From NCBI RefSeq assembly GCF_963921235.1, contig NC_086097.1, forward strand, positions 82,524,001 to 82,588,000: DNA of 64,000 bases, given 5' to 3'. Each line of letters begins with the position of its first letter. Position 1 is the stretch's first letter. The position numbers were made by a program, and so were the translations under genes. Origin of the DNA: Mobula hypostoma. Its lineage: Eukaryota. Shown here one piece after another: positions 1-64,000 of the stretch. Below the pieces are notes generated by a model. It had not been told where the DNA came from. It saw only the letters and a program-made list of their open reading frames with translations, and ran no database searches.

Positions 1-1814
1 CGACCCCAGTGACTTGCAGGGCCAGCAGCTCACATAGACCTTGACCTCTGACCTAGGATTCATCGACCTGCGAAATCTCTGGTCTCCTCAGTGCGTGCCG
101 ATCCAACCTACGGGATCACTGACATTTGACCCTGGATCACTCCTATGTGGAATCCAAATATTAGCTCCTGGCCCTGGCTCATCATTTACTGCCGCTGACC
201 TCTAACTCTCCTCATCCCTGTCATTGAACCATAATCTGACCCCTAACTCCCTGCACTGTCCCCAAAAGCCATTCTTGCCAACCTATGAAACAACTAAGTC
301 TGAAGCACAAGCTGAGTGGACGTCACAGCTCAGTGCCATCTTGACCAGAAGCAGAGGAATAGTGGAATTACTGTGCAACTGTTGAAATCTTTTTGCTTAT
401 GATGGAGAAGTTATATCAAAGTGGTGGAAGAATCCTTCCATAAATATGTATCTATATTATTTGGAATTTTGTTTGTTTTGTGATCTTTCACAAGATTCTA
501 AATTAATCAGCTAGGAACTAAGTGAAAAGGAAGTGGAATCACCTGCTTTTGTGTGAATAACCAGAGTAACTCACCACTAGTGTTTCAACCATGTCATTCT
601 ATTGCAGTAGATTAAGTAGGTTGTGTTTGCTTGACCTTTACCTTTTTCATTGTTTATCACTGCGTCACGTGCTGTTTATGCAGACAATGTGAAGCTCCAC
701 AATGATTGTTTTGTGGACAAAAGGATCAAAACAAAACCTCTTCACAATAGGAAAGAACCCATTGACTTTAAAATATGCTTTGGTATTCTAAAAGCAAAGT
801 AGTTTATGGGTGTATTCATCGGACGGGCTTCCACCATCAGTACCTGTGCCATTATGCATTGGGCCTGTGGGGAATGGATAGAAATGAAAGTGTGCCAAGC
901 CACACCTACTTAGGTTCATGACAGAATTGAAACAAGAGAGGCTATGCTTCAGAGGTGCCACAGTAAAGCTATAATCTGAAAGAGCCTTCTGTAAGTATTG
1001 GGTGAAGGTCATGATGTAATGAGCAGATAAACCTGTAGTTCTGGTTTGTTGCTCAAAGTTCAAGTCATTAATATTTGAAAGAGACAAGGGACCAAAATTA
1101 ATGGCACCAGTGAAGAAAACGTGCATCTTCATTATGGTAAATTGAAGTAGTCTGGGGACTTGAAGGACATAAAGGGAGTTAGCGCTTCCATAATCCTCCT
1201 AACTATAGCAGGTGCACATTTAGAATCCTACTGCATTTGATGGTTGTCAAAGAGGAGATGACAGAAGGGAAAACAAACGTATGGATATTTGTGAAGTGAG
1301 GCATCGAAAAGAGGTGGTGTCCTGTTTGTTGATGGCCTGTGGAACATTGAGAACAACCATATGATCAAAGTTCAAAGTGTTAATACTTTGAGGCTCATCT
1401 TCTTGTAGGCAGCCACACAACAGAGAAACGCAATAGAATCAATGAAAACTCCCTCACAACAAAGACCGTCAAACATCCAATGTGCAAAAAAAATAAATCG
1501 TGCAAACAATAAAAAACTGTAAACAAATAATACACAGAACATGAACCACAGAGTCTCCAAAAGTGAGTCCACAGCCACAGAGCCGGTTCAGGAGCCCGAT
1601 GGCTGCAGGCCGCAGCCACGGAGCCAGTTCGGTGCTGCAGCCGGTCCAGGAGCTGGATGGATGCAGGCCACAGCCACAGAGCCAGTTTAGTACCACAGTG
1701 AGTGCCAATGACTGCGGGCCACAGCTGCAGTCAGTTTAACACTGAGGCTAGTAAAGCCTCACAGAGTAGTGAGCTGAATACCTGTTTGTCCTTCACTCTC
1801 AGCCTCAACACCTT

Positions 1815-3530
1815 ACTTTAAAACATTAAGTTAATTCAAAGAAAGAAACAGGAGTCTGAAAATACAGGTGTAGTTCAAGTATAGCTTAAGCGCGACACGC
1901 AAGTAGCACGTGGTAGCGTGATGACGTATGCAATTAACGTATTTCTACATATAACCCATAATGAATTATTTAAATGAACAAGAATGCTTAATCAAACAAT
2001 ATATGTACAAGATCACTCAAATATTATTGAAATATTAAATACACAATTCTCCTCCCTGCTTAGCTATAAACTCCAACTCAATATAGGATGCATCTCAACT
2101 GTATACATCGTCTGCGTTATAATACAGCAACACTATATATAGACATCCACAACATAGTAATTTTTTAAATTGCCCCATCCAGGTCTAAAGATTTAATCAT
2201 TGTGGAGGATTTGTTACTCTTGTGGGATAACATCTTTCCTGACAAGGGGAATCACTCCACTTGGCAAATGAAACTTGTGGCTGTGAAACAATCTCAGGTT
2301 CTGGGGTCTCTTCCAAAGGTGGTTTTAGACACAGAGTCTGAGACTCCGGGAAGTGGTTCTGCCAGCTCTGGGCATCTTTATCCTTTTTTTCTCTTTCTGG
2401 ATCTACTTTGATCCCCTTTTTCTTTCTCACATTCCTTCTCTTTTTCACACCATTCTCTTCATTGCTCATGTTCTTTCTCGCCATCTCTTCCCTCCATTTT
2501 CTTCTTCTAGTTTATGCACCTTGATCTTGGGAAGGATCATTTAATTCACTGAAGTTATTCTCCCATTAATGCTTCTATTGCTCCTTTTACGATCTGATCT
2601 CTCCTCTTGGTTTTCTCATCCCATTTGGCCTTCCATTCATCCAGCCTGGCTTTGGTCTTTGCATCTAGTTTTACAAACAGCTTTTTGCAGATTCTGGTTC
2701 TTTATACTCACAAAAGCCAAATGCTTATAACTTTCTTGAAGCTCCTTGAACTCTCTTCCAGCTGAAAACCAGCCACATCTTGCAAGCAACTTCCTGATTA
2801 ACATATCAGAAGCTTTCTCAGATATGTTGGCTATAAAAACTGTTGTAGACAGACCACTCCTCTTGTCACTTTCACCTTCCATGATCCATCCTTAGCCCAA
2901 GACACAACAGCTATTTGTCCTCTGTTTGGCAATAGTTTTTGGTTTTCAACATGGAGACAGTTGTGGCATCCTACAGCAACTTTCTTAATTCATTTTCAAA
3001 TGGCTTCATTGCCGGGAATGTGGTATGCAAATGAAGAATGGATTTCCAATCACCTTGTAGTTGTCTTAACCAATCACATCCCCACAATGCTTGTCCTTCT
3101 GTTCTTACCACATTCGAGCTCAATGCAACTTGTTGGTTGTTGTATTTCACTGTTATGAATGTCATTCCCACCGGCGTTGTCTTTTCTCCAATGTAAGTTC
3201 CTAATTGGATCTCTGCAGGTTTCAGTCTGGTATTTTTGAAATGCTTTTCAAACTCATTTTGTGGAATGGCTGAAACAGCTGAGCCAGCGTCCAAATCCAT
3301 TTTAATTAACTTGCCATTTACTTTTGGCATAAGTCATATTGCTTGTCTATTGCTAATTTTCACACTGTAAATCCTCTTTCATCAACAGCATACAAATTAG
3401 TGCTTTTGTATACACTTTACTTTTTAGCATTTTCCCTTTCCTGTGCAGACCATTTAGTTTTGTTACCTGTCATACTCTTTGTATACGTCCTACTTAGTTT
3501 CATTTGTTGCATTTTCTGCAAGTTTTCCTG
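1815..3530 (-). mobile_element. Internally deleted Ty3/Gypsy LTR retrotransposon remnant (gag zinc-knuckle remnant, protease, integrase C-terminal tail, PPT, 3' LTR)
   Basis: ORF 2971-3330 resembles a retroviral-type aspartic protease (KMDLDAGSAVSAI...WGCDWLRQL); 2197-2360 ends RCYPTRVTNPPQ, like Gypsy pol C-termini; on the minus strand a polypurine tract (agcagggaggaga) precedes TG at about 2045, starting an LTR of about 230 bp. Left LTR boundary approximate. Confidence 0.75.
2365..2965 (-). pseudogene. RBM25: Intronless, internally deleted RBM25 (RRM splicing factor) retrocopy fragments inside the Gypsy element
   Basis: Minus-strand translations TTVFIANISEKASDMLIRKLLARCG, LFVKLDAKTKARLDEWKAK and KRRDQIVKGAIEALMGE match recalled RBM25 segments (TTVFVGNISEKASDMLIRQLLAKCG, LLVKVDAKTKAQLDEWKAK, KRRDQMIKGAIEVLIRE), followed by an R/E/K-rich tract; frameshifts and deletions present. 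Confidence 0.85.
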
Positions 3531-5960
3531 CCCCACTGAACTCACTCGTGTCTGCACACCTCGACTCTATTTTACCCCTCTTGGTTCAGTCCCTTCCTAC
3601 CTACATCCATGACACTTCACCACTCTCAATCTTTTCAATGACTTTATGTTCCCTTCCCCCGATTGTCTCATTTTCACTATTGATGTCCCGTATCTATTCA
3701 CTTCTATCCCCCATAAGGAAGGCTAGAAAGCCCTCTCCTTTCTGGACAACAGATCCCCTCTAGCACCACTCTTTTCTGACTGGCGGAACTGGTCCTCATC
3801 CTCAACAATTTCAACTTTGGCTCCACCCACTTTCTTCAAACCCAAGGTGTAGCCATGGCCTCTCAATGGGTCCCAGCTATGCCTGTCTTTTCCTCGATTA
3901 CATGGAACAATCCATGTTCCAAAGCTAACCAGCATTGCTCTCCAACTCTTCCTACACTAAATTGACAACTGCATTGGTGCTGTTTCCTGCACCCAAACTG
4001 AGCTCGTCAATTCCATCAACCTGCCACAAATTTACTCGGTCCATTTATGACACTCTCTTCTCTTTCTGGATCTCTATGTCTCCACCTCTGGAGACACTCG
4101 ATCTACTGTTATTTTTTAGAAACTCCTTTGGACTACCTAAAATTTCCAGTAATCTCTCCCCTTCAGCCCGTAGAATGATTGCATTTCTTACTTTAATGGC
4201 GAAAAGATGTATCTTACAACATTGGAAAGAGCTTAATGCTCCAACTACCTTTTTTTGGTTTTCTCAGACGATATTATGCTTGAATTTGGAGAAAATTAGA
4301 AGCAATCTTTATGACTCCTCATTTAAATTTGAACAGACTTGGAGATCTTTTATTCAATATTTTCATTTAATGTAATATATACCCTTCTTGTTTTTTTTCA
4401 CTGTTTTTAATGGAGGTCGGGATTGAGGACGTGATTTTAAGTTTAACTCTGTTTGGTTTCAAGTTAGCCCATTGCTTTGCGTTGCTTTAGTTAGTTGCAC
4501 GGTGGGGTTTTTTTTGGGGTTTTTTTTCTTTTTCTCCATTGATATATATATAAAATTAGTATACTATTATGTTACCTTGGTATGTTATGCTTAAATTACA
4601 TTGTAGTATTTTTTTTTGTATTAATATCTTCTGTAATTTTATTATATTCTAACAATGTATTAGTGTCTATATGGCTTACCTTTTTGTATACTTATTTAAT
4701 AAAAAGATTTAAAAGAAGAAGAAGAAACTAAGTGACTGTCACAGCTATGTTAACTATTCCTCTTCCCACCCTGTCACTTGTAAAAATGCATTCCCTTTTC
4801 TCAGTTTCTCTGTCTCCGCCGCATCTGCTGTCAGGATGAGGCTTTTCATTCCAGAAAAACTGAGATGTCCTTCCTCAAAAAAAGGGGTTTCCTTTCCTCC
4901 ACCATCAAGGCTGCCCTCATCTGCATCTCTTCTATTTCCTGCATATGTGGCCTCACCCCATCCTCCACCGCCACATCAGGGATAGGGTTCCTCTTGTACT
5001 CCCCTACCACTCCACAAGACTTCATGTCTGAATATACAAACGTTTGTAATTCTCCATAAATTCTGCCATCTCCAATGGAATCCCACCACCAAGCACATCT
5101 TTCCCTCTCCTCCCCTACGTGACTCCCTTGTCCACTCGTCCCTCCCCACTGATCTCCCTCCTGGTACTTATCCTTGCAAGCAGAACAAGTGCCATACCTC
5201 CCACCACAGCTCCCCCCTCACCAGCATTCAGGGCCTCAAGCAGTCCTATCAGGTAAGGCGACACGTCACATGTGAGTCTATTAGGGTCATCTACTGTATC
5301 CAGTGCTCTCGGTGCGGCCTCCTGTATATTGGGGAGTCCCGACGTCATAGATTGGGAGACCACTTACCCGAGCACCTTTGTTTCATCTAACAGAAACAGT
5401 GGGATCTCCTGGTGGTCACCCATTTCAACTCTACTCCCCATTCTGATTACGACATTTCAGTCCATGGCCTCTTCTACTGCCGAAATGAGGCTGCAGTAGG
5501 TTGGAAGAACAACACTTTATATTCCGTCTGGATAGCCTCCAACTTGATGGCATGAACGTTGATTTCTCGAACTTCCACGAATCGCCCTCCCCCCGCCCCA
5601 CTTTCACAATTCATCTTTCTTGTTTCCCTCACACACCTTATCACCTTACCTGTCCATCACCTCCCTCTGGTGCTTCTCCCACTTCCCTTTCCTGCATTGT
5701 CTTCTGTCCTCTTCTTGTCAGATTCCCCTTTCTCCAGCCCTTTAACCAATCAACTTCCCAACTCCTTATTTCATCCTAACCCCCCCTCTCTGGATTTCAT
5801 CTATCACCTGCCACCTTGTACTTCTTCTTCCCCTCCCCCCACCTTCTTATTCTGATTTCTTCCCCCTTCCTTTCCAGGCTTGATGAAGGGTCTTGGCCCG
5901 AAACGTTGACTGTTTTATTCCCATTCATAGATGCTGCCTGACCTTCTGACATCCAGCACA
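3530..5960 (+). mobile_element. Degraded Penelope-like element (RT + GIY-YIG), interrupted by an L1 fragment
   Basis: Colinear with the better-preserved copy at 6066-8030 (PLLVQSLPTYIHDT; EEQHFIFRLDSLQLDGMNVDFSNF); terminal repeat with degenerate hammerhead at about 5876-5912. Confidence 0.85.
4125..4722 (+). mobile_element. 5'-truncated L1-clade LINE (ORF2 C-terminus, 3'UTR, A-rich tail)
   Basis: AFLTLMAKRCILQHWKELNAPTTFFWFSQTILCLNLEKIR...TWRSF resembles L1 ORF2 C-termini; AATAAA followed by an (AAG)n tail; agaaact duplicated at 4118-4124 and 4723-4729. Confidence 0.8.
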
Positions 5961-6065
5961 TTGTATCTCTTACATCTGGCTCAGCGTTTAAATCAGCTAA
6001 ATATCAACTTCTTTTCCTCTCTCCGGCCTGAAATTTCATATACTTAAACACAGGTCTTTTTGGAG

Positions 6066-8030
6066 TTACACACACAAAATGCTGATGGAATGCAGAAGGC
6101 CAGGCAGCATCTATAGGAAGAGGTACAGTCGACATTTCGGGCCAAGACCCTTCGTCAGGACTAACTGAAAGAAGAGCTAGTAAGAGATTTGAAAGTGGGA
6201 GGGGGAGGGCAGAACCAAAATGATAGGAGAAGACAGGAGGGGGAGGGATGGAGCTAAGAGCTGGACAGTTGATTGTCAAGGATATACAAGGCTGGAGAAG
6301 GGAGAGGATCGTGGGACGGGAGGCCTAGGGAGAAAGAAAAGGAGAGGGGAGCATCAGAAGATATAGTGAGAGGGACAGAGGGAGAAAAAAGAGACAGAAA
6401 GAAAGGGGAAAAATAAAAAATAATAAATAAATCAATAAAGGATGGGGTAAGAAGGGGAGGAGGGGTATTAACGGAAGTTAGAGAAATCAATGTTCATGCC
6501 ATCAGGTTGGAGGCTACCCAGATGGAATATAAGGTGTTGTTCCTCCATCCTGGGTGTGGCTTCATCTTGACAATAGAGAAGGCCGTGGATAGACATATCA
6601 GAATGGGAATGGGACGTGGAATTGAAATGTGTGGCCGCTGGGAGATCCTGCTTTCTCTGGCGGACAGAGCGTAGGTGTTTAGCGAAACGGTCTCCCAGCC
6701 TGTTTCGGGTCTCACCAACATATAGAAGGCTGCATAGGGAGCACCGGACACAGTATATCACCCCAGCCAACTCACAGGTGAAGTATCGCCTCACCTGGAA
6801 GGACTGTCTGGGGCCCTGAATGGTGGTGAGGGAGAAAGTGTAAGGGCATGTGTAGCACTTGTTCTGCTTATAAGCATAAGTGGCGGGAGGGAGATTGGTG
6901 GGAAAGGATGGGGGGATGAATGGACAAGGGAGGCGCGTAGGGAGCGATCCCTGCGGAAAGTAGAACGGGGGGGTGGAGGGAAAGATGTGTTTAGTGGTGG
7001 GATAATATTGGAGTTGGCGGAAGTTACGGAGAATAATATGTTTGACCCGGAGGCTGGTGGGGTGGTAGGTGAGGACAAGGGGAACCTTATCCCTAGTGGG
7101 GCGGCGGGAGGATGGGGTGAGAGTAGGTGTGCATGAAATGGGAGAGCTGCGTTTGAGAGCAGAGTTGATGGTGGAGGAAGGGAAGCCACTTTCTTTAAAA
7201 AAGGAAGACATGTCCTTCATCCTGGAATACAAAGCCTCATCCTGAGAGCAGATGCGGTGGAGACGGAGGAATCGCGAGAAGGGGTTGGCAGTTTTGCAAT
7301 AGATAGTGTGGGAAGAGGAACAGGTCCAGGTAGCTGTGAGAGTCCGTAGGCTTACAGTAGACATCAGTAGATAAGCTGTCTCCAGAGAGAGACAGAAAGG
7401 TCAAGAAAGGGGAGGGAGGCGCCGGAAATGGACCAGGTAAATTTGAGGGCAGGGTGAAAGTTGGAGGCAAAGTTAATGAAGTCAACGAGCTCAGCATGCG
7501 TGCAGGAAGCAGCACCAATGCAGTCCTCGATGTAGCGAAGGAAAAGTGGGGGACGGATACCAGTATAGACTTGGAACATGGATTGTTCCACAAAGCCAAC
7601 AAAAAAGTAGGCATAGCTAGGACCCATACGGGTGCCCATAGCTACACCTTTAGTTTGGAGGAAGTGGGAGGAGCCAAAGGAGAAATTATTAAGGGTAAGG
7701 ACTGATTCCGCTAGATGGAGCAGAGTGGTGGTAGACGGGAGCTGGTTAGGTCTGGAATCCAAAAAGAAGCGGAGAGCTTTGGGACCTTCCTGGTGGGGGA
7801 TGGAGGTATATAGGGACTGGACATCTATGGTGAATATAAAGCGGTGGGGGCCAGGGAACTTAAAATCATTGAAAAAATTCAGAGCGTGAGAAGTGTCACG
7901 AACATAGGTGGGAAGGGATTGAACAAGGAGGGGATAAAGCAGTGTCGAGGTATGCAGAAACGAGTTCAGTGGGGCAGGAGCAAGCTGAGACAATGGGTCT
8001 ACCTGGACAGGCAGGTTTGTCCAGGCTGCA
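6066..8030 (-). mobile_element. Penelope-like element, 5'-truncated, frameshifted RT + GIY-YIG endonuclease and terminal repeat
   Basis: ORF 7364-8038 has PLE RT motifs (IDVQSLYTSIP, QTKGVAMGTRMGPSYA, FLRYIEDC, LPFLDL); ORF 6468-7364 has GVIYCVRCSLCSLLYVGETRNRLGDRF (GIY-YIG). Confidence 0.92.
6127..6162 (-). ncRNA. Minimal type I hammerhead ribozyme motif in PLE terminal repeat
   Basis: Minus strand reads AGUC-CUGACGA-A-GGGU-CUUG-GCCC-GAAAUGUC-GACU: both core boxes, helix II, and helix I AGUC/GACU are present. Confidence 0.75.
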
Positions 8031-8419
8031 AGATCCAAAAGGAGTTACAGGGTAGCCAGTAGCAGGGGAACCTGCTGCATGTCTACAGAATAGGCATGGC
8101 ACTGTCCCAGAAGAGATCGTCAGTCTTAATGCCCAAAACGTCAACAATTGCCCCGCCCACCGAATGCTGCTCAACCTGCTGAATTCCTCCGACAGTTTCT
8201 TTTCACCCCATCACCAATTCATTTTGCTTCTGTGTCCTTCCGAGGGTTCAACAATCACCTGCAATGTCTGTGTTCACAGCTTCGCAGCAGCTATTGTTTC
8301 AGCTCCAGGGTGCCAGAAACACAGTGCCTTTGGCACTTCTCAGTCAATTTGTGACTGCAGAAGGATAGTTCTCCTGACTGAGGGGCCCCTAATTTGAGAA
8401 TGAGGCAGTTCTATGCTTC

Positions 8420-9062
8420 GAATTAAAACCCCATCCTATTACGGCAATCTTTGGATTGCCAATGGTAGAACATAGATCTTTGTCTTCTTCAGCCTGTCGA
8501 ATGATAGCTTTTGTTACTTTAATGGCGAGAAGATCTATTTTGTTGAACTGGAAGGAAACTAATCCTCCAACTACATTCCAATGGTTTTCTCAAACCATAT
8601 TAAGTGTAAGTTTAGAAAAAACTAGAAGTGATATTTTTGACCCTTCAGTTAAATTTGAAGAAACTTGGAAACCTTTTATGCAACATTTTCATATGATGTA
8701 ATCTGACCTTTCCAAAATTTTTTTTCTAAACTTGAATTATATGATGAGAGGAGCGGAGTTAACGACATTATTGAATGTGTCCGATACAAGCTGTTGGTCT
8801 AGCCCTGTTTTGTTTTTTTCCTTGGGGTTTTTGTTTCTTTTTTTCTTTTCGGGCTTTTTTTGTTTATATATTTTTTACTTTTTATTTCTTTTTTAATGTT
8901 TAATCTCATTATGAGTTTGGAAGTCTTTTATATCTATGTCACTTAAAATTCATTTTATATATGCTGATGAACATTTTTCCAATCTCTTTGTACCAACTTT
9001 GTTATTGAGTTTATAATTTTGAAAAATTAATAAAAAGATTTAAAAAGAAAGAAAGAAAGAGA
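8420..9062 (+). mobile_element. 5'-truncated L1-clade LINE 3' end
   Basis: ORF 8456-8701 is homologous to the 4125-4722 copy (AFVTLMARRSILLNWKE...LEKTR...TWKPF); AATAAA and (AAAG)n tail. Confidence 0.8.
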
Positions 9063-9284
9063 ATGAGGGATAGACTATTTAGGACATTGAACCCATGAGC
9101 ACCACCTCCCTAGTTTTTTTCTCTCTTTTTGCACTGGTGTCGCATGAAGAAAGTCTCCAGAGAGAAGTACTGGTAGATATGAAGCGGTCTGTTATTTGAC
9201 AAAATAAGATACAATAGGCACTAGATGGAAACACCTTCAGTGATAGAAGGTCTGCCTCACCCAACACTATATGATATTTTATGT

Positions 9285-9376
9285 TAAGGGTCAAAGGACA
9301 ATTCAGGCTAAAGATCAAAGGATAATTCAAGCTAAAGATCAAAGGACAATTCAGGCTAAAGATCAAAGGACAATTC
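9285..9376 (+). repeat. 24-bp tandem repeat, about 3.8 copies (aaagatcaaaggacaattcaggct)
   Basis: AGATCAAAGG recurs at 9312, 9336 and 9360 (period 24), variant GGGTCAAAGG at 9288. Confidence 0.95.
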
Positions 9377-9480
9377 TACATTTACAATGCTTCCTTTGTA
9401 TTCACCACTGTCACACTTCCCTCTTCACACCCACATGACAGACATCAAGTGACACCCAAATTCCGAGTGTAATCAGCATT

Positions 9481-10511
9481 TAAAAATGCAAACATGAGGA
9501 AATCTGCAGATGCTGGAAATTCAAGCAACACACACAAAAAATGCTGGTGAACGCAGCAGGCCAGGCAGCATCTATAGGAAGAGGTACAGTCGACGTTTTG
9601 GGTCGAGATCCTTTGTCAGGACTCACTGAAAGAAGAGATAGGAAGAGTTTTGAAAGTGGAAGGGGGAGGGGGAGATCCGAAATGCTAGGAGAAGACAGGA
9701 GGGGGAGGGATGGAGCCAAGAGCTGGAAAGGGATACGAGACTGGAAAAGACAGACAGTCCTTCCAGGTGAGGCGACACTTCACCTGTGAGTTGGCTGGGG
9801 TGATATACTGTGTGCGGTGCTCCCGGTGCGGCCTTCTATATATTGACAAGACCCAATGCAGGCTGAGAGTCTGTTTCGCTAAACACCTATGCTCTGTCCG
9901 CCAGAGAAAGCAGGATCTCCCAGTGGCCACACATTTTAGTTCCACGTCCCATTCCCATTCTGATATGTCTATCCACAGCCTCCTCTACTGTCAAGACGAA
10001 GCCACACTCAGGTTGGAGGAACAACACCTTATATTCTGTCTGGGTAGACTCCAACCTGATGGCATGAACATTGACTTCTCTAACTTCCGTTAATGCCCCT
10101 CCTCCCCTTCGTACTCCATCCCTTATTTATTTATTTCCCCCCCCCCTTTTTTTCTCTCTCTCTTTTTTCTCCCTCTGCCCCTCTCACTATAACTCTTTGC
10201 CAGCTCTCCATCCTCTGGGCTCCCCTCCCCCTTTCTTTCTCCCTAGGCCTCCCATCCCATGATCCTCTCCCTTCTCCAGCCTCGTATCCCTTTTCCCAAT
10301 CAACTTTCCAGCTTTTAGCTCCAACCCTCCTCCTCCTGTCTTCTCCTATCATTTCGGATCTCCCCTTCCCCCTCCCACTTTCAAATCTCTTACCATCTTT
10401 TCTTTCAGTTAGTCCTGACGAAGGGTCTTGGCTCGAAACGTCAGCTGTACCTCTTCCTATAGATGCTGCCTGGCCTGCTGCGTTCACCAGCATTTTTTGT
10501 GTGTGCTAATT
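9481..10511 (+). mobile_element. Truncated Penelope-like insertion with inverted terminal repeat copy at its left end
   Basis: 9490-9745 is a terminal repeat in reverse orientation; 9750-10093 encodes the GIY-YIG C-terminus; terminal repeat to about 10505; taatcagcatt duplicated at 9470-9480 and 10512-10522. Confidence 0.88.
10411..10446 (+). ncRNA. Minimal hammerhead ribozyme motif, catalytic core intact
   Basis: AGUC-CUGACGA-A-GGGU-CUUG-GCUC-GAAACGUC-AGCU; helix I partly mismatched. Confidence 0.7.
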
Positions 10512-10569
10512 TAATCAGCATTGTCTGGCCTTCCAGTTAACTGTGGTTCACGCGTTTCAGCAACCCATT

Positions 10570-11290
10570 ATTCAGAGCCGTATTTTAGATTTAATCCACG
10601 GTTTATATTTGAATCTGAAGACTGGTGGCCGAAGTCAGTTGCTTGAGGGTTCGACGCAGTACCTTTGCTGTTCCTAGTAGCGTGCTCTTCTGGACCAAGA
10701 TCTCAGGTGTTGTTCCTGAGATTTGTCGGAGCCACTCTCCCAGTCCAGGTGTCACAGCTCCAAGTGCTTCTATAACCACCAGGATTATTCTGGCTTTAAC
10801 CTTCCACTACCTTTCTATTTGGACATCTCGTGCAGTGGCTTGTCCTGCCATGGCCTCTGGTCCTCTGGCTCAGCTTCATCCACTTCCATTTCCATATCCC
10901 CTGCTGCTGTCTGAGGTGTTCTCCTAGCAGGTCGTCATTAGGGGTAATCTTTCTGACATACTCATGGATGTTTTGTATTTCTTCCAGGACTGTGTCCTTG
11001 ACACCTCCAAGTCCCCGTCCTCCTTTATTTCAGTGCTTGATGCTGTACAGTTGATCAATGTTGGACTTTGGATGGAATCTTCCATGCACTCTTAGTAGCT
11101 TCTGGGTCTTGATGTCAGTGGCTTCCAGTTTGTTCCTTGGCCAATCGCACACTATTGCGACTGGATACCCGATGGCTGGTAGGGCGAATGTGTTGATGGC
11201 TCTTGCCCATGTAGCTGGCAAGGCAGCGCTCGCGGCGTCTCCGGTGATGAATATCTGTAATTTGTCAAGTAGGAGGCCATGCACAATTCT
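10570..11290 (-). mobile_element. Degraded R4/Dong-like non-LTR retrotransposon fragment
   Basis: AINTFALPAIGYP...DIKTQKLLRVHGRFHPKSNIDQLY (post-RT region) and a C-terminal VQKSTLLGTAKVLRRTL, as recalled for R4/Dong/Rex6 ORFs. Confidence 0.65.
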
Positions 11291-13559
11291 GATTTGATGG
11301 AGGCAGACGTGAGAGCATGGAGGAACATCTGGTGGAACTTCTGAAATGCCTGCTTCGCTGCCACCACTACTGTGTGATCCAAAATCTCCGGAGGGGAAGG
11401 CCCTGAATCCTTGGCTTTGCCTGTTGCTTGGCGGTCAGGGCCGGGGTCAAAGCGCTCGGCAGAGATGGTGCTCGGCACTCGGTGTTGGAGGACTGGTCGG
11501 AGGCTCAAATTTTTCGGACAGACTCAGAGTCGGACTGTGGTTGGTTGCTTCCAGGATGCTGCATCGGCAAGCTTGCTGTGCTGGAAGCTCATGGCAGGAA
11601 GAGTTTCTTCCTTCTACCGTCTGCGTGAGATGTTGGGGCTATCGGGACTTTGAGACTTTTTTTTACCCTGCCCATGGTCTGCTCTTATCAAATTATGGTA
11701 TTGCTTTGCACTGTTGTAACTATATGTTATAATTATGTGGTTTTTGTCAGCTTTAGTTTTGGTCTGTCTTGTGTTTCTGTGATATCATACCGGAGGAACA
11801 TTGTATCATCTTTTAATGCATGCATTTCTAAATGACAATAAACGAGGACTGAGTGTCCTCATAATCTGGAAAAAAAAGGTTGGATTGCTCTGGGTGCCGA
11901 AAGGAGAAATCGGGGCCTGGCAGAGAAGATTCAGTGCCTGTACAACTGGCCCGGGTATGAGGTTAGATCACTCTGGGTGCTGAGTTGACTTGAAGAGCTT
12001 GAGAGTGGCTTCGGGCTGGACAACAAAATCTGGGCCCGAAGCGAGTCGCTAGGCAGTGTGGTCTAGATCTGGAGCCTTTCGATGCAGTGGTACCTGGGTC
12101 CTAGTGTGAGGTGCAATATGTTGTTTAGACAATTTAAATATCAGCCCAGACCAGAGGAGATAGTCGATTTTGGTTGCTCTTGGTGACCTTCACTCCTCTG
12201 TCCAGGGCGCTGGAGCCTTTCACTGTTCCACTGTTTGGTCAATTTAAAAGCCAGCCTAGGTGGACTGAGAAGACAGGGTCTCGGTTGGGACGAGAGCCGA
12301 TCTTGTTCGTTCTCCGCAATAGTCAGCACCATGGCAACGAGGCTATGAAGATTGCCCCAGCTGCTATGCTCTATGCCTGCTGATATGATGAATTGATATG
12401 CAAGGCTCTGGGCCTACTCCGGGCTGCTCCAGGGTTTGGATCTGAGGACTCAATGGTTTAGAATGCTGTTGCTCACTTCAATTGTTCGCATGATTTTTAT
12501 TTTTTTCTTTCTTTTGCACTTTTGGTCTTTTAATTTATTTTTATTCTTTTTTTATTAAATTGGGTTCTTTTGGGCTTCTTGCTTTGTGGCTAACAGTGAG
12601 CAAGCAAATCTGAAGGTTATATAATTTATGCATTCTTTGATAATAAATGTACTTGAAATACTGGAGGATTAATACACACACAAAATATTTTCTGAAAATA
12701 TTTTATTAATATTTATTGAAAGCGTGCAGAGAAGACAGATGAGAGTAATGGCAGGACTAGAGGGTAAAGGTTATAGGGAGAGGTTGGGCAGGCTTGTACT
12801 TTAATCCTTGGAAAATAGGAGACTGAGAAATGTTTAAGTTAATGGGGCATAAATAGTTTGAATGCACTCAGTCTTTTTTTCCCAGGGAAGGCTGAGATAC
12901 AAAGAGAGAGCTAAAAGTTTTAAAAGGGACATGAGGGGCAACTTCTCCATGCAGAGTGGGGTGTATATATGATGCCTCAAGAGAAAAAGTGGTTGAGCTC
13001 CCTTTAAAAGGCTTTTGAGTAAGTATATGGAACAGAAAGGTTTGGAGAGATATGTGCCAAACATGGGCAAATGGGGCTAGCTTGGTGGGTGCCATGTTCA
13101 GCATGGACCAGTTGGTGTGGTGGGCCTGTTACAACTCTAGAACTATGTAAAGAAGACATATAGAGCCAAGGCAACATTTTCACTGTGTGGAGACATGAGA
13201 GGCTGCAGATGCTGGAAATATAGAGCAACATACAATGAAGGTGGGGGGACTTGGTCAGCATCTATAGTGTGAAATGGCAAGTCGATATTTCATCTGGACT
13301 GGAAGGAAAGACAAGATAGAGCCAATATGAGAAAGGTTTGGGTGGGGGGGGGGAGGAGTGGAAGAGTACTTACTTCACCGAGGCAGTCAGTTCTGGTTAA
13401 TACCACACAAAACAATATATTTACAACACAGGGAAAAGTTAGTCACATGATACACAATAGCCACAAAAGTTAGAGTCAGGGTTGTCTCTGATTCTCACAC
13501 GCGACTGATACGGTATGGTACAGTGCCATTCTCACCTCTGCATTGGCAGATTCAAATGT

Positions 13560-13725
13560 CATACAAAGCCTGGAGCATGCAATGTCTGAGTGCGGTACTG
13601 AGGAACGGCCGTTCTGTCAGAGCTGAAATATTAACTCAGACCCCTGTCAACACAAGATCACATAGCACCATTCACTGCAAGGACATTGGTGTTATCCCTG
13701 GTGACTCAGCCTATATTTGGTTCTA
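13560..13725 (+). mobile_element. Possible ancient Deu-domain SINE remnant
   Basis: gagtgcggtactgagg...aagatcacatagcaccatt...tccctggtg...cctatattt loosely follows the recalled Deu-domain consensus; highly diverged. Confidence 0.4.
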
Positions 13726-14089
13726 ATTCAACTTAAATTCAACTTAAACGTTAAACACTCGCCCTGCATCTGAGGTTTATTACAGAGCAATTCAGGTGCG
13801 TGAAAGTCTCCACAGAAAGGGCACTTGGGAATCTTTTTATTGTTTTATATTTGCAGATCTTAATGATGAAAGCGATGAAAATATCTTGGCCACTTTTATT
13901 AAAGGCAAAGGTGATTAGCTTTTAATGAAGAAGTTTCTCCTCCAAAAGAAGAAACTTCTATTATTGCAGCTGGGATATAATTCCATTGGTTGCAACAGAG
14001 CATTTTGTGTCTCAAAGTACTTATGTCTTAGTGATGGGAAAAATTGTGCTGTTGAGAACATTGGGAGTTGCTGACTGTGGATTGATACT

Positions 14090-14540
14090 TACAGTTTATT
14101 GTCGCCAAACAATTGATACTAGAACATACAATCATCACAGCGATATTTGATTCAGCGCTTCCCACTCCCTGGATTACAAATCGATAGTAAATATTAAAAA
14201 TTTAAATTATAAATCATAAATAGAAAATAGAAAAATGGAAAGTAAGGTAGTGCAAAAAATCTGAGATGCAGGTCCGAATATTTGGAGGGTATGGCCCAGA
14301 TCTGGGTCAGGATCCGTTCAGCAGTCTTATCACAGTTGGAAAGAAGCTGTTCCCAAATCTGGCCGTACGAGTCTTCAAGCTCCTGAGCCTTCTCCCAGAG
14401 GGAAGAGGGACGAAAAGTGTGTTGGCTGGGTGGGTCGTGTCCTTGATTATCCTGGCAGCACTGCTCTGACAGTGTGCGGTGTAAAGTGAGTCCAAGGACG
14501 GAAGATTGGTTTGTGTGATGTGCTGCGCCGTGTTCACGAT
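14090..14540 (-). mobile_element. 3' end of an L2/Rex-like LINE
   Basis: ORF 14307-14537: LPSLDSLY...IIKDTTHPANTLFVPLPSGRRLRSLKTRTARFGNSFFPTVIRLLN, a common LINE RT C-terminus. Confidence 0.75.
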
Positions 14541-14618
14541 CTATTAATATGCAGATCTATTAATTTAAAATGACTGACAATTACAGTTTCACTATTTATT
14601 TTTGAATTATCTTCTCAG

Positions 14619-14679
14619 GGATACTGCAGGACAGGAACGATACCAGACGATCACAAAGCAGTACTACAGACGAGCCCAG
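14619..14679 (+). CDS. RAB15: RAB15 internal coding exon (G3/switch II; equivalent to human exon 3)
   Basis: ttctcag|G GAT ACT GCA...GCC CAG|gtgcgc; 61 nt; (W)DTAGQERYQTITKQYYRRAQ. Upstream exons were not found in the window. Confidence 0.97.
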
Positions 14680-16095
14680 GTGCGCACTGTTCTATTTCTC
14701 TCTGTCACGACAATAGTGCAACTGGCTTTGAGACTAACTTTAATCTGAAGTAAACTAGTTTGAGGCTGTACTGTTCCTTCCAAATGAAGCTGCCTGTGTC
14801 TTGTGCATCAGGTTACAGCCAGGCCCCACACTCTCCCTTAAAAACAGGGCATGGTGGCAAGCCTGCATAAACGTGACGGGAATTTGTCAGGAGATGTTGC
14901 AGTCCGTGAACCACATTAAAAGTCAGGATAGGAGAGAAATCATGGGGGAGAAAACTAACACACCAGCTTGGTATTTACCCAGGGTTGAATTCATTGTGTT
15001 ATTTAAAAATCAGGACTATAGCTGCCTTCACTTGGAGAATTTTAACAAGTCTCGGCCAAGGCATTATGAACTATTCAAAGAGCTGAAATTGAATCCGAAT
15101 TCACTAGCTTGATTATTATTCTGTGCTACCTGTATCAGAGCTGAGCTTTGTTACTGTGTCCTCTTATTGCAAAAGAGTCCATTATCATAAATAACAACTG
15201 GGCACTTGGCTGGTGCCCGGAGGGAAACTACGTTTTGATTGCCCCCTCACCCCCTATGAACAATGATTAAAACTGCATCAATGAATAGCAATTCAGTTGT
15301 CACTTTAAACCTTCATCCCACTTCCACTCTGATCTCTGCGTTGTTCCAACAAAGCTGAATTTAACTTTTGTGAACAGATGCTCCTCACCTGACACTGGAT
15401 ATTCCAGGCTCAGCAGTTTCAGATTACCAGCCATTTCCAGCCTTGAATTTCACAGGTCTGGCACTTTATTCTCTCTTCTTCTCAGTTTTATTGCTCAATT
15501 TCTCTTTACTCCATACTCTTTCTGATTTAGCGGCCTGTAATCAGTACCTTTGCAACTTGTGTCACTCAGCCTCTGTGCCCTTTTGAACCCAACCTTTTGT
15601 TCTCTCTGCCTCTCCCTCCATTTTCTGGCTTTTCAGGTTTTATCTGTAACATAAATCTTTATTATCCTATGCTTCTCCTGGTACCAAAGGAAGGTAATGA
15701 ACTCGAGCTCCGGGTTTCGTTACAAGAGCTGCTGAGCACATCCAGTGGTTTCAGTGTCTTTCTCAACTAATTCATCGCTGGCAATATTTACTAACTGTGC
15801 TAAATACAAGTAGAAAGGTACAGCAACTCAGAAATGTTAATTGGCAGGTCAGAAATGTAAGCCATTTAATGAAAGTCAAACTAAACCAGAGGCAACAACT
15901 CACAATTTAAAAATAGTTGTAATTATATTCTTAGGGCACAGGCCTCTTTACAGTTCAACACTGGTCTAGGCTGAATCCAAATAATGTTTGTGGTCCAGAT
16001 AGTTTAGAAGAATTCTGGATATACTGGAATTGAGTGTTAATGGTTTCTCATTATGCTTTGTAATTAAAAAAAGATGTATTACCTTTTATTTATAG

Positions 16096-16173
16096 GGAAT
16101 CTTTTTGGTATATGATATCACAAGTGAGCGCTCCTTTCAACATATTATGAAATGGGCTAGTGATGTTGATGAG
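16096..16173 (+). CDS. RAB15: RAB15 internal coding exon
   Basis: tatag|...|gtaaga; 78 nt; GIFLVYDITSERSFQHIMKWASDVDE. Confidence 0.97.
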
Positions 16174-16260
16174 GTAAGAGAGTGACATTGAATCATTTTA
16201 CCTTGAATAAATATTACTCAAATTTTAGCTCATTACTCACAGTGAATGGTTCCTCCCCAG

Positions 16261-16350
16261 TATGCACCAGAAGGAGTTCAGAAAATTCTCATAGCCAACA
16301 AAGCTGATGACGAACAGAGAAGGCAAGTAGGTGTAAAACAAGGTCAAAAG
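16261..16350 (+). CDS. RAB15: RAB15 internal coding exon (G4 NKxD)
   Basis: ccccag|...|gtatgt; 90 nt; YAPEGVQKILIANKADDEQRRQVGVKQGQK; preceded by an 87-nt intron. Confidence 0.97.
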
Positions 16351-17419
16351 GTATGTATTTGATGCCCAATGCAATTATTTATATAGTAGGTTTAGAATAA
16401 TGATTTTTTTAATTGATGGTATTGTAGTTCAAAGGCCTGGAACAATTCCAAAGTAAAGATCAATGTAAAATTCTGATAATTTACAAATCACAGGCTTATA
16501 AAAAGTTGTCATGCAGTTGAGCATCTGCTGTGCTGGGTCTGATGGTGTTGCTGAACTAAAGTGCTCAGGTTTTGTGGTCTTTGTTGGGTAGTTTCTGCAG
16601 TGACTGCATCTTAGCAATATACTGTATTTAGCACAGCCTGTGGCAACATTTTCTGAAGCTGTGAAATGGAAATTGCCATCACTTTTTTGGGAGTTTCTTC
16701 TTGGATTTTAGTGGCGAACCCTTGAAAATAATTGATGAGAAAAAAGGTCTAAACTTGATTGAGATTTTGAAATGGGATGCTGTTTCACTTTGCATTATTA
16801 TATGACGTATATGACTGCTGTTATACAGTAAAACAAGTGCAAGATTAAATTCAATCATGTCAAATCAATTGTATTGTTGAGGTAGTACTCTATCTAGCGC
16901 ACAGTATACAATTTTGATCCCCTTTCCCAAACAACAAAGATATATTTTCCCTAGAACAAGTGCAACAAAGATTCACCCCGGTTGGAATCCTTTACCCCAG
17001 AGGGTTGCAGAGGCTCAATCATGCATTTCTTCAGACCAGAAGTTGAATGTTTCCACATATTAAGTGAATCAAGTGATGTGGAGATGTGTGGAAGAAAATA
17101 CAGCTCAGGCAGGTGACCAGCCTCCATCTTGTGGAATGGCAGAGCAGGTTCAAATGCCAGATGGCCAACTAATGCACTAAATCTTAGGTTGTTGACCCTA
17201 TCAGCAGGAAATTCTGCAGCATTATGGTATCTTTGACAAGCAAAACTGGCTGTTTTTACGATGCATCACAACCAAACAGCATCTAGTTATTAAAATCAAA
17301 GAGCAGGAAATCCATTATCTTTTGTTGTGTTTAAAGGAGAATTCCAGTTATGCTGTTTTTTTTTATAAAATCACTCTTTAACCCATTGTTACATTTCCTT
17401 TCAATGTTTCCTTTCAAAG

Positions 17420-17485
17420 CTTGCAAAAGAATATGGAATGGACTTCTTTGAAACAAGTGCCTGCACCAATTATAACATTAAAGAG
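17420..17485 (+). CDS. RAB15: RAB15 internal coding exon (G5 ETSA)
   Basis: ttcaaag|...|gtcagt; 66 nt; LAKEYGMDFFETSACTNYNIKE. Confidence 0.96.
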
Positions 17486-18559
17486 GTCAGTGGAAACATT
17501 ATGTTCGAAGAACTGCAAAAGGGTACACCATCGAGGATAGCCATATGACAAGTTGTGCTTTTGTTGCCATTGTCCTAGAGCAGGCCAAAATTAATATGTC
17601 AGACTGGGGATTCAATTCATTATGCCTATCTGCACTAACCTTTACTGTATCAAAATGAATGTTCTTCACCCGTTATCCAAAAAGCCCTTATGTGTCCAAT
17701 TGACATGCATGTCAACTACACCCTGGTTCACTGTAATGGTAGACTTAAGTCTGTAATATTATCATTGAGACCCATTACTAGTGGATACAGATCTGTAGTT
17801 TAATGTAAAAGGAATATGAGCTAAAATATCCCAAAAAAATTACATAAAATGTTTTTCAAATGGGTGATCACTCTGACAAGCTGTTATTGTTCAATTTCTA
17901 AAGATATTTTGTTTTCTATTTAATTCACATAAAAAATTACTTCGTATTTTGCTTACTTTGTCCATTAACTATGTGCCCAATGTGTTGATAGCTCTGGACC
18001 TATGAAGCTTCAAAACTGACCAAGTTTTTGATATAGTCAGCTAGTAATTGTCTTTACTAAGCTCTGTTGGTTTGCATAGCATGCAGAATTCCCTTTTATC
18101 CTAGGTTTTAGAATGTATGTAACTTTCAGTAGAAATTTGTTAATTGTTTGCAGTGTACTTTTTGAAACATACCATTAAGTAAAAAGTCATTGGCAAATAC
18201 AATAGGATTAAAGAGGATCCCAAGGCATTCTATACATTCATGAAGAGTACGATGATAACTATGGAGCAGATAGGACCGCTGAAGGATAAAAGCGGGAACG
18301 TGCATGGAGACAGGATATGGGTGAGGTCCTAAGTGAGTACTTCACATCAATATTTACCAAAGAGAGGGACGAAGAGGATAGGAAGATTAGTCTGGGGTGT
18401 CCAAATTTGCTAGGGCAGTTTGATATAAAGAAGGAGATAGTGCTGGGTATCTTGAAGAACATTAGGTGCATAAGTCCCCAGGGCCTGATGGGATATACCC
18501 CAAATGACTGATAGAGTTATGAGATTGCTGAGGTCTTGACCAATATCTGTGTGTCTTTA

Positions 18560-19470
18560 CCGTAAGTGATCTACCTATTTATTTATTTATTCACTTATTT
18601 TCTATATTATCATGCATCGCATTGTACCACTGCCACGAAGTTAGCAAGTTTCCTGACGTATGTCGGTGATATTAAACCTGATTCTGATTCTGAATCAGAA
18701 TCAAGTTTAATATCATTGGCATATGTCATGAGATTTGCAGTACATGATAATAAAAAAACTATAAATTACAATAAGAACTATGTTTTTAACATTAAATTAA
18801 ATAAATAAAGCTAAAAGAGGGCAAAAAAGAAAAGAAATATTGAGGTACTGTACCTGGGTTCATTGCTCATTCAGAAATCTGATGCCAGAGGGGAAGAAGC
18901 TGTTCCTAAAACACTGAGTACTTCTCCAGGCTTCAGTAGCGCCTCCTTGATGATATAATGAGAAGAAGTTGTGTCCTGGGTGATGGGGGTCCTTAACGAT
19001 GGCTGCCACCTTTTTGAGTCATCGCCTTTTAAAGATGTCCTTGATGCTGGGGCAGCTGGTGCTCATGATGGAGCTGGCTGTGTTCACAAATTTCTTCAGC
19101 TTTTTCTGATCCATAAACATACCAGATGGTAAAACCAGTTAGAATGCTCTCCATGGTACATCTGTAGAAATTTGTCTGAGTCTTTGGTGTCATGCCAAGT
19201 CTCCTCAAACACCTGATTAAGTATAGCCGCTGTTGTGCCTTCTATGTAATTACATCAAAATGTTGGGCCCAAGATAAATCTTCAGGGACGTTGACACCCA
19301 GGAACTTGAAACAGCTCACCCTTTCCACTGCTGATCCCTCAATAAGGACTGGTGTGTCAACTACCCTTTCCTGAAGGCCACAATCAATTCCTTGGTTTTA
19401 TTGACGTTGAGTGCAAGGTTGTTATTGTGACATCATTCAACCGGATGGTCTATCTAACTTCTGCATGCCA
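18560..19470 (-). mobile_element. L2/Rex-like LINE 3' fragments with gattct/agaatc tails
   Basis: Same sequence family as 57200-57900 and 58260-60320; head-to-head tails ctgattctgattctgaatcagaatc at about 18680-18700. Confidence 0.6.
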
Positions 19471-19852
19471 GGAACCAGAGATGAATTACCAAGGATTATT
19501 TTCAGATCAGTTCCAAAATTAAAAATTGTAGTTAGTATGGAACAAAAACTGAAATTACTGGAAACACTCAGCAGGTTGGCCAGCATGTTCAGAAGGATAA
19601 GCAGTTAAGATTTCATGTTTGTAAGTCTTGGTCAGAACTGTACTAAAATGCACAGTAATTTGATGAAGGATCCCATACCTAAAAATTAACTGATTTTCCT
19701 TCCACAGATGTTGCCTGATATCTTGAGTGTTTCTAGCATTTTCTGTTTTCATTTCAGTTTTAAAACATCTGCAGGTTTATATTTTTCTTTTATTGGCATT
19801 GGGCTTTCACTCTTGTAACTCAGTGGTATTTTGATGTGCTTCCCTTCCACAG

Positions 19853-20011
19853 TCATTTACTCGACTGACAGAACTAGTGTTACAGGCCCACAAGAAGGAG
19901 CTTGACGGACTTCGACTGTCAACTCCTGATGAACTTGGCATTGCTGATTTAGAAGAAGATGACAGCAAAACTGAGAAGATGGATAGTTCACAAAAAGCTT
20001 GCTGGTGCTAG
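19853..20011 (+). CDS. RAB15: RAB15 last coding exon with CxC geranylgeranylation motif
   Basis: ccacag|TCA TTT ACT...TGC TGG TGC TAG; SFTRLTELVLQAHKKELDGLRLSTPDELGIADLEEDDSKTEKMDSSQKACWC*. Confidence 0.97.
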   Translation, partial: SFTRLTELVLQAHKKELDGLRLSTPDELGIADLEEDDSKTEKMDSSQKACWC

Positions 20012-20451
20012 AAGCATAGCACAGATGAAGAATCCAATTTAGTTGTCTGAGTCATGCCTCAAAAATTCAAGACCTGGTTGCCTGCTCCTACATTGTGTCA
20101 TCTTAAATATTCATCTGAATCCTGCCTCTTCCTTGAGTTGGACTAATTCTTACATTGATTCTTATAGGTGTTGTATTTTTGTCCCGGCTCTGTGATTCAA
20201 CAATCTCTTGGACCAGGCTTGTTTGCTGTGCATTTTGTACAGTTACCGTGCTGTAGTTCATGTCCAGGTCATCGACTGATGATTCAAGTAACCCAGTTTT
20301 TACAAGACTGCTGTTTCAGTATTTGGTTTGTTTGTGAATGGCCCTTCCAAGTAATGCATTTCAAGATCCATCAATATGCCAACTTCCTGAAATATCCCCA
20401 TTTGTGCAATTAGTTTCTGCAAAGTGCTTTTAATATTTTTTGGTCATGCTC

Positions 20452-20457
20452 AATAAA
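20452..20457 (+). terminator. Candidate RAB15 polyadenylation signal
   Basis: First AATAAA I found after the stop (about 440 nt), followed by GU/U-rich gtgttctgtttgtc; more distal AATAAA hexamers also exist. Confidence 0.55.
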
Positions 20458-22809
20458 AGTGTTCTGTTTGTCACTCCTTTGTCCAATTACTGATTTCTAA
20501 GCCCAAGGTACAGCATCTCCATGCCCTGGCTCCTTTTTAGAATTTCAAGTTTGAAATTATGGCATCAATCCAAAGCAGTGCATTTTGAGGGCAGAATCAG
20601 AAGATGGCTTTATCAATTCAAATTAGCCTTTAACAATATTGTGAATGTTCAAGTTCTTTATCCTGCTTATTTTCTCTCTCGTGTTGTGCTGTGAATTAAT
20701 AGCTTAGAATAATGGCTATGACTCATTTGTCATAATGTCTGCAAGCTACCTTCAATTTAACTGTATATTTTGCTATTTATTTCTTGTCACCATTGGAATA
20801 TTAAAAGAGGGATGGGAGTAAGTATCACTGTCCTACCAATGGACATGGCAGAATGAAAAATGATAGAAACTTTGCTGAGCAACTAAGCCTGTAATTTTGT
20901 CCATTCACATTACAGCATTATCGGTTTAAATTTAGAATCCCTCATGAAATTATGTTTTTTTAACTGAAATACTGAAGGCTATTTTTAAATGTGAAAATTC
21001 TACATTGTATGTGTTCTTTAATTCTGGCCTGTCCTTAAATTCTCTTTTAATATTTAGATCAATTTTTTTAAAATAAGTTATGCAGCTGTGTGATAGGTCA
21101 TTGCAGTTTGAAGTTTTAATGAGTGGAGACACACTTCGGTATTTTAATCAATCTGCATGAGGCACTTCTTTTCTCACTTTGTAATGAATAACCCCCAGCA
21201 GAGTTATGTTCTATAAAACTGAACATTTGAAATTAGTAACCTACCAATTTTGTTCAGCAAGTCATAATTTTGAAGAAAATGACACATTCTCCTGTTTTGG
21301 GGCAGGCATCTGAAACTGGAAATGATTTACTCCTGCCAGGAGATGAGTTTTAATATTTCTTCATTATTCTGACCTACAAGGATCAGTTGATAGTATGTGT
21401 AAGTTACTTTCCTATCAATGGTAGAATACAAAATTTTTTTAAAAGTTCAAGTAATTCTGTGGTTTGTTGAGAGTTTTGGTTTGTTTGAACCTGACAGCGT
21501 GACCCATGTGTGCTCTTTCGGTTTTTTCCTATTATAATCAAAGTATATATCAACATAATGGCGTTCTGACGTTATTCACTTGGCCTAGACAGGTTAAATG
21601 AAATGGTGTGCGAAGTATCTACAGGGAGAAATATTTTGCCAATAATTTCCTCTAATCAGTTGATCAATTCCTTTCTAAGATTTAAGAGTAATATGCTTAT
21701 ATTGGATCTGTTGAACACTGAAGCAAGGATTTGTCATCCCAGTAATTTTTTTTTCCAGCATGTTCCAAACTTGGTCAACTTGGTATTGTGTGCACTAAGA
21801 ACGCCATTTGCCCACTTCCGTTGAAGATCAAACAATTTCACTGTACTGAACAATGTAATTTCTAAATTGTACTGTGGTGATTTAAGAGTCAGGCCTTTGA
21901 ATCAGTGCACTTCAATATTTTAAGCACAAAATATTAACACTTAGAATTGGAAGCAACAATATTTACATCTAATTAATACACAGATTTTAATTATTTTGCA
22001 TCTTTCAAATTTAATATCTTTTAAAATATGAAGAGAGAATGTGCCCTGCATTTAATAACTAGCACTGAATTCTTTTTAGCTTTAAACAATTTGCAAACAA
22101 AATAATACCCCAAGGCCAACCTGAAAAAGCTTATTTTAAATTTTAATCTACCACTTAAATGTCCATGCAAATAAAAGACTGATAGACAGAACTTGTATTT
22201 TTCTTTCAGAATGCTGAATATTCTTTGAAAGTATTCACATGATTTGCAGACCAATTCGATTTTATTGTGTAGCTGTTTGGTTGGTGAAATACTGGTGGAA
22301 TAAATGTGAGACAAAAATGCACAACCACAAATGGGTAGAAAACAGTGGATGTATGCACAATCAAATCCTTCATCTGTTCTGGTTCAGGAGTAGTTGTGAG
22401 TTCAGGCGTTCAGATATATTCATGGTAAAGGAAACCTGAAATGCAAAGCAAACATGTCCTGATGAAGGATTCTGACCCAAAACATTGACTTTGTATTTCC
22501 CATCACAGATGCTGCCTGACTCACTGAGTGCATTCAACACCTTTCGATGCTGTTAAACATTTTGACTGAGTGTTTTGCGCCTGTTTCAGCTCATAAGCAA
22601 GTTGAAATAAACCACCAACATGAATGACAAGTAAATAAAGTCAAGCCCTGTCTTTAAGACAAGTAGCAGAGTTCTCACAAATATTATTCTTCCATGATCA
22701 CAGTTACATTTTTGACTTATAAAGACTGATAAGTGACTAGAAGTCACTTCAGTTATGATGCTGAGATGCATGCTAGTTTGCGCTGGGACACATCATCAGT
22801 GATGTAACC

Positions 22810-24170
22810 TGGGGTCATTGGGTGTTTCAGCTCTTTCAACATCAGACACTCTCACCCAGGCGACCTTTCCAGGGTTGATCAGGCCCCAGCTTGTGTCCCA
22901 GCAGCATTGGTCCACAGGTCACACCTTTTGATCCTCAGCCATTTGGAGTCTCGCTCAGCAGCTTCTGTGGTTTTTTTCTTTGCAGCCCCCATAATGCCAA
23001 GGAGAGAGTAGGCTCTGCACAGCGAGCATCCAGCAGCACTTCTACACACCACCTCTATAGACTCACATTGTACCCTCCACCTCTGTCTCTGGCACTCCTC
23101 TACCAGCTCCTGGCATTTTGCTTTTTTATGCTGAAATGGTTCCTCAATCCGGTCTTCCCAAGGAACTGTCAGTTCCACCATGACCACCTGCTTTGAGGTT
23201 TCTGACAGAATGACCATGTCGGGCCTCAGTGATGATGATGCAATGAAGTCAGGGAACTTTAATTGCTTGCCAAGATTGACTTTCAGTTGACAGTCAGATG
23301 CAGTGGTGAGCAAGCTTTCTGGTGATCTGGGCTGAGGCTGCGGTTGGTCTCAAGTTTGACAAAGGATATGGGCTTTCTGGGTTGGCGGAGGTGCCTACTG
23401 TTGTTAATGGCTGAGGAGATACCTTCTGCCACTGCCTTCAGCACCTGGTCATGGCGCTGGTGGTAGCAGCCTTCTCCCATGGCTTTTGGACAGCTCCTGA
23501 GGAGATGTACCAGGGTCCCTCTGCCAGGGGTGAGAGGACATTATGGTGCCTCATTTTTGCTCCAAGCAAAAAGGTTGGCTGGACCAGGCAGGACGTTGTA
23601 CCCAGCCTGGATCATGGACTTGATGCGCTGGGGTTCTGCCTGTCAGAAGCTGAACCAGGAGATCTTCCACTTCAGCGCAGCTTCCCACCTTCTCCAAGCT
23701 CCCTGCTGCCCCATTCCTACCGTCCTGGTGGTACGCACTTCCTCGACGGTTGCTCCTGGACAAGATGGAAACTGAGCCTGCCCTGGGCCCTTTCGAAGCA
23801 GGTTTAAGGGAAGCTACCCAGCCCCACCTGACTGGACGCCACTGTCCCTACCAGATCCCTATGCCTCAGACGCGAATCAGCCATCTCCACTGCATTCTTG
23901 GCCTTCCATTTCCCACCTGTCCAGACCTCAACGCCTGCTTAAAGAGATTTTGGGATTGCTGGAATCTCTGTACAGCAGCAAACTTCATGTACGGGTAACC
24001 ACGAATTCCTCGTAAAGGCTGATGAAAGGAAGTTGCAGTTTATTCCTATTCCCATACAGAGCAATGCTGCTCAGGCTATGTGGGAGGCCCAGCCAACTTT
24101 GAAGGTACCTATTAATCTTTCTTTCAAAAGCTTCAACTGTTGACATTGGTACCTCACATACCAGCATTTA
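22810..24170 (-). mobile_element. HERO/R2-group non-LTR retrotransposon 3' fragment with restriction-like endonuclease
   Basis: RHDQVLKAVAE (after the CCHC region) and LRPDMVILSETSKQVVMVELTVPWEDRIEE (PD-(D/E) RLE motif); WLGLPHSLSSIALYG upstream; frameshifted. Confidence 0.8.
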
Positions 24171-24939
24171 AGTTCCTTTTAGAAGCCACAATTAACTGAT
24201 TTTATCAAAAAGAAATAAAAACTGAATTAAAAACATCCCTGATCAGAAACAAAAATAAAAGCCAAAAAGTTCAAGCCTTTGACGTAACAGCCTAAATTTT
24301 GCCCTCACCACCCAGCACATGGTGACCTAGGACGATTCAGAAATGTCATATTTTCTGGCGGACAAGACCTATTTTGTGTTGCAACAGTGATGTTATTGAA
24401 CAGGCTGAGTAATCTGTCATACTGATGATTCTTTATATCACAAACCAGAAAGTAATTTTGGAAACATTTTACAGAGAGAAAAACAAGTACAAGTCAGATA
24501 CTGTATGAAAGATCAATGTCAAAAGTGAAAAGACAGAACTACTTAAAATTCATGAATAACAAATGCTCAAAATGCTGGAAGAATTCAGCAAGTCAGGCAG
24601 CATCCATGAAGAGAAATAAACATTCAACATTTTGGGCTGAGATCCTCTTCAAGGTTTACATTTTTTGGAATTTTTAAAGTAATTATTCAAGGAAATTACA
24701 ATCTGCACATTTGAAATTACTTTATGGTTGGATACATTGTTAAGCAGTAATAAAGTCCTAGTACACCTTTCAAAATCAAGTTACATCTTATTCAACAAAA
24801 CATAACATTTTTATTATTTTTCATAACAGGAAAATTATGTAAGCATTTGTTGCTGATGATGTCCACTGACTTTTGTAGGCTAACTGTGAAAGTACTGCAG
24901 CTTCACACAGTATAAAGGAACAGGGAACCTTGACAACAT

Positions 24940-26060
24940 AAGAAAGGGGCTTCCCCTCCTCCACCATCAACTCTCATCTCAAACGCATCTCCCCCATTTC
25001 ACGCACATCTGCTCTCACTCCATCCTCCCGCCACCCCACTAGGAATACGGTTCCCCCTTGTCCTCACCTACCACCCCACCAGCCTCCCGGTCCAACATAT
25101 AATTCTCCGTAACTTCTGCCACTTCCAACGGGATCCCACCACTAAGCACATCTTTCCCTCCCCCCCCACCCCCGCTTTCCGCAGGGATCGCTCCCTACGT
25201 GACTCCCTTGTCCATTTGTCCCCACCATCCCTCCCCACTGATCTCCCTCCCGGCACTTATCCTTGTAAGCGGAACAAGTGCTACACATGCCCTTACACTT
25301 CCTCCCTTACCACCATTCAGGGCCCCAGACAGTCCTTCCAGGTGAGGTGACACTTCACTTGTGAGTCGGCTGGGGTGATATACTGCATCCGGTGCTCCCG
25401 ATGCAGCCTTCTATATATTGGCGAGACCCGACGCAGGCTGGGAGACCGTTTCACTGAACACCTAGACTCTGTCCGTCAGAGAAAGCAGGATCTCCCAGTG
25501 GCCACACATTTTAATTCCACATCCCATTCACATTCTCATATGTCTATCCTCGGCCTCCTCTACTGTCAAGATGAAGCCACACTCAGGTTGGAGGAACAAT
25601 GCCTTATATTCCGTCTGGGTAGCCTCCAACCTGATGGCATGAACATTGACTTCTTTAACTTCCGTTAATGTCCCACCTCCCCTTTGTACCCCATCTGTTA
25701 TTTATTTATTATATATATAATTTTTCTCTCTCTCTCTTTTTCTCCCTCTATCCCTCTGACTATACTCCTTGCCCAACCTCTGCGATTCCCCCCTCCCCCT
25801 TTCTTTCTCCCTGGGCCTCCTGTCCCATGATTCTTTCATATGCCTTTTGCCAATCAACTTTCCAGCTCTTGGCTTCATCCCTCCCCCTCCTGTCTTCTCC
25901 TATCATTTTGGATCTCCCCCTCCCCCTCCCACTTTCAAATCTCTTACTATCTCTTCTTTCAGTTAGTCCTGACGAAGGGTCTCGGCCCAAAACGTCAACT
26001 GTACCTCTTCCTAGAGGTGCTGCCTGGTCTGCTGCGTTCACCAGCATTTTGTGTGTGTTG
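24940..26060 (+). mobile_element. Penelope-like element 3' part (GIY-YIG + terminal repeat)
   Basis: ORF 25375-25668 IYCIRCSRCSLLYIGETRRRLGDRF; hammerhead-like motif at 25965-26000 with GAAA mutated to AAAA. Confidence 0.9.
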
Positions 26061-28925
26061 CATCTATTTCTAAAGAACAGGATCTTGAATGTTTTTTTAA
26101 TCTGTACCTTAACATTTCCTGTCACCATCAAATACTGTATATACAACAAATCTTATATTCGCAGCAGCTAACCATTATAGCATATAATCTCTGCTATCAA
26201 TCTCTGCTTTAAATACACTCAATGACCTGACCGCTACAACAACCTGTGCCAATGGATTCCACAAATTCACCACCCTCGGGCTAAAGAAATTCCTTCTTAT
26301 CTCTGTTCTAAATTACAGCATTACATCCTTGCTTTTATATTCTAGTCCTTTTGAAATGAACGCTAACATTGCATTTGCCTTCCTTATCACCGACTCAACC
26401 TGCAAGTTAACCTTTAGTCCTGCACGAGGACTCCCAAGTGCCCTTGAACCTTGGAGTTTTGAATTTTCTCCCAGTTTCGAAAATAGTCCATCCTTTTTAT
26501 TTCTTCTACCATAGTGCATGACTATGACATTCCTTCTATTTGCCACTCCTTTGTCCTTTCTAATAACCTAAGTCCTTCTGCAGCCTCCCTGCTTCCCCAA
26601 CACTACCTGCCCCTCCACCTACCTTTGTATTGTCTGCAAACTTAGCCACCAAGCACTCAATTCCATCATCCAAATCACTGACATATAATGTGAAAAGAAG
26701 CAGTCCCAACACCGACCCCTGTGGAACACCACTAGTCGCAGGCAGCCAATTAGAAAAGGGTCCCTTTATTCCCACTCTTTGCCTCCTGCCTCCTGCCAAT
26801 CAGCCAATGCTTTATCCATGCTGGTACCCTTCTTATAGTTCCATGGGCTCTTATCATGCTAAGCAGCCTCATATGTGGCACTTTGTCAAAGGCCTTTTGA
26901 AAATCCAAGTACACAATATCCACCAATTCTCCTTTGTCTATCCTGCTTGTTATTTCCTCAAATAATTCTAGCAGATTTGTCATGGAAGATGTTCCTTAAG
27001 AAAACCATGCTTACTTTGGCCTATCTTATCATGTAGCTCCAAGTATCTTGAAACCTCATCCTTAACAATTAACTCCAACACTTTCTGAACCACTGAGGTC
27101 AGGCTAACTAGCCTATAATTTCCTTTCTTCTGCCTTCCTCCTTTCTTGACGAGGGGAGAGACATTTGCAATTTTTCAATCCTCTGGAACCATGCCAGAAT
27201 CTAGTGATTCTTGAAAGATCATTATTAATGCCTCCACAATCTCTTCAGCTACCTCTTTCAGAACCCTCGGTGTACGCTAACTGGTTGTCCAGGTGATCTA
27301 ACTACCTTCAAACCTTTCAGCTTCTCAAGCACCTTCTCCCTAGTTATAGCAACTGCACTCATTTCTGCCCCTTGTCATTCTTGAACTTCCAGCATACTAC
27401 CATTGTCTTCCACAGTGAAGACTGATGCAAAATACTTATTCAGTTCATGTACCATTTCTTTGCTCCCCATTACTACCTCGCCACTATTATTTTTGAGTGG
27501 TCCAATATCTACTCTCACCTCTCTTTTACTCTTGATATATCTGAAAAAAAAACTTTTTGTATCCTCTTTGATATTATTGTCTAGCTTAACTTCATATTTC
27601 TTCTTTTCACTGCTTATGGATTTTTAGTTGCCTTCTTTTGGTTTTTAAAAACTTCCTAATCCACTAACTTCCCATTACTTTTTGCTCTATTATTCCCTCT
27701 CTTTTGCTTTTATGTTAGCTTTGATTTCCCTTGTCAGCCACAGTGGTGTCATGCTGTTTTTAGAATACTTCATCTTTGGGATGTATCTGTCCTGCACCTT
27801 CTGAGTAGCTCCCAGAAGCTCAAGCCCATTGCTACTCTTACCATCATCCCTGCTAGTGTCCCTCTCCAGTCAACTTTGGTTAACTCTCCTCTCATGCCTC
27901 TGTCTCTGTAATTACCTTTACTCCATGGTAATACGGATACATCTGACTTCAGCTTCTCCTTCTCAAATTACAGGGTGAATTCTATCATATTATGATCACT
28001 TACTCCTAAGGGTTCCTTTATCTTAAGCTCCTTAATCAAATCCAGGTCACTACACAACAATCAGTCCAGAATAGCTGACCCCCGTAGTGGGCTCAACCAC
28101 AAACTGCTCTAAAAAGCAGTCTCATAGGCATTCTGCAAATTCTCTCTCGAGATCAAAAATCTGCGCCAACCATATTTTCCCAATCTACCTACATATAGAA
28201 ATGCCCTTTTGACATGCATTTTCTATCCTTTGTTGTAACTTTGTAGCCCACATCCTGACGCTGTTTGGAGGCCTGTATGTAACTCCCATCAGGGTCTTTT
28301 TAGCCTGGAAGTTCCTTTGCTCTATCCACAACAATTCTACATCTTGCGATCCCATGTCACCTCTTTGTAATGACGTGCTTTCACTTTTTAACCAACAGAA
28401 CCACGCCAAACCCTCTGCCTACCTGCCTGTCCTTTTGATACAATGCATATCCTTGGATGTTAAGCTTCCAGCTATAATCTTCTTTCAACCACAACTCAGT
28501 GATGTGCAAAACATCATACCTGCTAATCTCTAACTGCAATAAAAGATCATCTACCTTATTTTGTATACTGCATGCATTCAAATATACCATTTGGTATGGG
28601 GGGGTGGGAAAGTTACTACACAGGACTGAAATAAGCTGCAGAGGTTTATAAATTTAGTCAGCTCCATCACGGGCCCTAGCCTTTGTAGTATCCAGGACAT
28701 CTTCAAGGAGCGTTTCCTCAAATAGGTAGCATCCATCATTAAGGACCTCCAGCACCCAGGACATGCCTTGTTCTCGTTGCTTCCTTCAGGAAGGAGGTAC
28801 AGAGGCCTGAATGCACGCACTCAATGAATCAGGAACTGCCATCCAATTTCTCCAATGAACTCATGAGCACTACCTTCCGAATGTTTTTTATTTTTGTTTT
28901 TGCACTACTTACATACACTACTATT

Positions 28926-28940
28926 GTGTGTGTATATATA

Positions 28941-28980
<40 letters not shown>
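28926..28980. repeat. (TG)n/(TA)n microsatellite
   Basis: Direct reading of tgtgtgtgtatatatatgtatgtgtgtg...tatatata. Confidence 0.95.
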
Positions 28981-28981
<1 letters not shown>

Positions 28982-30281
28982 TCTTACTGTGAATCAATTT
29001 TTTTATTATTATGTATTGCATTGTACTACTGCAGCAAAGACAACCAATCTCACAACATATGCTGGTGATATTAAACCTGTTTCTGGTACTGATGACACCT
29101 TCAGTCCTGTATTCATCACCCTTGTTGATTTGGTCCCCATTACACTGCAACTCAATACACTGACTTGCAATTTTTCACTATCATCTGCCTGTCCTTCCTG
29201 ACAGTCTCACTACACACTGGCTCTGCATGTACTGTATATCAACTGCCTCATCCTCAACCTTATTAGTCAGTTTTCTGTCCTCCTGCCAACTTATTTTAAT
29301 CCCCCCGCCCCCCAACAGTTCTAGCAAACCTGTCTGCAAGGTTATTGGTCTCCCTTGGGTTCAATGTAACCTATCCCTTTTGTACAGGTCATACCCTCCT
29401 TACTGGAGATCCTAATGATCCAGAAATCTATAAATTTGCCCCCTGCACCAGTTCCTCAACCACACATTCATCTGCCAGATCATCCTATTCTTATCCTCAC
29501 TGGCATGTAGCACAGGAAGCAATGCAGAGATTGCCACCCTGGAGATCCTGCTTTTCAGCTTTCTCCTTCACTCCCTAAATTCTCCCTTCAAGTCCTCCTT
29601 CATTTTCCTACCTATATCATTGGTGCCAATATATAACAAGACTTCTGGCTGCTCATCTGGACCCATCAGAATGCAGAGGACCTGATCCAAGTTGTCCCTG
29701 ACCCTGGCACCTGGGAGACAACAGACCAGGTATCTCTATCATGTGCACAGAATCTCGTGTCAGCTCCTCTGACTATGGAATCCCCTATCACTGCTGCAGT
29801 TCTCTTCTCCTCCCTTCCCTTCTGAGCCACAATGAGAGACTCAGTGCCAGAGACCTGGTTGCTGGAGCTTCCCCCTGTTAAGTCATCACCCTCCCACCAA
29901 CATAATCCAAAGTGGTGTACTTATTATTGTGGGGAACGACCACAGTAGTACTCTGCAATGGCTGCCCATTTCCTTTCCCTCTCCTGACAGTCACCCAGAT
30001 ACCTACCTCCTACAATTTAGGGGAGACCACCTCCCTGTAGCTCTTATCTGTCATCTCCTCAGTTTCCTGTATGAGCCAGAAGTCGTTGAGCTACAGCTCC
30101 CATTCCTTAACATGTTCTCTGAAGAGATGCAGCTCAGTGCGCCTAGTGCAGATGTGGTTATCCAGGAGGCTGGATGTCTCCCAGAATTCCCACATCTCAC
30201 ACATCGAGCACAACGCTACCCCTGGAACCATCTTCATGCACTAACTATGTACTACAGGAAGAATGAAGAAGAAAATTACCA

Positions 30282-30446
30282 AACAACAGGAATACTGCAG
30301 ATGCTGGAAATTCAAGCAACACACATCAAAGTTGCTGGTGAATGTAGCAGGCCAGGCAGCATCTCTAGGAAGAGGTACAGTCGACGTTTCAGGCTGAGAC
30401 CCTGACTAAGTGTCTCGGCCTGAAACATCGACTGTACCTCTTCCTA
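30282..30446. mobile_element. Short fold-back PLE terminal-repeat insertion
   Basis: 30362-30400 is the reverse complement of 30412-30450 (3 mismatches in 39 nt); aagaaaattacca duplicated at 30269-30281 and 30447-30459. Confidence 0.88.
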
Positions 30447-31369
30447 AAGAAAATTACCAGATACTTATCTTGCTCAAGCCTGTTCTTGAGCCAAAACTTT
30501 CCCACTCCAACACTTGTCCACTCACACAATGGCCGCTGTACTTGTCCCTGTCTTATTTTCACTTGCCCTCGCTAATGAATCATAACTTGATTGGGCCACC
30601 AAAAAATGCCAAAAGCCTTCAAATATTCCTCTTTAAATCTCACTCACAGACCTGTGAGTTGCTTCTCCTCTTGCTCCTTTTTGTCTAATCAAAAATTTCA
30701 ATTATTATTTGAGCATGATTTTGCCTTAATGCTGACTTTCCTTATTAATTCATGTTTATCTATTAATTTTCTACCAGATTGTTGCTTCTAGTAACTTTGC
30801 ACTGAAAAAGCTTTAATTGGATGGTTTGTAGTTGCTGAATTTTTACTTGCATTCTTTTTGAACATGAGCCGGATATTCTCCTGTCCTCTGGAACCACTCA
30901 AAGGTCTAATTAATTTCAATGCTTCTAATATGCTCATTAATAGGCTAATGATGACTGGAAGATTTTGCCTAATACCTTCCTGTTTTTCATTTTTACAGTG
31001 CCTTAGTCATTTTCAAAGAATTCTACCCAGCTTTATCTACTTCTAGGGCAGAAAGCCTTTTTAGTACAGTACATTTGCTTCATAATTTTAGAGCGTATCC
31101 ACTATCTTTATTATCTCTTTCGCTGTAACTTGGACAGCAATTTCCTCCTTTGTAAGGACAAATGCAAATTCGCTCTGCTTGCACTAGTAAGAATTAATTA
31201 TCAACTGTGCTTTCAGTTCCATACAAATCAGCTTATGTCCAGATTGATAACATTTGTTCAAACAGTCAACATAAGGTGAGGCTTTGGATGCAAACCCAGT
31301 CTAACATGCAATGCAGCACTTACATCAACAGTACTGAAGAGCTTCAAGATATGGTATGACTCAACCTTA

Positions 31370-32400
31370 CATACCTCAGTGGTGACCTGGACCCACTCCA
31401 GTTTGCCTACTGCCACAACAAGTCAACAGTAAATGTGATTTCTCTAGCTCTTCATTCTGCTCCAAACCATCCAGACAACAGGAACTCATACGTCAGTCTA
31501 CTGTTTTATCAACTGCACCTTGATTACAGCTTGGCATTCAACACAACCATCAGATCCAAACTCAACATCAAGCATCAACCTGGACCTCTGTACCTCCCTC
31601 TGCAACTGGATACTCAACTTCCAGGAAAACAAAAGAGTTGATTGTTGACTTCAGAAAAGGGAAAGAAGGCACATATGCATCACTTTACACTAGGGGATTA
31701 GCAGTAGAGAGAGTCAGCAATTTTAATTTTGTGGCCATGTCCTGGGCCCAGTGTGTAGATGCAATCATAAGAAAAGCGCACCAGTGTCTTTACTTTCTTT
31801 AGAGATTAAGGAGGTTCGGCTCATCATCAAACATTCTTACAAATTTATGCAAACATGCTGTGTAAAGTTTCCTGACTGGTTGCATCATAGTCTGCTACAG
31901 CAATTTGAATCCACAGGACTATTAGAAGCTGCAGAGACTTGTATATTCTGCCCAATGCATTACGGACACATCCTTCCCTATCATCTGTAATATCTCCAGA
32001 AGGTACTACCTCAAAAAGGCAAGATTAATCATTGAAGGTCTCCACCATCCAGGCAATGCCATCTTCTTGCAGTCACCATCGAAAAGGAGGCACAGAAGCC
32101 TGAATTCTCATACACTAGGTTTGAGGACAACTACTTCCATTCGACAATTCAGTTCTGGAACCAACTATTAAAACCTTAATCCCTACCATTTAGCAACTCT
32201 ATGACCACTTTGGTCACCGTACACTATAATTAGTAGTGTTTATTTGTTCTAATTGTGTTCCTTCTGGTAAGAACTGTGTATAATTTGTTTTTGCAAAATT
32301 CTGGTTATATGGTGCTATGAGCCTATAATGCTGCTGCAAATTTTTTCATTGCATCCATGCATACATGTACCTGTGCATATGACGTTAAACTGTCTTTGAC
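31370..32400 (+). mobile_element. Degraded L2/Rex-like LINE RT fragment
   Basis: LDPLQFAY, DYSLAFNT, KELIVDFRK motif remnants; tttgac-type tail at about 32395. Confidence 0.7.
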
Positions 32401-33117
32401 TTTGAATTTAGTTTAATTCTTCTGCAGAGTTGACACATTTTTAGCTGCAGCTCAGAAATCCGAGAAGTGAAGGGATACCTGAGCATGTACTTCAGTTACC
32501 AATCTAATTTTTGCTGGTGATTTACATTCGGTTTGGTTTACTCTCAGTAGATACAATGACTGGTGTTGAAAACTGGTGTAGGAAGAGTTCTTCACTCAGT
32601 CATAAAGACAATACAATCTTTAATAACAACACATCAGAGTTGCTGGTGAACGCAGCAGACCAGGCAGCATCTCTAGGAAGAGGTACAGGCGACGTTTCAG
32701 GCTGAGACACTTGGTCAGGACTAACCGGAAGAAGAGCTAGTAAGAGATTTATAAGATAGTTAATGTTTCAGAGGCAGAACCCAACAGCAAAATCAATTAT
32801 TTTAGTTTAATTGAGGAATATCCATTTAATCACCATTTCCTAAGTGAGCTTTTCAGATTTTGTTGTGTCGCAAACGGTAGTACAGTTGCAGAGCTCAACA
32901 TCGCAGGTTCAGTGCCAGTTGCCTACGCTCAATCTCGACCTCGGGTGCTGTCCGCGTGGAAGTTTGCACGAGCTCCCCGTGACGCCACGGGACCCAGTGC
33001 TCCAGTCTCTTCCCGCATTCGGGTTAATTGGTCACTCTACTGCCCTTGAGTATGTAGGTGAGTGGTAGAATTAATAGGGAATTGATGAGAATATGGGAAG
33101 AACAAAATATAGTATCG

Positions 33118-33555
33118 CAAACACGAGAAAATCTGCAGATGCTGGAAATCCAAAGCAACACGCACAAAATGCTGGAGGAACTCAGCAGGTCAGGCAACAT
33201 CTATGGAAAAGAGCAAACGGCTGACGTTTCAGGCCGAGACCCTTCATCAGGACTGGAAAGGAAGTCAGGAGAAGAAGATGGGGGAAGGGAGGAAAAACAA
33301 GGTGGTGGGTGATAGATGAAACCTGGAGGGGGGAGGAGTGAAGTAAAGAGCTGGGAAGTTGGATGGTGAAAGACATATAGGGCTGGAAAAGGGGGCATCT
33401 GATAGGGGAGGACGGAAGTCCATGAAAGAAAGGGAAATGGGGGGGGGGAGCTCCAGAGGGAGGTGAGGTGACGGGCGTGTGGAGATAAGGTGGGAGAGGG
33501 AAACAGGATGGGGAACGGAGGGCAATTACTGGAAGTTCGAGCAATCGTTGTTCAA
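33118..33555 (-). mobile_element. PLE 3' terminal fragment carrying an intact-core hammerhead motif
   Basis: Same terminal-repeat family as 5560-5960; purine-rich tract plus terminal ...gcagatgctggaaat... motif. Confidence 0.8.
33219..33254 (-). ncRNA. Minimal hammerhead ribozyme motif, catalytic core intact
   Basis: Minus strand AGUC-CUGAUGA-A-GGGU-CUCG-GCCU-GAAACGUC-AGCC. Confidence 0.7.
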
Positions 33556-34884
33556 AACATAGCTTATGTGGGATCAGCTGCAGGTAGTATGCACGGTCTG
33601 TTTCCATGCTATGCAACTTTATGACTCCAAGGAAACTAACCAGTTCATCGAGTCCATGCCGGCTCTCAGCATTCCACCTCCGCCACTTAATTTCACTCTA
33701 ACAAATGTCTATCAGCTTCCGTCATGCACAGATGGGACAAAAGCTGACACTGGCTGAGGGAGTACTGTGAAGATTTATTATTTACATTTGATCAATCTGT
33801 TAGAGAAATTCATACGAGTTGAACCAGCACAAAGGAATAACTAAAGTGTTGGAAATGTGTCCGAATAGCGAGTTCAAAGTAAATTTATTATCCAACTACA
33901 TATAAATCACCGTATACAACGTTAAGATTAATTTTCTTGTGGACATTCAGTTAATACAAAAGAAAGACGATAGAAACAATGAAAATCGATTCTTTTACAG
34001 GCCAAAGTTACTGATTTCAAAAGATTCAAAGTACAGTTATTATCGAAGTGTATATGCAATATGCAACCCTGAGATTCGTCTTGCCGCAGACAGCCACAAA
34101 CACATGGAACCCGTTCGGAGAAAACATCAAACGCACAACGCGCACAAGGAAGAACAAATCGCGAAAATGACAAAAAAGACCGAAAAACAGAGTATAAAAA
34201 AGCAAACCATTGAAACAGTCTAGGAATGTTCATAAAGTTTAATTCAGCTCAATTTGTATGTCAGCTCTGTGTTCTCTCTCCGCCTGACGTGGTATTGCCT
34301 GATTTATTTCAGATTTTCCAATTTTCCAACTGCTGAGCTTTGGATCTTATGTAGTCTCCTCTCTGCCTCATTCATTGACCACGTTTAATTTTCTATTAGC
34401 TGTACAACCTCCTTCTGCTAGCTTTTGTTGTCCTCCACTTCTCAGTACCTCTAAAACTTAACTTTTGTGTAGTCATTGTGAAATACTGTATCATCAATGC
34501 GAATTGTTCGTGATTTCCCAGTCGACGGATGCTGCCTGGCCCGCTGTTTCCGGAGCAATGAATATTTGTTTCTTTTAACTTATCGTTACTGCTGTAAGAT
34601 TCCTTTAATAGAAAAATATTCTTTTTTTTCCCTCTCTCACTCTCACTTGGTACTCTGCATTATGCTATATTGCCCAACGGAAAAAGCAGGTTATTAAAAG
34701 TTCTTCTCAAAGAAAAAACTACCCCACCCAGCACAAGCAGAAACCAACAGATTAGTCCTTCAGAAATAACGCTGGAGTTGTCTGCGCTCCACCCTCCGCT
34801 CAGTTGTGGGATGGATAACTGCCAAGTATTCATTGGGTGCGGGGTCCGTTTCCTGCTGTTGAACAGGATTAGGTGCAGGGCTCT

Positions 34885-34931
34885 TTTATGCAAAGTCATT
34901 GCAGCGTAGTCAGAATCCTTTGTTGTGATAA
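34885..34931 (+). promoter_or_regulatory. GPX2 proximal promoter motif cluster (two ARE cores, TCF/SOX-like, GATA)
   Basis: TGCAAAGTCAT 34889-34899 (reverse ATGACTTTGCA = RTGACnnnGCA); GCGTAGTCA 34904-34912 (reverse TGACTACGC); CTTTGTT 34918-34924; TGATAA 34926-34931; 70-115 nt upstream of the ATG. Confidence 0.6.
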
Positions 34932-35002
34932 TCGGCAGAAATCCACACCTTACGAGTTGAGTAGGCTGTGAGTACCTCATTCCCTCTCAGTCGGCGCACA
35001 CC

Positions 35003-35224
35003 ATGGCTCAGATAGTCAAGTCCTTCTACGATCTCAGTGCTGTCACCTTGGGCGGCGAGAAAGTGGACTTTAATATCTACAGAGGTAGGGTGGTGTTGAT
35101 CGAGAACGTCGCTTCTCTCTGAGGCACGACCACGAGGGATTTCACCCAGCTCAACGAGTTGCAGATTCGCTATCCGCACCGCTTCGTTGTACTGGGCTTC
35201 CCTTGTAACCAGTTCGGTTTCCAG
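35003..35224 (+). CDS. GPX2: Glutathione peroxidase 2 (selenoprotein), coding exon 1; TGA at 35120-35122 = Sec40
   Basis: accATGg Kozak; [74 protein letters not shown]; donor CAG|gtaaat. Missed by the ORF track because of the in-frame TGA. Confidence 0.97.
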
Positions 35225-37580
35225 GTAAATGGAAAGTTGCGGCTGGCCACAACTTTTGTTTTGCGTCCCTTTTAGTTTCGGAACTCGACGAGGTGTGAAT
35301 ATGTGTAAAATTCGGGGTGTAAAATTGTGGGCCGACAACGTGGAGACACAGCGAAACTAAACGAGTTCAGGTCCTCCACATCACTTAAAAGCTCCTGTGT
35401 GCTCTAATTCATGCACTTTTTTATTCCTTAACTCACTTCATAATCTTCCCAAATATCACAGATTTGAAATTAAGAAATATTCAGCATTAATTGCGTGAGG
35501 GAGTTTTAAACTTTTACTGCTCTCTACATGTGGAAAGATGGCCAAACTAGTTTTTCGCGTGTGCCGTCTAGTTCTATGTAACCAAAGTAGGAAACTACTA
35601 TCAATGTACTTTGATATTTTGAAAACTTGTTTACCTTTTCTGGAAGGTTCGGCTGGAACCAAAACTATTCACGTAGCGGTGGGGGTGGGGGACGTGCCTT
35701 TCGGCCCGTTGGGTCTGCGCCGACTATCAACCGACCATTTTAACCCGAGTAACAAAATAACTTTTTTTTCTCCAGTCTTGCCGAAGGGTCTCGGCCCAAA
35801 ACGTTGACTCTACTCTTCTCCATAGATTATGCCTGCCCTGCTGAGTGTCTCCAGCATTTCTGGAGATTTCCTCTTGTTTGTAACAAAATAACGTTCAGCT
35901 CTTCACAGTTTCCACCCTTGACCACGGTCACGTCGCATCTCACAGTGGTAATTTGCCCACCTACTTGTATATCTTTTGAGATGTGGGTAGAAACTAGCAG
36001 CTGAACCAGCAATACTGATCTGGGCTTTGAAGCGATATGGGGTAATTTATGTCCCGTTTACAAGGTTTAAACCCCAACATTAAATTGGTCTGTTTTCTCT
36101 TTCTACGTCTGCTACATCACTTGCTCAGATTTTCCAGCGTTCCTCCGTTTTTATTCAATTCGCCTTACTGCATTATTTCTTGATAGTCTGACATTTTATG
36201 ATCGGTGAATAGTAAAACAAGTTTCTGAATCATCATTGCCGTCCGCTTTCAACGTTTGCAAAGAACCTGTTCAGAACGTTACTGTAAATTCTTGCCTTGA
36301 ATTTCTTTGTTCGGTCACCTGGCCTTTACTGAAGGCCGTGTAATGCGTTGGATTTTAGTTATTTTTTTAAAAATCAAGAAATAAGTTTTTTTTCGTGCTT
36401 TTTTTCCATAGAGTAATTTTTGTGAGGCAGAAATTATGATAGCATTGATGTATATTGTGCTGCTGATGCTCTCCACAAATCATGGATTTATTGAAAGCCC
36501 TTGTTCGGAAATCCACCCCTGCTATTCTAACACATTTTCAGGTCATCATGAAGTTCTGTTGAAATTTTGAAGTCAGAAAATAGGCATTGTGGAGTCCCAT
36601 TGGTTTGTGAAAGTTTTTTTTTGTGGTTTGCAGTCAAAAGTTAAGTCAGCAAGATTAATCGGGTCTGGTGGAATAATCTTATTTACATCTTTAAAATGAA
36701 ATGAACGCTTAACAGATAAATTTGTTAAACATTGGTGAATATTCAGTAGGATATTTTGCACTTCGAACTTTCCACTTATCAAATATTCATAAAAGGTCCT
36801 GTAAGTTTTTTTCCACGTCTACTGTGCTGGCTTATGCCTATCACTTTGTATCTTTAGATTTCATCAAAAAAGTTTCAGCTAAAAATGACAGGAAGTAATT
36901 TCTTCCCATGACCTTCGCTGTATTTTAATCAGTTTTAATGGATTTTATCTTGAAGGTTTAGTTTGATAGCCATTAGCAAACAATGTTTTGGTCAGAAAAA
37001 AGTTTCAAAGAATTATTATTGCATTTTCAGCAGAGAAAGTTATTGGCAAAAAGATTTAAGATACATCACCTCTGCTTCAACTCTTGAATCTGAGTTTTGA
37101 AAGTGCTTTATAATTTTAAGTTATTGTTGAAATTAATCATTTGAAAATTCCAAAGGGGATAAAACTTTATAACATATTTGGAAGGTACAACTTTTATATT
37201 AAAAAAGTCAACATATCTTATAGTCTGTAGGCTGGGAGTAGCATGTATACAGACATTTTGTGCTTCCTGTTCATACCAAGTTAAGCATAATCTAGTTATT
37301 GAGCTGTAAGACTACCTGTGGTAGTTTATTTGACACGTATAACAAGTATTTTGGCCTATAAATTAATGATAACAATTGCAGTATCATTGCTTGTACTGAA
37401 AAGTTAATCTTTGGTTTGTTGGACAAGATGTGCAATCAATTATGCCTTTTTATAGTGTTTGTTGTTTGAGACAGTAAAACTTGTCTCATACAGTCAGTAT
37501 ATTTTCCTTCAACAACACAAAAATTTCCAGTTTGTTTCTATGGTTTAGTTTAACCTTTTATGTCTTTAAACATTTTTTAG

Positions 37581-37931
37581 GAAAACTGCCAGAATGTGGA
37601 GATACTTAACAGTCTGAAGTTTGTCCGTCCTGGAGGTGGCTTTGAGCCCAAATTTACCATATTCCAGAAATGTGAAGTTAATGGTGCTGGTACGCATCCT
37701 GTCTTTGCATTCCTGAAGGAGAAGCTGCCTATTCCTGCTGACGATCCGACATCCTTAATGAAAGATCCCAAATACATAATGTGGAGCCCTGTCTGCCGAT
37801 CAGACATTGCCTGGAATTTTGAGAAGTTCCTCATTGGACCAGAAGGAGAACCTTTTAAACGCTACAGTAAAGCATTTGAAACCATCCACATTGACTCTGA
37901 TATCCAAAGATTACTGAAAGTAACCAAGTAG
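37581..37931 (+). CDS. GPX2: Glutathione peroxidase 2, coding exon 2
   Basis: ttttag|[32 protein letters not shown]...[22 protein letters not shown]...LLKVTK*; spliced product 190 aa with U40, Q74, W152, N153; adjacent to RAB15 as in human. Confidence 0.97.
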
Positions 37932-38639
37932 AGTTGTAGAGAACCCAAGTAACCAGATTTCTCCAGATTTACTTTTTACTAGTCTTGAGAAAGTTACATG
38001 TCCCCAAATTGGCCTGAACTTCTACAAACCTGAAATGAAACAAAATTTACATTTTTTTACACATTTTTTAAAACTGCACACATACCTAAGAGCTAATTCC
38101 AATTCCAGAGCAGAAATCTTCAAGTTTGCCTTCCCCCCCTACTGCAGGATTGGTTTTTTGATGACTGATTTTATTTGTTTTCTACTTTCTATGCAGCAGT
38201 GTAGTTTCTGAAAATGATATTTCAAAACAAAACTTCCTGAGGGCTCAACTCAATGTTAGATGACATGTTATAATTCTTTGTATCATGTTGATTATTGGGT
38301 ACATTTACACCATGACATTCTTGTAATACTTTGTCACTTTTCATCTGGAATTCTCAGAGGCTCTTTAGCTGACCTAAATATAATCTGAGATTTACTGTTT
38401 TGTGGATTCCTAAATGTGCAGTCACAAAAATTTAGTTGCCAAAGGCTTAAAAATTACCTTCAACACAAAATCAATTTAGATCTCTGAATATTTCCCATCA
38501 CTAATTAGCTAGCCACTGTGGCATTTACAAGTTGTTCTTCAAAAGTAAGTTGGGATTTTTTGTCTAAATTTATGGATAGTTTTGAGAAATCTGTACAGTT
38601 AAACATTCTTGGAAGTTACCTGAAACAGTTCTTCTGGTC

Positions 38640-38715
38640 TTCAGAACTTTACAGAATGAAGGTGTTCTCCTAAATCTTATCGGGAGGGTACCAGATAATA
38701 TAGAAAGTTGCTGAA
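38640..38715 (+). promoter_or_regulatory. SECIS element (form 1) in GPX2 3'UTR
   Basis: AUGA 38656-38659; 11-bp helix GGUGUUCUCCU/GGGAGGGUACC fully paired (with G-U pairs); apical loop starting AAA 38672-38674; GA 38694-38695; lower helix UUCAG-AACUUU/AAAGUU-G-CUGAA. Confidence 0.93.
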
Positions 38716-38766
38716 TTTGCTGGATGTTACTGTTTGTGACTTCTTGGAATTATCTCAAAAATCAGT

Positions 38767-38772
38767 AATAAA
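38767..38772 (+). terminator. Candidate GPX2 polyadenylation signal
   Basis: AATAAA about 50 nt after the SECIS, with tgtatgtgctttgtatttt downstream. Confidence 0.65.
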
Positions 38773-39636
38773 AAGAACTGCCTGAAAACAAACAAAATGT
38801 ATGTGCTTTGTATTTTAAGTAAACTTGATTTTATCAATAAGGATGGAGAATAAGCAACCCTAAAAAAAATCAGTGACCACATTGGTTTATACACTCTCTC
38901 CAGTAGATTTGTGGGCACAATAGAATTATACTTTGAAGTTTCACATTAAGCCCATGTCACTGTTAGCTCACCACCAATGTTTAATCCAAAAGATACTCCA
39001 GTTCACAGGAATGCTGAAGCTATGTCCTCTCCAAGATTAACATTCCTAATACAGGCCCCCAGATATATTCAGTTACATGCAGCAGGCCATGTCATTCTCT
39101 CATTAGACATGGATTCTTGTCAGTAGGAGATTGAGGAAGATAGAGGAGAAGATTTTGAGATTGCACTCAAAGCCTCCTTGAAGAGCAACAACCTGGGAGG
39201 TGTCTTGACCTTGTCTGTTCATAATGGAGAAGGAACATTCAGCATGGCAGAAGGAGCACATCACCTTATGACCCACCATCCAGATATTACAAATAGCAGA
39301 ATAACAAAGAAACTTCTGTGCTTGATGCTACTTAGGCTTTGAACTCTCGACTTGCGAATGGCTCTGGCAGTTTAATTTCCTGTGGGAGAATTACTCCAAA
39401 TCCATAGACATTTTTATAAAATGCCAGATAATCAGAATGGGATCTGGAAACCTCCTAGGCCCAGTCAATTTGAGTTAAGCTAAAAGAATATGGAACAGTG
39501 CAGCACAGGAACAGACCCCTTGCTAATTAAAATAATCCCTTCTGCCTGTGCATTTTCCATAACAATCCATTTTCATGCTTATTTAAGAGCATCTACTGCC
39601 CTTGCAATGCAGATGTACAGAGGTCTGCAGTGAGTT

Positions 39637-39861
39637 TATTTCAAACACAAGGAAATCTGCAAATTATGAAAATCCAAAGCAACACACAAAACATTGGAGT
39701 GACTCAGCAGGTCAGGCAGTATCAATGGAAAAGTGCAAAGAGTCAAATGTTCCAAGCCAAGACTCTTCGAAGAAAGGTATCAGCCTGAAATTTTGACTCT
39801 TTACTCTTTTTCATAGATGCTGCCTGACCTGCTGAGTTCCTCCAGCATTTTGTGAATGCTC
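39637..39861. mobile_element. Fold-back PLE terminal-repeat insertion (older, diverged)
   Basis: ctcagcaggtcaggcag... opposed by ...ctgcctgacctgctgag; cagtgagtt duplicated at 39628-39636 and 39862-39870. Confidence 0.75.
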
Positions 39862-40960
39862 CAGTGAGTTCATGTATTTGAAGATACAGTGAGGACCCTT
39901 TGAGCCACGCCTCCAGCAACCCCTGATTTAACCATAGCCTATCACAGACAATTTACAATGACCAATTAACCTATTAACCAGTACATCTTCCGACTGGGAG
40001 GAAACCCATGCATTCCATGGAGAGAACATTAAAACTCCTATTGGAGGATGCTGGGATTGAACTCTGAAGTCCTGAGTTGTAACAACATCAAACTAACCTC
40101 TATGCTACTATGACACCTCAAAAATCACTTGAGACAGAGGTTTCCTTCAGGTTTTTAATGAGATCTTACTCGTGAAAAGATCTGCTGTTTCAACAGCAAA
40201 TGGAGATGGAGGTCTTTCCACTGTGCATCAAATTGAAATCCAAATTAACCCATGCTGGAAATAATATACAAAACAGTTTAAGTGATGTTCATACAAAACA
40301 AAGTGCATACGAGATGAACTGCACCTCTAGAGACCAGAACACTCCCTACCTGGCATCCATAAGATGTCAAACTTAACTACTGAAAGAAAAGTTCAATGAT
40401 AATTTTACACATTCTTTCACCATTTCAGTGGTAAAAGAAGGACAAAGACTGGTCTTGGAAACAATCTTAGTACACAGTCTTTAACCTTTCTCACTTTGAA
40501 AATACTGGGCCATTTAACCATGAGGAACTAATAGCTTGGAGCCCTGTTGTGGCATGCTCAGCTGGGTTGAGATCAGTAAAAACATAGTTCCATTGGCTTT
40601 TCTGGGTTATAGATAGTGGAATTGTGTAAGTTCTTGGAGTCTTCAAATCTTCAAGATTTTGAAGGGAAGAATACCACTGCTCATGTTTCTCTAATGAGTG
40701 GAACATATAGTCTACAGGTATCCGAAGTCAACCCTCTTAACATGTAGTGTCCTTGGATACTGACTGGAGCTGCAAATCCAAGAGGGTCAAATACTCAAAA
40801 GCATGCCACAACATGTCAAGGAACTTTTGATAAAAAGTGACCTGGACTGTAAGGGTGTCATTAACAAGGTCCCATCCGAAGCCCAGACTGCTGCATAGGA
40901 GGGAGGTCATATCCAAGATCAAGGTTCTGTACACCTTTGGCCAAATCTTCAGACAGGAAA

Positions 40961-43126
40961 ATGACACTTAAAGGATTGACAGTGGATATGCAATGACAAG
41001 CATTTAAAGGTTGCCTGGATGAACTACAACAATTGTTCATCCCAGTTTGGCAAAAGAATAAATCAAGGAAGGTAGTGCACCTGTGGCTGACAAGAGAAAT
41101 TAGGGATAGTATCAATTCCAAAGAAGAAGCATACAAATTAGCCAGAGAAAGTGGCTCACCTGAGGACTGGGAGAAACTCAGAGTTCAGCAGAGGAGGACA
41201 AAGGGCTTAATTAGGAAGGGGAAAAAAGATTATGAGAGAAAACTGGCAGGGAACATAAAAACGGACTGTAAAAGCTTTTATAGATATGTAAAAAGGAAAA
41301 GACTGGTAAAGACAAATGTAGGCCCCCTGCAGACAGAAACAGGTGAATTGATTATGGGGAGCAAGGACATGGCAGACCAATTGAATAATTACTTTGGTTC
41401 TGTCTTCACTAAGGAGGACATAAATAATCTTCCAGAAATAGTAGGGGACAGAGGGTCCAGTGAGATGGAGGAACTGAGCGAAATACATGTTAGTAGGGAA
41501 GTGGTGTTAGGTAAATTGAAGGGATTGAAGGCAGATAAATCCTCAGAGCCAGATGGTCTGCATCCTAGAGTGCTTAAGGAAGTAGCCCAAGAAATAGTGG
41601 ATGCATTAGTGATAATTTTTCAAAACTCGTTAGATTCTGGACTAGTTCCTGAGGATTGGAGGGTGGCTAATGTAACTCCACTTTTTAAAAAAGGAGGGAG
41701 AGAGAAACCGGGGAATTATGGACCGGTTAGCCTAATGTTGGTGGTGGGGAAACTGCTGGAGTCAGTTATCAAGGATGTGATATCAGCACATTTGGAAAGC
41801 GGTGAAATGATCGGACAAAGTCAGCATGGATTTGTGAAAGGAAAATCATGTCTGACGAATCTCATAGAATTTTTTGAGGATGTAACTAGTAGAGTGGATA
41901 GGGGAGAACCAGTTGATGTGGTATATTTGGATTTTCAAAAAGGCTTTTGACAAGGTCCCACACAGGAGATTAGTGTGCAAACTTAAAGCACACGGTATTG
42001 GGGGTAAGGTATTGGTGTGGGTGGAGAATTGGTTAGCAGACAGGAAGCAAAGAGTGGGAATAAACGGGACCTTTTCAGAATGGCAGGCGGTGACTAGTGG
42101 GGTACCGCAAGGCTCAGTGCTGGGACCCCAGTTGTTTACAATATATATTAATGACTTGGATGAGGGAATTAAATGCAGCATCTCCAAGTTTGCGGATGAC
42201 ACGAAGCTGGGTGGCAGTGTTAGCTGTGAGGAGGATGCTAAGAGGATGCAGGGTGACTTGGATAGGTTGGGTGAGTGGGCAAATTCATGGCAAATGCAAT
42301 TTAATGTGGATAAATGTGAAGTTATCCACTTTGGTGGCAAAAATAGGAAAACAGATTATTATCTGAACGGTGGCCGATTAGGAAAAGGGGAGGTGCAACG
42401 AGACCTGGGTGTCATTATGCACCAGTCATTGAAAGTGGGCATGCAGGTACAGCAGGCGGTGAAAAAGGCAAATGGTATGCTGGCACTTATAGCGAGAGGA
42501 TTCGAGTACAGGAGCAGGGAGGTACTACTGCAGTTGTACAAGGCCTTGGTGAGACCACACCTGGAGTATTGTGTGCAGTTTTGGTCCCCTAATCTGAGGA
42601 AAGACATCCTTGCCATAGAGGGAGTACAAAGAAGGTTCACCAGATTGATTCCTGGGATGGCAGGACTTTCATATGAAGAAAGACTGGATGAACTGGGCTT
42701 GTACTCGTTGGAATTTAGAAGATTGAGGGGGGATCTGATTGAAACGTATAAGATCCTAAAGGGATTGGACAGGCTAGATGCAGGAAGATTGTTCCCGATG
42801 TTGGGGAAGTCCAGAACGAGGGGCCACAGTTTGAGGATAGAGGGGAAGCCTTTTAGGACCGTGATTAGGAAAAACTTCTTCACACAGAGAGTGGTGAATC
42901 TGTGGAATTCTCTGCCACAGGAAACAGTTGAGGCCAGTTCATTGGCTATAATTAAGAGGGAGTTAGATATGGCCCTTGTGGCTACGGGGGTCAGGGGGTA
43001 TGGAGGGAAGGCTGGGGCGGGGTTCTGAGTTGGAAGATCAGCCATGATCATAATAAATGGCGGTGCAGGCTCGAAGGGCCGAATGGCCTACTCCTGCACC
43101 TATTTTCTATGTTTCTATGTTTCTAT
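40961..43126 (+). mobile_element. Young 5'-truncated CR1 LINE (RT domain, single frameshift near 41940)
   Basis: ORFs 41033-41950 and 41913-43028 overlap at YLDFQK/AFDKVPH; SGVPQGSVLGP, KFADDTK; (tttctatg)n tail; flanking gaaa duplicated. Confidence 0.95.
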
Positions 43127-45759
43127 GAAACATTGCCTGACCTCTGCACTCTTGGACCAATCTTACACAGTCTGAGCCTTATGCACCAACATGTCTTGCA
43201 CTGCTTTCAGCACTCTGTTTCTTCTGCACTAGAAAATGATTGGGATCACCCTCAACATAGAAATGCCTCTCTGTGTACCTCCATGCTTCAGTCCTGAATT
43301 CCTTCTCTCCAACAGCTGTCCTCTTAAGACCATAGATTGCCACAGCTGGCAAGGGGCAGTTACATGGACTCTCATCCCGTACTCCAGAATCTTCTTGTCC
43401 TGTTGGAGGTCATGAAACCACAAGGATCTGAGGGGGTCGATGAACCTCTCTCACTAGGAAGCTGTGCAGCTTTTGTTTGATGTCTGCCATCACTGCGATG
43501 GACACAGTTCTGAAGCACATGAGGTCTCCAAGCAGACTGTTATTGAGGTCTGAACCCCGCAAGAACACATTGTTCAGTGATACACCTTTTATCTGTGTAC
43601 TTGAATTAAAGATAATTTGAAGGCTACCGGGGTGGCAAACACCAAAGTTAGGCAAACACCAGTTTTCTTTGTTGGGATCTGGTGGAGGAGCTAGCTCAGC
43701 ATGCTTGTTCTTGAGGGGACTCTCCATGAACCCCGTGTATTGATCTTTCATTTCTGATTTCCTTCTCAATGTGTGACTGAGGGACATGAATTGACTAAGG
43801 GCCAGCTCTCTGTCGTTTGGTAGGAGTTGTGGAAAGTGAAAAGGAAGGGGACCTACCCAACAGTTTGACTCATCTTTGCTAAACTCTTTGTTCATGATTT
43901 GAAAGAAGACCTCATCTTCGATGGAAGGTGCCAACTTATGATCATCTTCCAAGTGACAGAAGATCAGCTTGCCCTGGTTTGCTTATCTGCAGTCTTCCCT
44001 ATCATATAGATTCTACTCCCACATGATCTGAAATGACTTGGGCACCCATTCTCCAGAACATTAGTCTTAAGTGTGCTGATAGTGGGCTAATGAACACCAT
44101 CAAGGCAGACTTCACCTACTATGACCCAACCCAGGTACAGTGGTTGGGCATAAGGTTCATCATGCCGACCTCTGCACTTCACATATGTTATGGACATGCA
44201 TGGTATCTCTGCCAAGCAGCAGGAGGATCTTAACAGAAGAGTCAAGTGGGAGAATCTTGTCCGATATGACGTTCGGATGTGAGTGACTGCATGCAGCCTC
44301 TAGAGTTGCAATTTCATCCCTGTTGTTGGGAATATGGTGGCACTCAATGAAGGCTGGCAGTGGTAAGCAGACCTCCCCTCCTATTGACTCCATGACAAAT
44401 CCACTGGCTTTTCTTCCAGCAACTTCTGATGTTCCAGATCATGTCTTTAGAGCAGGCGTTCCCAACCTTTTTTATGCCATGGACCCCTACCATCAACAGA
44501 GGGGTCCATAGACCCTATGTTGGGAACTCTTGCTTCGAGTGTATGGGAGTACAGAATCTTGAATATTGAATGTGTCAAAGGACGTTAATTTTGCCAAATA
44601 CACACTACTCTGATCATCCAGTATCACAAATGACTTTATTGTTTGCTCAGGATGTCATTTTGGGTAGATATTGACTAGACCTATTTTGGAGCAGGATTTG
44701 CCTTGGGACCCCTCCTGCATACGTCTGTGCATGAGGGCGTTGGTACATCTGACAGATGTTGAGCTGGCTCCCCACCATGCTGTGCTGTAGATGTGATGGA
44801 ACCTGTAGTAGCTCAAGGCGCTGGCCCTGAATGAAGTGTTGATACATGCTGATCGCTTCACAGTCTTGCTTGGTGCTCTGTTGAAGCACATTTAGTGCTC
44901 CTTTAAAAAGTGTCTCCTGTCTGCATCCTCTGCATTTCTTTAAGGGGTGAGATTATTTATGGACCGAGCATTGTCCGTTGGGGTTCATGATGGAGTTCTT
45001 CACTTCAGTTTTGATTACTTGATAGGAGTTCTGGCTTCCCAACCTTTCTTTAAATGAAGTGTTGCTGGAAGTTCAGAGCATAAAACAAGAATCATTTCAC
45101 ATTTCTGCATGGTGACAAACGGATTCCATAAAGAATGAAAATGTTAGATAGTGGACATGTTGCTTCAAGTTATACTTGAACCCTTTAGTAATCCACTGTT
45201 CTTGCATGTTCTTTGGCAGTTTTTATACTACAGGCTTCATTGCTTTTGCTGTGTCCAAGAAACTCAGTCCTGGTGGGTAACACTTGTTTTTTGTGGCTTG
45301 CAGTTCCAACAACAGAACTGTTACTCCAGTAACTTCCATGGTTCTTTGTGTGAGAGCTTTGAAAAATAACCATGTCTGCTGAAGAGAGATTCTTCGATTG
45401 TCTCTCGGGAGCTATAGTATTTGTCCAGCCTTTGCCACTGTATTTGTAAACCCATAGCTAGACTATTAATGTGAACTGCTTTAACCCTTTGTGTATGTTG
45501 TAGTGACTCCCCATCAAGCCACTTACAGAGAAGGCCTGACTCTTCACTAGGTTTGAGACTTTGTTCTTCCACAGCATTGCGAAAGCTTGACTTTCAGAAC
45601 AGATAACTGGCAGAGCGGTTGTTGAACAGTTTTAGTCCTGCCGTGAGTAGGTCTTAACGGACTAGATACTAAGCCAAATCTAACGCACCTGTGGCTCCTG
45701 AATGAGGGCATCGTGGAGACTGGTTTGCCAAATGTGTCCTGGGATAAGGGGCATTTCAA

Positions 45760-46624
45760 AACTTGCAGAGAGATTTAGGACAGTTAGAAGAGTGGGCTGA
45801 AAGATGGCAGATGCAGTTTAATGTAGAAAACTGTGAGGTGCTACATTATGGTAGAACTAATCAAAATAGGACATACATGGTAAATGGTAGGGCATTAAAA
45901 AATGCTGTAGAACAGAGGGATCTAGGAATAATGGTGCATAGTTCCCTGAAGATGGAATCTCATGTGGATAGGGTGGTGAAGAAAGCTTTTGGTTTGCTGG
46001 CCTTTATTAATCAGAGCATTGAGTATAGGAGTTGGGATGTAATGCTGAATTTGTATAAGGCATTGGTAAGGCCAAACCTGGAGTATTGTGTACAGTTCTG
46101 GTCACCGAATTATAGGAAAGATGACAATAAAATTGAGAGAGTACAGAGGAGGTTTACTAAAATGTTGCCTGGGTTTCATCTCCTAAGTTACAGAGAAAGG
46201 TTGAACAAGTTAGGTCTTTATTCTTTGGAGTGTAGAAGGTTGAGGGGGGACTTGATAGAGGTGTTTAAAATTATGAGGGGGATTGATACAGTTGATGTGG
46301 TTAGACTTCTTCCATTGTGAGTGGGGGAGATTCAAACAAAAGGCCATGGGTTGAGAGTTAGAGGACAAAAGTTTAGGGGTAACATGAGGGGGAACTTCTT
46401 TACTCAGAGAGTGGTAGCTGTGTGGAACAAGCTTCCAGCAGAAGTGGTTGAGGCAGGTTCGATGTTGTCGTTTAAAGTTAAATTGGATAGATATATGGAC
46501 AAGAAAGGAATGGAGGGTTATGGGCTGAGTGAAAGTTGGTGGGACTAGGATAGGGTAAGAGTTCGGAACGGACCAGAAGGGCCGAGATGGCCTGTTTCCG
46601 TGCTGTAATTGTCATATGGTTATA
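45760..46624 (+). mobile_element. 5'-truncated CR1 LINE of a second subfamily
   Basis: QRDLGQLEEWAERWQMQFN...LVRPNLEYCVQFWSP...FFTQRVV; atatggttata-type tail. Confidence 0.92.
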
Positions 46625-48778
46625 AATGGAAGCTCAGTCTGTTCATGCCTGTGCAGATTGGGCTGGTATCAGTAGCACCTCTTGACTGAGGTTTTTGCCT
46701 TGATGTAACTGCAGAAGGGGATGTCGTGGGCCTTTGCTGCTGTAGGCCTTGACTGTCAATATCTGGACTATGTGAATGATATGTTGGCTGTGTGGTATGG
46801 CCAGCTTCTTGTAGAGCTGGAGCACTGATTTTTATAGCTAACGGCGTTTGGACAGATGCTTTAGTAAGCAGCATTGGCTGTTGTGACAGCAAGGCATGAT
46901 GATTCTGGTTGTAGACTCACCACTCTTTTAAGTCAGCTGCTTCTTCATACACCTTTGCCTTTGCTGAGGCAGCCTCACCTTTATGCTCTTTCCTGAGTGA
47001 ACTTAATATGGGCTCTACACACATCCTCTCCACGTCTATATGAGCTTTCTCCGTTTGCATCTCAACTTTGCACTTAGCATAAGCTGCTCTTGCTTCAGCT
47101 CTGTTGCGGACTCGTAATGCAGCTATGTTAACTGTGGATTCGCTTGAGCATTGTGACAAGCCACAATCTGACCTTACTTCCAAGTCTCAGCAATCAACGT
47201 TGTTTGGGCCAAAAGCTGAAATCGTGTACAGCATACAGACGCATCTCCCATCCGTGGGTGACGTCTTTGAAAAAGGGTTATCTTTTTACTCTACTGCCCT
47301 TGCAGTGCGGATATACAAAGCTATGCAGTGAGTTAAACACCATCTCAAAAATCATCTGAAACAGAGGCTTCATTCAGTGTTTTTTAATGTGATATTACTT
47401 ACGAAAAAATACTACTATATCAAAGGCAATTAAAGAGTGGATGAAGGTGAATATCTTTCCACCATGTACTTCAAATTGAAATCCAAATTCATCTGCGCAG
47501 GAAATGATACGAAAAACGGCTTACTTTCAGGAAGTGATGTTCATACCAAGCGAACTGCATACGAAACAAACGGCACCCCTAGAGGCCAGAACAGGCATCT
47601 TAAAAGCCTCTATCAGACCTGCCTTCCCTATTACACCAGGCAGCGCATTCCAGGCACCCACTACTCTCTGTGAAGAAACATGCCCTGCACATTTCTGATT
47701 TTTCCCCTTCTTACCTTAAATATATACTCCCCAGTAAAAGACATTTTGACTCTGAGTGAAAGTTAGCAGCTGCCTGTCTATACCTCTCATAATCTTATAA
47801 ATCTCTATCAGGTTTTCATCATCCTCAGCTACTCCAGAGAAAACGATCCTAGTTTGCCCAACCACCTATGTGGTAACAGGAGCTGAATGAACTCGGTGAC
47901 TGAGGTAGCATTAATTGAGCAAAGCAGTTTCAATTTCAGATTGAGATCCTTCATCAGGATTAAAGAAAGGTGGGGGGGGGGCGGGGGGATAGCCAGTATA
48001 AAAAGTTGGGGCAAGAGTTGGAGCAAGAGCTGGTGGGTGAGAGGGGTCTGATAGGCAGGTGAAGAAGGCAGGAGAGGGAAATGATGCAAAAAGCTGGGAG
48101 GTGATGGGTGGGTGTGACAAGGGGCTGAAGATGATAGAAACTGATATGAGAGCACGGCGAACCATGGAATAGAGGGAAGGTGGTGGGGACTATAAACACA
48201 TGGTAAACCTCTTCTGCACCCCCACCAAACTATCTCCATTCCTCATATTATGGGAGGGGGTGGATGCTGAATTGAATGCAATACTCCAGATAAGGCCTAA
48301 ACAGTTTCATAAAGCTGCAACATAACTTCCTGACTTTTGAACCCAGTGCCTTGACCAATAAAAGCAAGCATGCCATATGCTTTCTTTAACACCCTTCTAC
48401 TTGTACGGTCACTTTCAGGGAGCTATGGGCACGGGCCCCAAGTTCCCTCTGTCCATTAAAGCTGTTAAGGGTCCTGCATTTAACTGTGCACTTTACCTTT
48501 ATATTCAATCTCTCAAGGTCTCACACTTGCCGTTTCATCTGCCGTATTTTTCATCTAGTCCATCTATATCCTGCTGTATCATTTGGCAATCTTAAACATG
48601 CACAAGCGTCGCTAATCTTTGTGTCATCTGCAACCCATCACATTTTTTTATCCAACTCATTAATACATCTCACAAACAGCAGAGGTTGCAGAATGGATCA
48701 TGCAGAACACTGTATGTCTCAAACTTATAGTCAAAATAACAGCAATCAACGAAAACCCTCTGCTTTCAAAGGACAAAC

Positions 48779-49935
48779 TGTCATAAGGTGGGCGCTGGGA
48801 ACGGACCCAAATACAAGACACAGACACTGAAGTACAAGGAATAGGACTAGGTTTGTCAAGAAAGCAAGGGAAGTGGGGAAGAAATGACGCTGCACATTGA
48901 CACAGGCCCTGGCCGAGACTAGGATACAGGGCCTGGGTTAGGACTTGACTAGGAAAGTGGAACCAGGACAAGGAACGAGGAACTAGGCGCCTGGGCTAGG
49001 ACTCCAAGTCAGAGACTGGACAAGGACCCAGAACCTGAGTCTTGACTCGAGTTCAGACCCTGGAACTAGGCGAGGACATAACGCGGCTACAGGACTGGAC
49101 ATGGCTTGGGTTCTTCAAGGCTTGGGTATGGACTCTGAGCCAGAGACTGGGCAAGGACCCAGAACTTGGGTCTTGACTCAGCCTCGGACTCCAGAACTAG
49201 GCAAAGACATGACATGGTTACTGGACTGGAGGAGGCTTGGATTCTTCGAGGCTTTCCTGGGCTAGACCAGGTACTCTTGGGCTAGGCGAGGCATAAGGAC
49301 AGGACGAGACCCCGAAGACTTGACTTGGTCTTGGGAGAACAGGAAACACAGAGCCTTGGTCTTGGTAGACAAGAAACACAGAGACTTGGTCTTGGCAGAA
49401 CAAGAACTCAGAGACTTGGTCTTGGCAGAACAAGAACTCAGAGACTTGGTCTTGGCAGAACAGGAACTCAGAGACATGGAACACAGAGCCGGGACCCCTC
49501 CTTGGGAACAGGACTTAGGGCCGAGACTCGCACATGGAACACAGAGCCAGGACCCTCCTTGGGAGCAGGACGTAGGGCTGGGACTCGTACACAGAACACA
49601 GAGAGACAGTTCTTAACATGAGGTAGCGGCAAACGGCCAGACCTACCTAGCAAAGGCAAGGACACAGAGACAGTTCCCAACACAAGGTAGCGGCAAATGG
49701 CCAGACCTACCTAGTGAAGGCAAGATTGCAGGCAAAGACTTCAGGAGGAAGGGAAGGGAACAGTCTAGCAAATGAAGCTGAACCCAGGAGCTATTTATGT
49801 AGCCAGCCCAAAATGAGAATCAGCTGCCTCAATTGGAGCACCCAACAGAACAAGAGAAAACCAGAAAACCTGGAATAAGGAACGATGGACCGGACCGTGA
49901 ACCGGAATGAAGAGTTCACGGACCAGACCATGACA
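48779..49935. mobile_element. Solo LTR-like element (1157 bp) with internal tandem repeats
   Basis: Ends TGTCAT...ATGACA; CAAAC duplicated at 48774-48778 and 49936-49940; no coding motifs recognised; inserted in a degraded CR1. Confidence 0.85.
49320..49475. repeat. 30-bp tandem repeat, about 5 copies (gagacttggtcttggcagaacaagaactca)
   Basis: Direct reading; produces the repetitive spurious ORFs at 49218-49621. Confidence 0.95.
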
Positions 49936-50859
49936 CAAACCATTTCTGAAACCAGTCAAGTGACTGTGGATCCCTTGTATCTTAATCTTCTGGATGAGCC
50001 CAGTCGCAGAGTTTGATGACATGGAAGCAGACCCTACCACCCAACTCATCCACACTGTTCGAATTGTTTACTTGACCTAGTTCCATTTGCCTGTATTTAA
50101 ATAGTCCATTCCTTTTCTATCCATACACCTGTCCAAATGTTTTTTTAGACATTGTAATAGTACCCACCTCCCCCACTTCCTCTGGCAGCTTGTTCCATAT
50201 ATCCATCACTCTCTGTAAGGAAAAACTTGCCCATCACATCCACTTCAAATGATTCTGCTCATCTTAAATCTTTGCCCCTCCCCCAGACTTCTTTAACCGG
50301 GGAAAAGACTGTGACAATCCTGTCTGCACCTTTTCAAGCTTTATGTTATTGTTCTTGTCGCTGGGTGAGCAGAAATTCACGCAGTGTTGGTGAAAGCACA
50401 CAAGTGCGGTCTCACCAATGCTTTGTACAGTTATACTGTGACTTTCTTTTTTTTTAATTTTATTTCTATTTGGATAAGGAATTCACAATTATCATGTACT
50501 TTTTTCACACATATAACCTTTTCCATTTTTTTATATGTATAAAACTACAATTATTTATACATTCTTAAGTACACATTGAATGCTTATACCCAGAATCCTG
50601 ACTAACAAAGGCAAGCGTTCCTAACACCTTCTTTACTAGCCTCCACTTTTAAGGAGTTGTATATATTTGTACCCCTAGGTTTGTCTGTTCTTCAACAATC
50701 TCCAGAGCGCTATCATGTGTAAGTCCTGCATTAGTTTATCTTAGCAAAATGGTGTACATTGAAGAGCAGGGATTTCTTCACATTGAGTCATAAATTACCT
50801 GGTATAATATTATAAACAGATTGTTCATCGATTTTTTAAAAGCAATAAGCTGATTGCTG

Positions 50860-51180
50860 AGAAGGGGGCGATGTTTCTGAAAGGTTACTCCCGCACTGTG
50901 GCCTCCATTCGCTACGGTGCTGGGCCTGGAGGCAACGGCGTGCCGACGTCGATTGGCCGCCCCGTGACTGAGGTCACTAGCGTGCGACGGTCGCTCCGAG
51001 ATCGGAAGCTGCGGGCCGGCGCCCAGGGCCCGAGGAGCAGCAGTGATGTGTGTGGGCTGCGTGCTGAGGGAGTATCCGGACCGGGTGAGAGGCGGCTGGA
51101 GGGGAGCGGGGGAAACGCGGAGGGGGTAGTAAACTGACCAGGTGGGGACAGAGTGGGATTGCGCCGCTCTGAAGAGTTAA
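50860..51180 (+). promoter_or_regulatory. CpG-island promoter of CHURC1
   Basis: Locally GC- and CpG-rich; inverted CCAAT (ATTGG 50952-50956), GC box CCGCCCC 50957-50963, ETS-like CGGAAG at 51003; no TATA seen. Confidence 0.8.
51046..51084 (+). CDS. CHURC1: Churchill zinc-binding protein, first coding exon
   Basis: ATG TGT GTG GGC TGC GTG CTG AGG GAG TAT CCG GAC CGG|gtgaga = MCVGCVLREYPDR versus recalled human MCGDCVEKEYPNR; inside a CpG island; CHURC1 neighbours GPX2/RAB15 in human. Exon 2 was not found in the window. Confidence 0.85.
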
Positions 51181-52559
51181 GCTGGAGTCTGTGGGCTCAG
51201 GACAGGAACCTGGGTTGTCAGTCAGAGATGACTGCCCCCCCCCCCGTGCTGATGATCACTGTGTTAATGATGAGTTTGGGGTTAACATACTGCCAGCGTG
51301 CTCAGACAAATGGAGGACAGTCTATGTTATGACAAAAGGAGTGGTTGCAGCTGGTAACTTAATTTTAAACATTCCATGGATCACTGACAGGTCTTAAAAC
51401 TCTCTCTGGTTGAAAATTGCGAGTAATTGTTTATGTCAGACTCATTGTCAATGCAAGGTCATTGACATTGACTTATTATTTGGATTCGGAAACATCTGCG
51501 GAGACTATTTTGGTGTTGTCCATTCAGATCCTTGACATAACTGTTTTAGCTAGACCAAGACTCAGAACTATGTCAGCAGCCAGATCACTTGTTACACCTG
51601 TTAACTATTTTATTTCCTGAACTGTCACTTTGTGACAGAGACATGATGTGGTGTCCTACTATATGGCTTCCTGAGGGCAATGTGAGTAGAGATTCAATCT
51701 CATATACTTCAGTGACCTGGTGAAGGTTCGTGGTTGTCAGATCTCCCTATATATGTGCAACTTTGCTGCAGATTGTTTAGTCGTGCGTGTCATCGCGGCT
51801 CAGCATGATGATCTACTCTGTCAGCCACAGACTATAGTGGTTGGTTGCAGGAACCGTGGCTGGTATGAACTATTTTGGCATTAGTAACAGCAGTAACCCT
51901 GCCTTAACTAGCATGAGTAATGATGCATTGAACTCAGTTTTGGATCATTTTTGGTTAAATCACAGAAATTTTTTTGACAGTGCTCTGAAGTCACACTGAC
52001 ATTTGAGCACATTCTTTTTTTGAATGTGGAGATGGTTGAAGACATTAAGAGTACTGATGAATTGTGCATTCTTTCCACCTTGGGAATCGGCATCAATGCC
52101 TTCTGAAATAAGACGAAAGTATATTGCATAGAATGATCTAAATACCTGGTTGTGAGTTTCACATCAGGTGGACACAGCATAAGACCATCCTTGATTCAGG
52201 ATAAATTGATAATCTCACTCAGCAAACCATGAAGCTGGAAAGTGGGGGAAAAACTTCCAAGTATGCAGTCTGAGAATGAAACTAATCATGGTCAGTTTCC
52301 CAACCATTATGGTACCCAGTCTCATGAGCATGAAACAAATTATAATGACAGGATTGAAGATGACTCAAGTGTTTGTTGAAGTAAGGCTTACTAGTTAATG
52401 TGTTTCATACCTATGAGTTGCAAGCATAGATCGGAATCAAATTTATTATCAGTGCCCTATGATGTGAAATTTGTTTTGTGACGGCATTACAGTGTGAGTT
52501 ATAAAAATCACTATAAATTACAATAAACAGTGCAAAAGATGAATAAAGAGATAGTGTTC

Positions 52560-55500
52560 TTAAGAACATAAGAAATAGGAGCAGGAGTCGGCCATCCGGC
52601 CAGTTGGAGTTGGCCAGCCTACTCTGCTGTTCAATAAGATCATGGTTGATCTGACCATGGACTCCTCTCCACCCACCTGCCTTTTCCCCATAACCCTTAA
52701 TTCCCTTACTGTGCAAAAATCTATCCAACGTTGTCTTGAATATATTTACTGTGGTAGTCTCCACTGCTTCATTGGGCAGAGAATTCCACAGATTCACCAC
52801 TTTTGGGAAAAGCAGTTCCTCCTCATCTCCATCCTAAATTTACTCCCCTCTCCCGAATCTTGAAGCTATGTCCCCTAGTTCTAGTCTCACCTACCAGTAG
52901 AAACAGCTTTCCTGCTTCTATCTTATCTACCCCTTTCATAATTTTATATGTTTCTATAAGATCTCCTCTCATCCTTCTGAATTCCTGCGAGTACAGTCCC
53001 AGGCAACTCAATCTCTCCTCATAATCTAACCCCCTCATCTCTGGAATCAACCTGGTGAATCTCCTCTGCACCACCTCCAAAGCCAGTATATCTTTTATCA
53101 AGTAAGGAGACCAGAATTGTATGCAGTACTCCAGATACGGCCTCAGTAGGACCCTATACAATTGCAGCATAACCTCCCTGCTCTTAAATTTAATCCCTGT
53201 AGCATGAAGGCCAACATTTCATTTGCCTCTTGATAGCCTGCTGCACCTGCAAACCAACCTTTTGTGATTCATGCACAAGCACTCCCAAGTCCTTCTGCAC
53301 AGCAGCATGATGAAATCATTTATCATTTAAATAATAATCTGTTCTTTCATTTTTCCTTCCAAAGTGGATGATCTCAAATTTATCAACATTGTACTTCATC
53401 TGCCAGACCCTTGCCCACTCACTTAACTTATCTATATCTCTCTGCAGACTGTCCGTATCCTCTGCACATTTTGCTTTTTCCACTCAATTTAGTGTCATCA
53501 GCAAACTTAGATACATTACACTCGGTCCCCTCTTCCAGATCGTTGATGTATATATCGTGAACAGTTGTGGGCCCAGCACCGACCCCTGCGGCACACCACT
53601 CTACCACTGATTGCCAACCAGGGAAACACCCATGTATCCCAAATCTCTGCTTTCGATTAGTTAACCAATTCTCTATCTATGCTAATGCATCACTCCCAAC
53701 TCTATGCATCCTTATCTTGTGGATAAGTCTTTTATATCCTTATCGAAAAACTTCTGGAGATCCAATTAAATAATGTCTATCTGTTCCCCTCTATCCACTG
53801 TGCTTGTTATATCCTCAAAGAATGCCAGTAAGTTTGTCAAACAGGACCTGCCTTTGCTGAATCCATGCTGTGTCTGCCTGATGGATCCATTTCTTTCCAG
53901 ATGCCTCGCTATTTCTTCTTTAATGATAGCTTCAAGCATTTTCCCAACTACAGATGTTAAACTAATGGGCCTATAGTTACCTGCCTTTTGCGTACATCCT
54001 TTTTTGAACAGTGACATGTCATTCGCCTTCTTCCAGCCAGCCGGGATCTGCCCAGAGTCCAGAGAATTTTGGTAAATTATCAACAAACCCTCAACTACAA
54101 CTTCTGCCATTTCTTTCAGTACCCTGGGATGCATTCCATCAGGACCAGGGGACTTGTCTATCTTTAGACCGACGTGTTTGCTCAGCACTACCTCTTTAGT
54201 GACAGCTATTGTATCAAGATCCTCACCTCTCATCATATCCATATTATCTCTCTTCGGTGTTCAAAGCCACGGTGATTTCCTCATTCCCCAATATCAATTC
54301 CCCCTTCTCGCCCTCCAAGGGGTCTATGTTCACTTTGGCTACCCTTTTCTGCTTTATTCAATTAAAAAAAATTTTCTGTCTGTTTTTATATTTTGTGCTA
54401 GTTTATTTTCATAATCTTATCTTCCCTTTCTTTATTGCTCGCTTAGTAGTTCTTTGTTACTTTTAAAGTTTTCCCAATCTTCCAGTTTCCCTCTACTCTT
54501 GGCGACTTTGTACTCACGAGCTTTTAGTTTGACGCCTTCCTTTATTTCCTTAGTTATCAATGGCTGGCTCTCCCCACCCTTACTGTCCTTGCTTTTAACT
54601 GGAATATACTTTTGTTGAGCACTGTGAAGAATCTCTTTGAAAGTCTTCCACTGTTCCTCAACTGTCCCACCTTGTAGCCTGTATTTTCAGTCTACACTAT
54701 CCAACTCCTTCCACTATTCATTGTAATCTCCCTTGTTTAGGCATAATACACTGGTTTAAAATTGAACTATTGCACCTTTCATTTGTATGAGAAACTCAAT
54801 CATACTGTGATCACTCTTTCCAAGAAGATCCCTAACTACAAGATTGCTAATTTTACCTGTCTCATTGCACAGGACCAGATCCAAGATAGTATCTGCCCTT
54901 GTAGGTTCAGTAACATGCTGCTCAAGAAAGCTATCATGCATGTACTCTATGAAGTCCTCAAGACTGCCTCAACCAACCTGATTCACCCAATCTATGTGCA
55001 AGTTAAAGTCCCCCATGGTAACTGCTGTTCCATTCTTACATGCCTCAGGTATTTCTCGGTTTATTGCCTGTGCCACTGTAATGTTATTATTTGGTGGCCT
55101 ATAGACAACCACCACCAGTGATTTTTTTCCCTTTGCTATTCCTAATCTCTTGCCAGATGGATTCAACATTCTGCTCCTTAGATTTTATATTGTCTCCCAC
55201 TATCGCCCTGATCTCATCTTAATTAAGGGCATACCCCACCTCCCTTACCTTCCTGCCTATCCTTCCGTATTACCTGATGTCCTTGCCACATTGCAACCAT
55301 GTGTCTGTGATGGCCACTAAATCATACCCTTGTATACTGAGTTGTGCCACACGTTCACTAACCTTGTTATGAACTCTACGGGCATTCAGATAAATTGCCC
55401 TTACACTCATTGTGCCTTTAAAATCTAGTAATCGTCTCTTATGCACTTGACTTTTCTGCACTCCACCCTTACTTTCCTCTTTTTAAACTTTTGTCTTTAT

Positions 55501-56640
55501 CTTTATCCACACTTCTCCAATCTGCTGAATCCCCCCCCCCCTGCTCGTTTAAAGCCCTATCCACAACCCCATTATGTGATTCGCCAGGATCCAGGTCCCA
55601 TCATGGTTCAGGTGAATCCCATCCCTATGGAACAGCTCCCACTTTCCCCAATACTGGTGCCAGTTTCCCATGAATTCAAACCCTCTTCTCCCTAACAAAT
55701 CCTTGAGCCATACATTTAACTCTCTAATCTGCTTAACCATGTGCCGATTTGCATGTGGTTCAGGTAGTAATCCAGAGATTTCCACCTTTTTGGTTCTGCT
55801 TTTTAATTTAGTCCTTAGCTGCTCAAATTCCCTCAGCAAATCCTCTTTTCTCATTCTACCTATGTCATTGGTAGCCACATGGACCACAACAACTGGATCT
55901 TTTCCTTGCCACCGCAGATTCCTCAGCAGGTCAGGTAAGATGTCCTGAACCCAGGCACCAGGCAGGCAACACAGCCTTTGGGACTCTTTATCCCTGCAAC
56001 AGAAAACTTTGTCTATCCCCCTGACTATACTATCCCCAATTACCACTACATTTCTCTTCCCTCCCCCTGAGTGGCTTCCTGAACCATGGTGCCACAGTTA
56101 TTTGCTCATCCTTCCAACAGCCCCCACTCTCATCCACACAGGGAGCAAGAATCTCAGACCTGCTGGATAAGCTCAGGAGCTGAGGCTCCTCCAACGCTAT
56201 CTCCCGGATCCCACTGTCTGCCTCACTTGCAGTCACACCATCTTGTCTCTGACCACAGACTGAATTTGAGGCAGCTAATCTAATGGGTGTGTCTACCTTC
56301 TGAAACAGAGAATCCAGGCAACTCTCCCCCTCCCTATTGTGCCGCAGGATTTGAAGCTCAGATTCCAGGTCATCAGCTTTGAGCGTGAGTTCCTCGAGCA
56401 GCCAACAAAATGGGGAACCACGATGGGGTCTACCAGCTTCCAAATCATGCAGCTACAGCTCATCACCTGATCCTGCATCTTCCTTACTTTATTTAATTAG
56501 CTGTAGTTTGGTGACTTTTTATTCAACCACTACAAAAACTTTACCTGCTACTCAATTGTGCCTCCTCGCCGAAGCCCCTTGAGCCAAAGTTGGTAAACTC
56601 AGCTCTCTGTACTGGTAAACTGTACTGTGAAGCGACTTTT
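52560..56640 (-). mobile_element. Near-full-length degraded CR1 LINE with SGNH-esterase ORF1
   Basis: ORF1: VIGDSIVRG...CCLPGA...VVHVATNDIG...DGIHLN; ORF2: YLNARRVHNK, YRPPNN, GDFN, KSPGPDGMHPRVLKE, QHGFSKGRSCLTNL, LEYCIQFWSP; tail at about 52560. Confidence 0.92.
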
Positions 56641-57199
56641 AGTCCCGCCTTGTCGGGCCTACAGCAACTCTGCCTCTATTCTAGTTATCAGTTCGCTTTT
56701 CTCTTTGAAAAACATGCTAAGCGCCTCTATTACTGCTAGTGTTGGTGAACTGCTTACGCAAAGGCAAGAAAACCGGTCGCCCAAAATAAGCGATAAGCCA
56801 GAAAAAAATTCCTTTGTGGCCCCTGTAAGGCAACCAAACACAAGTTTAAGCAGCCATGACCAAAACTTAAAATACATGCTGCAGGCCAAACCAGCCAAGC
56901 AAGGATCTTTCTCACACTCGCACTCAGTTAATCTCACACACTCCCAAACAACGTACACAGTCAGACCTGAGTCTACTACACCTGTACCAGCTCAACCCAG
57001 AAGTTCACCAGCTCGTGGATGTTTGGCGCAGATGAACTTTCCCAGTACCAGAATGTCTGACATTTGCTTCTTTTTGAAGCTATGTGCTCAAGAATGTTTT
57101 GAGAACAGTACTGGTGTCACAAGCTTGCAGCTGGCAGAAGTGAATATGAAGTGTCACCCAGGTTGACTATTGACATACTGATGGAGGAATATGTGTGCT

Positions 57200-57900
57200 T
57201 GGCCTGCACCTCAGTGACAATCTTGCACTCTACAGCTGCAAGACCAAAGAATTGATTGTGGATTTCAGAAAGGGGAAGTTCAGAGAACACATAGCAATCC
57301 TCAGCAGTCGAAATGATCAGAAGCTTCAAGTTCTGAAGTGCCAACATCTCAGAGGATCTATCCTGCACCAACACATTGATGAAATCACTAAGGAGGAACA
57401 CCAGCAGCTATATTTCATTAGCAGTTTGAACAGATTTGATATGCCACCGAAGACTCTTGCAAGTTTCCACATTCTGACTGGTTGATCACAACCTAATATG
57501 GAGACTCCATTTTGTAGATTTGAAAGAGGCTGCAGAGGATTGTAGACTCAGATAGTTTCATCAGGAGCACAACCCTCTCCCCTATTAGGAACATCTTCAA
57601 AGGTGGTGCTAAAGAAGGCAGCATCCCCATCATTAAGGACCCTCACCATGCAGGACATGCCTTTTTTGTGTTGCTACCGTCAGGGAGGAGGTACAGGAGC
57701 CTGAAGACCCATACTCAATGTTTCAGAAGCAGTGTCCTCCCCTCCTCCACCATAACATTTCTGAACAGTTCATGAGCACTACCTTGTTATTTGTCTTTTG
57801 TACTATTTATGTTTTTAAAGTAATTTTGTCTTGCACTGTACTGTGGAGGCAAAAAAAAACAGATTTCACAGCATAAGAAAGTGACAATTCTGATTCTGAT
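57200..57900 (+). mobile_element. L2/Rex-like LINE 3' fragment
   Basis: KTKELIVDFRK, IIKDPHHAGH...LPSGRRYRSLK remnants; attctgattctgat tail. Confidence 0.7.
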
Positions 57901-58259
57901 TTGGTTTTCAATTGGAACCAAGTTGCCCTCTTAAAACACCACACAAAACTCTCTCAACAGTGGTGAGTTTCTCAACAATTGAGACTTCACCTTTATTTGA
58001 CACACAGCCACTTTCCCCCTTTCCCTTTACAATTTGGTACTCGGTGGTGGTGTCTTTCTGTTGTGACTCTGCTTATCTTATCAGTTCTCCTGTGCAGCCT
58101 GCTTTCTAAATGCATTTTGTTATCTGTGCTCCTGCTAGCTAGGTCGTGCAGTTTAAACTCTTCTCAAGCTCTTCTTTTAAACTACCTTCAATATTGGGCC
58201 TGTTTCCCATCGTTCTTTCCCAGCTTGCATGGTAATTCGGCTTCATACCTATTCTTCAT

Positions 58260-60320
58260 ATCTCAAAGTTCGAAGTAAATTTATTATCTAAGTACATATA
58301 GGTCACCATATATAACCCTGAGATTCATTTTCTTGTGGGCATTCACAAGAAATACAAATAAACACAAAAGATTCAGTGAAAGACCACACACAAGATGAAA
58401 AAACAACTAATGTGCAAAAGACAACAAACTATGTTATTACTAAATCAATCAATCAATCAGTCAATAAGCAATAACTATTGAGAACATGAGATAAAGAGTC
58501 CTTGAAAGCGGGTCCATAGGTTATGGGAACATTTCAGTGTTGGGGTGAGTGAAATTAACCCCTTTGGATCACAAATCTTATATTTGAGGGGTAATAACTG
58601 TTCTTGAACTGGTGGTGTGGGTTCTGAAGCTCCTGTACCTCCTTCCTATTGGCAGTAGCAAGAAGAGAGCATGGCCTAGATGGTAGGGGTCCCCAATGAT
58701 GGATGCTGCTTTCCTGTGACAGCGCTCCAAGTAGATGTGCTCAATGGTGGGGAGGCCTTTACCTGTGATGGATGGATTGGACTGTATCCACTGCATGTAG
58801 GCATTTTTGTTCAAGAGCGTTGGTGTTTCCGTATCAAGCCGTAATGCAACCAATAAATGTACTGTGTACCACACATCTATAGAAGCTTTTCAAAGTTTTA
58901 GATAATGTGCCAAATCCTTGAAAGCTGTTAATGAAGCAGAGGTGCTGCTGCTTTCCTTGTAACGTACTTACAAGCTGGACCCAGGACAGATCCTCTGAAA
59001 TGATAGCACCACGGAATTTAAAGTTGCTGACCCTCTCCACTTCTGATCGCCCAATGAGGACTGGCTCATTGTCCTTCAATTTCCTCCTCCTGTAGTCTAC
59101 AATCAGTTCCTTGGTCTTGCTGACATTGAGTGAGAGGTTGTTGTGGCACCACTCAGCCAGGTTTTCAATCTCTCTCCTGTATGCTAATTTCAGAATCAGA
59201 ATCAGGTTTATTTCACCAGCATGTATCGTGAAATTTGTTAACTTTGTGGCAGTTGTACAATACATGATAAATATAGAAAAAAAACTTGAATTACAGTAAG
59301 TATATATGTATATTAAGTAGTTAAGTATTTAAAAAAGTAGTGTAAAAATAAATTAAGAAAAGTAGTGATGTAGTGTTGAAGGGTTCAATGTCCATTTAGA
59401 AATCGGATGGCAGAGGGGAAGAAGTTCTTCTTGAATCACTGAGTGTGTGCCTGTACCTCCTGATGGTAACAATGAGAAGAGGGCATGTCCTAGGTGGTGG
59501 GAGTTCTTAGTGATGGACGCCACCTTACTAAAGCATCGCTCCTTGAAGATGCCTTGGATACTACAGAGGCTAGTACCCATAATGGAGCTGACTACATTTA
59601 CCACTCTCTGCAGTTTACTTTGACCCTGTGCAGTAGCCCCCCCCACCCCATACCAGACGGTGATGCAGTCAGTCAGCATGCTCTCCACAGTACATCTGTA
59701 GAATTTGTCACCACCTCTGATTCTGCCAACTTAAATATGGCATTGGAGTTGTGCTTAGCCTCACAATCATAAGTGTAAAGCGAGTAGAGTAGGAGGCTAA
59801 GCACACAACTTGTGAAGCACCTGTGCTGATGGAGATTGTGCAGGAGATGTTGTTGTCAATCCAGACTAACGGGTCTGCAAGTGGGGAAATCGAGGATCCA
59901 GTTGCACAAGGAGGTAATGAGACCTAGATCTTGGAGCTTATCGATTTGTTTTGAGGGGATGATGATACTGAGTGCTGAGCTGTAGTCAATGAAGAACATC
60001 CTGATGTATGCATCTTCACTGTCCAGATGTTCCAGGGTTGAGTGACGAGCCAATGAGCTGGCATCTGCTGTTGACCTGTTGTGACAGTGGGCAAATTGGA
60101 CCGGATCCAAGTTGCTTCTTAGGCAGGAGGTGATATGTTTCATTACCAACCTCTCAAAGTACTTCATGGTGGATATAAGTGCTACTAGACGATAATCGTT
60201 AACGCAGGTTATCACATTCTTAGGCAGCGGTATAATTGAAGCCTGCTGGAAACAGGTGTGTACCTCAGAATGCCAAAGCAAAAGATTCAAGATATCAGTG
60301 AATATGCCAGCTAGTTGATT
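58260..60320 (-). mobile_element. Cluster of nested L2/Rex-like LINE fragments
   Basis: NDYRLVAL...KYFERLV...LDPVQFA...FIDYSSA; LSLNVSKTKELIVDYRR; DPYHLGHALF...GRRYRS. Confidence 0.75.
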
Positions 60321-63300
60321 AGCACTACACTTGGAGTATTGTGTTCAGTTCTGGTTGTCTCATATCAAAGCTTTAGAGAGTGTGCAGAAGAGATTTACCT
60401 AGATGCTGTCTGTATTAGAGAGCATGTCCTATAAGCAAGCTAGGGCTTTTTCTTTTTGCAGTGAAGGAGAATGAGAGGTGACCTGATAGAGGTGTAAAAG
60501 GCATAGTTAAGAGTGGACAGTCAGCACCTTTTCCTGGGATGGAAATGGCTAATACAAAAGGGCATAATTTTAACAAAGTTGGAAGAAAGTATAGGGAGAA
60601 TGTCAGAGCTGGTGGTGGGGGCAGATAAATTAGGGACATTTAAGAGTCTCTTAATAGGCACGTGAATGAAAGAAAAAATAGAAGGCTATGTGGGGGGGGG
60701 GCAGGGTTAAATTGATCTTAGAGTAATTTTAAATTCAGCACAACTTTGTGGGTGAAGGGCCTGGACTGTTCTATGTGAGTCCTGCTGTATTCGCCAAGGA
60801 ACATCAAAAAAATCCCAAAAATATGTTTTAATAAATAATCAGGAGATCAAAGTCATATCAAACTAACTGGTGTATTGCTGCAATGTTCAGTTACTTTGAA
60901 GTTACAAGTATTACCAGATTTTGAATGGTCAGTTCCTGGAGGTTTCCTGTGGAGTGCACACATCAGTGTTGATTGAAGCTCCAGCCCTGTGACTTGGAAA
61001 GCTTTTGGTCAGTTGTGCAATCAAACAGGCTGGTGCAAAAAGGTAGGTAAGTATTCCCCTCTCCCCCTTTGATCTCTCCAGTGAATCCAAGTTTCACAGA
61101 TTTCACTACACATTGCTTTCTATAGGTGTACTTAGTACATAGTTGTTCCTTCAAGGAATCCATTGCTTAGGTCATTGTATGTGGAATATTCTTTTAACCT
61201 CTCAATTCCTTTATTCAATTCAGCACCTTTGACTAATGCTTTTCTCTCACATAGTCATTACAATGTCCATTCATTGATTAGGCAATCTACTTCAGCTTTC
61301 TCAGTACCTGATTTTAAAAATCAATGAATATTATTAACAAACTAAGTCATATTTGGGTGTGTAGATGTGCTAAATACTGCCATATTATCACAATATCCCC
61401 CCCCCACCTTTGATCATGGAATATTTAATCTTGTAGAGATCACTTTAAAAAGATCTTTAGACAGCACAGCAGTCTTCAATGCAAATATCCCCATTACAAA
61501 TAATACAATTACTCAATGACTTAGAAGCAGAATCAGGTTTAATATCACTGGCATATTAAATTTAACAAGTAAGAGTTTCCACTTTGTTCCTGATACTAGA
61601 TAAGTCAATAGAATGAGTTCATTGTGTGAATCATGGCATTATTACACTGTTGGTAGTTTGGTAAAATTTTCATCCTTCCCATAAACCAATTCCAATTACA
61701 TGGGCACACTGTTTTCCACGATCAAATAGTCTAGTTTCATTCCCATTGTTTCAATATCAGTGACATGAATTGCATCCAATCTTGTTCTAACACCATCCAA
61801 TACAGTGTCCACTAAATCTTTCTTAATCCTTCCCTATTCACTTCTTCAATAGAAGTACCTCCACAATTTTTCCATCACCTCATCTTTGCAAGGTGGAGCA
61901 CAACATGGTGAACTTGAAAACAGTCGGTGGACTCTCATTTGCATTTTACCAAACACTGAACTCCAAACGCATTGCATTTTATTTATCAGGAATACTGTGT
62001 ATGCAGGACTCTTAGCATTGGCAATGATCCCTCCCGTCTGTCCAACAATTCCTTTGACCCCTTACCATTAAGCAAGGGGTACTGTAGTATTAGGCCGAGA
62101 ACTGTTACAATGGAAAACAGCTTCTAACCCAGGCCATAAGACTACTGAACTCCCTGCCTCCACCCAGGTCTCATCACGTATGAAGCGTCAGTAGCGTTAC
62201 ATTCGTACTTTTTAACATGTATTTTAAGTGCACCTTATTATCTGATAATTTATTTGTGGTAATATTACTTTGTGTTACGTGTTTGAGTTATGTGCACTGT
62301 GTTGTGCACCTTCGTCCAGATTGTCTTGGTTGAACGACAATCAATTTGAATCTGAGTTTGAATATTTACATTCCAAGAGACAAGAATCCTGGCTACTTAT
62401 TTGCATTTTAAAAGACAAACTCTGGGATTACATTTAAAGAGTTGCCACAAAAGAATTTAAAATAACTGAATCAGAAGTGTTGCGCAAAATCAACACCCAG
62501 AGAGCTCAAATATGCTCTGTTGACTCAAAAACTTGCAGCAATTCATAGTATCTATGTTGCAATAGTTACATGCAGATTTTACAAGTTCACAGTAATTCAA
62601 TGGCAATGTTTGATCTTTGTTTTTCTCTGTGGAAGTTGCCTTTCATTGCCTGACTTATCCATCATTTGCTTGATAGCCACTTTTCTCTGTTCTCTCTGCT
62701 CTACTGTAGGACCTTGTGTTTATGTTATGACTCCATATGATCAGCTTATGATCAGCTCTCCTGCACTTAGCCTGCATTTCTATTTGTCTCTGCTCCTCGA
62801 GCTTGCTATGCCTTACGATCTAAACACTTCCTAAACCTAATCAATGCTTTATTTCTCCTAACATGACTTCAAGCTGTCTTCACCATTAGCCCAATTTCCA
62901 GTTTGAATGGCATCTAGGTTGACATATAAGAAACTTTTCCAATTTTATGATGCTAGATGATTCCTTCATGTACCTTAACTGTTTGGACGTAGTGGGAGGG
63001 TAGAATGGAGTTTATGGCCCATGTGGGGAAATAGTCAAGGACAAAAAAGATTGATTTCTGATAGGCTGTTGGTATTGCCCAAGGGTGAGTTACAGTCATC
63101 AGAACACCCCTGCATAAAAGGAGAAGCCTGACATCCATTGTAAATGATAGCATGAAGCATCATTGCTTTTTGAATCTCTCTTTGTCATTTTCAATGACAC
63201 TTGAACCATCTAGTTGTGTCACATAATCAGTCTACGTTATTAACTTGCTTTGTGTTTAAACCTGCTGCTACTGGAAAGCAATTTTAACTATAGGGTAAAT

Positions 63301-64000
63301 TTACTTTTACCTGTGCATCCATCAATAATAAAGTAAAAGTGCTATGTGTGCGTAGAATTTGATACCAGATTTGTGGATGGCATAGTCAAGGTAACAGCAA
63401 GTGACAAACTGGAAACAGTGAGGTGTCATTGCCGCAAGGCCATCTTGAGAACATTTACAAACCAAGTGGAGAAAATAGCAAATCAAAGATGACAGTAAAA
63501 GCCATTTTGTTTTAGGTAATCGAGGAAGCTCTTGGCAGTTGTAGATGGGGAAAATTGTAAAATGACAGATTTCAATTGACACAAATAGATCCTGGATTCA
63601 CCTCTGCCTGGAGCAGTAAATTGTAGATTATATACACTGCCAATCCATCCTCTCTCCCTCCAAAAATTCTGATCATATACTTGACAGTGAGGAACCAAGC
63701 TTTATGGAGGGCATGGTTAATTGAGCAAAAAAAGAGGTAAATGGAATTCTTTCCAGTGAAATGTCAGGTACATCATTTGAGGGGGTGCAGTAAAGCAAGG
63801 AAATGGACAATAAATAGGAATTTGAGTGGTGTGGTAGAAGAAAGGGATTCTATGTCCGCAATTGTTTAAATAAAACGGGGTAGTTGATAAGATAAACACC
63901 AGAGGGATTCTTTACTAGCTGAGCTATAGAATATATGAGCAGACAGATTGTGGTAGAATTATATGCAATACTAATTTAACTGGAATATCATATTACACTG

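Follow-up and report, generated by a model that had tools for sequence, protein, structure and literature searches.

The 64,000-nucleotide stretch of Mobula hypostoma DNA analyzed here (the window) carries a short hammerhead-like motif at nine sites listed in a preliminary description, which raises the question of what these repeats are, which element left them and whether they are ribozymes where they now lie. The explanation that best accounts for the whole, and which we hold with high confidence, is that they are fossil 3' ends (pseudo-LTRs) of a Neptune/Nematis-type element with a minimal type I hammerhead.

All nine sites were found to bear a 36- to 38-nt motif on the strand originally given, and the consensus first proposed is the per-position majority of the nine copies, with C at core position 7. 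Using an nhmmer profile built from nine window copies, 20 termini were identified in the window, 11 of them beyond those cited, and these fall in 16 insertions; some of the uncited termini (39680-39860 and 47882-47966) lie outside the interval 5876-35810. The nine copies do not amount to nine insertions, as those at 9588 and 10411 are arms of a single insertion with a common 11-bp target duplication. The cited copies are:

6126..6163, minus strand: minimal hammerhead copy 6127, the sole copy with an intact core, helix I (5 pairs), helix II (4 pairs) and self-pairing 15.2/16.2 (U-G).
Between 6131 and 6130, minus strand: predicted cleavage site of copy 6127.
5875..5912, plus strand: hammerhead copy 5876, with C3U, U at 17 and a helix I mismatch.
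9587..9624, minus strand: hammerhead copy 9588, core broken (G8A, G12A).
10410..10447, plus strand: hammerhead copy 10411, core intact, first helix I pair a C-A mismatch.
22454..22491, plus strand: hammerhead copy 22456, a solo terminus with G12A and the helix III palindrome lost.
25964-26001, plus strand: hammerhead copy 25965, with G12A, in the element at 24936..26062.
32686..32723, minus strand: hammerhead copy 32686, with G8C and helix II broken.
33218..33255, minus strand: hammerhead copy 33219, core intact, two of five helix I pairs broken.
35773-35810, plus strand: hammerhead copy 35773, with C3U, A6C and G12A, in a GPX2 intron on the sense strand.

The CUGANGA, GAAA and NUH core is present in the majority sequence, and is intact in three of the nine cited copies and broken in six. 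The proposed identity as a minimal type I hammerhead was upheld by the match to the published consensus, CUGANGAH-helix II-GAAAN-palindrome-NUH. Across 13 copies, the extra base between positions 9 and 10.1 is invariably A (13/13), the 10.1-11.1 pair is G-C in nine and G-U in four, and the 15.2/16.2 palindrome, which has no loop 3, is C-G in seven, U-G in two and unpaired in four. The suggestion that helix III, a loopless palindrome, can form only between two copies is likewise supported. Both the majority sequence and copy 6127 have five pairs in helix I and four in helix II, while over the 13 copies 69% of helix I cells and 87% of helix II cells are paired. Of the three copies put forward for testing (6127, 10411 and 33219), the last two are mismatched (C-A) where helix I adjoins the cleavage site.

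It is highly improbable that the likeness to a hammerhead arose by chance in a repeated element end. A chance origin would be consistent with the absence of matches to Rfam hammerhead covariance models at E values up to 5 over the window and up to 10 over 6080-6200, with single-copy fold energies that are unremarkable (z -0.2 to -1.1) and with the absence of a covariation signal. However, the published consensus is reproduced in all 11 fixed core bases and in the NUH triplet, the two helices, the additional base and the palindrome, and the motif occupies the position in the element at which such hammerheads have been described. Furthermore, a full family-independent minimal-hammerhead descriptor matched only copy 6127 in the window and none of 60 dinucleotide shuffles; a gapped family pattern gave three matches in the window versus none in 100 shuffles.

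The suggested CpG decay was confirmed, as 24 of 90 bases at CpG sites differ from the majority compared with 17 of 234 other bases (Fisher p = 9e-6), and 23 of the 24 differences are CpG-type transitions. The accompanying statement that most inactivating changes are of this type is barely true (five of nine core-breaking changes). The 38-nt majority motif holds five CpGs, of which four fall in the core, in helix III or at the cleavage site, and motif variation in contigs of four public runs is almost solely at ten CpG positions. Covariation in helices I and II, proposed as a test, did not exceed that of shuffles in 13 window copies of one family (three double changes; 184 of 500 shuffles as high), and no compensatory pair at 5% or more was found in the public contigs. 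Its absence in the window is in line with expectation, as relics decaying from one master are not expected to covary.

The placement of the motif in Penelope termini was borne out by remnants of reverse transcriptase (RT) and GIY-YIG sequence upstream and by target duplications. Upstream of copy 6127, Pfam matches to RVT_1 (E 0.0085) and GIY-YIG (E 2e-4) fell below the curated cut-offs, and tblastn with long homologues gave a collinear match over 8027-6471 (E 3e-117) to a frameshift-broken ORF; tblastn remnants were also identified upstream of copies 5876, 10411 and 25965. The best homologues are ray and shark proteins, from Mobula, Chiloscyllium, Amblyraja and Hypanus (64 to 87% identity). 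A CX2-5CxxC linker with GIY-YIG pattern was found in 29 of the 35 homologues reaching the nuclease; in the window the linker is intact in the frame at 24934-25347, and one cysteine is lost in frames 6471 and 4986. In copies 6127, 10411, 25965 and 5876, some 300 nt separate the GIY-YIG stop from the motif that follows it. The sequence points to an endonuclease-bearing Penelope-like family as the probable host, of the Neptune/Nematis type by its linker, in a ray-like cartilaginous fish. The coding remnants are arranged as follows:

6062..8049, minus strand: 5'-truncated Penelope-like insertion with copy 6127, its 3' end without tail; in order, frameshifted RT (~8027-7377), linker, GIY-YIG ending at 6468, ~300 nt of 3' UTR and hammerhead.
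6062-6070 / 8041-8049: 9-bp direct repeat flanking this insertion, borderline in that 3 of 400 null pairs reach 9 bp.
~3511-4122 and 4731-5588, plus strand: ORF remnants of an older interrupted element ending in copy 5876.
24936..26062, plus strand: 5'-truncated element with an intact CX4CxxC linker and a GIY-YIG remnant.

Two further candidate features of the element found no support. An ORF start at an AUG 25 nt past the cleavage site is unsupported, as frames differ among the seven tail-bearing copies and no homologue N terminus matches, and a conserved 3' stem-loop between motif and tail was rejected, RNAalifold giving no consensus pairs with 16 copies. A metagenome pattern scan returned 48 loci, none of which matches the family profile, and a scan of viral contigs with a long homologue found no relative.

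Target duplications of 9 to 13 bp flank five of the 12 insertions tested and were absent from the other seven, and no microsatellite targeting was evident by inspection. The copies are 90 to 93% identical, and the family is sufficiently numerous and recent that clear target duplications are preserved at many insertions. Four head-to-head doublets were identified, every one of which (4/4) has a tail on one arm only; they are listed here with the tails, solo termini and remnants:

9470..10522, both strands: one insertion of two inverted arms meeting head to head, of which the minus arm (9485-9730) has a tail and the plus arm (9751-10508) has none.
9470-9480 / 10512-10522: 11-bp target duplication of this insertion (0/400 null pairs reach 11 bp).
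9485..9524, minus strand: optional 3' tail of ~35-40 nt, with a 10-nt palindrome at 9502-9511 and a predicted terminal hairpin.
~33116-33150, minus strand: tail of copy 33219.
30269..30459, both strands: uncited head-to-head doublet (the 30300 doublet) with a 13-bp target duplication; the truncation of each arm falls within the hammerhead, and only the minus arm has a tail.
39628..39870, both strands: uncited head-to-head doublet with a 9-bp exact target duplication (13/15); each arm starts at core position 7, and only the minus arm has a tail.
19541..19785, both strands: uncited old head-to-head doublet, degenerate tail on plus arm only, target duplication not found.
35749..35892, plus strand: 118-bp solo terminus with 13-bp target duplications (35749-35761 / 35880-35892).
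24555..24667, minus strand: uncited decayed terminus, core broken.
47882..47966, minus strand: uncited decayed terminus that retains CUGANGA and GAAA but lacks U16.1.
13199..13291, minus strand: uncited remnant, motif 3' half and tail.
8131..8198, plus strand: uncited remnant of an older terminus.
34519..34547, plus strand: uncited short remnant, weak (E 0.0018).

Rfam microRNA-family matches at 30374-30438 and 39702-39837 scored far below gathering scores and correspond to inverted doublets.

The doublets bear on a reading, which we consider unlikely, that the hammerhead and tail palindrome are mainly an RNA-RNA dimerization module, supplying a dimeric RT-endonuclease with two templates, one per cut strand, and thereby generating doublets. 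Six of the eight doublet arms end within ~20 nt of core C3, and helix II (-15.7 kcal/mol) and the tail palindrome (-14.9 kcal/mol) give the two strongest self-duplexes predicted for any window of the terminus. Of six strand-switch joints in public contigs, five have an end within the motif, at 9598-9623 (among the 15 of 50 joints listed), and extension on both target strands together with a predicted protein dimer (PMC11167929) can be taken in the same sense. However, the doublets were found by a hammerhead-centered profile, 5' truncation favors short copies, and a plain hairpin stall accounts for the same junction clustering. Joint positions could also be biased by several mismatches at 9599-9624 that are private to the reference copy; for the same reason, depth dips across the motif in public contigs were not read as truncation hot spots. 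The complete 10-nt tail palindrome is kept in just two of seven tails, and Naiads make the same inverted structures without hammerheads (PMC8557442). We likewise give little credence to a fuller version in which the dimer-only hammerhead is a dimerization and pause module first and a cutter second, with two uncut RNAs priming opposite strands of a staggered cut. In such a scheme, the RNAs, paired through the self-complementary hammerhead and the tail palindrome and loading a dimeric RT-endonuclease, would prime one from the tail end and one from the shorter end, and the two cDNAs would stall and join at the hammerhead; if true, it would explain the one-arm tail, the meeting of doublet arms at the motif (3/4 here) and insertion by a catalytically damaged sublineage.

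In the explanation preferred here, the source element would carry the hammerhead ~300 nt past the stop codon and 60 to 100 nt before the reverse-transcription start points. By analogy with relatives, a transcript spanning two motifs of a tandemly arranged source could form a double hammerhead with helices I and III in trans, and this would cut after GUC slowly and probably require the element's protein. The dimer step rests on relatives because the window contains no full-length, partial-tandem or tandem source copy. Reverse transcription of uncut RNA is envisaged, again by analogy, to begin further downstream, at one of two alternative sites that include or omit the tail; one-ended events would yield 5'-truncated solo termini, and priming from both target strands would yield head-to-head doublets. 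After insertion, the five CpGs of the motif would decay, killing the ribozyme.

In the predicted monomer, core G5-G8 is paired with 15.2-17 (P 0.99) in a closed rod, and the double hammerhead is predicted at -16.7 kcal/mol versus -25.8 kcal/mol for two closed monomers, in nearest-neighbor energies that exclude core tertiary contacts and Mg2+. The closed rod was considered as a conserved lock and rejected, as there is no covariation in the window and 12 of 41 loopless rows in Fig. S3 of Cervera and de la Pena could form it (hand count); it is treated as a family property rather than a conserved device. The cleavage site coincides with the start of none of the 20 termini. Given this and the modeled fold of the consensus, cleavage is probably dependent on help from protein and may be dispensable.

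A rival reading is that the motif, although descended from a hammerhead, is dispensable for cutting in this family and persists as a passenger, neutral or parasitic, acting mainly as a stable hairpin that stalls the RT. We regard this as possible though doubtful. The insertions at 32686 and 30300 share eight derived sites, including helix II G10.2U and C11.1U, both lack G8, and their flanks are unrelated; a source with a damaged ribozyme thus appears to have inserted at least twice. The absence of termini starting at the cut site is in line with this reading, as is the finding that catalytic mutants insert normally in vitro, with no reads ending at the site (PMC11167929). Naiads also thrive without hammerheads, which may parasitize such elements (PMC8557442). 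On the other hand, the majority keeps a perfect core and its five CpGs in 38 nt, versus 1 to 3 per ~300 nt in 3' UTR copies, suggesting selection in the source lineage. Gene conversion between 32686 and 30300, neighbors 2.3 kb apart, may explain the shared sites, and G10.2U is rare in public contigs (~0.2% of summed depth in two runs), so that the damaged source may be small. The passenger reading is compatible with the preferred explanation for the window copies and differs from it on the role in the active element.

No adjacent same-strand copies were found in the window; same-strand termini lie 0.5 to 9 kb apart in separate insertions, with a smallest spacing of 532 bp. Because they are dispersed, mostly core-broken and lack an adjacent same-strand partner, the window copies are unlikely to be ribozymes in place and would be passengers without likely activity. 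That the host has recruited some copies, such as for cleavage of GPX2 pre-mRNA, is very hard to credit: GPX2 has a single intron, and copy 35773 does lie there in sense orientation, but it has three core changes and no second copy in that intron, and the sole intact copy, 6127, has its nearest same-strand neighbor 3.5 kb away and core-broken.

The finding extends by one ray family a class of motif known from across the metazoans since 2014, and nothing is changed in principle. The variant list of Lunse et al. 2017 may already contain this family. A search of the literature outside Repbase, Dfam and subscription journals gave no paper that treats this ray family or ascribes to RNA dimers a part in insertion. 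The practical use of the family is that its doublet junctions, tail asymmetry and damaged-core sublineages, counted across the genome, could address the role of the hammerhead in Penelope elements, whose benefit from it is stated as an open question if insertion needs no cleavage (PMC8557442, PMC11167929).

Among known systems, non-LTR retrozymes (bioRxiv 10.64898/2026.07.22.740005) similarly carry type I hammerheads related to Penelope pseudo-LTRs and are reported in one chondrichthyan. They are tandem arrays, whereas the ray termini are separate insertions, with no run of at least two consecutive complete-hammerhead units. Poseidon PAc of Anolis carolinensis (Frangieh et al. 2024, PMC11167929) shares a hammerhead upstream of two reverse-transcription starts that define an optional tail, and copies made from uncut RNA; its hammerhead cuts only with protein. 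Unlike the ray element, the Poseidon clade lacks the linker, and the PAc ORF starts inside the hammerhead, whereas ray tail-bearing copies share no frame from the downstream AUG. Neptune/Nematis elements (Craig et al. 2021, PMC8557442; PMC3846280) have in common with the ray element the RT, CX2-5CxxC linker and C-terminal GIY-YIG, as well as 5' truncation, an inverted 5' copy and a 30- to 40-bp tail at one end. The ray window differs in having no full-length or partial-tandem copy, in its clear 9- to 13-bp target duplications (5/12) and in showing no evident microsatellite targeting.

The closest comparison is with the minimal hammerheads of metazoan Penelope-like elements, which self-cleave as dimers and not as monomers. 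These were defined by the absence of helix III/loop 3 (Cervera and de la Pena 2014, PMC4209133), with a base between 9 and 10.1 and palindromic 15.2-16.2 as conserved traits and C-G at 15.2/16.2 in 29 of 41 loopless rows of Fig. S3 (hand count). The loopless ACGU helix III and extra A, initially regarded as a notable variant, are therefore both already in that consensus. Some differences remain, as no cartilaginous fish is among the 56 rows of Fig. S3, the 4-bp ray helix II is at the short end of the range, and the published families show covariation whereas the ray window copies do not. The type I layout, CUGANGA with extra base, G10.1-C11.1, GAAA, loopless palindromic 15.2/16.2, short helix I, U-rich 5' flank and pseudo-LTR place are all shared, together with mass solo copies from truncated elements and nearby opposite-strand pairs, and the Neptune row of Acropora digitifera comes close to the ray motif in layout, with the same 4-bp helix II. 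Thus, the ray motif belongs to a known class, to which a ray family is added, and its assignment is correct but ordinary.

The 36- to 38-nt hammerhead motif was found on the strand assigned in the preliminary description at each of its nine sites [5876(+), 6127(-), 9588(-), 10411(+), 22456(+), 25965(+), 32686(-), 33219(-), and 35773(+)], which aligned without gaps over 38 columns, and the consensus proposed there is the majority sequence of these copies. With a profile derived from nine segments of the window, 20 termini (motif-bearing 3' ends of Penelope-like elements) were identified in the window; by our reading of matches and head-to-head inverted doublets, they represent 16 insertions, and a terminus occurs approximately every 3.2 kb. 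A family-independent descriptor, requiring the core, the extra base, a helix II of 3 to 8 pairs, self-pairing 15.2/16.2, NUH, and at least 3 pairs in helix I, matched once in the window (copy 6127) and in none of 60 shuffles. Public data contain the family in abundance: 84,154 contigs in sequencing run X1 and 68,330 in X5 could be aligned to a 306-bp stretch, figures that do not equate to copy number. Hundreds of public contigs cross from the end of the optional 3' tail into unrelated flanks, including 872 and 480 in X1 at 9489/9490 (agreement, 0.39).

Nuclease remnants also lie upstream of copies 5876, 10411, and 25965, and Mobula (87%), Chiloscyllium, Amblyraja, Stegostoma, and Hypanus supplied the top matches of 64 homologues, pointing most probably to a ray as host. 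A CX2-5CxxC linker, which one window frame and 29 of the 35 homologues that reach the nuclease keep intact, is described as a mark of Neptune and Nematis in PMC8557442. The carrier is probably of the Neptune/Nematis type. An older Penelope ORF remnant (3511-5588) is split by approximately 600 bp at 4123-4730, within which 4161-4374 matches a repeat on the opposite strand at 8487-8700.

All 11 fixed core bases are kept in three of the nine copies (6127, 10411, and 33219). The helix I pair adjoining the cleavage site is a C-A mismatch in 10411 and 33219, leaving only 6127 fully formed. G8 or G12 was lost in five copies, and changes at these positions other than G8C also generally kill hammerhead activity. 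The two bases have been named general acid and base (PMC6155905), and G8C abolishes activity (PMC11167929). Each motif contains five CpGs, and bases departed from the majority at 24 of 90 CpG-site positions versus 17 of 234 elsewhere (P = 9e-6); the attribution of most inactivating changes to CpG decay held only narrowly, with five of nine core-breaking changes being of this type. Among the 40 of 42 variants listed for public contigs, at least 14 fall inside the motif: ten correspond to the ten CpG positions, three return private changes of the reference copy to the majority base, and the last, G10.2U, exceeds 5% in a single run only. Covariation in the helices did not rise above that of shuffles, the three double changes across 13 window copies being matched or exceeded in 184 of 500 shuffles. 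The window copies are relics.

Insertions 32686 (32686-32723, -) and 30300 (30315-30446) have eight derived sites in common, including two helix II sites; G8 is missing from both, and their flanks are unrelated. Their sequences suggest that a source with a damaged ribozyme still inserted, although G10.2U is rare among public contigs; gene conversion between neighbours possibly produced the shared sites instead.

A single head-to-head insertion, flanked by an 11-bp target duplication (reached by 0 of 400 random pairs), has copies 9588 and 10411 as its two arms. Three further doublets, absent from the preliminary description, are present:

30269-30459: doublet with a 13-bp target duplication
39628-39870: doublet with an exact 9-bp target duplication, reached by 3 of 400 random pairs
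19541-19785: doublet in which a target duplication was looked for and none was found

Target duplications were identified in 5 of 12 insertions examined, both 9-bp ones being borderline. In all four doublets an extra 35 to 40 nt is present on one arm and absent from the other; inverted 5' copies and an optional tail are known for Penelope elements (PMC8557442 and PMC3846280), and PMC11167929 connects the tail with two sites at which reverse transcription starts. Tails (9502-9511, the 33131-33140 region, and others) carry a 10-nt palindrome, its central 6 nt kept in five of seven, and terminate in a predicted hairpin. Among the variants listed for four public runs, none at or above 5% falls at 9503-9518. 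In the insertion of copy 35773 (35845-35879, +), approximately 27 to 30 nt are apparently missing between two CCAGCAT repeats, one before and one within the tail, a loss whose sequence suggests a template slip. Head-to-head junctions at 39762-39775 and 30395-30405 lie inside the hammerhead with a 1- to 3-nt overlap, the former making a short palindrome, and these doublets yield false microRNA-family matches in Rfam.

It is improbable that the hammerhead acts as a module for RNA dimerisation and pausing that shapes the doublets: six of eight doublet arms end within approximately 20 nt of the core, but ascertainment of doublets or simple hairpin stalling could account for this, and the same doublets occur in Naiads, which lack a hammerhead. 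Arms on opposite strands are unable to form a double hammerhead within one transcript, and termini on the same strand lie 0.5 to 9 kb apart. None of the 20 termini starts at the cleavage site; the window holds no full-length copy, so the element's 5' end is not represented.

Following the published scheme, the source element would have placed two motifs on one tandem transcript, allowing a double hammerhead in which helices I and III form in trans and cutting would be slow. Folding predicts a closed rod for the majority sequence, pairing G5-G8 with 15.2-17 (probability, 0.99; -12.9 kcal/mol). With tertiary contacts omitted, predicted energies were -16.7 kcal/mol for the double hammerhead, -25.8 for two rods, and -34.1 for an inactive extended duplex, values that agree with the low activity of minimal hammerhead dimers (PMC4209133) and with protein-assisted cutting (PMC11167929). 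The rod as a conserved lock was rejected, as only 12 of 41 loopless published rows (hand count) could form it and it shows no covariation in the window.

Copy 35773 lies in sense orientation within the GPX2 intron, with three core changes and no partner copy there. The closest solved match of this gene is glutathione peroxidase 2 (E = 9e-58), and a Pfam search of 150 of the 176 unmasked frames revealed no further gene. Other features of the window are as follows:

35003-35224 and 37581-37931 (+): GPX2 exons, with an in-frame TGA at codon 40 (35120-35122)
38648-38704 (+): weak SECIS match in the GPX2 3' region (17.2 bits, below the cut-off of 35)
40997-43028 (+), 45748-46320 (+), and 52411-56452 (-): LINE remnants, presumably CR1-like, with RVT_1 matches at 40997 and 41886 and a GDSL-lipase-like ORF1 piece at 55552-56097
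2974-3333 (-): LTR-retrotransposon remnant with a retroviral-type aspartyl protease match
43410-43982 (-): LTR-retrotransposon remnant without a Pfam match, which we take to be Bel/Pao-like
18644-18738: 95-bp self-palindrome, unrelated to the Penelope terminus
57614-58713: inverted repeat with 100-bp arms approximately 1 kb apart, likewise unrelated, perhaps a DNA-transposon remnant

The assignment to minimal type I hammerheads was right and the underlying observation sound. The loopless ACGU helix III and extra A, singled out as a notable variant, are both the standard published form: in Cervera and de la Pena (2014, PMC4209133), the lack of helix III and loop 3 defines the minimal hammerhead, and a base between 9 and 10.1 and a palindromic 15.2-16.2 are given as conserved traits, with C-G most frequent at 15.2/16.2 (by hand count, 29 of the 41 loopless rows). 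The same source reports the minimal hammerhead in fish Xena, Poseidon, and Neptune elements, thousands per genome, with opposite-strand motif pairs 100 to 700 bp apart, and Lunse et al., as cited in PMC6765202, claim in their title that such variants cleave as dimers. The finding adds to an already described class, and the flagged features are not new. Type I hammerhead retrozymes are described in one chondrichthyan in a 2026 preprint (10.64898/2026.07.22.740005); cartilaginous fish are absent from the 56 rows of PMC4209133.
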